NCBI GenBank assembly: GCA_035702925.1
Contig: DASSZC010000436.1
Span: 1-37,275, forward strand
Length of the DNA: 37,275 nucleotides
From: Gemmatimonadaceae bacterium
Lineage (GTDB): Bacteria; Gemmatimonadota; Gemmatimonadetes; Gemmatimonadales; Gemmatimonadaceae
Direction: 5' to 3'
Shown: piece after piece, positions 1 to 37,275 of the stretch
How the letters are laid out: each line of letters opens with the position of its first letter
Position numbering within the stretch: position 1 is the stretch's first letter
Notes under the pieces: model-generated
Seen by the model: the letters and a program-made list of their open reading frames with translations, nothing else
Databases searched by the model: none
What the model was told of the DNA's origin: nothing
Position numbers and translations under genes: made by a program

Positions 1-1693
1 AGCCCGCGTACTTGATCTCCAGCTCCGCCGTCACCGCGGCGTCGATGGGAATCAGCTCGTCGATTCCCGCCGCGCGCAGCAGGTCGAGGAGCGTCACCCC
101 CTGCCGCCGCGCGACATCGACGATCTTCACGGCGTGCGCGAGCGGCGCACTTCGCGCTGCTTCGAGCAAAGACGCCGCCTGTTCCGGGCGGATCGACGTG
201 CTCTCGGCCAGCGCGCGGGCGCGATCCTCGGCCTCCAGCCGGGCGCCGACGAGCCGCTGCTCTCCTTCGCTGAGCGCCCCTCGCTCGATCGCGACAGGTG
301 CGAGCCGGCGCAGTGCGTTGTCCTGCCGCACCGTCAGGCGGAATTCCGAGCGCGAGGTGAAGAGGCGGTATGGTTCGTCCACGCCGCGCGTCACGAGGTC
401 GTCGACGAGCACGCCGATGTATGACGAGGCGCGGCCGAGTATGAGCGGCGGCTGCTCGAGCACGCGCAACGCGGCGTTGTAGCCCGCGACGACGCCCTGC
501 CCTGCTGCCTCCTCGTAGCCCGTGGTCCCGTTGATCTGGCCGGCGAGATAGAGACCGCCGAGCGCGCGAAGCTGGAGCGTCGCGTCGAGCTGCGTCGGTG
601 GATAGTAGTCGTACTCGATCGCGTAGCCGGCGCGAGTCATTCGCGCCGACTCGAGTCCCGGAACAGCGTGCAGCATCTGCAGCTGCACGTCGACCGGGAG
701 CGAGGTCGAAAGCCCGTTCACGTACAGCTCGCGCGTGTCGTGGCCTTCCGGCTCGAGGAAGATCTGGTGTCGCTCCGCATCCGGGAAGCGAAGGATCTTG
801 TCCTCGACCGACGGGCAGTAGCGCGGACCGCGCGAGCCGATCGCGCCCCCGTACATCGCCGAGCGGCCGATGTTGTCCCGGACCACCGCCTTCGCCTCTT
901 CCCCGGCGAAGGTGATCCAGCATGGGAGCTGCGCCGGATGCCGCGTCGTCTCGGCGACGCGACGCGGCGTCGCCCAGAAGTGCGACCACGAGTAATCGAA
1001 CGCGTCGATCTCGCTCTCCTGGCGGTCGAGCTTCGAGTAGTCGACGGAGCGTCCGTCGATGCGCGGCGGCGTTCCCGTCTTGAAGCGCGCGACCTCGAGC
1101 CCGATCGACTCGAGCTGCTCGGCGAGATGGATGGCCGATGGCTCGCCCGCGCCGCCGCCGGCGATCTTCGTCTCGGTGCCGATGTGGATGCGTCCGCGAA
1201 GGAAGGTGCCGGTCGTCAGCACCACGGCCCGCGCGGCGAAGCGCCGCCCCTCGAGGGTCTCGATACCGCGGACAGATCCCGCGCCCTCGTCGATGAGCAG
1301 CCGTGCGACCGTCCCCTGGATCGTGTCGAGCCCCGGCTGCTCCTCGAGGAGCGAGCGAACGGCGCGGCGATAGAGCCCGCGATCGCATTGCGCGCGCGGT
1401 GCCCAGACGGCCGGACCCTTCCCGCGGTTGAGCATGCGGAACTGCAGCGTCGCCAGGTCTGTTGCGCGAGCCATGATGCCGCCCAGTGCATCCACCTCGC
1501 GCACGACGGTTCCCTTCGCGACCCCACCGATCGCCGGATTGCACGACATCTGGCCGATCGTCTCGAGCGCGCTCGTGACGATGGCGACGCGCGCGCCTAA
1601 CCGTGCGGCGGCGACCGCCGCCTCGGTGCCGGCATGGCCGGCACCGATCACGATGACGTCATACGCCGCTTCGGCCGCGTCGAGACGGGTCAT
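1..1693 (-). CDS. mnmG: tRNA uridine 5-carboxymethylaminomethyl modification enzyme MnmG/GidA (C-terminus cut by window edge)
   Basis: Minus-strand translation from ATG (complement of 1691-1693) reads [72 protein letters not shown]... It has the FAD GxGxxG fold and the MSCNPAIGG motif. The frame stays open to position 1, which is why it is absent from the ORF track. Confidence 0.9.
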
Positions 1694-1855
1694 CGGATTC
1701 CGGTGAGGTGAGGAAAGCGAGCGCAGCGCATGGGTCGAAAGCTATACACCGAAGGCACGCAGAGGTACACAGCGAAGTCCGCGAAGCATGAAACGCGGTG
1801 GCGACGGCGGAATCGAGTGGTTATGCTGCGCGATCCCGAGCGAGGAGAGAGGACG

Positions 1856-2140
1856 ATGCCGCTGCAAGCGCCCGCAGGTGCCCCGACGATGATCATCCGC
1901 CGCCCCGCGTTCGAAGCATCCGGGCTGACGCGCGCGATGATCGATGCGCGGCTCAACCTCACTGCCGACGAGTTCCGGGTCGAGGGAGAGCTCGTGGCGA
2001 TCGGCCCGATCCACGAGGAGCCGTCGCTGGTCGCGCTGATCGAGGAGCTGGAGGGGCTGGGGCTGCGCTACTTCGACGACTTCTTCGAGCTGAGCGGCAA
2101 CTGGCCCGAGTGGCTAAAATTATTCGCAATGGGAGAATAA
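1856..2140 (+). CDS. small hypothetical protein (94 aa)
   Basis: Trimmed from track ORF 1730..2140. The ATG at 1856 follows a GAGGAGAGAGG Shine-Dalgarno-like run. GC3 is high except in the last about 8 codons. No recognisable motif. Confidence 0.5.
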   Translation: MPLQAPAGAPTMIIRRPAFEASGLTRAMIDARLNLTADEFRVEGELVAIGPIHEEPSLVALIEELEGLGLRYFDDFFELSGNWPEWLKLFAMGE

Positions 2141-2379
2141 TTCGCCGGCTTCGGCGTATTGCGAAGCAGGCCGTCCCACCCGCACTCGAAGCACCAGCTG
2201 GTCCGGAACCAGGGCATGAGCAGGTTCCACCCGCGCGACTGGACACGCACGGTCACGGCGTTGCAGTTGGGACAGCGAACGCCATCAGGGAGGATACAGA
2301 GGAAAAAGACCGTCGCGGCGATGATCCGCAGGATGAAGAATCCCACGAAGATCACGCCAAACCATGCAGCGTCCGTCAT
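2068..2379 (-). CDS. small membrane protein with a zinc-ribbon-like CxxC...CxxC motif
   Basis: Track ORF. N-terminal TM helix WFGVIFVGFFILRIIAATVFFLCIL, followed by CPNC...CFEC. The 3' tail overlaps the convergent ORF 1856..2140 by 73 nt. Confidence 0.55.
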   Translation of the reverse strand: MTDAAWFGVIFVGFFILRIIAATVFFLCILPDGVRCPNCNAVTVRVQSRGWNLLMPWFRTSWCFECGWDGLLRNTPKPANYSPIANNFSHSGQLPLSSKKSSK

Positions 2380-2430
2380 CCAACCCTTCCTTCCGCCCGC
2401 GACTGGGCGGACATCCGCCTGCCAGGACCG

Positions 2431-2982
2431 TCAGAGTCGCCGTTCGACGACCGACCACGCCTCGACGTACGCAGCCCCGTTCTCGACGCGTTCGATCACA
2501 ACCTCCGAGCCTGGCGCGAGAGCGGTGCCTTCGAGGCTGTGGGCACGCAGCACGTGGGTCGCGCCCCCTTCCTCGTATGAGATCTCATATGCACTCGGCG
2601 CGCCAGCGGCGTCGGCGATGATCCGGGTCACTCGAGCCGGGTGCCCCTGCAGGACGTAGCGCTCATCGACGACTTCACCGGCCACGGCGGGGAGTGCCCA
2701 ACGTGCGACGAGAAGGACCGCGCCGACGACCCCGAGAGCCCCGGCGGTCGTCGCGATTACGAAGACCGCGGCGGTGCCGAGCGAGCTGTATCGATGAAGC
2801 AGGTACCCCACCGCGCCGGACACCGTCGCGAAGGCAGCGACGTTCGGGACAGTCAGGCGGGCGCCGATCGTGGGCGCACCGGTGGCAGATTGGCGCTTCC
2901 GTTCGACACCGAACAACATCGCGCCGACCGCGAGGACGAGACCAGCGAGAAAGAGACCGAGAAAGAGATGCGTGGATTCCAC
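2431..2982 (-). CDS. NfeD-like membrane protein (TM helices plus a C-terminal OB-fold-like domain)
   Basis: Track ORF with several hydrophobic helices. The soluble tail YVLQGHPARVTRI...GSEVVIERVENGAAYVE resembles the NfeD C-terminal domain. Confidence 0.6.
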   Translation of the reverse strand: MESTHLFLGLFLAGLVLAVGAMLFGVERKRQSATGAPTIGARLTVPNVAAFATVSGAVGYLLHRYSSLGTAAVFVIATTAGALGVVGAVLLVARWALPAVAGEVVDERYVLQGHPARVTRIIADAAGAPSAYEISYEEGGATHVLRAHSLEGTALAPGSEVVIERVENGAAYVEAWSVVERRL

Positions 2983-2983
2983 T

Positions 2984-3904
2984 TCAGCGCTCGAGGTTGG
3001 TGCGGAAGAACTTGATGGTCGTCGGCCACGCCGCGCGGGCCGCGGCCAGGTTGGCTCCGTTCATCTGATCCTGCCCGCGCAGGAAGCCGTGGCCGGCGCC
3101 GGCGAAGCTGTAATGAGTGTACTCCTTGCCGAGCGCGCGCATCGCCGAATCGGCGGGAGGAATCGTCGCGCCGACACGAGCATCCTCCCCCCCGTAGAGG
3201 CCGAGCACCGGGGCGCGCACGGACGCGAGGCTCGCTGACGCCGGCGACGTTCCATAGTACACGACCGACGCTCCTAGCGCGGGCGAGTGAACGGCGTGCT
3301 GGAAGGACACGCTCCCTCCCCAGCAGAAGCCGACGACCCCATAGCGCGGGAGCGCGGCGGGGAGCGCCATTCCATAGGAAGCAGCGGCGTCGATCTGGCG
3401 CTGCACCACATCCATATCTAGGGTACGGATCGCCGCGGTCGCGACCTGCGAGGGAACGGTGTCGGGAGGAGTCACCGCGACCTTGCCCGTCAGGAAGTCC
3501 GGGGCGATCGCGATGAAGCCATCCGCCGCCAGCTGGTCGGCGACACTGCGAATCCAGGTGCTCAGACCGAAGATCTCGTGGACGACGATCACGACCGGCG
3601 CCTTCGTGCTTCGCTGGGGATACACCACCCACAGCCGAAGCGAGTCTCCCGCCTGCGGTCCGGACTTTATGGTCACCCACTCGCCATGACGCGGCGAGCG
3701 CGCGAGCCGCGCGGCCGCGGTCGTCGCGCCGGGAGCGATGGTCGAATCATCGGCGACCGCAGCGGCCGGAGCCACCGCGGCCGGCACGCCCATCGTATCG
3801 TGATCGTGGGCACCCGCCCTGGCGGCGTTCTGCACGCAGCCCGCGGTGAGCATGAGTGCCGCGGTGACGAACGACGCTGGGAGAAGCCTGGGAATTTGAC
3901 GCAT
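2984..3904 (-). CDS. dienelactone hydrolase family lipoprotein
   Basis: Track ORF. Signal/lipobox LMLTAGC. Contains VVIVVHEIFGL and the GFCWGG nucleophile motif typical of dienelactone hydrolase-fold enzymes. Confidence 0.8.
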   Translation of the reverse strand: MRQIPRLLPASFVTAALMLTAGCVQNAARAGAHDHDTMGVPAAVAPAAAVADDSTIAPGATTAAARLARSPRHGEWVTIKSGPQAGDSLRLWVVYPQRSTKAPVVIVVHEIFGLSTWIRSVADQLAADGFIAIAPDFLTGKVAVTPPDTVPSQVATAAIRTLDMDVVQRQIDAAASYGMALPAALPRYGVVGFCWGGSVSFQHAVHSPALGASVVYYGTSPASASLASVRAPVLGLYGGEDARVGATIPPADSAMRALGKEYTHYSFAGAGHGFLRGQDQMNGANLAAARAAWPTTIKFFRTNLER

Positions 3905-4067
3905 CGGAAGCTCCGGGCTTTGGCGAAATGGCGAGCGTCGCGGGAGAACGGCGCGCGCCAGCTGATCTTAGTGCCGCTCCCCGCGCGGCGCGAGCGATCC
4001 TCGCTCCTGAAGATTGGGCGGGACGAGCCCGCCGCGGCGGAGTGAGCTCGATTAAGTTGAAGCTCCT

Positions 4068-4415
4068 ATGGAAGTCCAGATCTTCGGGGTGAAGAAGAGC
4101 GCCGACACGCGAAAGGCGCAGCGGTTCTTCGCCGAGCGCCGGATCAGGGTCCACTTCGTCGACCTGACGGAGCGGGCCGCGTCGCCGGGGGAGTTGCGGC
4201 GGTTCCAGCAGAAGTTCGGCGTGACCGCGCTGATCGACAAATCAGCGAAGCGTTATGCGGAGCTCGGGCTCGGGAGCTCGCGGATGGGAGACGAGCGCTG
4301 GATGCAGTTGCTCGCCGACGAGCCGCTGCTCCTGCAGATGCCGCTCGTGCGAAATGGAAATCAGTTGACAATCGGGGCTGCGGAGGCCGTGTGGAAGGAG
4401 TGGTGCGGGAAGTGA
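4068..4415 (+). CDS. ArsC/Spx-family protein (YffB-like) with Ser at the usual N-terminal Cys position
   Basis: Track ORF. MEVQIFGVKKSADTRKAQRFFAERRI...LVRNGNQLTIG matches the ArsC-family fold. The position usually holding Cys (GxKxCxTxxKA) is Ser here. Confidence 0.7.
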   Translation: MEVQIFGVKKSADTRKAQRFFAERRIRVHFVDLTERAASPGELRRFQQKFGVTALIDKSAKRYAELGLGSSRMGDERWMQLLADEPLLLQMPLVRNGNQLTIGAAEAVWKEWCGK

Positions 4416-4428
4416 CTGGTAGCGGAGC

Positions 4429-6366
4429 ATGAGCCTCATCGCGCTCTCCGGGGTCGGCGTCGAGTTCGGCGCGACGACGCTGTTCAAGGACATCACCTTC
4501 ACGATCGCCCGTGGCGACCGTTGGGGGATCGTCGGCCGGAACGGCATCGGGAAGACGACGCTCTTCAAGCTGATCACCGGGGCCCAGCAGCCGACCAGCG
4601 GCCAGGTCGCGCGCTCCGGAGCGGCGCGCATCTCCCTTCTCGAGCAGCACCGCACCTTCGAGGGGGCGGCGACGGTGTGGGCGGCCGCCGCCGGCCCCTT
4701 CGCCGAGCTGCTCGCGCTCGAGCAGTCGCTCGCCCACCAGGCCGAAGCGTTAGGCAGCAACCCCTCCGACCAGGCGATGGCGAAGTACTCGCGCGACCTC
4801 GAGCGCTTCCAGCACGAGGGAGGCTACGAGGTCGCGGCGAAGGTGGACTCGGTTCTTCATGGCCTCGGCTTCGATCCGGAGAAGGCGCGCAGCCAACCGC
4901 TATCGCAGCTGAGCGGGGGCGAGCGTGGCCGGCTCGGGCTCGCCCAGCAGCTCGCCGCACCGGCGGACATCCTCCTCCTCGACGAGCCGACGAACCACCT
5001 CGATCTCGAGACCACGGCGTGGCTCGAGGAATACCTGCGCGGGCTGGAGGCGACGGTCGTCGTCGTCAGCCACGACCGCGCATTCCTCGACGCGATCGCC
5101 GACCACATCCTCCACTTCGAGAACGGCACGGCGTATCCCTACACCGGCAGCTACGAGGACTTCGTCACCCAGCGGACGGAGCGGCGTCTCGCCGACCAGC
5201 GCGCGTACGACAAGCAGCGCAAGGTGATCGCGGCCGAGGAGGATTACATCCGCCGCAACATCGCCGGCCAGAACACGAAGCAGGCGAAGGGGCGGCGGAA
5301 GCGCCTGGCGCGCATGCCGCGCCTGGGCGGCGTCGCGGGTGAGGGGGGCGTGATGTCGCTCGCCCTGCGCGCCGCCGAGCGCGGGGGCGACCAGGTGGTC
5401 GTCGCCGAGCATGTCGACGTCGCGGTCGAGGGGCGCACCCTGCTCCGCGACTTCTCGGCGCGCGTGGTGCGCGGCGACGTGATCGGGTTGATCGGGCCTA
5501 ACGGTGCCGGGAAGACGACGCTGCTGCGGACGATCGTCGGCGAGCGGCCACCGCAGAAGGGCGAAGTGCGCGTCGGCGGGTCGATCAACCTGGCCTACTA
5601 CGACCAGCAGCTCGGCAACGTCCCGATGGGGAGGACGCTCTACGACGTCATCGCCGACCTGCGTCCGACCTGGGGACGCGGCCCGATCCAGGGGCACCTC
5701 GGCCGGTTCGGCTTCTCCGGCGACAGCGTGCTGCGGACGACGAACGTCCTCTCCGGCGGCGAGCGGGCGCGGCTCGCGCTGGCGATCATGATGCTCACCG
5801 GTGCGAACCTCCTCGTCCTCGACGAGCCGACGAACCACCTCGACGTCGAGTCGATCGAGGTCCTCGAGGAAGCGGTCGAGGGCTACGACGGCACGGTCAT
5901 CCTCGTCAGTCACGACCGCGCCCTGCTCCGCGCGCTGGTCAAGCGGGTGTGGGTGCTGCACCACGAGCACATCACCGATTTCCCCGGGACCTTCGAAGAG
6001 TGGGAGACGGCGAGCGCGGAGCGCGCGCACGCCGCATCGGTGACCGCGGCGGAGGAAGCGGAGCTGCGCCGCGTGCACGAGCGCCAGAAGACGGCTCGGA
6101 AGAGCGAGACGCGCGACAAGGACAGCAAGGGCGCACGCGACGCAAAGCGCGCGGTCGAGGCCGCGGAGGCCGAGGTCTCGAAGCACGAAGCACGCGTCGG
6201 CGAGCTCACGCGTAAGCTCGAGGACCCGGAGCTCTACACGACCACCGAGGGAACGAAGAAGGCCAAGTCGTTAGGCGGCGAGCTCGATGCAGCGAAACGG
6301 GCGCTCGACAAGGCGATCGCCGCCTGGGAGAAGGCGGTAGAGACCGCGGAGCGGGCGACGGCCTAG
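4429..6366 (+). CDS. ABC-F family ATPase (two ABC domains plus a C-terminal coiled-coil)
   Basis: Track ORF. Walker A motifs GRNGIGKTT and GPNGAGKTT, two LSGGE signatures, no TM domain, and a Lys/Glu/Ala-rich C-terminal tail. GGAG lies upstream of the ATG. Confidence 0.9.
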   Translation: MSLIALSGVGVEFGATTLFKDITFTIARGDRWGIVGRNGIGKTTLFKLITGAQQPTSGQVARSGAARISLLEQHRTFEGAATVWAAAAGPFAELLALEQSLAHQAEALGSNPSDQAMAKYSRDLERFQHEGGYEVAAKVDSVLHGLGFDPEKARSQPLSQLSGGERGRLGLAQQLAAPADILLLDEPTNHLDLETTAWLEEYLRGLEATVVVVSHDRAFLDAIADHILHFENGTAYPYTGSYEDFVTQRTERRLADQRAYDKQRKVIAAEEDYIRRNIAGQNTKQAKGRRKRLARMPRLGGVAGEGGVMSLALRAAERGGDQVVVAEHVDVAVEGRTLLRDFSARVVRGDVIGLIGPNGAGKTTLLRTIVGERPPQKGEVRVGGSINLAYYDQQLGNVPMGRTLYDVIADLRPTWGRGPIQGHLGRFGFSGDSVLRTTNVLSGGERARLALAIMMLTGANLLVLDEPTNHLDVESIEVLEEAVEGYDGTVILVSHDRALLRALVKRVWVLHHEHITDFPGTFEEWETASAERAHAASVTAAEEAELRRVHERQKTARKSETRDKDSKGARDAKRAVEAAEAEVSKHEARVGELTRKLEDPELYTTTEGTKKAKSLGGELDAAKRALDKAIAAWEKAVETAERATA

Positions 6367-7319
6367 AACTCCCCGATGAACCCGATCTCCGGCTCGAGCT
6401 TGTAGCCGAACTTCGACTCGACGCTCTGCTGGGCGTGGGCGATGAGGGCGCGGACGTCCCTGGCAGTGGCGTGGCCGAGGTTGACCAGGATGTTCGCGTG
6501 GATGTGCGAGATCTGGGCGTCGCCGATGCGATAGCCCTTCAGCCCGCACTGGTCGATGAGCCGTCCCGCGCCGATCCCTTCGATCTTCTTGAACACCGAG
6601 CCCGCGCTCGGATGCCAGTCGAGCCAGGGGTGCTTTCCCCCCCGCCAGCTGAGGTTTTCCTGGGCGATGCGGTGAAGCACCGCGGGATCTGCCCTTGTCA
6701 GCTGGAAGGTTGCCGAGAGCACCACGTCCTGCCGGTGATGAAGGATGCTCTCGTCGTAACCGAACTGCATGTGGTCGTGATCGACCATCACGCGCTCATT
6801 CTGCTCGGTGAGCAGCTCGGCCTCGAGGAAGACCTCGGCGATGAACATCGTCCGCTCGCGCTCGGGCGCGGGGGACAGGAAGTGCAGGTTCTGCCAGATC
6901 GCGCCGCCGATCGTGCTCGGGATGCCGACGTAGTGCTCAAGCCCCGACCAGCCGCGCGCGAGCGTCTCCTTGATGACATCGGCCACCGTCGCGCCACTCT
7001 CGACCCACAGCTTGCCATCATCAGCGAACGAAAAGTGCCGAGCGGTGTTTCGAATGACGAGACCGCGGAAGCCGCGGTCGCCGATCAGGATGTTCGCCCC
7101 GAGGCCGAGCACGAAGAAGGGGACGCCGACCTCGCGCGCGGCGATGATCGCGTTGGCCAGCTCGTCGGCCGACGTCGCCTCGAAGAAGAGATCGGCGGGT
7201 CCGCCGATCTTGAAGGTCGTGTATTGCCCGAGGGGGACGTCGCGCCGGGCGCGGCCCTGCGGGAGGCGCGCGGCAAGCGCGTCGAGCATATTCAGCGTGG
7301 TCTGTGGCATGACAGTCAT
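6363..7319 (-). CDS. murB: UDP-N-acetylenolpyruvoylglucosamine reductase
   Basis: C-terminal 318 aa of track ORF 6363..8579, starting MTVMPQTTLNMLD. Motifs FKIGGPADLFFEA, GLGANILI and SAGSVFKK are present. The upstream part of the track ORF is antisense read-through of the M16 gene. Confidence 0.9.
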   Translation of the reverse strand: MTVMPQTTLNMLDALAARLPQGRARRDVPLGQYTTFKIGGPADLFFEATSADELANAIIAAREVGVPFFVLGLGANILIGDRGFRGLVIRNTARHFSFADDGKLWVESGATVADVIKETLARGWSGLEHYVGIPSTIGGAIWQNLHFLSPAPERERTMFIAEVFLEAELLTEQNERVMVDHDHMQFGYDESILHHRQDVVLSATFQLTRADPAVLHRIAQENLSWRGGKHPWLDWHPSAGSVFKKIEGIGAGRLIDQCGLKGYRIGDAQISHIHANILVNLGHATARDVRALIAHAQQSVESKFGYKLEPEIGFIGEF

Positions 7320-7331
7320 AATGAAACGACG

Positions 7332-8792
7332 ATGATCCCTGCTAGAAAGTCCCAAGCGATTCGTCACGCGACCGCGCTGGCCGCCTCCCTCGCACTCGCC
7401 ATTTCCGCGGCGCCGGGTCGCGTGCGCGCGCAGGCCCACTTGGCGACGACCGCCGCGACCGCGGCGACCGCGCAGCGAGCCACGCTCGAGAAGGTGATCA
7501 AGCGGCAGGTGCTCCCGAACGGGATGGAAGTCATCGTCGCCGAGAACCACGGGGTGCCGCTGGCGACGATCGAGATCGACGTCCGGAACGGCGCCTTCAC
7601 GCAGGCGCCGGGCTTCGAAGGCCTCGCCCACATGTACGAGCACATGTTCTTCAAGGCGAACGCCGACCTTCCCGAGCCGGAAGCGTTCGTCGATCGCGCC
7701 GGGGAGCTCGGCGCGGTGTTCAACGGGACGACGACCGAAGAGCGCGTGAACTATTACGTCACCCTGCCGAGCGACAGCCTGCGCGGGGGGATCCAGTTCA
7801 TCGCCGCCGCACTGCGCCGCCCCCTGTTCCGCTCGGACGAGCTGGAGCGGGAGCGCCAGGTCGTGCTCGGCGAGTATGATCGTGCCGAGTCGAATCCCTT
7901 CTCCGCCCTGATGAATGAGACGGGGAAGATTCTCTGGGGCAGCGCCTGGTCGCGGAAGGATGCACTTGGCGAGCGGCCGGCGATCCTCGCGACGACACCG
8001 ACGAAGCTTCGTGAGATCCAGCACAAGTACTACGTCCCGAACAACAGCGCCCTCATCGTGACGGGCGACGTCAATCCGGACAGCGTCTTCCGGGCGGCAC
8101 GCGACGCGTTCGGCGACTGGCCGCGCGGTGCGGACCCCTTCGTCGCCGACCCGATTCCCCCGGTGCCGCCGCTCACGGCGAGCAAGGGAAAGGTGATCGA
8201 GGCACCGATCGGGACGATCATCGTGCTGATGCAGTGGCAGGGACCGAGCGTCGGAAAGGATCCGCAGGCGACGTACGCGGCAGACGTGTTTTCCGACGTG
8301 CTGAACCAGCCGAACTCCGGGTTCCAGAAGCGGCTCGTCGACAGCGGCCTGTTCCAGGCGGTCGGCGTCAACTACTACACGCTGAACCAGGTCGGACCGA
8401 TCAGCATCAGCGGGACGACGACTCCCGACAAGCTGAAGGCCGCGCTCGGGGCGCTCGACAAGGAGATCGCGCGCTTCGACGATCCCGGCTACTTCACCGC
8501 CGCCGAGCTGGCGCCGGTCAAGCGGCAGCGGATCGTCGGAACGGCGATGGGGCTCGAGCGGGCATCGGGGTTCGCGCACACCATCGGCTTCTGGTGGAGC
8601 GTGGCGAGCCTCGAGTACTACCTCGGTTACGGCGACAACATGGCGGAGCAGACGACGAAGGACCTGAACGATTACGCGGCGCGATACATCGTGGACAAGC
8701 CACGAGTGGTCGGCGTCATGATCGATCCAGACTCGCGGCGCCGGATCGGGCTGACCGACAGCGACCTCCTCGCGGCGGGGGGCGGACGATGA
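7332..8792 (+). CDS. M16 (pitrilysin) family zinc peptidase, secreted, catalytic subunit
   Basis: In-frame ATG inside track ORF 6435..8792. Signal peptide MIPARKSQAIRHATALAASLALAISAAPGRVRAQA. HxxEH zinc motif present (HMYEH). Confidence 0.85.
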   Translation: MIPARKSQAIRHATALAASLALAISAAPGRVRAQAHLATTAATAATAQRATLEKVIKRQVLPNGMEVIVAENHGVPLATIEIDVRNGAFTQAPGFEGLAHMYEHMFFKANADLPEPEAFVDRAGELGAVFNGTTTEERVNYYVTLPSDSLRGGIQFIAAALRRPLFRSDELERERQVVLGEYDRAESNPFSALMNETGKILWGSAWSRKDALGERPAILATTPTKLREIQHKYYVPNNSALIVTGDVNPDSVFRAARDAFGDWPRGADPFVADPIPPVPPLTASKGKVIEAPIGTIIVLMQWQGPSVGKDPQATYAADVFSDVLNQPNSGFQKRLVDSGLFQAVGVNYYTLNQVGPISISGTTTPDKLKAALGALDKEIARFDDPGYFTAAELAPVKRQRIVGTAMGLERASGFAHTIGFWWSVASLEYYLGYGDNMAEQTTKDLNDYAARYIVDKPRVVGVMIDPDSRRRIGLTDSDLLAAGGGR

Positions 8793-10177
8793 GCGTGTTC
8801 GCGAAAGTCCTCGCGCGCCGGTTGCTGCTGCGTGGGGCCGCCGCGGCGGTACTCTGCGTGAGCGCTGTCGCCGGCGCGCGCCCGGCGCGCGCCCAGGGCA
8901 CGGCGCCGGCTACGCCTGACGGCGCGAGCGCGAAGGCGTCGGGGCCGACGACCACGGACTTCATGGTCGATGGGGTACACGTCGTCCTCCGCCAGACGAC
9001 GGCGAACGACGTCGTCGCGGCGAACCTCTACCTCCTCGGCGGGACGAGACAGCTCACTCCCGAGACGCAGGGAATCGAGGCGATGCTCCTCATCGCGTCG
9101 GAGCGTGGAACGAAGCGCTTCTCGAAGGACGCGCTCCGCGCGCTGACGGCGCGGCTCGGCAGCGACATCGTCATCGACCCGGCGGTGGACTGGTCGATGA
9201 TCGGGGCGCGCTCGCTGCGCGACAGCTTCGACTCGACGTGGATGGTGCTCGCCGACCGGGTGACCGCGCCGCGCCTCGACTCGGCCGAGGTCGAGCGCGT
9301 CCGCGAGCAGATCCTCAGCGACGTCAGCACGCGCCGCGATTCGCCGGACGCGCTCGTCGCGGCGCTCGCCGACAGCGCGACGTGGCAGGGTCACCCCTAT
9401 GCCCTGCAGCCGTTAGGCACGATGGAGAGCATCACGCGCATCACGCTCGCCGACCTGAAGAAGTACGAACGCGAGCAGATGGTCACCTCGCGCATGCTCC
9501 TGGTGGTGGTCGGCAACGTCGATCGCGCGAAGATCGAGCAGCTGGTGCACGCGACGATCGGCAAGCAGCCGCGCGGCAGCTATCGCTGGACCCCGCCGCC
9601 GACGCTGCCGACCGGAATGCCATCGCTCACCATCGCCCCGCGCTCGCTGCCGACGAACTACCTGCTCGGCTATTACGCGGGCCCACCGGCGTCGAGCTCC
9701 GACTATCCGGCGCTGCGAGTCGCGACCGCGGTGCTCTCGGGACGCCTGTTCTCCGAGATTCGCAGCCGGCGGAACCTCACCTACGCGGTGGACGCGCCGT
9801 TCGTCGAGCGGGCAGCGTCGGCCGGGGGGCTCTACGTCACGACCACGGTGCCGGACACGACGCTCGCCCTCATGCGCGCCGAGGTGAAGCGCCTGCAGGA
9901 AGACGAGATCGATCCGTCGGGGCTGGAGCGGCTCGTCCAGCAGTTCATCACGGAATACTTCCTCAACAACGAGACCAACGCGGCGCAGGCGGATTTCATC
10001 GCCCGCGCGGTGCTCTATCGCGGGAGCGCGCTGGCGGCGGACCGGTTCGTCGACGAGCTCCGTGCCGTCCGCCCCGAGGACGTGAAGCGCATCGCGCGCA
10101 CCTACATGCGCGGAGTGCGCTTCGCCTACGTCGGCGATCCGGCGCAGGCGCCGCGGCGGGCCGAAGCGGGGTTCTGA
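8789..10177 (+). CDS. M16 family peptidase-like protein without the HxxEH motif (probable non-catalytic partner)
   Basis: In-frame ATG inside track ORF 8234..10177, forming an ATGA overlap with the upstream stop. Signal peptide MSVFAKVLARRLLLRGAAAAVLCVSAVAGARPARAQ. M16-like fold without HxxEH. Confidence 0.85.
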   Translation: MSVFAKVLARRLLLRGAAAAVLCVSAVAGARPARAQGTAPATPDGASAKASGPTTTDFMVDGVHVVLRQTTANDVVAANLYLLGGTRQLTPETQGIEAMLLIASERGTKRFSKDALRALTARLGSDIVIDPAVDWSMIGARSLRDSFDSTWMVLADRVTAPRLDSAEVERVREQILSDVSTRRDSPDALVAALADSATWQGHPYALQPLGTMESITRITLADLKKYEREQMVTSRMLLVVVGNVDRAKIEQLVHATIGKQPRGSYRWTPPPTLPTGMPSLTIAPRSLPTNYLLGYYAGPPASSSDYPALRVATAVLSGRLFSEIRSRRNLTYAVDAPFVERAASAGGLYVTTTVPDTTLALMRAEVKRLQEDEIDPSGLERLVQQFITEYFLNNETNAAQADFIARAVLYRGSALAADRFVDELRAVRPEDVKRIARTYMRGVRFAYVGDPAQAPRRAEAGF

Positions 10178-10192
10178 GCGGTTACGCCGCCG

Positions 10193-10804
10193 TCAGGCGG
10201 CGCCGCCGGCTCGCGCCTGCAGCTCGGCACGCACCGCGTCGAGGGAGAGACCGAGCGCACGGAGCGCGACGAGGGTGTGGTAGATGATGTCCGCCGCCTC
10301 CGCCGTGGCGCGCGGCGCATCGCCGTCGGCGCAGGCGACCGCGAGCTCGGCGGCTTCCTCGCCGAGCTTCTTCAGTCTCAGGTTGCGATCGGCGAGCAGC
10401 TTGCGCGTATAGCCCTTGCCCGCCTCCCCCTGTTCGGCGGCGCGCTGGGCGATCGTCCGGTCGAGGGCGCCTAACGCGTCGGCGCCGTGCGCGGTCTCGC
10501 CGAAGCAGGACCGGGCACCGGTGTGGCAGGCGGGGCCAGCCGGCGCAACGCGGGCAAGGATCGCGTCGCTGTCGCAGTCAGCGGAAAGCGAGACCACCCG
10601 CTGGGTGTTGCCGCTGGTCGCTCCCTTGTGCCAGAGGCCCCGCGTGCGCGAGCGGTAATGCATCTCCCCCGTGGCGATGGTGCGCTCGAGTGCCTCACGG
10701 TCGGCGTGGGCAACCATGAGGACGATGCCGCTCGTCGCATCCTGGGTGACGACGGTGACGAGCCCGCCGCCCTTGGCGAAGTCCAGCACGTCGAGATCAA
10801 GCAC
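10193..10804 (-). CDS. hisIE: bifunctional phosphoribosyl-AMP cyclohydrolase / phosphoribosyl-ATP pyrophosphatase
   Basis: Track ORF 10193..10918 trimmed to the GTG at 10804, which overlaps the hisN stop (GTGCTTGA). Contains LDFAKGGGLVTVVTQD and the CHTGARSCF zinc motif. The C-terminal HisE part includes EEAAEL...IIYHTLV. Confidence 0.85.
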   Translation of the reverse strand: MLDLDVLDFAKGGGLVTVVTQDATSGIVLMVAHADREALERTIATGEMHYRSRTRGLWHKGATSGNTQRVVSLSADCDSDAILARVAPAGPACHTGARSCFGETAHGADALGALDRTIAQRAAEQGEAGKGYTRKLLADRNLRLKKLGEEAAELAVACADGDAPRATAEAADIIYHTLVALRALGLSLDAVRAELQARAGGAA

Positions 10805-11597
10805 GGGTGACTCCAGCTCCAAGAATCGTGCGCGCTTCACGGGCGAGCGCGGCGTTGGTGGCGATGGCGCTTCCGCCAAACCCGGTCGCGCGCCCACTCC
10901 AGTCGGTGAACACGCCACCGGATTCGGTGATGATCGGGTACAGTGCGGCGGTGTCCCACGGTCCGACGATCCCGTCGACCATCACCTCGGCGCGTCCGGT
11001 CGCGACGAGCAGGTAGCCGTAGCAGTCTCCCCACGAACGGGCGACCGCGCTCCGCGCGGCGAGCGAACGCCAGCCTTCGAGATGCTGCGGGGTCTGACGG
11101 AAGCGCTCATCGGTAGTCAGGACCGTCGCGTCAGCGAGCGTCGCAACTGATGAGACCTGGCACCGCGCGCCGTTCGACCAGCAGCCGGCACCCGATGCGG
11201 CGGCGATCATCTCGCCGACGGCGGGAAAGTACGCCGCGCCGGCGACGACCTCTTCCCCCATGGCGATGGCGACGAGCGTTCCCCAGAGCGGAACCCCGCG
11301 GACGAAGGTCTTCGTCCCGTCGATCGGGTCGACGATCCACCGATATTTCGAGCCGGCTCCCGTTTCGCCCTGCTCCTCGCCGAGTATTCCGTGATCGGGG
11401 TAGCGGCGACCGATCCACTCGCGCGCGGCCTGCTCCGCCTCACGGTCGGCGATGGTGACGGGGGATCCATCGGTCTTCCACTCGACAGCGACGCCGCGGC
11501 GGAAATGACGAAGCGCGGCATCGCCGGCGATGCGCGCGACCTCGGTGACCGCCTCGAGAAGTTCGTTTTTCGCGGGCGCGGCGGCGGTCGTGGTCAT
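10797..11597 (-). CDS. hisN: inositol-monophosphatase-family histidinol-phosphatase
   Basis: Track ORF. IMPase motifs WIVDPIDGT and WDTAA. Embedded in the his operon, with an ATGA overlap to hisF. Confidence 0.8.
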
Positions 11598-12355
11598 GCA
11601 GCCCTCCGCACCGGCACGTGGTGCGCGGCGAGCAGCGCCTTGATCTCACCGACCGTCGTGACCCCGTCGTGGAGGATCCCGGCGACCAGCGCCGCGTCGG
11701 CGCCGCCGCTGCCTAACGCGTCGAGGACGTGGTGAGCGTCCCCCGCCCCTCCGGAGGCGATCACCGGCACGTTCACCGCATCGGCGACCGCGCGAGTCAG
11801 CTCGAGGTCGTACCCGATGCGCGCACCGTCGCGATCGATGCTGGTCAGCATGATCTCCCCGGCGCCGCGCGCGACGCACTCGCGCGCCCAGCTAACGGCG
11901 TCGAGCCCGGTCGCGACGCGGCCGCCGCGGGAGTACACATGCCAGCCGTCACCTTCTCGCCGGGCGTCGATGCTGGCGACGACGCACTGCGCGCCGAAGC
12001 GATCGGCCGCCTCGGTGAGCACCTCGGGCCGTTCGATCGCCGACGAGTTGAGGCTCGTCTTGTCCGCCCCCGCGCGCAGCGCACGGCCGACGTCGTCCGC
12101 GGTGCGGATGCCACCGCCGATGGTGAGTGGGATGAACAGTCGTTCGGCGGTCCGCCGCGCGAGGTCGAGAAGGGTCGCCCGCTCCTCCGCGCTGGCCGAG
12201 ATGTCGAGGAAGACGATCTCGTCGGCGCCCTCGCGCTCATAACGCTCGGCGAGGACCACCGGATCGCCGACATCGCGCAGCGACTCGAACTGCACACCCT
12301 TCACGACCCGTCCCCCGGCGACGTCGAGGCAGACGATCAGCCGGCGCGTCAGCAC
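11594..12355 (-). CDS. hisF: imidazole glycerol phosphate synthase cyclase subunit
   Basis: Track ORF. Contains [23 protein letters not shown] and VIASGGAG. Confidence 0.95.
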
Positions 12356-12380
12356 GGCGCAGCCCCGCGGCGCGCTGTCT

Positions 12381-12920
12381 TCATTCGCTCACCTTCAGTC
12401 CGACCGAGCCCTTGGTGCTGAAGACGACTCCGTCGTCGGCGAGCGCGTCGCGAAGGCAGAGGCCCAACGCCTTGAAGCCGGCTTCGACGATGTGATGGCG
12501 ATCGACGCCGCGCAGCACGCGGATATGCACCGTCGCCATCGCGTTGTCGGCGAAAGAGCGCATCCAGTGATCATACAGCGAGGAGGGGAGCGGTCCGCGA
12601 TAGTATGGCCGGCCACCGAGATCGACCGCGCACTCGACGAGTGCATCGTCCATCGGGACGACGCGGTGCGCGTAGCGGGCCGCGGTCGATGGCGTGATCT
12701 CCCTGACCACGGCACCGACGCAGATCGCGACGTCCTCGATGGTGTGGTGGCGAAGGTCGCCGGTCGCCGCGATCTCGAGGTCGAGCCCCGAGTAGCGGGC
12801 GAGCGCAACCATCATGTGATCGAGGAACTCGACTCCCGTCTGCGAGACGCCGAGCCCATTCCCCGGCTTCGCCTCGACGCGGATGCGCGTCTCCTTGGTC
12901 TGACGCTCGACGATGCTCAT
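12381..12920 (-). CDS. hisB: imidazoleglycerol-phosphate dehydratase (monofunctional)
   Basis: Track ORF. Contains [22 protein letters not shown] and HHIVEA. Confidence 0.9.
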
Positions 12921-12930
12921 GCCAGGCTCC

Positions 12931-13644
12931 TCATTCGCAGAACTCCCCGGAGACGGCGCGCGGATCGAGCGCGCCGGTGTACAGCGCCATCCCGATCACC
13001 GCGCCGGCGATGCCGCGGTCGGCGAGCGCGCGCAGGTCGTTCATGGTTGTGATCCCGCCCGACGCGAGCACGGGAAACTCGCTCTGCTCGGCGACATCTT
13101 CCATGAGGAACAGGTCGGTCCCGCGCATCTGCCCTTCCTTGTGCACCGCGGTGACGAGCACCCCGCCGAGCGGGCTGTCGTTCAACTCGGCGATGACGTC
13201 GAAGATGTCGCGGTGCTGCGTCTTCTCCCAACCGTGGGTCACGACGCGCCGCTCACGCACGTCGGCGGCGACGATGATCTCGCCGGGATACTGCGTCGCG
13301 ATCCCGTGCAGCCACTCCGGCTCCTCGATCGCGCGCGTCCCGACGACGACATATTCCGCGCCATCGCGCAGCAGCCGCTCGATCGCATCCTCGCTTCGCA
13401 CACCGCCGCCGACCTGGACGAGCATGTCGCTCAGCCCGATGAGGTCGCGAACGATGCGCTCGTTGGAGCCGCGACCGGTCGCCGCGTCGAGGTCGACGAC
13501 GTGCAGCCGCGTGAACCCGGCATCCGTCCACGCGCGCGCGACACCGGCGGGATCGGGAATCCGGATGCGCTCCGCGTCGTACGAGCCGCCGACGAGTTGC
13601 ACGCATGCACCTTCACGAATGTCGACCGCTGGTATCGCGATCAT
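12931..13644 (-). CDS. hisA: 1-(5-phosphoribosyl)-5-[(5-phosphoribosylamino)methylideneamino]imidazole-4-carboxamide isomerase
   Basis: Track ORF. Contains IPAVDIREGACVQLVGG, VQVGGGVRS and LASGGITT. ATGA overlap with the hisH stop. Confidence 0.95.
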   Translation of the reverse strand: MIAIPAVDIREGACVQLVGGSYDAERIRIPDPAGVARAWTDAGFTRLHVVDLDAATGRGSNERIVRDLIGLSDMLVQVGGGVRSEDAIERLLRDGAEYVVVGTRAIEEPEWLHGIATQYPGEIIVAADVRERRVVTHGWEKTQHRDIFDVIAELNDSPLGGVLVTAVHKEGQMRGTDLFLMEDVAEQSEFPVLASGGITTMNDLRALADRGIAGAVIGMALYTGALDPRAVSGEFCE

Positions 13645-14240
13645 CCGAGCGCCTCGGTAACGAGCGCGGCGAGCAGGGCGACGCCCTCACGCGAGCTCTT
13701 CTCAGGGTGAAATTGCACGCCGGTCGCGCTCCCCGCGCGTACCGCCGAGGGAAAGCGGTCACCGCCCTCGGTGGTCCACGCCGTGACGACTCGGTCGTCG
13801 CGCGGGCGACAGACGTAGCTGTGTGCAAAGTAGGCGACGTCGAGAGGACTTGTAGCGAGGGCGCTCCCCGCGACTGCATCGACGGTGTTCCAGCCGATGT
13901 GCGGGATCCGCGGGGACCGGATCCGCTCGACATGCCCGGGGATCACGCCGAGCCCGCGACCGGGCCCCTCGTCACTGTCATCGAAGAGCAGCTGCATGCC
14001 GAGGCAGATGCCGATCGTTGGCAGGCCACCTTCGATCGCCGCTCGCGTCTCGGCGAGCGCGGGGGCGAGCCGCTCCGCCGCCGGCTGAAAGGCGCCGACA
14101 CCGGGAAGCACGAACAGGTCGGCCTCGATCGCCCGGCGCGGATCACTCTCGATGCTGATCGCGTGCCCCGTCTCGGCGAGTGCCTTGCCGAGCGAGTGGA
14201 GGTTTCCCGCCCCGTAATCGAACAGCGCGATGCGCATCAT
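13641..14240 (-). CDS. hisH: imidazole glycerol phosphate synthase glutamine amidotransferase subunit
   Basis: Track ORF 13641..14543 trimmed to MMRIALFDYGAGNLHS. Catalytic GICLGMQLL is present. The start overlaps the hisC stop. Confidence 0.9.
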   Translation of the reverse strand: MMRIALFDYGAGNLHSLGKALAETGHAISIESDPRRAIEADLFVLPGVGAFQPAAERLAPALAETRAAIEGGLPTIGICLGMQLLFDDSDEGPGRGLGVIPGHVERIRSPRIPHIGWNTVDAVAGSALATSPLDVAYFAHSYVCRPRDDRVVTAWTTEGGDRFPSAVRAGSATGVQFHPEKSSREGVALLAALVTEALG

Positions 14241-15328
14241 CCACCTCCCATCGTGGCGTCGAGCGCGCCGAGCGCGGCCTCGACCATGTCCCACGGTCCG
14301 ACGCTGATCCGCAGCGCCGATCCACCGCTGATGCGCAGCGCATCGCTGATCGCCGGCAATCCCTCGAACGGTCGCACCGCGACACCGAGCGTGCGCATGT
14401 GGCGCGCGCGCGCGTTCGCATTGGTGATCGGGACGAGCACGAAGTTCGCCTCCGAGTGAATGGGCGCGAGATTCCGCCGCTCGAGCTCGGAGGTGAGGCG
14501 ATCGCGGTTGGCCTTCGCTTCGACGATGTGCTCGCGTGCCCACTCGAGGCCGTCGCCGAGCGCGGCGAGCGCGGCACGCTCGGCGACGGCGTTCACCTTG
14601 TACGGTCCGCGCGACTTCTCGACTTCGGCGACGAGCGCCGGTGCGCCGGTCGCGTAGCCGATGCGCAACCCGGCGAGGCCGAACGCCTTCGACATCGTTC
14701 GCGCGACGAGCACGCGATCGTTCTCGAGGGCGCTTGGGGACAGGTCCACCGAGGCGAACTCCGCGTACGCCTCGTCGATGATCACGATGCCAGTGGCCCG
14801 CTCGACGATGCGCTCGACCGCCGAGCGCGAGAGCGATGCGCCAGTGGGGTTGTTGGGCGAGCAGAGATAGATGATGCGCGCATCGGTCGCGAGCATCGCG
14901 TCCGGGTCGATGTCATAGCTCGAGGTCAGCGGGACGGTGACGGACCGCAGCCCGTTCATCCGGGCGAAGATCGGGATCATCGCGAAGGACGGATCGGGCG
15001 AGACGATGACGTCCCCCGGTTCGGCGAAGGCGCGGATCGCCGAATCGAGAATGTCATCGGAGCCGCAACCGGTGACCATGCGGTCGTGGGAGACACCAAG
15101 GTAGCGCCCGAGCGCTTCCTTGAGCGACGCGGCGTACAGATTCGGATAGCGCGTCACCGTGGAAACCGAGGCCTGGCGAATTGCATCTTCGACAGCCGGG
15201 GCGACCCCCCAGCAGTTGGTGTTGTCGCTGAGGTCGACGCGACAGGGCGCACGGTCGGGGGCGTAGAGCTCGATCGTGCGATAGCTCTCACGCGTCAGGC
15301 CAGACGATCGGTTCATCTCGCGCTCCAT
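14237..15328 (-). CDS. hisC: histidinol-phosphate aminotransferase
   Basis: Track ORF. PLP-lysine region SKAFGLAGLRIGY. An alternative start at 15316 (MNRSSG) would give an ATGA overlap with the hisD stop. Confidence 0.9.
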   Translation of the reverse strand: MEREMNRSSGLTRESYRTIELYAPDRAPCRVDLSDNTNCWGVAPAVEDAIRQASVSTVTRYPNLYAASLKEALGRYLGVSHDRMVTGCGSDDILDSAIRAFAEPGDVIVSPDPSFAMIPIFARMNGLRSVTVPLTSSYDIDPDAMLATDARIIYLCSPNNPTGASLSRSAVERIVERATGIVIIDEAYAEFASVDLSPSALENDRVLVARTMSKAFGLAGLRIGYATGAPALVAEVEKSRGPYKVNAVAERAALAALGDGLEWAREHIVEAKANRDRLTSELERRNLAPIHSEANFVLVPITNANARARHMRTLGVAVRPFEGLPAISDALRISGGSALRISVGPWDMVEAALGALDATMGGG

Positions 15329-16614
15329 GCTCTGGCCGCGGCAGCGTGTCCGGGAAGTTCTTCCGCATCGGCGAAGATGCCGACGTCACCCGCCAACCGC
15401 GCCGCTGCCTCACGGTCGATCCGCTGCCAGGTCGTCCAGCGGACGAAGTCGAGGGTGGACAGCCCCGAGTAGCAGCGAGCGAGTCCGCCGGTGGGAAGGA
15501 CGTGGTTCGCGCCGGTCATGTAGTCGCCGAACGCGACGGAGCTCGTCGCACCGACGAAGACGGTACCGGCACCGCGCAGCTGGCGAAGTACGCTGTCGGA
15601 ATCGGCGCAGGCGACCAGCACGTGTTCGGCAGCGATCTCGTTGGCGAGCGCGATCGCCTGCCTCATGTCGTCGGCCTCGAGCACTCCGCCGCGAGCGCCG
15701 AGTGCGGCGGCGACGATGGCGCGTCGCGGCGCGGAATCGATCGCAGCGGTGAGCGAAGCATCGATAGCGCTGGACGAACCGACGACGATCGCCAGCACCA
15801 GGGTATCCGGGTCGTGCTCGGCCTGCGCGACGAGCTCTCGCGCGACGACGTCGGGGTCGGCCGCCGCGTCGCAGATGATCAGCAGCTCGCTCGGTCCAGC
15901 CGGCGAGTCGATGGCGACGTTTCCGGACACCTGCAGCTTCGCCTCGGCGACATACGCGTTCCCCGGCCCGACGATGCGATCGACGCGCGGGACGCTCCCG
16001 GTGCCGTATGCCATCGCCGCGATCGCCCCCGCCCCGCCTAACGCGAAGACGCGGTCGACGCCGGCGAGCGCGGCCGCGGCGAGCACCACGGGCGCGGGCT
16101 CGCCGCCGGCTTGCGGGGGCGAGCAGAGCACGACCTCGCCGACCCCGGCGACCCGCGCCGGCACCGCGCCCATCAGGACGCTGCTCGGATAGAGGGCACG
16201 CCCACCGGGAGCGTAGACACCGACGCGCCCGAGCGGATCCGGACGCCGGCCGATGATGACACCCGGCTCCGTCTCGATCTCCTGCGCCACCGGACGAAAG
16301 GCCGCGTGCGCGGTCTCGATATTTCGCGCCGCACGCTCCATCGCCTTCCGCAGCGGCGGCTCGACGCGATCGAGCGCCCGCAGCCATCGGGGACGCGGTA
16401 CCTCGAGCGCATCGAGGTTGACCCCGTCGAGCTCCACCGCCAGGGCGCGCAGCGCCGCGTCGCCTTCGCGACGCACGCGCGAAACGATCCCCGCCACGCG
16501 CTCACGGACGACCGGGTCACTCGACGTCGTCCGCTCGAGCAGCAATCGCCTCGTTGCCTCGCTCATCTCGGCGACCCGCCCCGCCACCGCCCACCGTGCT
16601 CGCCCCTCTCTCAT
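15313..16614 (-). CDS. hisD: histidinol dehydrogenase
   Basis: Track ORF. Contains QAEHD and GDYMTGANHVLPTGG. The true start may be the internal ATG at 16566 (MSEATRR). Confidence 0.9.
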   Translation of the reverse strand: MREGRARWAVAGRVAEMSEATRRLLLERTTSSDPVVRERVAGIVSRVRREGDAALRALAVELDGVNLDALEVPRPRWLRALDRVEPPLRKAMERAARNIETAHAAFRPVAQEIETEPGVIIGRRPDPLGRVGVYAPGGRALYPSSVLMGAVPARVAGVGEVVLCSPPQAGGEPAPVVLAAAALAGVDRVFALGGAGAIAAMAYGTGSVPRVDRIVGPGNAYVAEAKLQVSGNVAIDSPAGPSELLIICDAAADPDVVARELVAQAEHDPDTLVLAIVVGSSSAIDASLTAAIDSAPRRAIVAAALGARGGVLEADDMRQAIALANEIAAEHVLVACADSDSVLRQLRGAGTVFVGATSSVAFGDYMTGANHVLPTGGLARCYSGLSTLDFVRWTTWQRIDREAAARLAGDVGIFADAEELPGHAAAARAWSAR

Positions 16615-16676
16615 CTCTCATTCGGAGTCTCTCTCGTCTCTCATCGCCGTGTCATAGCCAGCATGGCGGAGTGATC

Positions 16677-17546
16677 TCAAGGCATGAGCCGCTCGATCCT
16701 CGTCACGAGGATCCCTTCGGCGCCGAGCGACTTCAGCTCGGCGATCGTGCGATAGACCGTCTTTGCCGGAACGACCGCGTGCACCGCGACGTGAATGCCG
16801 CCGTCGAGGATGTCGATCACCGTCGGGCCGTTGAGCCCGGGGATCACCCGGCGCACCGCGTCGAGCGCGGCGCGGGGGACGTTGGCCATGAGGTAGCGCT
16901 TCCCGCGCGCGCGGAGCACCGAGTCGAGCGCCATCGTCAGCTCCTCGATCGAGCGCCGGCGGTCGGCGCTCCCCGTCGTCAGCGCGTTAGGCGCGGCGAC
17001 GAGGCGGGCCGTCGACTCCATGATCGTCTCGACCTCGTGGAGCCCATTCACCTTGAGCGTCGAACCCGTCGAGGTGATGTCGACGATGACGTCGGCGATG
17101 CCGATGTGCGGCGCGATCTCGGCCGCCCCGGAGACGGGGACGATCTCGACGCGCTGGTTGCGGTCGGCGAAGAAGCGCGCGGCCAGCCGCGGGTAGACGG
17201 TGGCGACTCTCGCCCCGGCGGGGATCGCGGCTGTCGTCGCAACGCTGCTGTCGTCGCTCGCGGCGACGATGAGGCGGCAGCGCCCGAACTCGAGGTCGGC
17301 GAGGGTCTCGAGGTCGCGCCCCGACTCGCTGACGAGGTCCCAGCCGGTGACGCCGGCGTCGGCGGCGCCGTCGGCGACGAACTCGGGGATGTCCTGGGCG
17401 CGAACGAACAGCGCCTGGAACTCGCCACCAAGCGAGGCCGTCAGCGCCCGCTCACCGGTAGCCCGTACCTCGAGCCCGGCGTCGCCGAACAGCAGGCGCG
17501 CCTCCTCGGAAAGCCGTCCCTTGTTCGGTAGTGCGATCTTCAACAT
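16677..17546 (-). CDS. hisG: ATP phosphoribosyltransferase (long form)
   Basis: Track ORF. MLKIALPNKGRLSEEA, with a C-terminal regulatory domain present (289 aa). Confidence 0.95.
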   Translation of the reverse strand: MLKIALPNKGRLSEEARLLFGDAGLEVRATGERALTASLGGEFQALFVRAQDIPEFVADGAADAGVTGWDLVSESGRDLETLADLEFGRCRLIVAASDDSSVATTAAIPAGARVATVYPRLAARFFADRNQRVEIVPVSGAAEIAPHIGIADVIVDITSTGSTLKVNGLHEVETIMESTARLVAAPNALTTGSADRRRSIEELTMALDSVLRARGKRYLMANVPRAALDAVRRVIPGLNGPTVIDILDGGIHVAVHAVVPAKTVYRTIAELKSLGAEGILVTRIERLMP

Positions 17547-17606
17547 TCCAACCTCGGCGATTGAAGCTCGGCCATTCCGTCTCCGGCATGACCGTGAACG
17601 TCGGTG

Positions 17607-17639
17607 AAAACAAAAAAGGCCCGTCCACGTGGACGGGCC
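17607..17639 (-). terminator. intrinsic terminator / attenuator between the his leader peptide and hisG
   Basis: Perfect palindrome GGCCCGTCCACGTGGACGGGCC (17618-17639). On the minus strand it is followed by TTTTTTGTTTT (plus-strand A-run 17607-17617). It lies 35 nt after the leader stop codon and about 60 nt before the hisG ATG. Confidence 0.75.
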
Positions 17640-17674
17640 GCGACAGCGCGAAGCGTTACTCCCGGGCGATCAGA

Positions 17675-17752
17675 TCACCCGCACACGCGACACGACGCCC
17701 CGACCCGTAGGCCGTGGTGGCTCGCATGATGGTGGTGGACGAGGGTCTGCAT
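17675..17752 (-). CDS. hisL: histidine operon leader peptide (25 aa): MQTLVHHHHASHHGLRVGASCRVCG
   Basis: Minus-strand ATG at 17752. Codons read GTC CAC CAC CAT CAT GCG AGC CAC CAC, giving six His in eight codons, with TGA at 17677-17675. It sits between a sigma70-like promoter and a terminator directly upstream of hisG. It is too short for the ORF track, which lists only a different-frame 73-aa ORF here. Confidence 0.7.
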   Translation of the reverse strand: MQTLVHHHHASHHGLRVGASCRVCG

Positions 17753-17761
17753 CGCGAACGA

Positions 17762-17790
17762 AGACTAGAGAGGCTCGCGCGCCAAGTCAA
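17762..17790 (-). promoter_or_regulatory. putative sigma70-type promoter of the his operon (TTGACT-17 nt-TAGTCT)
   Basis: On the minus strand, TTGACT lies at 17790-17785 and TAGTCT at 17767-17762, with a 17-nt spacer. The -10 element ends 9 nt before the leader ATG, implying a leaderless or near-leaderless leader mRNA. That fits the absence of a Shine-Dalgarno sequence. Confidence 0.45.
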
Positions 17791-17923
17791 CCGCACCCGG
17801 TCCGGCGAGGCATCGTCGCGGTCGCTTGCTCGCCTCATTGCTTGCTCACACGAGCCGCTGAACGCCAAGACGTGCACGCATCACGTTTCGGGCATGTCTC
17901 CTGCTCAATTGCTTTGACACGAC

Positions 17924-17943
17924 ATTGTGAATAAATTCACAAT
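17924..17943. promoter_or_regulatory. perfect CRP-type palindrome ATTGTGAAT-AA-ATTCACAAT (TGTGA-N6-TCACA)
   Basis: 9-bp perfect inverted arms. The core TGTGA (17926-17930) and TCACA (17937-17941) match the CRP consensus half-sites. The site is centred about 74 bp upstream of the cupredoxin ATG and overlaps a TTGACA (17914-17919)-18 nt-CACAAT promoter-like element. Confidence 0.5.
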
Positions 17944-18007
17944 TCTCCGCGGTGACCCTGCGGAGTGGATGTCACACACCAAGTGCCACGTACGGAGGCC
18001 TCAAGGA

Positions 18008-18514
18008 ATGCGGTTCAACGGAATTGCGCTCGTCGCGGGAGCGATGGCGATCGTCGCCTGCGCTGGCGGCGAGAAGAAGACGGAAACGACCACCACTACG
18101 ACCGACACGACCGCCGCAGCGGCCACGACCACGTCGACCACCACCGCGACTGCCGGTAGCAGCACCGCGATGGCGCCCATCACGGGCAAGACGGTCGAGG
18201 TCAAGATGATCGGCGATGGCACCACCTATAAGTTCGAGCCTGCCGAGATCGAGTTGAAGCAGGGCGATGGCGTGAAGTTCATCATGGTCTCGGGCGGCCC
18301 ACACAACGTTGCGTTCATCGACACGCCGGCGGCCGCGCAGGCGCAGCTCTCGGCGAACATGCCGCAGCAGATGAAGGAGCTCACCAGCCCGATGATGATG
18401 ACGGCGAACGAGACCTACACCGTCTCTTTTGCCAACGTCCCGGTTGGCACGTACAACTTCCATTGCGAGCCGCACGCCGCGATGGGCATGAAGGGCAAGA
18501 TCACCGTCAAGTAA
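18008..18514 (+). CDS. type-1 copper (plastocyanin/pseudoazurin-like cupredoxin) lipoprotein
   Basis: Track ORF 17927..18514 trimmed to the ATG at 18008, which follows a GGAGG. Lipobox AIVAC and a Thr-rich linker. Copper ligands in GGPHNVAF and YNFHCEPHAAMGM (His, Cys, His, Met). Confidence 0.85.
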   Translation: MRFNGIALVAGAMAIVACAGGEKKTETTTTTTDTTAAAATTTSTTTATAGSSTAMAPITGKTVEVKMIGDGTTYKFEPAEIELKQGDGVKFIMVSGGPHNVAFIDTPAAAQAQLSANMPQQMKELTSPMMMTANETYTVSFANVPVGTYNFHCEPHAAMGMKGKITVK

Positions 18515-18532
18515 TTCGAACGGTCGAAGGAT

Positions 18533-18572
18533 GTGACGAAGGCGGAAGCGCATGCGCTTCCGCCTTCGTCAT
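18533..18572 (+). terminator. long GC-rich hairpin after the cupredoxin gene
   Basis: GACGAAGGCGGAAGCGC-AT-GCGCTTCCGCCTTCGTC, with 17-bp perfect arms, about 20 nt after the stop codon. The tail ATATTCGTC is only weakly U-rich. Confidence 0.55.
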
Positions 18573-18628
18573 ATTCGTCACCAGCGCAGCCTTGTGCAGC
18601 GGACGCCACCGCGAGATACTCGCCACTG

Positions 18629-20350
18629 ATGCCCCCCGCCTCTCCCCGAATCGGACGCCGCCGCGCGGCGAGCTCGCAATGGATCAATGCGCGCGCTCGC
18701 AACGTGCTGCGCCGTCCGCTGCGCATCGGGCTCGTGGGGCTCGTCGTCTTCATCGGCGCGCTGCTCACGCTCGTCGCACTGCCCCGTCAGGCGCAGCGCG
18801 TCGCCGCCGCGGTTGCACCCGCGCCTAACGAGTGGCGGGACACCGCGCGCCTCATCGCCGGCGTCGAACGGGACCGCGCGAGGCTGGACAGCGCCGAACA
18901 ATCGCTCGCCACCGCGCGCGCCATCCTTACGCGCCCGGTCGCACCGCCACCGGTCGATTCGCTTCCACCCGAGGTCCTCGCCCGCCGCGACTCCCTCGCC
19001 GCGATCGTGACCGGTCTCGGGCGGCTGATCACGCGCGTCGAGCAATCGCCGCTTGCCGCATCGTATCGCGCGCTCGCTGACGCCCCCGCGATGCGCGGGG
19101 ATCCGTCGGTGCGCGCGCTCGTCGATTCGCTCGTCGACGTCGAGCGGGAACGTGATGCGTTCGGCGCGGTCGGCGGGATCGACCCGAACTACGTCGCGCT
19201 CACCGCGCGCGCGACGGAGATCGGGCACGCGATCCAGGAGATCGCCGGCGTCAAGCGCGCCGCGCTGCAGCGTGAGGCGGCGGCAATGACGCCGCCGCCC
19301 CCGGCACCGGTCGCTCGCCCTGTGATCGACACGATGCCGCGGCTCGCCCATCGCGACTCCGTTCGCCGGCTGCTCGAGGCACGCACGCGCCTCCTCGTCG
19401 ATGCGCGCCGGGTCAACAGCTCCGTCGAGCGTCGCGCGGAACGGGCGCGCGAGCTGGCGAACGTCTCGGCACCGCCGATCGCGCTCCTCGGGGCATCGCT
19501 GGTGCTCGGCATCGCCGCCGGTTTTGCCGTCGCGCTGATCGGCGAGATGCGCCGCCCGCGGGTGGCGGACGTGCGCGAAGCCGAACGCGCGACGGGGTTG
19601 AGGGTGCTTGCACACCTGCGCCCGTACGAGCCGCCGCCTGAACGCGCGCGCCGCCGCGCGGATCGCGAGCTCCCGCCCCTGCTCGAGCCGGGCGCGGATG
19701 GCTATCGGTTCCTCTATCTCCAGCTGTCCGGGATGATGCCCGGCAGCTGGCTGGCCACCGTCGCCAGCCATGACTCCGCGCTCGCCGCGGTCGTCGCCGC
19801 GAACGTCACCGCCCTCGCAGCCCTCGATGCACGGGCGTCGCTGCTCGTCGATGCCGATCCCGCCGGCTGCGCCGCCGGGGTGATGCGCGTCGCCCCCGGT
19901 CCTGGGGTCGGCGAGATCGCTCGCGGCGAGCTGGCGTGGAGCGAAGCCCCGGTCACGCAGATCGTCGGCCGCGACCGTGCAACCGAGATCGTCCCCTCGG
20001 GACGACGCGCCGAACCCGCCGAGATCGCAGCCGCGCTCACGCGCGAGGTGCCGCGCCTCGCCCGCCGTTATGACACGGTCGTCGTCACCAGTGGGCTCAG
20101 CGCGCTGGTCGCTGCCCCGGTGCTGGCGGTTCCGCGCATCATCCTCATCGTCCGCGCCGGCACGACGGTGCTCACCGAGCTGACACGCGACGTCGCCGCA
20201 CTGCGCGAGAATGGCGCGCAGCTTCTCGGGCTGGTGCTCTGGGATCGCGACGAGCCGCATGTCCCGACCCGGGAGGAGCTCGACGCGCTCGCCAGCGCGG
20301 CGAATCGCGGCGTCCCCGCCGAAATGCTGATCGAATCTCGTGTGGGCTGA
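18629..20350 (+). CDS. polysaccharide co-polymerase (Wzz/Wzc)-like membrane protein with a degenerate C-terminal P-loop domain
   Basis: Track ORF 18533..20350 trimmed, because its first Met lies inside the terminator hairpin. Architecture is TM (IGLVGLVVFIGALLTLVAL), a roughly 260-aa Ala/Arg-rich coiled segment, a second TM (IALLGASLVLGIAAGFAVALIG), then a domain ending LLVDADP...VVVTSG...ILIVRAG. That domain resembles a BY-kinase/MinD fold but has no GK[ST] Walker A. Confidence 0.45.
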   Translation: MPPASPRIGRRRAASSQWINARARNVLRRPLRIGLVGLVVFIGALLTLVALPRQAQRVAAAVAPAPNEWRDTARLIAGVERDRARLDSAEQSLATARAILTRPVAPPPVDSLPPEVLARRDSLAAIVTGLGRLITRVEQSPLAASYRALADAPAMRGDPSVRALVDSLVDVERERDAFGAVGGIDPNYVALTARATEIGHAIQEIAGVKRAALQREAAAMTPPPPAPVARPVIDTMPRLAHRDSVRRLLEARTRLLVDARRVNSSVERRAERARELANVSAPPIALLGASLVLGIAAGFAVALIGEMRRPRVADVREAERATGLRVLAHLRPYEPPPERARRRADRELPPLLEPGADGYRFLYLQLSGMMPGSWLATVASHDSALAAVVAANVTALAALDARASLLVDADPAGCAAGVMRVAPGPGVGEIARGELAWSEAPVTQIVGRDRATEIVPSGRRAEPAEIAAALTREVPRLARRYDTVVVTSGLSALVAAPVLAVPRIILIVRAGTTVLTELTRDVAALRENGAQLLGLVLWDRDEPHVPTREELDALASAANRGVPAEMLIESRVG

Positions 20351-20771
20351 CGCGCTGCTCGCCGCCGAGCGGACGCACCTTCACCAGCTGCTGATGTGGG
20401 GAGCCGCGAGCTGCACCCTTGGCCTGCTCCTCCTGCTCGCCATCGGCGGTCCCCGCCGCTCGCCGATCGTCTTTCATTTCGCGGCGCAGAGCGTCGCCTG
20501 GGGGGCGGTGATCCTCGCCGTCGGTGCATCGGGACTCCGCTCGCTGCAGCTGCGCGACCTTGGCGCGGCGACACGGCTCGACCGCTTTCTCTGGCTGAAT
20601 CTCGGGCTCGACACCGGCTATGTTGCGGTGGGCGCCGCGATCGCGCTGTCCGCATGGCTGCTCGGCCGACGCTACGGTGGAGTCGGCGCGGGCGTCGCGA
20701 TCATCGTTCAGGGGCTTGCCCTCGCGGTGATCACGGCGCGGCTCCTCCTCGCTCTCGAACAGTTCGTCTGA
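20340..20771 (+). CDS. hypothetical integral membrane protein (about 4 TM helices)
   Basis: Track ORF. The GTG start overlaps the upstream stop by 11 nt. Hydrophobic throughout, with high GC3. Confidence 0.6.
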   Translation: MWADALLAAERTHLHQLLMWGAASCTLGLLLLLAIGGPRRSPIVFHFAAQSVAWGAVILAVGASGLRSLQLRDLGAATRLDRFLWLNLGLDTGYVAVGAAIALSAWLLGRRYGGVGAGVAIIVQGLALAVITARLLLALEQFV

Positions 20772-20796
20772 CCGCGACACAACCGCCGCATCACCA

Positions 20797-21288
20797 ATGG
20801 CCGAAGTCACCCTCGACCTTCGCGACCTGCCGAAGGACGCCGCCTATTCCACGCTCGCGACGCAGGTCGAGAGCGTGCTCGCCGGCATCGATGACCCGAT
20901 CGCCGGGATGGCGACGATCAGCGCCCTCGTTCATCATGCGTTCAGGCACCTCTGGACAGGATTCTACCGGGTGGTCGAACCGGGGCACCTGCTACGCGTC
21001 GGCCCGTACCAGGGATCGCTGGGCTGCCTCGACATCCAATTCGGCCGGGGGGTGTGCGGGACCGCGGCAGCGAACGGCACGACGGTCGTCGTCCCCGACG
21101 TCGCCGAGTTCCCCGGGCACATCACCTGTGATTCGCGATCGCGGTCGGAGATCGTCGTCCCGGTGTTCGACAGGGAGCGGCGGTTGATCGCAGTCTTCGA
21201 CATCGACTCCGACCGCAAGAATACCTTCGGTCCGGATGACCAGCGCGGACTCGAGCGCCTGATGGGCTGGTTCGCGCGCGAGCACTGA
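20797..21288 (+). CDS. msrC: GAF-domain free methionine-(R)-sulfoxide reductase (YebR/MsrC family)
   Basis: Track ORF. WTGFYRV...VGPYQGSLGCLDIQFGRGVCGTAA...GHITCDSRSRSEIVVPV...FDIDS closely parallels E. coli YebR, including its Cys positions. Confidence 0.85.
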   Translation: MAEVTLDLRDLPKDAAYSTLATQVESVLAGIDDPIAGMATISALVHHAFRHLWTGFYRVVEPGHLLRVGPYQGSLGCLDIQFGRGVCGTAAANGTTVVVPDVAEFPGHITCDSRSRSEIVVPVFDRERRLIAVFDIDSDRKNTFGPDDQRGLERLMGWFAREH

Positions 21289-21350
21289 TCGCGACGCGTC
21301 GCGCGGGGTGCGCGGGCGCGACACGTCGGCTACATTGCGAGGCGCATCTC

Positions 21351-22004
21351 ATGGAACCGATGTCAGTCACCGGCTACTCCGACCGCATCAATCACGCGCT
21401 CGCCTTCGCTGCCAAGCATCACGCGCAGCAGGTGTGGAAGGGAAGCTCACGCGTCCCCTACTTCACCGGGCCGGCGAACGTCGCCATCATCCTGACCCGC
21501 TACGGTCAGGACGACGACACCATCGTCGCCGCCGTGCTGCACGACGTCGTCGCCGACTGCGTGCGTGACGGCCAGACCGCCGAGATGCTCGAGCAGCGCA
21601 TCGGCGAGAAGTTCGGCGCCGGCTCCCTTGCCGCCCTCCTCGCCATCTCCGAACGCAAGATGGACGATGACGGTGTCGAGATGTCGATGGATGAGCGGAA
21701 AGCCGACACCCTCGAGCGCCTCGGCACCGCCGACGGGCGTGCGCGCTGGATCGTCGCGGCCTACACCCTGCACGCGGGGAGCTCACTGCTGGCCGACCTC
21801 CGGCGGACGGCGTATCCGGAGACGGTCTGGGGGCGCTACCCGACCGGGCGTGACGAGGTCGCGAGCTCCTACCGCCGGACGCTCGACCGCCTGACGGCGG
21901 TCGGGTTCAAGGCGCCGATCATGGAAGAGCTGGCGACGGTCGTCGCCGCGCTCGAGCAGCTCGCCGCCGAAGACAGATCGTCGGCGCCGCGCCTCACCCG
22001 CTGA
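21351..22004 (+). CDS. HD-domain protein (RelA/SpoT-type hydrolase-domain-like)
   Basis: Track ORF. INHALAFAAKHHAQQ...PYFTGPANVAIIL...IVAAVLHDVVAD shows the HD_4-type pattern. Confidence 0.75.
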   Translation: MEPMSVTGYSDRINHALAFAAKHHAQQVWKGSSRVPYFTGPANVAIILTRYGQDDDTIVAAVLHDVVADCVRDGQTAEMLEQRIGEKFGAGSLAALLAISERKMDDDGVEMSMDERKADTLERLGTADGRARWIVAAYTLHAGSSLLADLRRTAYPETVWGRYPTGRDEVASSYRRTLDRLTAVGFKAPIMEELATVVAALEQLAAEDRSSAPRLTR

Positions 22005-22046
22005 CGACAGCGATCAGCAGACGCCGCTGCCTACCGAGACACCCTG

Positions 22047-22253
22047 ATGACCACGAAATCGACCGAAGTCCGCACGAGCCGCGGCCACGTGACCGCGAAC
22101 AACAACGCGCAGGGGTGGGGCGTCGCCGCCTTCATCGTCGCCCTCGCGTTAGGCCTCACCTTCGCCGCGTACTACATCCACGAGCGGACCTTCCGCTCGC
22201 CTAACGATCCGGCGGCGCCGGTCACCACCAGCGAGCACGAGCCGCACGCCTAG
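22047..22253 (+). CDS. small single-pass membrane protein (68 aa), hypothetical
   Basis: Track ORF. High GC3, with TM helix [21 protein letters not shown]. Its TAG stop overlaps the ispG TAG stop on the other strand at CTAG. Confidence 0.5.
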
Positions 22254-23602
22254 ACGCTGGCGGTCGCCGGCTCCGGGTAGGTGCGGGCGACGTAGTCCTC
22301 GAGCAGCTGGAGGAACTCCGGGACGATGTTGTCCCCCTTGAGCGTCGTCACCAGCGCGCCGTCGACATAGACGGGCGCCTTCGGCTCTTCGAAGGTGCCG
22401 GGGAGGGAGATCCCGATGTTGGCGTGCTTGGACTCCCCCGGCCCGTTCACGACGCAGCCCATCACCGCAACCTTCATCTCGACGACGCCGGGATGACGCT
22501 CGCGCCAGACCGGCATCTGCTCGCGCAGGTAGGTCTGGATGTCCTCGGCCATCTTCTGGAAGAAGGTCGACGTCGTCCGTCCGCAGCCGGGGCACGACGT
22601 GACCTGGGGGGTGAAGCTGCGCAGGCCGAGCGACTGCAGGATCTGCTGCGCGACCTGGACTTCCTCCGTCCGGTCACCGTTAGGCTTCGGCGTCAGCGAG
22701 ACGCGGATCGTGTCGCCGATCCCCTCGGAGAGGAGGATCGAGAGGCCGGCAGTGCTGGCAATGATCCCCTTGCTCCCGAGCCCGGCCTCGGTGAGGCCGA
22801 GGTGCAGCGGATAGTCGCAGCGGCTGCCGAGGCGGCGGTAGACGTCGACGAGGTCGTGCACCTGCGAGACCTTCGCCGAGATGATGATCTGGTCGTGGCG
22901 AAGCCCCGTCTCCTCGGCGAGCAGCGCCGAGCGGAGCGCGCTCTCGAGCATCGCCTCGATGTAGACGTCGCGCGCGTCGCGGGGGCTGCCGGCACGCGCG
23001 TTCTCGTCCATCATCACGGTGAGCAGGTCCTGGTCGAGCGAGCCCCAGTTCACCCCGATGCGAACCGGCTTGCCGTGATCGACGGCGACCTGGACGATCG
23101 TGCGGAAGTTCTCGTCGCGCCGCTTGCCGCCGACGTTGCCGGGGTTGATGCGGTACTTGGCGAGCGCGCGGGCGCAGTCCTCGTGGCGGCGGAGGAGGAG
23201 GTGCCCGTTGTAGTGAAAGTCGCCGACGATCGGGACGTCGATGCCGTCGTCATGGAGGCGGCTGACGATCTCGGGGACCGCGGCCGCCGCCTCGTCGTTG
23301 TTCACCGTCACGCGCACGAGCTGCGAGCCGGCGCGGGCGAGGGCGGCGACCTGCGCCGCGGTCGATGCCGCGTCCGCGGTGTCGGTGTTCGTCATCGACT
23401 GCACCACGACCGGATGGGCGGATCGGACGAGGACCCCGCCCACGTTCGCTGTCACCGTCGCTCTGCGTGTTCCAAATGCCACGACCGTCACTCCGAAAAA
23501 GACTGTTGTCGCTCGCGACCAGGGTCGGAGCCCTCGAAAGGTAGCCGACCCGCGCCGGGTTCGGGATACGCCCGCCTTCCCACGGCGAGTTATTCGGCCC
23601 AT
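22250..23602 (-). CDS. ispG: 4-hydroxy-3-methylbut-2-en-1-yl diphosphate synthase
   Basis: Track ORF. Contains [20 protein letters not shown], the [4Fe-4S] Cys motif SCPGCGRT and GCVVNGPGE. The true start is probably downstream of 23602 (GTG candidates before [11 protein letters not shown]). Confidence 0.9.
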
Positions 23603-23704
23603 GTTGTGCGCGTGGAGTTGCGAGCGCGGAGCGATCCACCGACTCGACGCGAGCCGCTCACGCGCGCGACACTACTGAACCTCACCCCGACCTGTCGCAC
23701 TACC

Positions 23705-24211
23705 ATGGCCGACAACATCGACCGCGAGCCTGTCACTCCTGTTACCCCAGCCCCGGCACCGAGGCGCAAGAACTGGCTGGCGCGCATTCTCGCCGTGCTG
23801 ATCCTCGGCCCCGTGATCGTGATCGGGCTCTGGATCGCGATCACCTTGAACTACACCTTCTCGAACGGTGAACGCGCGGGGTACGTGCAGAAGTTCTCGA
23901 GGAAGGGATGGATCTGTAAGACCTGGGAGGGCGAGCTGGCGATGGCGAACATCCCTGGCGCGATGCCGGAGATCTTCAAGTTCTCGGTGCGGGACGATGC
24001 TGTCGCGAAGGAGATCGAGCAGGACATGGGTCGCCGGGTGTCAGTCAGCTACGAACAGCATCGCGGCGTTCCGACGTCGTGCTTCGGCGAGACGGAGTAC
24101 TTCGTCACCAACGTCCGTTCGGTCGCCACTGACAACCCGCTCGTCGCGCCGCCGCTGCCCCCCGCCCCCTCGCCAACCACAGCGACGACCCCGGCGACGA
24201 CCCCTCGCTGA
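23705..24211 (+). CDS. hypothetical membrane-anchored protein (168 aa)
   Basis: In-frame ATG inside track ORF 22424..24211. The upstream part of that ORF is antisense to ispG. TM helix WLARILAVLILGPVIVIGLWIAI, then a soluble domain (GWICKTWEGEL) and a Pro/Thr-rich tail. Confidence 0.7.
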   Translation: MADNIDREPVTPVTPAPAPRRKNWLARILAVLILGPVIVIGLWIAITLNYTFSNGERAGYVQKFSRKGWICKTWEGELAMANIPGAMPEIFKFSVRDDAVAKEIEQDMGRRVSVSYEQHRGVPTSCFGETEYFVTNVRSVATDNPLVAPPLPPAPSPTTATTPATTPR

Positions 24212-24361
24212 CACGGCTGGGCTCGACTGCAACGTAGTGCGCAGTCTGCTGTTGCCCTTCCGGCCGAAGCTGCTACATTTGACGCCGTGCCACGGTCATG
24301 GTGATCGTGCGCACGGTTACAGCCCGCACAATGTGGGCATCGGTATTTCAGGAGCTAGGCA

Positions 24362-24577
24362 ATGCGTACGACTGGCAAGGTGAAGTGGTTCAACGACGCC
24401 AAGGGTTTCGGTTTCATCACCCCCGACAACGGCTCGAAGGATTGCTTCGTGCACTACTCGGCGATCCAGGGCAGCGGCTTCAAGACGCTGGCCGAAGGTG
24501 ATGCTGTCGAATTCGACATCGTCGAAGGGCAGAAGGGTCCGGCGGCGGAGAACGTCACCCGGGCAGGCGCTCGGTAA
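24362..24577 (+). CDS. cspA: cold-shock protein (CspA family)
   Basis: Track [18 protein letters not shown] (RNP1) and CFVHYSAI (RNP2). GGAG lies 7 nt upstream of the ATG. Confidence 0.95.
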
Positions 24578-24601
24578 CTCGAGCTTCCCGCTCGATGCCA
24601 A

Positions 24602-24637
24602 ACGGGGCACCCTAACGGGTGCCCCGTCGTTCTTTCC
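24602..24637 (+). terminator. intrinsic terminator after cspA
   Basis: ACGGGGCACCC-TAAC-GGGTGCCCCGT, an 11-bp stem, followed by CGTTCTTTCC. It overlaps the last codons of the convergent gene 24612..25073. Confidence 0.6.
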
Positions 24638-25073
24638 GGGGTGGCCGTCCGCGGCGGCGCGGGACCATGGTCTCCATCGCTTCGACCAACCGCCGCTCGA
24701 TCTCCCGTTCGAGACGTTCGACATCGACCGCGAGGGTCAGCGACTCGCCGATGGGCAGCACGCTGCGCGACGCAGAACGCGGCTCTTCCGCCGCCGCCCC
24801 CGCCCGCGCGCCCCAGACTCCCTCGGGCGACGGGGAGCTCCCGAGTATCGAGCTCGCGATCTCGACCCCTCGCCCGACCGGAATACCAAGTCCGCGGCTC
24901 AGGTCTCGCACGATGGCGGCCGTCAGCAGCGCGCGCATCGACAGCCGGCGAGCGACGCCGCGCGCGACATGCTCGGTTCCGGGGATCGAATGCTGCGCGG
25001 TGAGGTTGTCGAGCCACTTTCGCTCGACTCCGATCACAAGTGCTGCCACGGCAATGTCGTAGACTCTTGCCAT
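24612..25073 (-). CDS. hypothetical DNA-binding protein (N-terminal HTH-like segment, C-terminal AT-hook-like RGRPPRK)
   Basis: Track ORF. MARVYDIAVAALVIGVERKWLDNL resembles a MerR/excisionase-type HTH. The tail is PRRRGRPPRKERRG. An AGGA lies 6 nt upstream of the ATG. Confidence 0.5.
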   Translation of the reverse strand: MARVYDIAVAALVIGVERKWLDNLTAQHSIPGTEHVARGVARRLSMRALLTAAIVRDLSRGLGIPVGRGVEIASSILGSSPSPEGVWGARAGAAAEEPRSASRSVLPIGESLTLAVDVERLEREIERRLVEAMETMVPRRRGRPPRKERRGTR

Positions 25074-25147
25074 AATATTCCTACAGAGTCAGGAAATATG
25101 CGGACCGCACCGCGCGCAACAATGTTCCTATCGTAATAGAAATATTT
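25074..25147. promoter_or_regulatory. AT-rich divergent control region with two related imperfect palindromes
   Basis: AATATTCCTACAGAGTCAGGAAATATG lies at 25074-25100 and AATGTTCCTATCGTAATAGAAATATTT at 25121-25147. Both share TTCCTA...GAAATAT. This is the most AT-rich stretch in the window, between genes 24612..25073 (-) and 25253..25873 (+). Confidence 0.35.
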
Positions 25148-25252
25148 ATCACGCGCCAGAGCCTATTCGCGGGCACGTTTGCCCGGGCTGGGGTGCGGCC
25201 ATACATTGGCGACGCCTGTGATCTCGCCGAGGTAGGATACGAGGATGCCGCT

Positions 25253-25873
25253 GTGAGCACGTACCATCGCCGCCGAATGGTCGAACTGAAGCACGCCTAC
25301 GACGAGGCGCGATTCGGCCCCGAGCGGACCCTCAACCTTCGCGCGATGCTGCCGACCGCCGCCGAGGCAACGCGGCGGGCGACGGCGTGGCTCCGCGAGC
25401 GCCAAGCGAGCGGGGCAGGTGAGGTGCTCATCATCACCGGGCGGGGGAACAGCAGCGACGCCGGTTTCTCGGTGGTTCGCGAGGCGATCGCGAAGACCCT
25501 TCGCCAGCTCAAGCGCCAAGGGGTGGTCGATACCGTCGCCGAACATTCCCCGGGTTCCTTCGTCGCGACGCTGGCGCCGATGCGGCGGCTCTGGGAAGGG
25601 GCGCGGCGCACCGCCGCCGCCCGCAGCGACATCCCCGGCGGCGCGACGCTCGGCGGGCTCGATCCGGAGACGGCCAGCCTGCTCCGGGTCCTCGCCGAGC
25701 GCTCGCTCGACGCGTTAGGCGTGAGCCACAGCGAGTCGTTCGTCCAGCGGGAGATGGCGACCCAGTTCGCGGTGCTCCTCCGCGGCGTGCCGCCGGGGGA
25801 GGATCGCGACGGCCGCCTGCGCGAGGTGATCAGGCGCGCGCTCGCCGACGACGAGGACCACCGCACACGTTAG
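25253..25873 (+). CDS. Smr (small MutS-related) domain protein
   Basis: Track ORF 25193..25873. I prefer the in-frame GTG at 25253, which follows a GAGGA. The Smr pattern reads LNLRAMLPTAAEA...VLIITGRGNSS...VVREAIAKTLRQLKRQGVV. Confidence 0.7.
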   Translation: MSTYHRRRMVELKHAYDEARFGPERTLNLRAMLPTAAEATRRATAWLRERQASGAGEVLIITGRGNSSDAGFSVVREAIAKTLRQLKRQGVVDTVAEHSPGSFVATLAPMRRLWEGARRTAAARSDIPGGATLGGLDPETASLLRVLAERSLDALGVSHSESFVQREMATQFAVLLRGVPPGEDRDGRLREVIRRALADDEDHRTR

Positions 25874-25903
25874 GCGGTCGTCCCGCGGCGGAGGGTCGCG
25901 CCA

Positions 25904-27754
25904 TTACCGCGGCGGAGGGCGGTTCCCCGCGTCGTTCGCTCGCTGGATGCTGTCGAGGCGCAGCCGGGCCCGCTGGATGCTGTCGAGGCGCGCGCGCCGG
26001 CGCTCGATCTCCTGGCGAATCGTTTCCCGTTCGGCGGCGAGCGACTCGACGCGGGCGACGGTATCACGACGGGCGCGGGCGGAGGCGCTGTCGGCGATGA
26101 CCACCGGGGGATTCATCGGTGCCTCGGGCAGCGGCTGCCGGGGTTCGACGCTGGGCGTTACGGGGAGCGCCGCCGGCCGCTGGCCGACGGTCGAGGGCCG
26201 AGGCTGTGTGCGCGCCGCGGCGCGGCGTGAAGCGCCGGGCACGGGCGCGATGCCGCCAGCGGACACCGATTCGCGCACCCCTGCCGAGCGAGAGCCGGTC
26301 CCCGTGAGCGAGTCCACGCCGCGGCCAGGCTCGCTCGCCGCCGCGGCCGACGGGCGGCGGTGGGCGACCGTGTAGCCGATCACGACGCCGAGCAGCAGCC
26401 CGGTCGCGGCGATCGCACCGGCGGCGAGGAGCCGCGAGCGCTTCCGGAGGAGGGTCACCCCCCGCCCCATGCGCGCCCCGATCATGGCGCCGGCGGCGGC
26501 AACGCTCACCGCCCTGCCTAACGGTGACGGTTCGACGCTCCGGGCCATCGGGCGCTCGCTGTCCGCTGGCACCGGCGGCGGCGCTTCGGTGACGACGGGG
26601 ACTCCCGCGCGTGGCGACCGCCGATGCGCGACGTAGGCGCGGGGAAGGATGCGTCCCTCGCTGTCGCTCGCGACGGGGACCCCTCCCGGAACGACGCGTG
26701 GAATGCCGGTCGGCGAGCGACGCCGTGGCGGCGCCGACGGAGGAGGAGCCGGTGCCGGCGGGGTCGCGGCGATCGCCGGAGCACCGGGCGGGGTCAGCCT
26801 CGGCCGGCGAGGAGCGGCAACCGGGGGTGGGGGTGGTGCGCTGCCTAACGATGCGCCCGGGCCGCTGATCACGCGCGGGTCACCGCCGCCCTGGGGAGCG
26901 GCCGGCTCGGCGACGAGGTCGGCGGCGCCGCGCGCGGCCATCGGGAGCGGCATGTCGAGCGACAGCGCGCCACGGTCATCGACGACCGGATACGCCGAGC
27001 GTGGCGGCTCGAGCGCGACGACGCTCATGCGCGCCTCGTTCGGCTCCGCGCCGCGGATCGCTCCGGAGCAGACGCAGCCAACCGCCGGCGCGGGATCGAT
27101 GAGAGCGTCCTTGCGGGCGAGCACGAGGTCGGCGAGCTCCGAGGCGAAGTCGCCCCCCTTCATCGTCTCGACGATGAAATGCTCGCGCGACCAGAGCATC
27201 TCGGCGAATGGCAGGCCGCCGGGCGCGGAGAGGTGCCGCCGGCGGTCAGGGGGGATGACCGACTCGAACACCTCGGGTTGCGCCGCGAGATCGATCCCGC
27301 GGTCGGCGAGCTGCGCGAGGAGCTCCTCAGGGGTCAGCCGCGCATCGATCGAATCGTCGGCTGCCGCCGGGCAGCGACCGGCGTAGGTGATCCGAAGCTC
27401 ACCCGCCGCATTGAGGCGGATGTAGCGAGCGGCGGCGACGGGGGGCGCGACGAGGGAGATGAGGTGCGGTGCCAGCTCGGAGCCGACCCCGAGAACGCGG
27501 CGCGCAACGTGCGGACAGGCGCAGTGAATGGCGGGCCGGGTCGCACGGCCACTGAGGGCGTCGAGCGTCGCACCCGCAACGAGCTCGTCTCCCCAGCTGG
27601 CAGGAATCACAGCGCGGAAGCCGGCGGCGAGGCAGGCATGCGCGAGCTGCACAGGGGCAGCGGGTCGCGCGGCCAGCATCGCGTCGTTGCCGAGAATCAC
27701 CACGGCCGGCGCGCTCGAGGCGCGGAAGTCTGCGAGTGGTGGCAACGGCGACAC
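25904..27754 (-). CDS. membrane-anchored protein with an N-terminal [FeFe]-hydrogenase-large-subunit-like (Fe_hyd_lg_C-like) domain, a Pro-rich linker, a TM helix and a C-terminal coiled-coil
   Basis: Track ORF. The N-terminal roughly 250 aa parallel the hydrogenase-like fold: IHCACPHVARRV...LISLVAPPVAAARYIR...ITYAGRCPAAADD..DARLTPEEL...APGGL...GCVCSGAIRG. A PPPPP/APAPPP linker follows, then TM LLAAGAIAATGLLLGVVIGYTV and the repeat RLDSIQRA. Confidence 0.6.
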   Translation of the reverse strand: MSPLPPLADFRASSAPAVVILGNDAMLAARPAAPVQLAHACLAAGFRAVIPASWGDELVAGATLDALSGRATRPAIHCACPHVARRVLGVGSELAPHLISLVAPPVAAARYIRLNAAGELRITYAGRCPAAADDSIDARLTPEELLAQLADRGIDLAAQPEVFESVIPPDRRRHLSAPGGLPFAEMLWSREHFIVETMKGGDFASELADLVLARKDALIDPAPAVGCVCSGAIRGAEPNEARMSVVALEPPRSAYPVVDDRGALSLDMPLPMAARGAADLVAEPAAPQGGGDPRVISGPGASLGSAPPPPPVAAPRRPRLTPPGAPAIAATPPAPAPPPSAPPRRRSPTGIPRVVPGGVPVASDSEGRILPRAYVAHRRSPRAGVPVVTEAPPPVPADSERPMARSVEPSPLGRAVSVAAAGAMIGARMGRGVTLLRKRSRLLAAGAIAATGLLLGVVIGYTVAHRRPSAAAASEPGRGVDSLTGTGSRSAGVRESVSAGGIAPVPGASRRAAARTQPRPSTVGQRPAALPVTPSVEPRQPLPEAPMNPPVVIADSASARARRDTVARVESLAAERETIRQEIERRRARLDSIQRARLRLDSIQRANDAGNRPPPR

Positions 27755-27871
27755 GCGTGAGTCTGCTTCAAAGCGAGGACGCTCGCAAGGAAGCGAAAAT
27801 CATGCGCGAAGTCCAGAGCGGCCCGGACATTGCAAAAAGTTGAGGGGTTGATCCACTTACAAGGGGCGGGG

Positions 27872-28615
27872 ATGGTCGAAGCAGTAGTCGCGCGCAATCC
27901 GGGCCGTCTGTCGGCTGAGGAGCGCGCCTCCATCGCGGCGTACGCAGCTCGGGCAACGTGGCCCAGTGGGTTCGTGATCTACCAGCGCGGCGCGTCGGCT
28001 GACGGCATCTTCGTGGTGCTGCGCGGGCGTGTCGTCCTGCGGAGCCGAGTGCGCGCGGGGCGAGGGTTCGTCCCCGGGATCTCCTGCCCCGGCGAGACTT
28101 TCGGCGCGGAGGGTCTCGCGCAGAACGCACGCTACGCCACCGACGCTCGTGCCGACGAAGAGACGGAGACGCTCCATCTCAGTGGCGCGCGCTTCCGCGC
28201 CTTCGTCCGCGAGCAGCCCCAGCACGCGCTCGCCCTCGTGAGCCAGGTGATGTGCGAGCGGGCCGGTCTCCTCGACCGCCTGCGCGAGCTGACCACGTTG
28301 AGCGTCGAGCAGCGGCTCGTCTCGACGCTGCTTCGCCTCGCCAGCAGTGAAGGGTTCGCGGCGGGTGATGGCTCGCTGGTCCTCGATGCCTCGCGCTACC
28401 GCCTGCTCTGCGAGATGGTGGGGGCGACGCGCGAGTCGGTGTCGCTGGTGCTCGCGAAGCTGATCGGCGAGGGGCTGGCGACGCGTGACGGCGCCGTGGT
28501 CACCGTCGAACCGCCGGCGCGACTCGCGTCGAAGCTCGACCAGACGTGGATCGATGGGGAGATGATGCTCCACCTCAACGGGGCCCAGGACCGGGAGCGG
28601 CGCGCACTCACCTGA
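27872..28615 (+). CDS. Crp/Fnr-family transcriptional regulator (cNMP-binding domain plus HTH)
   Basis: Track ORF 27830..28615 trimmed to the ATG at 27872. The beta-roll reads FVIYQRGASADGIFVVLRGRVVL...GETFGAEGL. The C-terminal HTH is MVGATRESVSLVLAKLIGEGL. There is no N-terminal Cys cluster, so it is CRP-like rather than FNR-like. Confidence 0.85.
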   Translation: MVEAVVARNPGRLSAEERASIAAYAARATWPSGFVIYQRGASADGIFVVLRGRVVLRSRVRAGRGFVPGISCPGETFGAEGLAQNARYATDARADEETETLHLSGARFRAFVREQPQHALALVSQVMCERAGLLDRLRELTTLSVEQRLVSTLLRLASSEGFAAGDGSLVLDASRYRLLCEMVGATRESVSLVLAKLIGEGLATRDGAVVTVEPPARLASKLDQTWIDGEMMLHLNGAQDRERRALT

Positions 28616-28656
28616 GCGTCTATATTTCCGCTTCGATCCTCCGAGAGGCTCCAACG

Positions 28657-29037
28657 ATGGCGAACGGCGCGGCGTCCGGCGATTCCCATCGCGACGCGCG
28701 GCAGGATGGTCCCGAGGCTCCCCTGCCGGAACTCACCCCGCGAGAGCTGGCCGAGCTGCTGGTGCGGGGCGAGACTCCGTTCATCCTCGACGTGCGCGAG
28801 CCACACGAGCACGCGTACGCGCGGATCGGCGGGTCCGAGCTGATCCCTCTCGGGGCACTGCACCGGACGATCGACACACTGCCGCGGGAGCGCGACGTCG
28901 TCGTCTACTGCCATCATGGGATTCGCAGCGCGCACGCGGTGGAGATGCTGCGCGGCGCCGGCGTCCGCGCGCGCAACCTGTCCGGCGGGATCGACCGCTG
29001 GAGCACCGAGGTCGACCCATCGGTCCGACGTTACTGA
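28657..29037 (+). CDS. single-domain rhodanese sulfurtransferase
   Basis: In-frame ATG inside track ORF 28546..29037. Contains FILDVREPHE and the active-site loop YCHHGIRS. Confidence 0.85.
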   Translation: MANGAASGDSHRDARQDGPEAPLPELTPRELAELLVRGETPFILDVREPHEHAYARIGGSELIPLGALHRTIDTLPRERDVVVYCHHGIRSAHAVEMLRGAGVRARNLSGGIDRWSTEVDPSVRRY

Positions 29038-29042
29038 TCGCC

Positions 29043-29930
29043 TTGCCCGTCGCGCTCGGCGCAGTCCTCTGGCAGGGCCGCCGGTCAGCGCGAGCGCTGG
29101 CGAGCGAGGTCGCTGCCCGCCTGCAGGTCGGGGGCGACGGGATCATCGAGGGCGCGGGACCGATCGCGCGCGAGGCGCCCGGGGGACGGGCAGTGCTCCT
29201 CCTGCACGGCTTCGGCGATACCCCGCAGACGCTGCACTACGTCGCCGACGCCCTGCAGGCCGCGGGGTACACCGTGCGCGCCCCGCTCCTCCCCGGGCAC
29301 GGGCGCACGCTGGCGGAGTTCGGCGCGACGCGCGCCAAGCAGTGGATCGCCGCCGCCCGCGACGCGTACGCGGAGCTGTCGGGCACCTTCGGTCCGTCGC
29401 CGGTGGTCGGGCTGTCGATGGGCGGAGCGTTAGGCATCGTGCTCGCGGCCGAGACCCCGACCATCCCCGCGCTGGCGCTGGTCGCGCCGTACGTCAGCGT
29501 CCCGCGGCGCGCGCGGTTCGTCGCCCGCTTCCATCCGCTGTGGGAGCTGGTCACGCCGTACTTCCGCTCCGGCGGCGAGCGCTCGATCCTCGACCCGGTC
29601 GAACGTGAGCGGGCACTCGGGTACGGTGTCCTGACGCCGCGGCTGCTCTTCGAGCTGTCGCGGGTGGTGCGGCGCGTCCAGGTGTCGCTCCCGCGTGTCC
29701 GCGTGCCGACGCTGGTGATCCACGGGCGGAACGACGAGCGGATCCCTCCCGACGCCGCGGCGCGGGAATACGCGCGCCTCGGCGCGCCGGAGAAGGAGCT
29801 GGTCTGGATGGCGCAGGGCGGGCACGTGCTGACCGTCGACTACGGGCGCGAGCGAGTCATCGAGCTCATTCTCGACTGGCTGGCGCGGCACCCCGCGGGG
29901 CGCGGCGGCGGGGTACCGGCGCAGCGCTAG
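29043..29930 (+). CDS. alpha/beta-fold hydrolase (carboxylesterase/lysophospholipase-like)
   Basis: Track ORF (TTG start, uncertain). Contains VLLLHGFGDTP, the nucleophile elbow GLSMGG, and HGRNDERIP...GGH. Confidence 0.8.
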   Translation: MPVALGAVLWQGRRSARALASEVAARLQVGGDGIIEGAGPIAREAPGGRAVLLLHGFGDTPQTLHYVADALQAAGYTVRAPLLPGHGRTLAEFGATRAKQWIAAARDAYAELSGTFGPSPVVGLSMGGALGIVLAAETPTIPALALVAPYVSVPRRARFVARFHPLWELVTPYFRSGGERSILDPVERERALGYGVLTPRLLFELSRVVRRVQVSLPRVRVPTLVIHGRNDERIPPDAAAREYARLGAPEKELVWMAQGGHVLTVDYGRERVIELILDWLARHPAGRGGGVPAQR

Positions 29931-29956
29931 GATGGCCGCGCCGGCTACGTGAAACG

Positions 29957-29990
29957 CGACGAGGGCCCGCCAGAAGGCGGGCCCTCGTCG
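29957..29990. terminator. GC-rich hairpin between convergent genes (possible bidirectional terminator)
   Basis: CGACGAGGGCCCGCC-AGAA-GGCGGGCCCTCGTCG, with a perfect 15-bp stem. There is no strong U-tract on either side. Confidence 0.5.
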
Positions 29991-30006
29991 TCATGCAACA
30001 CGAGCG

Positions 30007-30456
30007 CTAGAAGCGGTCCTGCACCTTCTCGACGACGGTTCCCATCGTGTCCTTGACCACGCCGGCGGCATCAGCCGCCTGCTGAAGCACCGCGCCACCG
30101 ACACGCTTCACGCGCTCGATCGGCGACTGCGAGCGCGACGACCGGCTGCTCCCGCCGGAGGACTTGCGCGCCGAGGACTTGCGACCCGACGACGACGCCT
30201 TGCGGGCAGAGGACTTCTTCGCCGCGCCGGCCGAACGGGTGCTCGGGCGCTTGCTGCTGCTCTTCTTCGCGGCGCCGCGAGCGGTCGGACGACGTGCCGA
30301 CGACTTCTTCGCGCTGCTCTTCTTCGCACTGCTACCGCGCTTGGCGCCGCCGCGCTTCGCCGCGCCCTTCCTGGCACCGCTACGCTTCGCGCCTGCACGC
30401 TTGCCGCCGCTGGATCGCTTGGCGCCGCCGCGTGACGACTTGGCTCGTGTTGCCAT
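30007..30456 (-). CDS. highly basic Lys/Ala/Ser/Arg-rich repeat protein (histone-H1-like tail plus a short ordered C-terminus)
   Basis: Track ORF 30007..30498 trimmed to MATRAKSS, which follows a GAGGA. About 110 aa consist of GAKRS/AKKSS/ARKSS-type repeats. The protein ends PIERVKRVGGAVLQQAADAAGVVKDTMGTVVEKVQDRF. Confidence 0.65.
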   Translation of the reverse strand: MATRAKSSRGGAKRSSGGKRAGAKRSGARKGAAKRGGAKRGSSAKKSSAKKSSARRPTARGAAKKSSSKRPSTRSAGAAKKSSARKASSSGRKSSARKSSGGSSRSSRSQSPIERVKRVGGAVLQQAADAAGVVKDTMGTVVEKVQDRF

Positions 30457-30615
30457 TGTTGTCTGTCCTCGTGAAGGTTGTAACGGGCGCAACCGCAATT
30501 TCCGCGCACAAGCTGAGGCGTGAACTCGGCGACCGTCAGGCGGGCGTTTCGCAGCGGTCGTCGGATGGTCGAAATCTGCCCGCGTCCGGCCGTGATGACC
30601 GCTCGCGGGAAGCGA

Positions 30616-30867
30616 TCATCGCCGCTCCTCCGCGAGGCGCCATGCGTCGACCAGGTCGGCGAGGGGGGCGAGCGCGGGGTCGGGGAAATCCGCCGGCACC
30701 TCGGCGCGGCGAAAGCGCCCGTCGTCGGCGAAGAAGAGCAGATAGAGCCGGCGCTCCTCGGTGTCGCGGCGCGTCCGGATCCGCGCCATCTCGTGGCGAC
30801 GGGCGACGCGCCACCAGCTGCCATCGGGCATCTCGATCCGGCGCGCATCGGGAGGTGGCCCTGTCAT
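30616..30867 (-). CDS. small hypothetical protein (83 aa)
   Basis: Track ORF 30616..30948 trimmed to MTGPPPDARRIEMPDGSWW. High GC3. No recognisable motif. Confidence 0.45.
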   Translation of the reverse strand: MTGPPPDARRIEMPDGSWWRVARRHEMARIRTRRDTEERRLYLLFFADDGRFRRAEVPADFPDPALAPLADLVDAWRLAEERR

Positions 30868-30998
30868 CGTCCGTCGCGTCGCATGGCGGAGCATAACGGG
30901 AACGGAAAGGCACGCGCAACGGAAGCGAAGCTGCGGCGCGGTGATCACGCTCGTATATTCCCGCCCGTTCCTTCGCCTGTTCGCTACTCGAGGAGACC

Positions 30999-31667
30999 AT
31001 GACGAAATTCACGACGCTCCTGCTCGCCGCGGCGCTCGCGGCGTGCAGCACGAAGACGAGCCGCGCCTCCGATACCACCGCGCATCCCCCCGCCGACCCC
31101 GACGTGGCGGTGAAGGGGGCGGGAATCCCGGTGGGGTACACCGCGATCACCGACGACACGACCGCGCAGATCACGAACGCGCGCTACGTGACGCAGGCGG
31201 GGAACTGGGAGATCACGACCGGCCCGGCGCACATCATCTTCGCGCCGAAGGACACGGCGAGCGGAGTGTACACCGCGACCGCGAGCTTCGCGCAGCTCGA
31301 GGCGCCTCGCCACCCCGAGGGCTACGGGCTGTTCATCGGCGGGCGCGACCTCGAGTCGCCGAATCGCGCGTACACCTACTTCCTCGTCCGCGGCAACGGG
31401 CAGTTCCTGGTGAAGAGCCGCGCCGGCGCGAAGACGAGCGACGTCCTCGCGTGGCGGGCCGACCCCGCGGTCTCGACGGCGGACAGCACGGGGCGGGCGA
31501 GGTACCGGCTGTCGATTCGCGTCGCCGCCGATTCGGTGCGGTTCATGGTCGACGACAAGCAGGTTGGCGCGGTGAAGACGGGGACGATCGCGACGAACGG
31601 GATCGCGGGGCTGCGCATCAACCACAACCTCCACGTCACGACCTCGCCCGTCGCCATCGCGCGATAG
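30999..31667 (+). CDS. lipoprotein of unknown function (possible jelly-roll/DUF1080-like domain)
   Basis: Track ORF. GAGGAG lies upstream of the ATG. The signal peptide carries the lipobox LAAC. Beta-rich sequence. Confidence 0.75.
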   Translation: MTKFTTLLLAAALAACSTKTSRASDTTAHPPADPDVAVKGAGIPVGYTAITDDTTAQITNARYVTQAGNWEITTGPAHIIFAPKDTASGVYTATASFAQLEAPRHPEGYGLFIGGRDLESPNRAYTYFLVRGNGQFLVKSRAGAKTSDVLAWRADPAVSTADSTGRARYRLSIRVAADSVRFMVDDKQVGAVKTGTIATNGIAGLRINHNLHVTTSPVAIAR

Positions 31668-31685
31668 CGGGCACCCGCCGCGCCG

Positions 31686-32699
31686 TTAGGCGCCGGCGGC
31701 GGGCCGCGGCGGCATCCGCCGCGTCCGCTCGTCACCCAGTACCCAGCAGCGGTCCGCGGGAAGATGCCGAGCCGCCCAGGCGTCGAGCGCGCGTCTGGGC
31801 GGCTCGTCCATCGGTTCGTCGGTGAGGCGGAAAGTCCCCCAGTGCGTCGCGAGCAGCACGGGGGCGGGCGCTCCCGCGCCGGCGCCGAGATCCACGGCGG
31901 CGGACACCGCTTCCTCGGCGTTCATGTGCACGGGCCGCATGAACCAGCGCGGCTCATACGCGCCGATCGGAAGGAGCGCGAGATCGAAGGGCCCTAGCCG
32001 GCGGCCGATCTCGACGAACTCGGGATGGTAGCCCGTGTCGCCGCCGAAGAGAACGCGCCATCCATGCGCTGCGATCGCGAAGCCCGCCCACAAGGTGCTG
32101 TCGCGATTGGCGAGCGAGCGGCCGCTGAAATGCTGCGCGGGGACGGCGGTGATGATGGTGTCGGCGGCCCTCGTCGACTGCCACCAGTCGAGCTCGGCCA
32201 CCTGCGCAACGCCGAAACTGGTGAGCAGTCCGCCGACGCCGAGGGGGGCGACCCAGCGTGCCGCCGGGTGCGCGATGGCGAGGGCACGGATCGTTGGCGC
32301 GTCGAGGTGGTCGTAGTGGTCGTGGGAGAGGACGACGACGTCGATCGGCGGCAGCGAGGCGAGGGATATCGCCGGAGGAACGAGCCGGCGCGGCCCGGCC
32401 CACGAGACCGGCGACGCGCGCTCGCTCCAGATCGGGTCGGTGAGCACGTTCATCGCGCCGACCTGCAGGAGGACCGTCGAATGGCCGATCCACGTGGCGC
32501 GCAGCGAGCCGTCGTCCTGCCGTGGGTGCACGATGGCCGAGCGACCGACCGCGAGCGGCGAGCGGTCGGCGACACGCTCGCCGCGCAGCCGCCTAACGGC
32601 GCGGCCGGCGGCCCAGCGGAGAACGGCGGAAAATCCCTGCGGTCGGGCGCCGGGCCATGGATTGCGGTAGCCGCCGCCGGGTGCGTGGTGCTCGGTCAT
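31686..32699 (-). CDS. MBL-fold metallo-hydrolase (NAPE-PLD-like)
   Basis: C-terminal 337 aa of track ORF 31686..34163, starting MTEHHAPGGGYRNPWPG. Metal motif VVLSHDHYDHLD. The N-terminal roughly 490 aa of the track ORF are antisense to the NHL gene. Confidence 0.85.
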   Translation of the reverse strand: MTEHHAPGGGYRNPWPGARPQGFSAVLRWAAGRAVRRLRGERVADRSPLAVGRSAIVHPRQDDGSLRATWIGHSTVLLQVGAMNVLTDPIWSERASPVSWAGPRRLVPPAISLASLPPIDVVVLSHDHYDHLDAPTIRALAIAHPAARWVAPLGVGGLLTSFGVAQVAELDWWQSTRAADTIITAVPAQHFSGRSLANRDSTLWAGFAIAAHGWRVLFGGDTGYHPEFVEIGRRLGPFDLALLPIGAYEPRWFMRPVHMNAEEAVSAAVDLGAGAGAPAPVLLATHWGTFRLTDEPMDEPPRRALDAWAARHLPADRCWVLGDERTRRMPPRPAAGA

Positions 32700-32801
32700 C
32701 TGTGAATCGGGGACGAGTGCAACGGCGCGCCGGGAGGGACGCGGGAATGGCGCGAAGATTGATCGCTCGCGTGGCGAGCGGGATCCCTTCATTCCAGTAA
32801 C

Positions 32802-34238
32802 ATGCCAGCGATGGATGTTCCCAGAGTACGCGCGCCCGGCTTTCCCGAGGGACTGGATTGGATCGGCACCGGCGGTCGCGCGCTGACGCTGGCCGACCTG
32901 CGGGGAAGGATCACGATCCTCGACTTCTGGACCTACGGCTGAATCAACTGCATCCACATCCTCCCGCAGTTGCGGGAGCTCGAGGGGCGGTTCAGCGAGG
33001 AGCTCGCGGTCATCGGCGTCCATAGCGGGAAGTTCATCGCCGAGCGCGAGACTGCACGGATCGCCGACGCCGCGCGACGGCTCGGTGTCGCGCATCCGGT
33101 CGTCAATGATCGCCAGTTCCGCGTCTGGCGGGGCTACGCGGTGCGGGCGTGGCCGACGATCGTGGTCATCGATCCGGAAGGGTACGTGGTCGGCATGCAC
33201 GCGGGAGAGTTCACCGCCGGGATGGTCGCGCCGGCGATCGAGCGGATCGTCGCCGATGCGGGAGCGACGCTGAGACGGAGCAGCGCCGCGCCCGCCGCCG
33301 ACGCGCGCGAGCCCAGGGCGCTGCGCTATCCGGGGAAGGTGGCGGTCGCCGGCAAGCGTATCGCGATCGCCGACTCCGGCAACGACCGCGTGCTCGTCGG
33401 GGAGCTGGACGGTGCGCGGGCGAGGATCACCTGCGTGTTCGGCGCGACGCGCGGGTTTCGTGATGGCGGAGAGCCGCTGTTCGACCATCCGCAGGGGCTC
33501 CTGTTCGATGGTGATGCGCTCCTCGTCGCTGACGCCTTCAATCACGCGATTCGCGAGATCGACCTGATCTCCGGGAGGACGCGGACGATCGCCGGCACCG
33601 GCAAGCAGCTGCGAACACGCGCCGACGAGCGAACGGGTGCGCTCTCCTCGCCCTGGGACCTGGCCCGCGCCGGCGATCGCGTCGCGATAGCGATGGCCGG
33701 GAATCATCGGCTGTACATGCTCGACCGGACCGCGGCGAGGGCCCGCGCAATCGCGGGGAGCGGCGCGGAAGAGCTTCACGACGGCCCGATCGCGGATGCC
33801 GCGCTTGCCCAGCCGATGGGGATCTGCGCCGACGAGCGCAGGATCTGGTTCGCCGACGCCGAGTCGAGCGCGGTCCGCGTCGCCGACGTGGAGGCGGAGG
33901 GGAGCGTCGCCACCCTCGTCGGAACGGGGCTGTTCGACTTCGGCGACGTCGACGGCGAGGGGGAGGAGGTCCGGCTGCAGCATCCGCAGGGGATCCTGCG
34001 CATGGCTGACGGACGACTGCTCGTCGTCGACACGTACAACGATGCGCTCAAGTGGCTCGAGCCGGCGAGCCGGCGGGTGACGACGTGGGTGCGCGGGCTG
34101 CACGAGCCGGGCGGTGCCGCACTCGGCGACGGCGTCGTCTACGTCGCGGACACGAATGCGCACCGGATCGCGATCGTCTCGCTCGACGACGGGACGGTCG
34201 GGACGCTGTCGCTGGACTGGGGTACAGCGGGGAGCTGA
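32802..34238 (+). CDS. thioredoxin-fold (TlpA/DipZ/NHLRC2-like redoxin) plus NHL-repeat protein with in-frame TGA at 32940-32942 (candidate selenocysteine, U-I-N-C)
   Basis: The frame of track ORF 32970..34238 extends upstream through a single TGA to the ATG at 32802. The translation reads [80 protein letters not shown]... The stretch upstream of the TGA is the conserved beta-strand and WxY segment preceding CxxC in this family. Downstream are NHL repeats ([55 protein letters not shown]). Confidence 0.7.
32961..32978 (+). promoter_or_regulatory. SECIS-like stem-loop downstream of the in-frame TGA
   Basis: CTCCCGC-AGTT-GCGGGAG, a 7-bp GC-rich stem with a 4-nt loop containing GU. It starts 18 nt after the TGA. 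AACTG (32946-32950) may pair with CGGTT downstream to extend the stem. Confidence 0.4.
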
Positions 34239-34268
34239 CGCGTCAGGCGCGTGGCTCCGCGTACGCGC

Positions 34269-35453
34269 CTAACGCGCGATGGTCTCGGCGATCGCCAGGT
34301 TCTCGGCGACGTGCTTCGCCCCGCGCATGCCGACAAGCGCGGTGGTGATCCCGGGAACGCCGCGGACGAAGGCGAGCGCGCGCTGGGCGTCGGTGTCGTA
34401 GCGCGGGAGCGCGTCGCGAACGGCGGCCGGGAGCGAACGGGCGAGCGCCGACTGCATGAGCGACGCGCTGGCGACGACGACGAGCCCGAGCTCCGACGCG
34501 GCCTCGAGCGCGGTACGCTCGCGCGTGCCGACCCGCTGGGTCGGCGTCCGCAGCGCTTCGCTCATCGCGAGGTTCACCGGGAGCTGCACATACTGGAAGT
34601 GATGCGCATCGCCCGCCACTTCGCGCGCGGCGCCGACCAGCTCCTCGAGGGAGAGGCTCTCCCGCGATTCGGGATCGACGCGGAGCCCGTTCCAGGTCGC
34701 GCAGCCGTAGGCGGCGATGTCGCCGGCCTCGACGCGTGACTCGAGGGCCTCGAAGGCGCGGACGACCCGGCGCCGGAACAGCTCGCGCCCGATCGTCGCG
34801 ACCTGCTGCTCGGGGTTGTGCAGATAATAGACGTCTATGGTTTCGAGCCCGAGGTTGGCGCGGCTGCGGGCAACCTGGTCGGCGAGATAGCCCGGAGCCA
34901 TGCAGTGCCCGCCACCGACGACGTCCTCGGGGCGCATCACGCCGCGGGCGAAGTACTCGCGCTCGATGAGCTGGTTGTATTCGTCGCGCGACGCGGGAGG
35001 GCTCCCGTCGAGGGGGATGTACCCTCCCTTGCTGCAGACGATCACCTCGTCGCGACGCGCGACCCCGTCGTCGAAGAGCGCGGTGAGCGCGCGGCCGACG
35101 ACGCGCTCCGAGCGCTGGCAGCGATAGTTGATCGCCGTGTCGATGACGTTGAGGCCAGCGGTGACCGCCGCGCGCAACGCTTCCTCGTAGCGACGGTCGT
35201 CGGCGTCGTCCGGCTCGCCGAGGTAGGTGCCGATGCCGATCGACGAGACGAGGAGGGCGCCGGCGGCGGGGCGGTAGAAGTCGGGAATGCGCTCGGGCGC
35301 GAAGCGCGCGGCGATGCGCTCGGTCCCGGTCACGGTGGCGCGCGCTCCACCGCCGGCATGCGCGACCGCGCTTGCGCCGGAGCTGGCGACCGCCGTCGCG
35401 GCCGACTCACCCCGCCCTCCCTCGTGACCCGCTGAACGTCCGGTATTCATCAT
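34269..35453 (-). CDS. aldo/keto reductase family oxidoreductase
   Basis: Track ORF. Contains IGIGTYLG, NVIDTAINYR and YYLHNPE. The Gly/Ala-rich N-terminal roughly 45 aa suggest the true start is further downstream. Confidence 0.85.
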   Translation of the reverse strand: MMNTGRSAGHEGGRGESAATAVASSGASAVAHAGGGARATVTGTERIAARFAPERIPDFYRPAAGALLVSSIGIGTYLGEPDDADDRRYEEALRAAVTAGLNVIDTAINYRCQRSERVVGRALTALFDDGVARRDEVIVCSKGGYIPLDGSPPASRDEYNQLIEREYFARGVMRPEDVVGGGHCMAPGYLADQVARSRANLGLETIDVYYLHNPEQQVATIGRELFRRRVVRAFEALESRVEAGDIAAYGCATWNGLRVDPESRESLSLEELVGAAREVAGDAHHFQYVQLPVNLAMSEALRTPTQRVGTRERTALEAASELGLVVVASASLMQSALARSLPAAVRDALPRYDTDAQRALAFVRGVPGITTALVGMRGAKHVAENLAIAETIAR

Positions 35454-35623
35454 GCGATGGGGACGCTATGGGGAGTGTGCTGTCGAAGCAAGGGCGTGCG
35501 AGCGTTGCGCTGCCCTTCCATCACCGGCGGCCGGTCCCCAACGTTCATGAAACCGGCGTCGTTCGCGGCGGTCCTCCCGTCGCGGTGGCGCTCTCGTCGT
35601 CCCCATTCCGGCCAGGTGCACTC

Positions 35624-37275
35624 GTGAGACAGGCTTTCACCGCGTTGTTGCTCCTCGGAGCGGCGGCCTGCAGCCGCAACAAGCCGCAAGTCGTCACTCC
35701 CGTTCCCATCGACAGTGCACGCGTCGTCGTCGAGTCGATGGGCCGCTCGGCGAAGACGTTCGTGACCACCGCCGACGATCCATTCGTGCGGATCGACCGG
35801 ATGGAATGGCCAGGACCGAACCGCTTCCGGTCCGCCGACGGACAGCCGGGGCCGGAGTACTGGCAACAGCGTGCCGACTACATCATCAGCGCGACGCTCG
35901 ACACCGCGGGGCGCTCGGTGACCGGCAGCGTGACGATCAAGTACACGAACAACTCTCCCGACACCCTTCGCTTCGTCTGGCTGCAGGTCGACCAGAATCT
36001 CTACCGTCCGGGGAGCAAGGGCTCGGTCATCAATCCAGCCGACAGCCGGTGGGGCGCGCGCAACTTCCAGGGTGGCTACGACATCAGCGCACTCACGGTC
36101 GACGGCAAGGCGCAGGCGCCGAAGGTCGACGACACGATGATGCGCATCGACCTCGAAAAGCCGATCGCCCCGAAGGGTGGGACGGCGACGATCGCGATGA
36201 GCTTCCGCTTCCTCGTTCCCGATCATGGGTCCGACCGGATGGGACGCGACGGGACGCTGTACGAGATCGCGCAGTGGTACCCGAGGATGGCGGTCTATGA
36301 CGACGTTCGCGGGTGGAACACCGATCCGTACCTCGGGCAAGGGGAGTTCTACCTCGAGTACGGCGATTACGACTACTCGGTAACGGTTCCCGCCGGCTAC
36401 ACCGTCGCCGGGAGCGGGCTGCTGCAGAACGCGAGCGAGGTGCTGACGGCGAGCGAGCGGCAGCGGCTCGCGCAGGCGGCGACGTCGACGAACGTCGTCC
36501 AGATCATCACGGCGGCCGAGTCGGCGCCGAAGAAGACGGCGGGGACGAAGACGTGGAAGTTCCACGCCGACAACGTGCACGACGTCGCGTGGGCCGCCGC
36601 CCCCGACATGCGGTGGGACGCGGTGAGCACGGGCCCGATCGCGAACAACGAGAAGGGAGTGCTGGCGCAGGCCTACTACGTGTGGCCGCGGGCGGGGGCC
36701 GGGTGGGAGAATGGCGCGGAGAACACCCAGTGGACGATCCGCACGTACTCGTCGCTGTTCTATCCGTTCCCGTATCCGCAGGCGTCGTCCGTCGCCGGCC
36801 CGGTGGGGGGAATGGAGTATCCGATGTTCGTGATGGTGCACTACGCGCAGAACGCGCAAGGCGCCTTCGGGACGATCGATCACGAGCATGGCCACGAGTG
36901 GTTCCCGATGATCGTCAGCAGCAACGAACGGCGCTACGCGTGGATGGACGAGGGGTTCAACACCTACATCAACGCCTTCTCGAACGAGCTGCGCACGCCG
37001 GCGAAGCCGGTCTGGCCGGTCTACATGGCGAACTGGCGGGACATCCAGGGGAAGGGAATCTCCGCGCCGCTGATGACGCCGCCCGACCGGATCGACCCGG
37101 CAGCGTTAGGCGCGATCGGCTATCGCAAGCCGGCGGCGGTGCTGCTGACGCTGCGCGACCATGTCGTCGGCCGCGAGACCTTCGACCGCGCCTTCCGCGA
37201 GTACGCGCGGCGCTGGGCGTACAAGCACCCGACTCCCGCCGACTTCTTCCGCACCGTCGAGAACGTGAGTGGCAC
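35624..37275 (+). CDS. M1-family zinc metallopeptidase lipoprotein (C-terminus cut by window edge)
   Basis: The frame is open from the GTG at 35624 to the window end, so it is absent from the track. Signal/lipobox VRQAFTALLLLGAAAC. Zinc motif HEHGHEWFP with WMDEGFNTY 18 residues later (HExxH-X18-E). Confidence 0.85.
   Translation, partial: MRQAFTALLLLGAAACSRNKPQVVTPVPIDSARVVVESMGRSAKTFVTTADDPFVRIDRMEWPGPNRFRSADGQPGPEYWQQRADYIISATLDTAGRSVTGSVTIKYTNNSPDTLRFVWLQVDQNLYRPGSKGSVINPADSRWGARNFQGGYDISALTVDGKAQAPKVDDTMMRIDLEKPIAPKGGTATIAMSFRFLVPDHGSDRMGRDGTLYEIAQWYPRMAVYDDVRGWNTDPYLGQGEFYLEYGDYDYSVTVPAGYTVAGSGLLQNASEVLTASERQRLAQAATSTNVVQIITAAESAPKKTAGTKTWKFHADNVHDVAWAAAPDMRWDAVSTGPIANNEKGVLAQAYYVWPRAGAGWENGAENTQWTIRTYSSLFYPFPYPQASSVAGPVGGMEYPMFVMVHYAQNAQGAFGTIDHEHGHEWFPMIVSSNERRYAWMDEGFNTYINAFSNELRTPAKPVWPVYMANWRDIQGKGISAPLMTPPDRIDPAALGAIGYRKPAAVLLTLRDHVVGRETFDRAFREYARRWAYKHPTPADFFRTVENVSG

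Follow-up and report, generated by a model that had tools for sequence, protein, structure and literature searches.

The octamer CGTTAGGC, together with its complement GCCTAACG, is almost certainly a lineage-specific, exact and strand-symmetric 8-bp word of duplex DNA, which occurs at about 0.3-0.8 copies per kb (some 40-50 times chance) across a clade of soil Gemmatimonadaceae and owes its maintenance to a force on the DNA itself. As a duplex-DNA word that is under selection and strand-symmetric, it belongs to the class of DUS in Neisseria, USS in Haemophilus and HIP1 in cyanobacteria, and it would be the first of these rare self-recognition or uptake words in the phylum Gemmatimonadota. As to its function, a role as a transformation or uptake self-tag is our best guess, made tentatively, and a polarity-free intracellular self-mark is ranked next. 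The clade of soil Gemmatimonadaceae has no cultured member.

The window, that is, the whole stretch of 37,275 nucleotides that was analysed, belongs to the housekeeping chromosome of a Gemmatimonadaceae bacterium and has a G+C content of 69.5%. It contains 21 exact copies of CGTTAGGC, 11 on the plus and 10 on the minus strand, all of them where the original prediction had placed them; this amounts to about one copy per 2 kb when both strands are taken together, or about 45 times chance. The copies are located as follows.

4748..4755, plus strand: ABC-F ATPase gene (4429-6366, plus), sense GCG-TTA-GGC (Ala-Leu-Gly); kept in 9/9 relatives, while distant relatives carry CGCTGGGC and similar sequences
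5496..5503, minus strand: antisense in the ABC-F gene, which reads G-CCT-AAC-G (Pro-Asn); kept in 8/9 relatives, while distant relatives retain Pro-Asn via CCG, CCC or CCA
6269..6276, plus strand: ABC-F gene, sense TCG-TTA-GGC (Ser-Leu-Gly); kept in 8/9 relatives
9411..9418, plus strand: second M16-like peptidase gene (~8795-10177, plus), sense CCG-TTA-GGC (Pro-Leu-Gly); found in relative L004, with the one-off CGTTAGGG instead in L003
10469..10476, minus strand: hisIE (10193-10918, minus), sense GCG-TTA-GGC; kept in L003, L004 and L006
11711..11718, minus strand: hisF (11594-12355, minus), sense GCG-TTA-GGC; kept in L003, L004 and L006
16036..16043, minus strand: hisD (15313-16614, minus), sense GCG-TTA-GGC; kept in L003, L004 and L006
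16985..16992, plus strand: antisense in hisG (16677-17546, minus), which reads G-CCT-AAC-G (Pro-Asn)
18823..18830, minus strand: antisense in an uncharacterised gene of 605 aa (18533-20350, plus), which reads Pro-Asn
22147..22154, plus strand: small membrane-protein gene (22047-22253, plus), sense GCG-TTA-GGC, in a transmembrane helix
22199..22206, minus strand: antisense in the same membrane-protein gene (Ser-Pro-Asn-Asp), forming an inverted pair with the copy at 22147
22678..22685, plus strand: antisense in ispG (22250-23602, minus), which reads Lys-Pro-Asn-Gly
25713..25720, plus strand: Smr-domain protein gene (25193-25873, plus), sense GCG-TTA-GGC
25868..25875, plus strand: TAG stop (CGT-TAG) of the Smr-domain gene
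26516..26523, minus strand: Fe-hydrogenase-like gene of 616 aa (25904-27754, minus), sense CCG-TTA-GGC
26843..26850, minus strand: the same Fe-hydrogenase-like gene, sense TCG-TTA-GGC
29428..29435, plus strand: alpha/beta-hydrolase gene (29043-29930, plus), sense GCG-TTA-GGC
31684..31691, plus strand: complement is the TAA stop (GCC-TAA) of an MBL-fold hydrolase gene (31686-~32900, minus)
32591..32598, minus strand: MBL-fold hydrolase gene, sense, read GTT-AGG (Val-Arg)
34267..34274, minus strand: TAG stop (CGT-TAG) of an aldo/keto-reductase gene (34269-35453, minus)
37104..37111, plus strand: M1-peptidase gene (35165 to beyond 37273, plus), sense GCG-TTA-GGC

The over-representation that had been claimed for the word is borne out by every null model applied. 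Dinucleotide shuffles gave 0.43 expected copies (maximum 3 in 100 shuffles) and Markov models of order 1-3 gave 0.36-0.55, and a codon-aware null, in which all protein sequences were fixed and the window's own codon usage was applied, gave 0.40 +/- 0.67 (maximum 4 in 500) against 18 observed in the curated coding sequences. In an unbiased scan CGTTAGGC ranked first among all 8-mers of the window (z = 34). Because the sequence flanking the window copies has no information content, the word is exactly 8 bp long. The enrichment is restricted to this exact 8-mer: its 24 one-off variants are at chance level, both in the window (29 matches observed, about 24 expected) and when pooled (119 observed, 118 expected). 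The near-matches reported earlier at 1595, 24610 and about 12461 are present (the last at 12462) and are three of these 29.

After correction of one gene call, the frames tally as originally predicted, with 12 copies read as xCG-TTA-GGC, 5 as CCT-AAC, 1 as GTT-AGG and 3 supplying stop codons (CGT-TAG at 25868 and 34267, GCC-TAA at 31684). Synonymous recoding fits the word into genes by means of the rarest codons, TTA-GGC and CCT-AAC and less often GTT-AGG and CTA-ACG, and copies also occupy stop codons and intergenic DNA, the enrichment being about 40-fold in coding and likewise about 40-fold in intergenic DNA. The earlier statement that almost every TTA codon belongs to the word is essentially correct (12/14 in the curated window genes). 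Leu-Gly is encoded as TTA-GGC in 10/22 cases in the CG/GGC context and in 1/38 without it in the window, and in 25/52 cases after CG and 1/97 otherwise in relatives, while the reverse complement fills the unrelated Pro-Asn context in 4/5 and 10/15 cases. At the peptide level, about a quarter of [SPTA]-Leu-Gly (10/38) and about half of eligible Pro-Asn (4/7) are occupied. A codon, peptide or mRNA signal, for example translational pausing at TTA or a peptide motif Ala-Leu-Gly, could be read into the 12 sense copies, but it is refuted by the dependence of TTA on flanking CG and GGC, by the saturated Pro-Asn context, by the use of four frames, stop codons and intergenic DNA and by the codon-aware null, and we assign it next to no probability. 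The proposal that the DNA word, rather than codon choice, is the target of selection or of a biased process holds, and none of the three outcomes named beforehand as refuting it was observed.

The enrichment extends far beyond the window. In each of nine related species-level MAGs (77-94% DNA identity), CGTTAGGC ranks first among 8-mers, at 0.33-0.78 copies per kb, and it is also enriched in independent metagenome contigs. Five more distant Gemmatimonadota, sampled at up to 22 kb each, contain neither a copy nor a dialect word of their own, and copies are practically absent from 26 outgroup loci. Orthologous comparisons retain the word in 35/42 cases (83%) versus 68/252 (27%) for its own flanking 8-mers, and the dips in conservation at third positions vanish inside it. 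Orthologous sites that lack the word usually spell the same peptide in ordinary codons and differ from the word by 2-3 nt. The usual state at such sites, CGCTCGGC or CGCTGGGC, needs two GC-to-AT changes to reach the word, and the synonymous intermediates CGCTAGGC and CGTTGGGC show no enrichment and no clear depletion. Orientation is coherent within independent contigs in 29/55 cases (22/48 without the integron contig L130; P = 0.005 versus a 75% skew). Neither this comparison nor the 11:10 split in the window reveals any replichore polarity; therefore, as had been suggested, the word is not a skewed signal like Chi or KOPS.

Copies are also present in phages, and these bear on two of the alternatives. 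The word is dispersed in genuine phage structural genes, such as the tape-measure and tail genes of L194, and it occurs in the phage loci L161, L187 and L201, all of which had been chosen because they carry a motif pair. Such dispersed copies fit better with a force inside the cell. A polarity-free intracellular self-mark would be recognised in the way that RecBCD/AddAB recognises Chi, the reader being a translocating nuclease/helicase, a recombination complex or a defence system; word-bearing DNA would be spared or recombined, and therefore the chromosome and the phages replicating in these hosts would both be selected to carry the word. The phage genes agree with this, as do two inverted pairs in L161 that border the stretch immediately upstream of the small-terminase gene, the all-or-none recognition implied by enrichment of the exact word only, and a density per orientation of about 1 per 3.6 kb, near the value for Chi in E. 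coli. To our knowledge every known Chi is co-oriented with replication, whereas the coherence of the word departs from a 75% skew; moreover, its 40-fold enrichment is far above that of a typical Chi, the selection of the phage loci for motif pairs weakens their testimony, and no RecBCD/AddAB or defence gene could be linked to it. Chi is known to be abundant in certain phages (PMC3784561, PMC12315714), and a Chi-like role has been suggested for HIP1 too. On balance, the self-mark is somewhat unlikely. In L161, two of the copies lie directly against the beginning of the small-terminase gene, with two further copies, in inverted orientation, some 170 bp upstream, in the region where packaging ends are usually made, and a pair in L187 lies upstream of the gene preceding the large terminase. 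A pac-like packaging or transduction signal, by which the terminase of a phage or gene-transfer agent would read the word and word-rich host DNA would be packaged and exchanged among kin, could use such sites. It is nevertheless very improbable: L161 is the single clear case, the L187 gene is not recognisable as a small terminase, intergenic DNA is simply where unconstrained copies accumulate in loci picked for close pairs, and terminase or GTA genes are absent from the window.

If an abundant protein that organises the chromosome bound the word, with copies selected for nucleoid structure, this would explain why it is genome-wide, strand-symmetric and positionally conserved, with the same enrichment in coding as in intergenic DNA. 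Xu et al. explained the periodic distribution of HIP1 in this way (PMC5861425). The window copies are spaced a little more evenly than expected at random, a difference that is not significant and is compatible with random placement (CV 0.76 versus 0.96, P = 0.13), and tight local arrays occur in some clade contigs (L077, L062, L072, L110), which came from a search requiring close pairs and several of which are plain tandem duplications. However, nucleoid proteins usually tolerate mismatches, whereas one-off variants are not enriched here, and no candidate protein was found, which makes this explanation less probable than the self-mark. A neutral by-product of biased repair or methylation-linked mutation, of the very-short-patch-repair kind, would convert near-cognate sites to the word in all DNA replicating in the cell, phages included, and equally in coding and intergenic DNA, as seen. 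The positional conservation (83% versus 27%) argues against it, since it implies upkeep of existing copies and not random replenishment, an argument also used for HIP1. In a 70% G+C genome, the two GC-to-AT changes run opposite to the T:G-to-C:G direction of very-short-patch repair, and the intermediates leave no clear trace. A repair-driven origin, which Elhai proposed for HIP1 (PMC4390886), is thus less likely, and we consider it improbable. A last candidate is a site related to integron or tyrosine-recombinase recombination: the word equals C + GTTAGGC and so exactly matches the canonical attC/attI core GTTRRRY, its complement contains the inverse core RYYYAAC, and the search pattern also picked up an integron cassette array, L130. 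In the window, however, the flanks of the copies are neither conserved nor palindromic and attC architecture is lacking; the copies sit within essential genes, which recombination would damage, and their 5' C is invariant though attC does not need it; recombination sites are accordingly a most improbable explanation.

The transformation or uptake self-tag, which we tentatively prefer, would make the word a kin/self-recognition tag, which a protein of high specificity in the DNA-exchange pathway would read in double-stranded form; its functional analogues would be Neisseria DUS, Pasteurellaceae USS and, following a recent proposal, HIP1 of cyanobacteria. Word-bearing fragments would be preferentially taken up and/or recombined in natural transformation, and word-containing alleles would replace word-less ones through molecular drive plus selection; in the long term, synonymous opportunities would all be loaded and existing copies conserved. 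A link to natural transformation is common to DUS, USS and HIP1, the three hyper-abundant words without strand preference that are known, and the implied strength, ln(observed/expected) of about 4, agrees with the estimate of about 4 for 2Nes in DUS. On the other hand, the window contains no genes for competence, pili or methyltransferases, and the chance level of one-off variants, the copies in phage genes and next to a phage small-terminase gene, and the lack of concentration in terminators or inverted pairs are all unlike DUS, the last also unlike USS. The flanks of one patchily distributed copy carry no recombination signal, which, like the missing dialect in distant Gemmatimonadota, speaks against uptake.

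Among known systems, integron attC sites share the core (GTTAGGC in the word, GCCTAAC in its complement), but the word has no attC secondary-structure context and is dispersed singly inside housekeeping genes. KOPS and architecture-imparting sequences (AIMS) are likewise abundant octamers acting at the level of chromosomal DNA, yet they are defined by a strong strand skew toward the terminus, which the word lacks. Chi is similarly asymmetric, species-specific, octamer-sized, read exactly, over-represented in core DNA and present in some phages, with a similar density per orientation in E. coli; its excess is modest and co-oriented with replication, whereas that of the word is about 45-fold and without detectable polarity.

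The likeness to DUS and USS put forward in the original prediction stands for density and strand symmetry, and also for clade specificity and positional conservation, but not for one-off excess, terminators and phages. Like the word, DUS and USS are short, non-palindromic, equal on both strands and clade-specific, at about 0.3-0.9 per kb (0.87 for DUS, which the word matches), and they are highly conserved at orthologous positions in protein-tolerated reading frames, with an implied selection or drive strength of about 4. New DUS likewise arise opposite word-less sites several mismatches off (Treangen et al., PMC2397512). The word differs in having 8 exact bases without flank preference (10-12, or 9 plus an AT tract, in DUS/USS) and no one-mismatch excess (about 800 DUS-1 per 1,900 DUS in Neisseria genomes). 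About half of DUS/USS lie in terminators or inverted pairs and 34-42% of DUS in genes, whereas nearly all copies of the word are in genes; DUS is absent from recently acquired DNA in Neisseria, whereas the word is present in phage genes. It also belongs to another phylum, with members all uncultured.

HIP1 (GCGATCGC) is palindromic, contains the targets of two known orphan methyltransferases, has conserved one-mismatch variants (HIP1*) and spans almost a whole phylum, whereas the word is asymmetric, strictly exact and confined to one Gemmatimonadaceae clade, and its core is AT-rich against a genomic G+C content of 70%. The two octamers share an over-representation of tens to hundreds of times and conservation within and between ORFs, and effects on peptide, RNA or expression account for neither; HIP1, whose function was long obscure, is now linked to transformation.

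All 21 exact copies of CGTTAGGC in the original prediction were confirmed at their stated positions, with 11 plus-strand and 10 minus-strand copies, and in an unbiased 8-mer scan the word ranks top in the window, the next ranks being only shifted versions of it. The G+C content of the window is 69.5%, and the count was set against three null models.

Copies of CGTTAGGC in the window, expected and observed
Dinucleotide-preserving shuffles: expected 0.43 (maximum 3 in 100); observed 21
Markov orders 1-3: expected 0.36-0.55; observed 21
Synonymous codons resampled, proteins and codon usage kept: expected 0.40 +/- 0.67 (maximum 4 in 500); observed 18 in curated genes

The last null is the strictest of the three, because the word has already raised the TTA frequency in its codon usage. 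An order-5 Markov expectation, which matches the observed count but is overfitted, was rejected as uninformative, since nearly all relevant 6-mers derive from the word itself. The 20 bases on each side of the copies carry no information; therefore the unit is exactly 8 bp and not a portion of a longer repeat. The spacing of copies fits random placement. Dispersed repeat elements (REP, MITE) were rejected, as flank conservation is absent and no copy is purely intergenic; all 21 lie within genes or overlap stop codons.

Enrichment is confined to the exact word. In the window and nine related species-level MAGs (L001-L009) taken together, 99 exact copies were counted where about 2 are expected, whereas the 24 single-mismatch variants are at chance level (119 observed, 118 expected; in the window alone 29 and about 24). 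Under mutation-selection equilibrium this means that one mismatch costs essentially all of the advantage. A single variant, CGTCAGGC, is mildly over-represented in the same pool (37 observed, 16.6 expected) and could be a decay product of the word or a codon effect; examples in the window are at 332, 8914, 10191 and 15293, and site 332 is orthologous to exact copies in L003-L006.

The predicted use of reading frames was reproduced in full: 12 copies are read as xCG-TTA-GGC, five in antisense as CCT-AAC and one as GTT-AGG, and three supply stop codons; for the copy at 9411 the Leu-Gly reading is correct and an overlap with a stop is ruled out. Codon and peptide usage was found to depend on the surrounding DNA word.

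Use of the word and its codons in the window and in four relatives (L003, L004, L006, L009)
NCG-Leu-GGC with TTA: window 10/22; relatives 25/52
Leu-GGC without preceding CG, with TTA: window 1/38; relatives 1/97
G-Pro-Asn-G as CCT-AAC: window 4/5; relatives 10/15
[SPTA]-Leu-Gly tripeptides with the word: window 10/38; relatives 20-36% per locus
Eligible Pro-Asn sites with the word: window 4/7; relatives 0/6 to 4/5 per locus

Leu-Gly thus does not use TTA-GGC regardless of a preceding CG, and sites are occupied to this extent despite the word requiring the genome's rarest codons. Across a larger set of clade contigs the word is present in all four stop-free frames, in both kinds of stop codon and in intergenic DNA. 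Its density is 0.79 copies per kb in intergenic DNA (0.15 copies expected in 7.6 kb) and 0.55 per kb in coding DNA, and the excess is about 40-fold in both compartments. The use of frames, stops and intergenic DNA, the context tests and the equal excess together rule out peptide and mRNA explanations, and codon-level explanations are refuted. The claim that selection or a biased process acts on the DNA word rather than on codon choice is supported by the codon-aware null, the dependence on CG context and the use of Pro-Asn sites. Of the 28 called stop codons in this window of 70% G+C, 11 are TAG or TAA, and since the word provides three of these, it distorts the usage of stop codons besides that of Leu and Pro codons. 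The odd usage of TTA, CCT, TAG and TAA in the genes of the clade is explained in this way.

The window is ordinary chromosome, with mnmG, an ABC-F ATPase, two M16 peptidases, the histidine operon, ispG, a cold-shock protein, a Crp-family regulator and various hydrolases. Two of its genes need closer description.

Window, 8795-10177, plus strand: second M16-like peptidase gene, with a signal peptide and a third-position G+C of 0.92; no Pfam match in the frames first tried, and two minus-strand ORFs given instead by a simple GC3 caller
Window, 22047-22253: unannotatable gene for a 68-aa small membrane protein (MTTKSTEV...), between an HD-domain gene and the convergent ispG, with two inverted word copies; its RNA is predicted to fold (dG -34.2, z -2.8)

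The inverted pair at 22147/22199 was rejected as a terminator, since it falls inside this real gene.

The ABC-F protein of the window is 97% identical to one from a Gemmatimonadaceae soil MAG. The nine relatives are species-representative MAGs of the family, with ABC-F proteins at least 87% identical to that of the window and a mutual DNA identity of 77-94%. In all nine the word is the top or a near-top 8-mer, with densities of 0.33-0.78 per kb (0.56 per kb in the window) where 0.4-0.55 copies are expected per 37 kb. In five more distant Gemmatimonadota (L010-L014; ABC-F identity 54-64%) neither a copy of it nor a comparable native word was detected, and 26 outgroup loci (L015-L040) have essentially zero copies. 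Therefore the phenomenon is clade-wide, and neither confined to the window nor an assembly artefact. Within the clade, densities of about 0.33-0.40 per kb in L001, L008 and L009 compare with 0.6-0.8 per kb in L002-L006, and four of six window sites were lost from or never present in L009; judged by these sequence differences, the strength of the force on the word appears to vary between sub-lineages. A second "dialect" in Gemmatimonas sp. (L014) was rejected: the top word there stems from a 13-bp tandem array of GGGGCGCATACGT, with at least nine units, at the contig end (7489-7602). Two palindromes exceed expectation about 6-fold in the L013 and L010 loci, GCAGCTGC with 18 copies against 2.8 and GCTGCAGC with 12 against 1.9; this excess is far weaker than that of the word and may be a codon effect. 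In the literature neither uptake sequences in Gemmatimonadota nor the word itself, except in primers, were found.

Over 16 kb alignable with relatives, window copies are kept in 35 of 42 pairwise comparisons and their own flanking 8-mers in 68 of 252, a contrast that is large even though the comparisons share phylogeny and are non-independent. Ordinary 8-mers are kept in 20-27% of comparisons at about 80% DNA identity (32% in L002 and 45% in L001, the two closest relatives), and the dips in third-position identity that are usual elsewhere vanish within the word. Several copies are lineage-specific or patchy. Where a relative has no copy, the orthologous sequence is mostly CGCTCGGC or CGCTGGGC, which encode the same peptide in ordinary codons and lie two or three changes from the word. 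At the ABC-F sites Pro-Asn or x-Leu-Gly persists in distant relatives in normal codons, and this shows that synonymous recoding gave rise to the word there. At the patchy site 7963 the flanks follow genome-wide similarity, and recombination is neither shown nor excluded at about 80% identity.

In independent clade contigs from a paired-motif scan, 29 of 55 additional copies are oriented like the seed pair (22 of 48 without the integron contig L130), a share indistinguishable from 50% and significantly below a replichore skew of 75% (P = 0.005). This coherence and the 11:10 split in the window bear out the original prediction that the signal is not skewed in the manner of KOPS or Chi; polarity of either type is absent, with a weak skew of at most 60% still compatible. 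The nine same-strand copies of L130 were left out as evidence on polarity because they belong to attC sites. In addition, the scan, which demanded close pairs, picked up tight local arrays of two to four copies (periods of 9-22 bp) in some high-GC contigs of the clade; several are plain tandem duplications with flanking bases included. Among the non-clade matches of the paired-copy metagenome scan, tandem repeats of (GCGTTAG)n in low-GC contigs were discarded.

Repeat arrays in the scanned contigs
L130, 400-6320: integron cassette array of about nine 60-140-nt repeats that start with GCCTAACGGATCGCGCTTAAGCTGCGGGCG, end with GCTTCAAGCGCTTGTTAGGC and are spaced 260-1250 bp; attC sites of full architecture, with inverse core RYYYAAC and core GTTRRRY
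L077, 3004-3038: local array, clade contig
L062, 22-81: local array, clade contig
L072, 1699-1718: local array, clade contig
L110, 1020-1039: local array, clade contig
L068, 1152-1203: local array, clade contig
L053, 873-901 and 7975-7996: 7-bp array (GCGTTAG)n with variants (GCGTTAA), non-clade contig of about 44% G+C
L111, 206-248: the same kind of 7-bp array, non-clade
L147, 8751-8793: the same kind of 7-bp array, non-clade

Both the metagenome and the viral contigs were scanned for two copies within 31 nt; most matches are chance or tandem repeats, and the loci retained are those with additional dispersed copies. Four high-GC viral loci have four extra dispersed copies each, and PHROG searches identify the word-bearing loci as genuine phage regions, L201 being without a PHROG match for the two genes tested.

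L194: tape-measure gene with two copies read as Ala-Leu-Gly-Gly; further copies in tail genes
L161: large and small terminase genes, the small one at 1435-1974, minus strand (phrog_57)
L161, 1975-2170: two copies abutting the ATG of the small terminase gene, and two overlapping copies in opposite orientation about 170 bp upstream, where the one sizeable non-coding stretch lies; may be a pac or regulatory region
L187: terminase and DNA polymerase genes

Host assignment by homology was unsuccessful, the nearest cultured phages being less than 40% identical to these loci. The enrichment in phage genes is real, in loci chosen for carrying the word, and it is the chief difficulty for a model of uptake alone.

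CGTTAGGC is a selected, exact, strand-symmetric word of duplex DNA that is specific to one clade. To our knowledge, the only hyper-abundant strand-symmetric genomic words are the Neisseriaceae DNA uptake sequence (DUS), the Pasteurellaceae uptake signal sequence (USS) and the cyanobacterial octamer HIP1. All three are tied to natural transformation. This tie, and the match in density, symmetry, conservation, pattern of gain and strength (an implied ln 45, about 4, compared with a 2Nes of about 4 for DUS), lead us by analogy to favour, tentatively and at somewhat less than an even chance, a tag by which kin are recognised during DNA uptake or transformation; its reader we infer. Competence machinery (type IV pilus, secretin, ComEA, ComEC, DprA, ComP-like receptor) was not found among the approximately 35 genes of the window. 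The main rival, on the whole unlikely, is a polarity-free intracellular mark of self, Chi-like in its logic, for which the phage data and the all-or-none recognition argue. If the phages of the clade share the tag, it would be recognised within the cell too, in the way of Chi without polarity or as a packaging signal, and not only at the surface. With this extension, the chances seem almost balanced that CGTTAGGC is a gene-exchange kin tag of uncultured soil Gemmatimonadaceae, all-or-none, shared with phages and read intracellularly as well, and the first signal of the uptake or transformation type outside Proteobacteria and Cyanobacteria.

Other readings are weaker. A binding site that organises the chromosome is improbable, and biased repair more so, because it would have to account for the positional conservation of the copies and for the two GC-to-AT changes needed. 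That the word is primarily a packaging signal is a long shot. A longer one still is a relation to integron cores: the word consists of C and the canonical core site GTTAGGC, but attC sites are imperfect palindromes with R''-L''...L'-R' boxes of about 60-140 nt in cassette arrays, and the window copies stand in information-free flanks.

DUS, USS and HIP1 have each informed how bacteria limit genetic exchange to kin, and a fourth such word, in an abundant and almost uncultured soil phylum, would widen the range beyond two proteobacterial families and the cyanobacteria. Because it is exact and non-palindromic, is spread evenly and occurs in phages too, the word could help to separate explanations by uptake, recombination and chromosome structure. 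In practice it marks contigs and phages of the clade in metagenomes, for binning and host assignment, and it predicts what should be added to DNA constructs if these bacteria are cultured.

Among known systems, Chi is read by RecBCD or AddAB, with degradation attenuated and recombination stimulated as a result, and is biased in orientation co-directionally with replication, and KOPS/AIMS show a strong strand skew that switches at origin and terminus; the word shares neither kind of orientation bias. HIP1 is a palindromic octamer holding methyltransferase targets, whereas CGTTAGGC is non-palindromic and no methyltransferase is known or was found for it. Recognition of the word is also stricter than that of HIP1, whose one-off variants are themselves conserved, and much stricter than that of DUS, for which a one-mismatch excess is typical: each Neisseria genome has about 800 one-mismatch DUS (DUS-1) per 1,900 DUS, about 40% of the DUS count. 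A frequent though not universal trait of DUS and USS is that about half of the copies lie in transcription terminators, often as inverted pairs, whereas the word is enriched uniformly in coding and intergenic DNA and the sole close inverted pair of the window is within the small membrane-protein gene. Recently acquired DNA, for example islands and prophages, holds few or no DUS and USS copies; the word is dispersed in phage structural genes of loci selected for carrying it (L194, L161, L187 and L201). On the other hand, DUS and USS are short exact words at about one per kb, with hundreds to thousands of copies genome-wide, in about equal orientations without replichore polarity, conserved at orthologous positions above their surroundings, shared within a group of species and lacking or altered beyond it, and the word behaves alike in the window and in the sampled loci of its nine relatives. 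It also shows the 15-300-fold over-representation and the conservation within and between ORFs that characterise HIP1. Uptake sequences in the strict sense are defined by function, through the preference of competent cells for word-bearing DNA in uptake or transformation. By behaviour, as far as sequence evidence goes, CGTTAGGC would belong with DUS, USS and HIP1, the terminator pairing and one-off excess in which it differs being frequent but non-defining traits.

Follow-up and report, generated by a model that had tools for sequence, protein, structure and literature searches.

A candidate histidine-responsive attenuator with a putatively leaderless leader peptide upstream of the his operon in Gemmatimonadota, Myxococcota and Eisenbacteria

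The region between a divergent cupredoxin gene and the nine-gene his operon of a Gemmatimonadaceae bacterium most likely specifies a histidine-responsive, ribosome-mediated transcription attenuator. Its transcript would start at or near the AUG of a short His-rich leader ORF, and it would control the complete operon (hisGDCHABF-hisN-like-hisIE). This reading comes from computational analysis of a 37,275-nt stretch of DNA (hereafter, the window) and of related hisG loci, in which a His-enriched ORF, an intrinsic terminator and an antiterminator sharing the terminator 5' arm were found together. The coordinates of these features are collected in Table 1.

The individual parts of the leader had been located by the original prediction and were all confirmed here: a 25-codon minus-strand ORF with six His residues in eight codons (17737-17726 and 17719-17714), a TTGACT-17-TAGTCT promoter that ends 9 nt before the ATG with no Shine-Dalgarno (SD) sequence in between, a 22-nt palindrome plus T6GT4 35 nt after the stop codon, and the hisG ATG about 60 nt further on. 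The palindrome forms a 9-bp terminator stem (GGCCCGTCC/GGACGGGCC) with eight G-C pairs and an ACGT loop, beginning 35 nt past the leader stop codon, and the hisG ATG, at 17546, follows the T tract by 60 nt and is preceded by the SD motif GAGG at 17555-17552. Chance estimates for the whole window give an expected 0.04 occurrences of CAYCAYCAYCAY and 0.00 of the terminator palindrome. A second run of four CAY codons, at 32149-32160, was also considered and dismissed as a chance occurrence; it is out of frame within an 825-codon mechanical ORF, the translation of which resembles an ordinary protein there, and has no terminator.

Table 1. Positions of the leader features and of the his operon in the window
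Feature	Position	Strand	Basis or remark
-35 hexamer TTGACT	17785..17790	minus	sequence reading; TTGAC kept in relatives
-10 hexamer TAGTCT (TAnnnT)	17762..17767	minus	17-nt spacer; ends 9 nt before ATG
Leader ORF, 25 codons, product MQTLVHHHHASHHGLRVGASCRVCG	17752..17675	minus	sequence reading
Putative regulatory His run, codons 6-9 and 12-13, split by Ala-Ser	17714..17737	minus	sequence reading
Helix P0, 5' strand CAUGCGA (last His codon of first run plus Ala codon)	17722..17728	minus	pairs with 17690-17684
Helix P0, 3' strand UCGCGUG (segment 2b, inside leader ORF)	17684..17690	minus	covariation, nascent-RNA fold
Hairpin P1 (segments 1:2), CGGCC-UACG-GGUCG	17701..17714	minus	RNAalifold consensus
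Segment 2, ACGGGUCG	17701..17708	minus	5' strand of antiterminator base; complementary to 17640-17633
Extended antiterminator, imperfect stem-loop of ~26 bp	17633..17708	minus	consensus fold and truncated-transcript MFE
Intrinsic terminator stem-loop (segments 3:4), GGCCCGUCC-ACGU-GGACGGGCC	17618..17639	minus	dG -19.5 kcal/mol
T tract TTTTTTGTTTT (T6GT4)	17607..17617	minus	sequence reading
Operon hisG-hisD-hisC-hisH-hisA-hisB-hisF-(IMPase family, HisN-like)-hisIE	10193..17546	minus	Pfam, nine ORFs

The original prediction proposed conservation of the His run and hairpin upstream of hisG as a check, and relatives do keep both. A His-rich short ORF was found upstream of hisG in 79 of the 79 related loci with sufficient upstream DNA and in 41 of 41 further loci; the run is in frame, with start and stop codons, in every locus, and the terminator is present in all 79. 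The run has the form HHH-[Ala/Val]-HH among relatives. More than 120 loci share the His-rich ORF, terminator and antiterminator pairing, and they come from three phyla, namely Gemmatimonadota (among them Gemmatimonas phototrophica and Longimicrobiales), Myxococcota (Myxococcus xanthus, Corallococcus, Archangium, Hyalangium and Pyxidicoccus) and Eisenbacteria. This recurrence upstream of every related hisG examined, along with the low expected counts for CAYCAYCAYCAY and the palindrome, excludes chance as the origin of the arrangement.

R1, a covariance model derived from 73 copies, gives members 48-125 bits, save one degenerate copy at 34 bits. It recovered all 41 independent hisG loci, 40 of them at 64 bits or more and the remaining one being that degenerate copy. 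Decoys sharing the terminator motif scored no higher than 38 bits, and the two best of them lack His codons. The best hits below threshold, L159 (38 bits) and L095 (31 bits), were rejected as members because they contain no His codons and have only a similar terminator. A contig scan for the pattern ACGGG...GCCCGTCC...GGACGGGC proved too unspecific: among the matches listed, a His ORF was present in 15 of 120 stretches, these 15 being from Gemmatimonadota or unclassified bins. A second hisG scan, run with an Eisenbacteria query and aimed at other phyla, returned the same three phyla only.

The leader RNA can be divided into four segments. Segment 1, CGGCC(C/U), adjoins the last His codon and is a copy of the terminator 5' arm, while segment 2 (GACGGGUCG; (G)ACGGGUCG) is a copy of the 3' arm. 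Segment 3 (CGGCCCGUCC) is the terminator 5' arm itself, with its first six to seven bases repeating segment 1, and segment 4, GGACGGGCC followed by the U tract, is nearly identical in sequence to segment 2. The antiterminator that had been proposed from the window, ACGGGUCG (17708-17701) complementary to CGGCCCGU (17640-17633), proved to be conserved as this exact pairing in relatives. This 2:3 core is 85.7% paired in the 73 sequences and both of its strands are nearly invariant, so that it is backed by conserved complementarity, not by covariation. In the window, the core is part of an extended stem-loop that is the minimum free energy (MFE) structure of a transcript truncated before the terminator 3' arm, and that also emerges from the consensus fold of the window and its six closest relatives (-40 kcal/mol, 26 pairs). 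Its apex hairpin (17681-17663) holds the leader stop codon (17677-17675), and in the Myxococcota and window subgroups its pairs are conserved with almost no double changes. Median duplex energies are -18.7 kcal/mol for 2:3 and -20.5 kcal/mol for 3:4.

Compensatory changes are evident in the remaining helices. The terminator is 99.4% paired in the 73 sequences, with such changes at three pairs, and P1, whose first nucleotide is also the third of the final His codon, is 88% paired, with four of its six pairs changed on both sides. Helix P0, which the original prediction had missed, joins the His-Ala/Val codons of the run (CAYGYG) to a segment downstream of segment 2. It is 93.4% paired and five of its six pairs are compensatory, a level of support reached by 0 of 500 shuffles; one pair alone occurs as C-G in 28, U-A in 25 and U-G in 16 of the 73 sequences. 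In the window, the MFE structure of nascent RNA of 70-92 nt consists of P0 plus P1. Protector pairing of this kind uses the His codons themselves in P0 and sets in at the last of them in P1.

We simulated ribosome stalling with a ribosome-sized mask on transcripts truncated before segment 4, scoring a switch when the probability of 2:3 pairing exceeded 0.5. A mask on the first or middle His codon led segment 3 to pair with segment 2 in 78 of the 79 loci, the corresponding numbers being 35 for free RNA and 36 for a mask at the stop codon. Placed on the last His codon, the mask covers segment 2, and 2:3 then formed in only 28 of the 79 loci. The mutually exclusive terminator and antiterminator structures that the original prediction proposed to look for by constrained folding are recovered in these truncated transcripts, with the antiterminator appearing upon masking of the first or middle His codons. 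In full-length transcripts at equilibrium, the terminator was preferred in 78 of 79 loci under any mask, which implies that the switch must be kinetic; for the window's own full transcript, the antiterminator is favoured at equilibrium. Because 2:3 is allowed in ~45% of loci in free RNA or with a ribosome at the stop codon, the model further needs steric or kinetic exclusion. The unconstrained MFE of the window leader has a z-score of -1.3, uninformative on its own.

From these pairings we infer the following course of events. A sigma-70-type promoter would start the RNA at the leader AUG or 1-3 nt before it, and the leader peptide would be translated without an SD sequence, as on leaderless mRNAs. 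With plentiful histidine, the ribosome would reach the stop codon in the antiterminator apex and block the 5' half of that stem, while P0 and P1 (1:2) could re-form behind it; segment 3 would then be left with segment 4 only, and RNA polymerase would terminate at the U tract, 60 nt before hisG. Upon scarcity of His-tRNA, the ribosome would instead stall in the first His codons, melting P0 and freeing segment 2 and the sequence that follows. The freed region would zip with segment 3 and its upstream flank into the ~26-bp antiterminator before segment 4 is made, and the polymerase would read into hisG.

The likely position of the transcription start follows from the promoter geometry. In 76 of 78 related loci across the three phyla, the leader start codon is preceded, at a distance of 35-40 nt, by an exact TTGAC, and a spacer of 17 or 18 nt separates this pentamer from a TAnnnT box that, again in 76 of 78, ends 5-10 nt before the start codon (most commonly 6-7 nt; 9 nt in the window). 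At -1, 66 of the 79 loci carry C (the window has G), and all 79 begin the start codon with A or G. No SD-like match was detected upstream of the leader ATG in the window, where the anti-SD duplex is estimated at +1.0 kcal/mol as against -6.6 kcal/mol for hisG, and 3 of the 79 loci have an SD-like motif ahead of the leader ORF. The established hallmark of leaderless genes in genome sequences is a TAnnnT box located ~12 nt ahead of the start codon (PMC3160421), and the leader has a -10 box near the start codon and no SD. The geometry of the promoter and the Y(-1)R(+1) context support a leader that is translated from a leaderless or near-leaderless transcript. The leaderless transcript of the original prediction is upheld to that extent, but the 9 nt between the -10 box and the ATG make a 5' UTR of 1-3 nt as likely in the window as a true 5'-AUG; most Myxococcota copies would need a 5'-GUG start.

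The same attenuator could also reside on a led transcript that starts farther upstream, with the leader ORF initiated internally without an SD, for instance in an S1-dependent manner or at an unstructured region, and with the conserved TTGAC/TAnnnT as an unused promoter or one of two. SD motifs are rare even before hisG (16 of 79 loci), a clear indication that SD-independent initiation is in use in these lineages, and both the distance of the -10 box and the G at -1 make the window less ideal for a start at A. We nonetheless consider a led transcript unlikely, since an unused promoter would hardly keep a fixed geometry in 76 of 78 loci; in addition, the sequence farther upstream is not conserved and the Y(-1)R(+1) context recurs in 66 of 79 loci. 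It is far less probable still that the ORF encodes a functional small peptide, metal-binding or chaperone-like, and that the hairpin is an ordinary terminator or insulator. The conserved HGPTGRG motif, the ability of His-rich peptides to bind Ni, Zn or Cu and the adjoining cupredoxin gene would fit such a role, but the ORF is always found immediately before hisG in the same orientation, no matter which gene is its upstream neighbour, and constant termination between the promoter and a nine-gene operon would silence the operon. Moreover, HGPTGRG, although kept at the amino-acid level, is the stretch encoding segments 1 and 2, and third codon positions within stems are as conserved (0.91) as first and second ones, with 0.46 for the third position in the loop, whereas the N- and C-terminal residues vary freely. 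Four leader peptides searched against Pfam and NCBIfam at E up to 10 yielded no family match, and the leader peptide is absent from a collection of ~15 billion proteins, never having been called as a gene. Overlapping RNA constraints would rather have shaped the peptide, as seen in its HGPTGRG motif and in the Ala/Val codon that splits the His run.

Equally improbable, in our judgement, is that the His codons are incidental and that a T-box sensing uncharged tRNA-His, a riboswitch or an RNA-binding protein governs the terminator. There is precedent for such control, as T-boxes or the HisR repressor regulate his operons of Firmicutes and Actinobacteria (PMC9413887). However, a cmscan of 17300-18100 against Rfam at E up to 10 retrieved no T-box, no His_leader (RF00514) and no other family apart from weak, terminator-driven matches to unrelated sRNAs. 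Furthermore, the leader is only ~145 nt long and without specifier-loop architecture, and the His run is in frame in every locus.

Conservation, the competing pairings and masked folding all support the hisL-type architecture recognized in the original prediction. As in enterobacterial hisL, a His-codon ORF lies directly upstream of hisG with a terminator before that gene, the upstream pairings are exclusive, stalling is predicted to favour the antiterminator and the His codons fall in the first pairing segment; the resemblance comes without similarity in sequence or structure, RF00514 giving no match. The E. coli hisL peptide, MTRVQFKHHHHHHHPD, has seven consecutive His residues, an SD-led start and a stop codon two codons past the run. 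In contrast, the run described here is split by an Ala/Val codon that belongs to P0, the ORF extends a further 12-20 codons across segments 1 and 2, and the start codon lacks an SD and directly adjoins the promoter. The E. coli his leader is made up of six segments (A-F), as opposed to the simpler 1-4 layout plus P0 of the present element. With the E. coli trp attenuator it shares a protector/antiterminator/terminator topology in which segment 3 is common to the last two, as well as a similar energy order, with the terminator most stable and, hence, a kinetic choice. In trp, the stop codon separates segments 1 and 2, and segment 2 is masked by a ribosome positioned there; here, besides another amino acid putatively being sensed, the stop codon sits in the antiterminator apex, downstream of segment 2.

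Leaderless leader peptides with mapped starts have been described in Deinococcus deserti (PMC4007540), Streptomyces lividans (PMC8079986) and mycobacteria (bioRxiv 10.1101/834739), and these ORFs begin with AUG or GUG at the transcript 5' end or within ~1 nt of it. The suggestion that a leaderless leader would represent an unusual variant of attenuation consequently hardly holds. The leaders reported for these organisms and Corynebacterium concern Cys, Trp, Leu, Ile/Val, Ala, Met and Thr, with no mention of a His leader in the accessible parts of those reports; they belong to other phyla, and their start sites were mapped, unlike the predicted one here. His leaders of Firmicutes (hisZ/hisS of the B. 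cereus group, Peptostreptococcaceae, Erysipelotrichales) were found by comparative genomics and are absent from RF00514 (PMC9413887; PMC2965389). They, too, are confined to particular lineages and combine a His leader peptide with a terminator and an antiterminator, but they contain three to five consecutive His codons, occur in low-GC genomes and are unrelated in sequence; the accessible parts of both papers make no mention of a leaderless status. The element is therefore unannotated yet of a known kind, because leaderless leader peptides are already documented, and it leaves the concept of attenuation unchanged.

Our literature search turned up no account of the element in Gemmatimonadota or Myxococcota, and no case in Myxococcota of amino-acid attenuation; it did not extend to Russian-language or subscription papers on delta-proteobacterial attenuation, and an earlier Myxococcus prediction is possible. 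With slightly less than even confidence, we propose that the element represents an undescribed RNA family of three phyla, in which initiation at the very 5' end would let a first ribosome load, without an SD, immediately upon emergence of the RNA, the His run would itself be the protector strand, and the attenuator would have moved horizontally with the his operon. A His run that is one strand of the protector helix would explain the obligatory Ala/Val codon within it.

To our knowledge, next to nothing has been established on how Gemmatimonadota and Eisenbacteria regulate their genes. The element would provide these groups with a well-defined and testable his-operon regulatory RNA, including in the cultured Gemmatimonas phototrophica and Myxococcus xanthus, and it lends itself readily to genome annotation and to a new Rfam entry. 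Leader peptides translated from leaderless mRNAs, which are growing in number, would likewise gain a His-specific member. If the proposed horizontal transfer is true, a regulatory region travelled together with a ~70%-identical hisG between Gemmatimonadota, Myxococcota and Eisenbacteria.

Ahead of hisG, on the minus strand between 17790 and 17607, every feature listed in the original prediction was recovered exactly as described, as collected in the table below. The terminator palindrome folds into a 9-bp stem with 8 G-C pairs (ΔG −19.5 kcal/mol). Chance would be expected to yield 0.04 runs of four CAY codons and 0.00 such palindromes in the window. Moreover, the terminator cannot belong to the neighbouring gene, since that gene, encoding a cupredoxin, is divergent. 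The sole other CAY run, a second CAYCAYCAYCAY at 32149-32160 (−), was rejected as a leader because it lies out of frame in an 825-codon mechanical ORF whose local translation resembles an ordinary protein; this run is a chance occurrence.

Layout of the his leader region in the window
Feature	Position	Strand	Remark
−35 box TTGACT	17790-17785	minus	read from sequence
−10 box TAGTCT	17767-17762	minus	17-nt spacer after −35
Leader ORF, 25 codons, MQTLVHHHHASHHGLRVGASCRVCG	ATG at 17752, stop 17677-17675	minus	ATG 9 nt past −10
Helix P0, CAUGCGA / UCGCGUG	17728-17722 / 17690-17684	minus	
Terminator palindrome GGCCCGTCCACGTGGACGGGCC, 22 nt	17639-17618	minus	begins 35 nt past leader stop
T tract TTTTTTGTTTT	17617-17607	minus	directly after palindrome
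hisG ATG	17546	minus	GAGG ahead at 17555-17552

To assess conservation, we fetched 80 hisG loci (the best 80 matches of a hisG scan), 79 of them with sufficient upstream DNA. All 79 carry a His-rich short ORF ahead of hisG on the same strand, ending 75-167 nt before it and starting 4-9 codons ahead of the first His. The start codon is GTG in most Myxococcota, and nearly all Gemmatimonadota and Eisenbacteria use ATG. The terminator was also present at 79/79 loci, its stem sequence (GGCCCGTCC ... GGACGGGCC) being kept across phyla around a variable loop. Thus, both the His run and the hairpin of the original prediction are conserved in relatives. A second scan with an Eisenbacteria query (again the best 80 matches) returned the same three phyla and 41 new loci, including Gemmatimonas phototrophica, all 41 with the leader. 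The element also occurs in Myxococcus xanthus, Corallococcus coralloides and Archangium gephyra.

A covariance model of the leader (R1), built from 73 copies and scoring its members at 48-125 bits, recovered 41/41 independent loci just ahead of hisG, 40 at no less than 64 bits and one degenerate copy at 34, while ~100 decoy loci with the terminator motif reached at most 38 bits, the top two being devoid of His codons. The element is therefore a coherent RNA family. It had no match in Rfam, the leader peptides matched no Pfam or NCBIfam model, and these peptides were not found in a collection of ~15 billion predicted proteins. The degenerate copy (L249:1342-1473, a Myxococcaceae MAG; leader MSPVSVSQHAHHHGPHGPVRAG) has neither TTGAC at the usual distance nor a terminator that fits the regular expression; it may be an attenuator in decay, or one that has diverged.

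Alignment A1, of 73 leaders, has four conserved blocks with variable stretches between them. Segment 1, CGGCC(C/U), starts at the final base of the last His codon and is followed, after a 3-4 nt loop, by segment 2, (G)ACGGGUCG. The terminator has as its 5′ arm segment 3, CGGCCCGUCC, which duplicates segment 1 in its first six to seven bases, and as its 3′ arm segment 4, GGACGGGCC, which is almost identical to segment 2. It follows from these resemblances that segment 2 can pair with either 1 or 3, and segment 3 with either 2 or 4, which is the classical attenuator topology. Pairing across the 73 sequences amounts to 99.4% in the terminator (3:4), which has three compensatory pairs, its outermost G-C being replaced by A-U in 15, and to 88% in hairpin P1 (1:2), which has both-sided changes at four pairs. 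In the antiterminator core (2:3) it amounts to 85.7%, with nearly invariant strands and essentially no covariation, as expected of strands that each have two partners; in these alignments, the backing for this core is conserved complementarity rather than covariation. The same dual pairing constraint explains conservation of the peptide motif HGPTGRG, which is CAC GGC CCG ACG GGU CGN GGN translated: wobble-base conservation is 0.91 in the stems, equal to that of first and second positions, and 0.46 in the loop.

A further helix, P0, was absent from the original prediction. The His run is nearly always broken by one Ala (GCG, ~49/73) or Val (GUG, ~20/73) codon, and CAYGYG, formed by this codon and the preceding His codon, pairs with CRCRUG ~40 nt downstream, past segment 2. 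P0 is 93.4% paired in the 73 sequences, with compensatory changes at 5/6 pairs, one of which is C-G in 28, U-A in 25 and U-G in 16. None of 500 shuffles attained these values, and versions slid by 1-3 columns pair far less. P0 encloses P1, and both constitute the MFE structure of the window's nascent RNA at 70-92 nt. The regulatory codons therefore themselves supply one of the two protector strands.

A long imperfect stem (26 pairs, consensus energy −40 kcal/mol), with the leader stop in its apex hairpin, can form in the window and its six closest relatives between segment 2 plus the following sequence and segment 3 plus the flank upstream of it; Myxococcota have an analogous extended stem with the same invariant GACGGG/CCCGUC base. 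We then simulated stalling on the 79 leaders, each cut off within the terminator loop before segment 4, with a 28-nt unpaired mask as the ribosome, and scored loci where segment 3 paired with segment 2 at a probability above 0.5. Masking either the first His codon or the middle of the run favoured 2:3 in 78/79 loci, in keeping with the antiterminator pairing originally proposed. The count was 35/79 in free RNA, 36/79 with the mask on the stop codon and 28/79 with it on the last His codon, where it covers segment 2. The presumed exclusion of 2:3 by a ribosome that reaches the stop codon is among the weakest steps of the model. Full-terminator transcripts preferred the terminator at equilibrium in 78/79 loci, so the decision must be kinetic, as in the trp operon. 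The 30 nt that begin at the last His codon, where P1 lies, have a median best local fold energy of −9.5 kcal/mol; the medians for 2:3, calculated as an intermolecular duplex with no loop penalty, and for 3:4 are −18.7 and −20.5 kcal/mol, respectively.

Promoter geometry argues for a leaderless start. Anchoring upstream regions on the start codon revealed an exact TTGAC 35-40 nt before it in 76/78 loci, a spacer of 17 or 18 nt, and a −10 box (TAnnnT in Gemmatimonadota, TACTCA or TAACCC-like in Myxococcota) ending 5-10 nt ahead of the start codon, most often 6-7 nt. In genomes, leaderless genes are recognised by a TAnnnT box ~12 nt before the start codon (PMC3160421). The −1 base is C in 66/79 loci and the first start-codon base A (57) or G (22), matching the pyrimidine/purine context of transcription start sites, and SD-like tetramers precede just 3/79 leaders. 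The gap is 9-10 nt in the window and its closest relatives, and the window's own −1 base is G; on this basis, transcription in this group probably begins 1-3 nt ahead of the AUG, or at the A, a placement that is also among the weakest steps. In Deinococcus deserti, 14% of mRNAs carry leaders of 1-5 nt, and a trp leader peptide with its transcript start at −1 was classed as leaderless (PMC4007540). We regard translation from a transcript with no leader, or one of at most 3 nt, as likely. Exact TTGAC is missing at the usual distance in three Eisenbacteria loci (L067, L201, L202) and in L015, L067 having TTGCGG and then a CATATT-like −10 box; the leader is thus retained despite variation in the promoter. 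As for hisG itself, GGAG, GAGG or AGGA occurs at −20 to −4 in only 16/79 genes (L002-L080), so SD-independent initiation seems common in these lineages.

By its predicted function the element is a classical leader-peptide attenuator, but it falls outside the enterobacterial His_leader family (RF00514), whose model gives no match. Four features set it apart from that family: an interrupted His run, an ORF that extends across segments 1 and 2, a stop codon placed within the antiterminator apex, and the lack of an SD sequence. Lineage-specific His leaders are described for Firmicutes (PMC9413887; PMC2965389), and unassigned elements were noted ahead of hisG in Flavobacteriaceae (PMC9723704). We found no description of the element in Gemmatimonadota, Myxococcota or Eisenbacteria in the literature, with subscription and Russian-language papers on delta-proteobacteria attenuation outside scope. 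Leaderless leader peptides with mapped start sites are on record for D. deserti (14 cases; PMC4007540), for S. lividans (PMC8079986) and for mycobacteria (bioRxiv 10.1101/834739). Hence, the leaderless reading of the original prediction stands on promoter geometry and the missing SD, but its qualification as unusual does not, this being a known variation.

The same strand carries a complete his operon downstream: hisG (a long form that includes the C-terminal domain; its product assigned the window to Gemmatimonadaceae), hisD, hisC, hisH, hisA, hisB, hisF, an inositol-monophosphatase-family gene (10797-11597, −) and hisIE. The penultimate gene probably encodes a HisN-type histidinol-phosphate phosphatase; the 179-aa hisB ORF matched the dehydratase domain only. 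The mechanical ORFs of hisH (13641-14543, −; 300 aa, GATase domain at residues 107-287 only) and hisIE (10193-10918, −) each share 100-300 nt with the neighbour upstream, and the true start codons are probably further downstream. On the cupredoxin side, a promoter-like TTGACA-18-CACAAT (17914-17943, +) ends 17 nt before the first GTG (17927) of the cupredoxin-carrying ORF and would stand back to back with the leader promoter, ~125 nt apart. HisG is ~70% identical among Gemmatimonadota, Myxococcaceae/Archangiaceae (L019-L080) and Eisenbacteria (L067, L072, L201, L202), compared with window positions 16677-17546; promoter, leader and terminator stem sequence are also common to the three phyla, the only ones among the best 80 matches of either scan. 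Together, this suggests horizontal transfer of the operon with its attenuator, or unusually slow divergence.

Collectively, the conserved ORF, the terminator, the alternative pairings and the switch under His-codon masks support the proposed attenuator, and we hold it very likely that the element is a His-responsive, ribosome-mediated one, the physiological response itself being a further weak step that we infer. The element is unannotated so far, its kind of regulation is already known, and it would make a good Rfam family and, in M. xanthus or Gemmatimonas, a good experimental model.

Follow-up and report, generated by a model that had tools for sequence, protein, structure and literature searches.

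Gene Content and Reading Frame of the Locus

The window, i.e., the whole 37,275-nucleotide stretch of Gemmatimonadaceae DNA analyzed here, contains 30 open reading frames (ORFs) that were searched with Pfam, among which mnmG, the his operon, ispG, Crp, an MBL-fold hydrolase, an AKR and others were identified. On the forward strand, a reading frame extends from an ATG at 32802 to a stop codon at 34236–34238 and is open throughout, except for a single TGA at 32940–32942. Mechanical ORF prediction places the gene between an internal TTG at 32970 and position 34238, and public gene calls divide the locus into one ORF of 43–50 amino acids and another of ~420 amino acids. The initial annotation of this DNA had proposed that the TGA encodes selenocysteine (Sec) in a thioredoxin-fold protein, and its positions and sequences for the upstream ATG, the TGA, the internal TTG and a hairpin downstream of the TGA were all found to be correct when re-examined. 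The ATG at 32802 that it had taken as the start does begin the open frame and gives the longest version of the coding sequence, but the likelier start has been moved to a second ATG at 32811 (MDVPRVRAP...), because this codon is kept in homologues, the initial methionine of the motif MD[VSL]P..VRAP being conserved across orthologues. Read from this position, the putative full selenoprotein coding sequence occupies 32811–34238 of the forward strand and comprises 475 codons plus the stop, with the TGA at 32940 translated as Sec. A scan of the surroundings of the gene for promoter and terminator consensus sequences gave no match. TGA also terminates 16 of the 23 confidently identified genes in the window, which indicates that the genetic code is not reassigned and that a local signal would be needed for recoding at 32940.

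Domain Architecture of the Predicted Protein

The N-terminal part of the protein consists of a thioredoxin-like domain of the TlpA/ResA/DipZ type (32862–33218, forward strand; amino acids 21–139), which bears the predicted UxxC motif and was recognized by the Pfam models Thioredoxin_8 (3.3e-10), AhpC-TSA (2.5e-9) and Redoxin (3.5e-5). The NCBIfam models for ResA, StoA and TlpA scored 50, 31 and 24 bits against cutoffs of 170, 210 and 230, respectively, all below cutoff, and the NCBIfam selenoprotein models did not match the window protein. A six-bladed NHL-repeat β-propeller follows (33309–34211, forward strand), as assigned by Pfam NHL (4.5e-21) and by sequence matches in the PDB. The latter search aligned nearly the whole protein with SOQ1 (7djj, E 2.7e-83) and NHLRC2 (6gc1, E 4e-69), the alignment ending at query residue 469 of 478. 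No signal peptide was found in the protein.

A structure model was made of the Cys-containing orthologue P0062, which is 60% identical to the window protein. It had a pLDDT of 90 and TM scores of 0.89 to 6gc1_A and 0.90 to 7djk, with both domains covered. The residue equivalent to Sec lies in the model between the strand of residues 34–40 and the helix of residues 45–60, at the N-terminus of helix α1, and the strands of the NHL part run from residue 175 to residue 472. The protein stops ~8 residues past the last propeller strand and is therefore a bacterial family member of reduced length, with two domains. Judged from these alignments and the model, the predicted gene product is an orthologue of SOQ1 and NHLRC2 composed of a thioredoxin-like domain and a six-bladed NHL propeller.

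Conservation of the In-Frame TGA Codon

The TGA at 32940–32942 (forward strand) occupies the position of the first Cys in FWTYG-C-INC, so that its translation would place Sec at residue 44, the first of a U-I-N-C redox motif. The same codon is TGC or TGT in at least 147 distinct homologues of other lineages, and its counterpart in SOQ1 is likewise the leading Cys of the C-I-N-C motif, in agreement with the original placement of the TGA on the first Cys of CxxC. A TGA was found here in 19 of 19 distinct related loci, representing 17 intact orthologues with 55–84% amino acid identity, one disrupted orthologue and one paralogue (TGA loci L001–L003, L081–L086, L161–L169, L172, L175, L176, the paralogue L117 and the window; 19 distinct). 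Large locus scans, one of which used the search pattern DFWTYGCI, yielded mostly Cys forms and at least nine Sec loci, and further Sec loci were reached singly through individual database proteins. Every orthologue that was read from one Gemmatimonadota clade thus carries the same TGA, which strengthens the selenoprotein interpretation first offered for the single gene. The TGA loci were assembled independently, from various samples and by various pipelines (NCBI MAGs, JGI, ENA, Logan), and the recurrence of the codon among them excludes the misreading of a TGC or TGT that had been named as a possible refutation. Orthologues are carried, among others, by the MAG GCA_043787515.1 and by the assemblies that contain JBJMNK010000113.1, JANMAM010000097.1 and JALZIF010000001.1, whereas Roseisolibacter agri is an example of a genome with the Cys form. 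Database entries of the Sec type in this thioredoxin-NHL family are all annotated as truncated proteins. A TGA was present in eight of the eight “truncated” database proteins for which DNA was retrieved, and 109 of the best 120 database hits (clusters) are similarly truncated.

The coding signal that had been remarked on both sides of the TGA was borne out as purifying selection upstream and downstream. The 38 codons 5′ of the TGA had a pS of 0.496 and a pN of 0.128 (pN/pS 0.26), which shows that they are translated in frame, and pN/pS was 0.35–0.47 on the 3′ side. A start codon 3′ of the TGA is not conserved among orthologues, where the internal start differs in both place and type (MRELE.., MLPQL.., MHVLPQ.., VHVLPQ..). 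The related loci are free of additional stops and frameshifts except for L172, in which a frame-shifting insertion of 50 nt interrupts the gene. The check for a pseudogene in close relatives therefore found intact frames in all but this one orthologue, and no second copy of its insertion occurred among the 174 loci compared.

A bSECIS-Type Hairpin Downstream of the TGA

The candidate core of a bacterial Sec insertion sequence (bSECIS) lies at 32961–32978 on the forward strand and is supported by its fold, by sequence constraint and by the published bSECIS criteria. It consists of a 7-bp stem, CUCCCGC/GCGGGAG (32961–32967 and 32972–32978), closed by the apical loop AGUU (AGTT, 32968–32971). The hairpin begins 18 nt past the UGA, and exactly 25 nt separate the UGA from the loop. 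The local fold was predicted at −12.8 to −13.5 kcal/mol, while a 61-nt fold gave −23.5 kcal/mol with z = −1.9, a modest value for a single sequence. The published criteria comprise a loop of 3–9 nt with G in one of its first two positions, an upper stem of 4–16 bp, a location 16–37 nt from the UGA and an MFE ≤ −7.5 kcal/mol (PMC13188914), and the window hairpin agrees with all four. The GC-rich hairpin with its GU-containing loop, as initially described, is accordingly present, is constrained at the RNA level and conforms to the published model, and its 25-nt spacing falls inside the bacterial range, as had been claimed.

The comparison with relatives, as drawn from their sequences, carries more weight than the fold energy of the single window sequence. 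A bSECIS-type hairpin was present in 16 of 16 distinct TGA forms tested vs. 2 of the 147 distinct Cys forms listed (Fisher 2.8e-20, for samples that are not independent), and it was also found in both of two TGA loci that were retrieved later. The six codons forming the hairpin had a pS of 0.073 vs. ~0.5 in the flanks, a ~7-fold suppression of synonymous change, and 8 of the 15 codons that are invariant in the whole gene lie at +1 to +13 from the UGA. UUG accounts for 3.6% of the Leu codons of the window genes, yet it is invariant in the hairpin loop. All cells of the core stem were paired across orthologues, and covariation was thin, with six of the seven core pairs invariant. The pair 24–37 occurred as CG in 13 cases, as UG in two and as UA in one, the U-A state being accompanied by replacement of E by K. 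The basal hairpin pair is lost in the orthologue L176, and the paralogue L117 has, at an equal offset, a hairpin of another sequence, AUUCCCUC-GUU-GAGGGAAU. In L173, a Cys form nested within the Sec clade, the stem is kept and the loop reads AGCU, the UUG having become the common Leu codon CUG. On this sequence comparison, the loss of the loop GU in L173 is a relaxation that followed the loss of the UGA.

The MFE fold also suggested a possible lower stem around the core (32946–32992, forward strand), in which AACUGC.UCC would pair with GGG.GCGGUU. This lower stem is uncertain: 86.8% of its cells were paired in orthologues and four of its nine pairs were broken in some sequences. Codons +1 to +3 (AUC AAC UGC) show no nucleotide variation. 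The lower stem was set aside and is not claimed as part of the element, because only ~87% of its cells are paired and it shows little covariation.

Search for Sec Machinery and Other Selenoproteins

The genes selA, selB and selD and a tRNA-Sec gene were found neither within the 37-kb window nor in the retrieved flanks of relatives. ARAGORN detected no tRNA in the window and 10 Sec loci, the window gave no match in a scan at Rfam gathering thresholds, and Pfam identified no sel genes among the 30 window ORFs. When a second selenoprotein, i.e., a TGA lying between coding signals, was sought in the window and in 17 related loci, the target gene was the only convincing case. A neighboring rhodanese gene, whose called length differs between loci, was considered as a further selenoprotein and rejected, as it has an ordinary Cys active site. 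The literature searched contained no report of a Sec trait in Gemmatimonadota, and Gemmatimonadetes do not appear in the supplements of Peng et al. (2016).

Proposed Mechanism and Alternative Explanations

It is very probable, from the sequence evidence assembled above, that the UGA at 32940 is a Sec codon directed by a bSECIS and that the locus is a genuine selenoprotein gene for a SOQ1/NHLRC2-type oxidoreductase. The product would be a cytoplasmic thiol:disulfide oxidoreductase of ~475 amino acids and ~51 kDa in a Gemmatimonadaceae-type soil bacterium, with a thioredoxin-like N-terminus and an NHL propeller at its C-terminus, and would be orthologous to human NHLRC2 and to the lumenal part of plant SOQ1. 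Decoding of the UGA as Sec would create a U-I-N-C active site, the 7-bp stem-loop with its AGUU loop acting as the bacterial SECIS that brings SelB·GTP·Sec-tRNASec to the ribosome. The selenolate may then attack a substrate disulfide or a sulfenic or otherwise oxidized species, and the resulting selenenylsulfide would be resolved by the Cys at +3, while the NHL propeller might serve as a platform that binds a substrate or partner. The combination of UGA, bSECIS and a UxxC motif in a thioredoxin fold is a textbook mechanism. Sec forms alternate with Cys forms in the class-level clade Gemmatimonadetes, a pattern that fits a Sec-containing ancestor followed by repeated reversions from Sec to Cys.

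A UGA recoded through the same SECIS and a SelB-like factor might instead receive Cys, carried by a tRNASec-like tRNACys with a UCA anticodon. Recoding of this kind has reportedly been described in some Actinobacteria by Mukai et al. in 2016. All of the cis-acting evidence, i.e., the conservation of the UGA and the presence of a bSECIS-type hairpin, would fit it equally well, and selA and selD were seen in neither the window nor the retrieved flanks; nevertheless, it is very unlikely, being a rare exception among known systems, and a change from TGA to TGC would give an identical protein without the cost of recoding. The retention of UGA across 55–84% amino acid identity speaks for a recoded residue other than Cys. 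Insertion of Trp, Cys or Arg by a near-cognate tRNA, stimulated by the hairpin and independent of Sec machinery, would yield a little full-length protein devoid of selenium. Stop-codon read-through stimulated by 3′ structure exists in bacteria and viruses, and the failure to see Sec machinery in the window and retrieved flanks suits such an account. Even so, it is an extremely improbable one: CxxC chemistry would be lost with Trp or Arg in place of the nucleophile, the GU of the loop and the spacing of 25 nt specifically match the SelB-dependent bSECIS model, and the loop GU decayed in L173 once the codon had become TGC.

Annotation by every gene caller agrees with a true stop, which would leave a peptide of 43–46 amino acids and a separate protein of ~420 amino acids begun at an internal start (TTG 32970 in the window), and an in-frame TTG, ATG or GTG is available shortly 3′ of the TGA in each locus. 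The variable place and type of that start between orthologues count against this arrangement and make it highly improbable, as does the partition of the thioredoxin fold exactly at CxxC, which would deprive the remaining domain of its active site. A true stop would also leave the constraint on the hairpin without explanation, and the 38 upstream codons retain the FWTYG motif under purifying selection. Decay of the gene, or a TGC or TGT miscalled as TGA, could be argued from the frame-shifting 50-nt insertion of the L172 relative, but is barely credible given a TGA in all 19 distinct related loci from independent assemblies, an otherwise complete lack of other stops and frameshifts and a gene-wide pN/pS of 0.26–0.47; the comparative data refute both possibilities. 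Decoding of the UGA as Sec is therefore retained as the preferred explanation.

Significance

Recognition of the Sec codon corrects the gene models of an entire soil-bacterial clade, for which nearly all of the closest database entries are truncated and lack the first 43–46 residues of the catalytic domain together with the active site. The evidence also leans, with considerably less assurance than for the gene itself, toward a wider reading, in which the Sec-containing orthologues of SOQ1 and NHLRC2 form an unrecognized selenoprotein family that is widespread in soil Gemmatimonadaceae, is wrongly split into two ORFs in all database entries seen and, through its natural pairing of Sec and Cys forms, identifies the first CINC Cys as a catalytic redox nucleophile throughout the family. 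Sec/Cys pairs are said, following work by Fomenko et al. in 2007, to indicate catalytic redox cysteines. A natural U-I-N-C form accordingly argues that the thioredoxin-like domain of the SOQ1/NHLRC2 family truly catalyzes thiol-disulfide chemistry, its first Cys being the nucleophile, which, if true, would give direct access to the biochemical activity, as yet unclear, of plant SOQ1 and of human NHLRC2, the protein associated with FINCA disease. Sec decoding would also be implied for Gemmatimonadaceae, an abundant lineage of aerobic soils, and, if confirmed, would place Sec use in a phylum that none of the selenoproteome papers searched includes. Finally, the clade offers a clean example of Sec-Cys interchange, in which the SECIS appears to decay after reversion, with the loop GU gone and the stem kept.

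Comparison With Known Systems

The thioredoxin-like domain is of the same type, with the same reductase-type CxxC context, as those of ResA/TlpA and the C-terminal domain of Mycobacterium tuberculosis DipZ (2HYX), which gave E values of ~1e-9 (ResA) and 6e-23 (DipZ) in the PDB sequence search. Unlike the window protein, they are anchored in the membrane or exported, rely on Cys and lack an NHL propeller.

The predicted SECIS shares with the bSECIS consensus model (Zhang and Gladyshev, 2005, as summarized in PMC13188914), whose prototype is E. coli fdhF, a stem-loop located in frame on the 3′ side of the UGA and a 4-nt loop that has G as its second and U as its third nucleotide. It has no sequence similarity to the SECIS elements of E. 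coli, as is usual for bSECIS. Thioredoxin-fold selenoproteins with Sec at this position are indeed known, as had initially been stated; bacterial UxxC families include the “thiol-disulfide isomerase-like protein” (PF13905/cd02966), the “Prx-like thiol:disulfide oxidoreductase” (PF00578), the “Redoxin family protein” (PF08534) and Sec-Trx/Grx (PMC13188914, PMC9312934). Like the window protein, they carry Sec at the N-terminal position of UxxC in a TlpA/redoxin-type fold, and, like the window gene, they have a majority of Cys homologues and a bSECIS hairpin located just 3′ in the coding sequence. The two selenoprotein family tables searched contain no NHL repeat, SOQ1 or NHLRC2 (PMC13188914, PMC9312934), and Gemmatimonadaceae of aerobic soils are absent from the selenoproteome papers searched. 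No paper in the literature searched linked SOQ1 or NHLRC2 to Sec, and neither that literature nor the family libraries searched described a selenium form of the SOQ1/NHLRC2-type family.

The closest known proteins, Arabidopsis SOQ1 (SUPPRESSOR OF QUENCHING 1; 7DJJ/7DJK) and human NHLRC2 (6GC1), have the same order of thioredoxin-like domain and NHL propeller and the active-site context FWTY-x-C-I-N-C in common with the window protein. The motif reads C-C-I-N-C in SOQ1 and NHLRC2 and G-[C/U]-I-N-C in the bacterial forms, and their first CxxC Cys corresponds to the UGA, or predicted Sec, codon of the window gene. The window protein differs from SOQ1 in having no HAD domain, membrane anchor or C-terminal domain, and from NHLRC2 in having no C-terminal β domain. 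The mechanism of UGA, bSECIS and UxxC is already known; what the window gene adds to it, as far as sequence can indicate, is almost certainly a Sec form of the SOQ1/NHLRC2-type family.

Reading Frame of the Target Gene

The target gene lies on the forward strand, in a frame that is open from an ATG at 32802 to a stop codon at 34236–34238 except for one TGA (32940–32942). A mechanical ORF list places its start at an internal TTG (32970). An inverted repeat begins 18 nt after the TGA (CTCCCGC, 32961–32967; loop AGTT, 32968–32971; GCGGGAG, 32972–32978), with its loop 25 nt past that codon. The sequence agrees with the frame and hairpin described in the initial annotation, whose observation is confirmed. 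ATG 32811 is probably the start in preference to ATG 32802, because orthologues conserve this second ATG (MD[VSL]P.VRAP). The ORF list also contains an 825-aa ORF that runs antisense across the target gene (31686–34163, reverse strand). Only its last 341 codons (31686–32711) match a family (MBL-fold; Lactamase_B_2, 6e-46), and the remainder was rejected as a gene, since long open frames on the antisense strand are typical of DNA with 70% GC.

Conservation of the TGA

Of the best 120 hits of a search with the target protein, 109 were about 337–473 aa long, covered only 70–89% of the query and started just past the active site; the other 11 were full-length Cys forms (476–525 aa, 54–61% identity). 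All eight truncated proteins whose DNA was examined (P0036, P0050, P0054, P0037, P0100, P0071, P0108, and P0059) have the TGA, as does the DNA of entries P0117 and P0111, and every Sec-type database entry seen was truncated. A genome scan found at least three Gemmatimonadota MAGs with TGA (L001–L003) and at least 77 loci of other lineages with TGC/TGT, including Chloroflexota, Acidobacteriota, Longimicrobiaceae, and Gammaproteobacteria, while a metagenome scan added at least six TGA loci (L081–L086) and at least 74 Cys loci. The TGA is present in 19 of 19 distinct related loci, comprising 17 intact orthologues (55–84% amino acid identity), the disrupted orthologue L172, and one paralogue; 147 distinct homologues carry a Cys codon at this position. 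Because the TGA recurs in independent assemblies (NCBI, JGI, ENA, and Logan), the read error that had been raised as a concern is excluded. The TGA is a conserved codon, not an accident.

Nei-Gojobori counts for 15 distinct orthologues gave synonymous (pS) and nonsynonymous (pN) differences of 0.496 and 0.128 in the 38 codons before the TGA (ratio 0.26), 0.485 and 0.168 in the 90 codons after the hairpin (ratio 0.35), and 0.53 and 0.246 in the whole stretch after the hairpin (ratio 0.47). Protein-level selection on the N-terminal piece is therefore at least as strong as that on the rest of the gene, and the piece upstream of the TGA is translated in frame. A separate downstream cistron is argued against by the first possible start past the TGA, which varies in position and type between orthologues (MRELE.., MLPQL.., MHVLPQ.., VHVLPQ..). 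TGA is the usual stop codon of the window, ending 16 of its 23 confidently identified genes; with no code reassignment in these genes, recoding must be local.

The Hairpin as a Probable Bacterial SECIS Element

The consensus for bacterial SECIS hairpins (bSECIS) specifies an apical loop of 3–9 nt with a G within its first two positions, usually followed by G or U, an upper stem of 4–16 bp, a UGA-loop distance of 16–37 nt, and a minimum free energy no higher than −7.5 kcal/mol (PMC13188914). The window hairpin conforms to all four bSECIS criteria, with a 4-nt loop (A-G-U-U), a 7-bp stem, a distance of 25 nt, and −12.8 kcal/mol. So do 16 of 16 distinct TGA sequences versus 2 of 147 distinct Cys sequences (Fisher 2.8e-20, which is no true probability since the sequences are related). 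Folding of 32940–33000 gave −23.5 kcal/mol (z = −1.9 versus shuffles), which taken alone is suggestive, not decisive.

The six hairpin codons (L-P-Q-L-R-E) have a pS of 0.073 versus about 0.5 in the flanks. A degenerate amino acid is invariant in 152 alignment columns and its codon is invariant too in only 15 of these, eight of which fall at codons +1 to +13 past the UGA. The loop Leu codon UUG accounts for 3.6% of Leu codons in window genes, yet is fixed in all Sec forms. At the corresponding position distant Cys forms have IPDLKRLE or LPELAALE, so the RNA itself imposes the peptide LPQLRE. Across these alignments, the signature of RNA-level constraint is clear. At pair 24–37, 13 sequences have C-G, two have U·G, and one has U-A, at the cost of a Glu-to-Lys replacement; the remaining six stem pairs are invariant. 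In orthologue L176 the basal pair is missing, with 6 bp and AGUU retained. Covariation is limited, yet in the expected direction. A predicted lower stem (32946–32955 with 32984–32992) is just 87% paired and is not claimed as part of the element. In its pattern of conservation, the hairpin behaves as a SECIS element would.

The initial reading as a selenoprotein with a SECIS-like hairpin is thus supported by TGA conservation, selection, and hairpin constraint, and the target is very probably a real selenoprotein gene. A small chance remains that Cys is inserted at the UGA in a SelB-dependent manner, or that read-through there needs no such machinery, because selA, selB, selD, and tRNA-Sec were not found in the window or the flanks of fetched loci.

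Evolution of Sec and Cys Forms

In a neighbor-joining tree without bootstraps, Sec and Cys forms are interleaved inside a class-level Gemmatimonadetes clade, while Longimicrobiaceae and all other phyla have Cys forms. Because of this interleaving and the same hairpin being common to all orthologous Sec forms, the simplest reading would be that a single ancestor had the Sec form and that several lineages reverted to Cys. A Cys-form orthologue inside the Sec clade, P0062 (L173; logan:DRR655075_32, 1351–1413), has TGC and retains the stem CUCCCGC/GCGGGAG, with loop AGCU in place of AGUU because UUG turned into the common CUG. The hairpin resembles a SECIS remnant left by a switch from Sec to Cys, showing the decay expected of an element no longer needed.

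Decay to a pseudogene, against which the initial annotation had argued, is not seen in the 17 intact orthologues, but L172 (ena:ERZ27260309:k141_697307) is disrupted by a 50-nt insertion (9907–9956; TGACGTTGGGGACGAACCGCACGGTTCGTCCCGGATCTCACCCGTCATGG) between the ..DFW and TYG-TGA codons. The insertion contains a hairpin, is terminated by TGACG/CGTCA, and causes a frameshift; downstream of it, both the TGA and the SECIS hairpin are preserved. Either a MITE-like element or an artefact of assembly could account for it, and no further copy was found among 174 loci. Of 18 distinct orthologous loci, L172 alone is disrupted, which leaves the overall picture unchanged.

A redoxin-type paralogue on another contig (L117:4104; JABAOC010003259.1) has TGA at the first Cys (..VVMVEFWTFG*INCIHVIPSLREW..; motif FWTFG*INC) and, at an equal offset (26 nt downstream), a hairpin of another sequence, AUUCCCUC-GUU-GAGGGAAU. 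The contig stops about 50 codons past this TGA and also has a SOQ1-like gene at position 1773, a Cys form. The paralogue is a candidate second selenoprotein.

Genomic Surroundings

The target gene is monocistronic, divergent from an MBL-fold hydrolase gene (31686–32711, reverse strand) and convergent with an aldo/keto reductase gene (34269–35453, reverse strand), a layout kept in most orthologous loci. Two Cys-form loci (L170:6990–8950 and L171:7926–9886) have two genes directly upstream on the opposite strand, encoding a 552-aa cNMP-binding and pyridine-nucleotide-disulfide oxidoreductase (TrxR-like) protein and a zf-UBP protein; these might be a reductase partner, and the pair is absent from Sec-form loci.

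Elsewhere the window holds ordinary chromosomal genes (mnmG, ABC-F protein, M16 peptidase, his operon, ispG, Crp). The compact histidine biosynthesis operon (10193–17546, reverse strand; hisG, hisD, hisC, hisH, hisA, hisB, hisF, hisIE) has about 675 nt without an identified gene preceding hisIE, and all its genes stop at TGA. Two long ORFs have no Pfam match: one of 605 aa (18533–20350, forward strand) with a coding-type GC3 signal, and one of 481 aa (35450–36895, reverse strand) that the GC3 filter did not pick out, perhaps a high-GC artefact. Rhodaneses are a known selenoprotein family. A small rhodanese gene between Crp and an alpha/beta hydrolase (28660–29037, forward strand; also L161:6139–6396 and L162:4744–5118, with call lengths varying between loci) was rejected as a second selenoprotein, having an ordinary Cys site (VVYCHHGIRS) and no in-frame TGA; no second selenoprotein gene was found in the window or fetched flanks.

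Relation to SOQ1, NHLRC2, and Known Selenoproteins

With Cys in place of the TGA, the target protein contains a thioredoxin-like domain at residues 21–139 (Pfam Thioredoxin_8, 3.3e-10; AhpC-TSA, 2.5e-9; Redoxin, 3.5e-5) and NHL repeats (Pfam NHL, 4.5e-21). NCBIfam gave sub-threshold matches to ResA, StoA, and TlpA, and none of its selenoprotein models matched. The top PDB sequence matches span nearly the whole protein: the lumenal region of Arabidopsis SOQ1 (7DJJ; E 2.7e-83, query 10–428) and human NHLRC2 (6GC1; E 4.2e-69, query 10–469), followed by the C-terminal domain of M. tuberculosis DipZ (E 6e-23). The placement of the TGA at the first Cys of CxxC was borne out, as the stop aligns with the first Cys of SOQ1 C-I-N-C and homologues have TGC/TGT there. 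An AlphaFold model of P0062, standing in for the window protein (pLDDT 90.4, pTM 0.90), places Cys at the Sec position between strand 34–40 and helix 45–60, the canonical CxxC site of the Trx fold, and superposes over both domains of NHLRC2 (TM 0.89) and SOQ1 (TM 0.90). The bacterial protein lacks a signal peptide and ends right behind the propeller. Within the SOQ1/NHLRC2 family it represents a shorter form with two domains, presumably cytoplasmic.

Two reviews of prokaryotic selenoproteins list Trx-fold UxxC families, including thiol-disulfide isomerase-like proteins (PF13905/cd02966), Prx-like thiol:disulfide oxidoreductases (PF00578), and the Redoxin family (PF08534), with no mention of NHL repeats, SOQ1, or NHLRC2 (PMC13188914, PMC9312934). 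Literature searches found nothing relevant on SOQ1 or NHLRC2 together with selenocysteine and no statement on the Sec trait in Gemmatimonadota. Because the two reviews, the literature searched, and NCBIfam lack such a family and the Sec-type entries seen are truncated, this is rated a Sec-containing form, from soil Gemmatimonadaceae, of the Trx-NHL family of SOQ1/NHLRC2 type that had not been listed before. The finding is solid and can help both annotation and ideas on NHLRC2/SOQ1 chemistry. The mechanism is not new, being the standard bacterial one of a UGA, an in-frame SECIS, and UxxC in a Trx fold.
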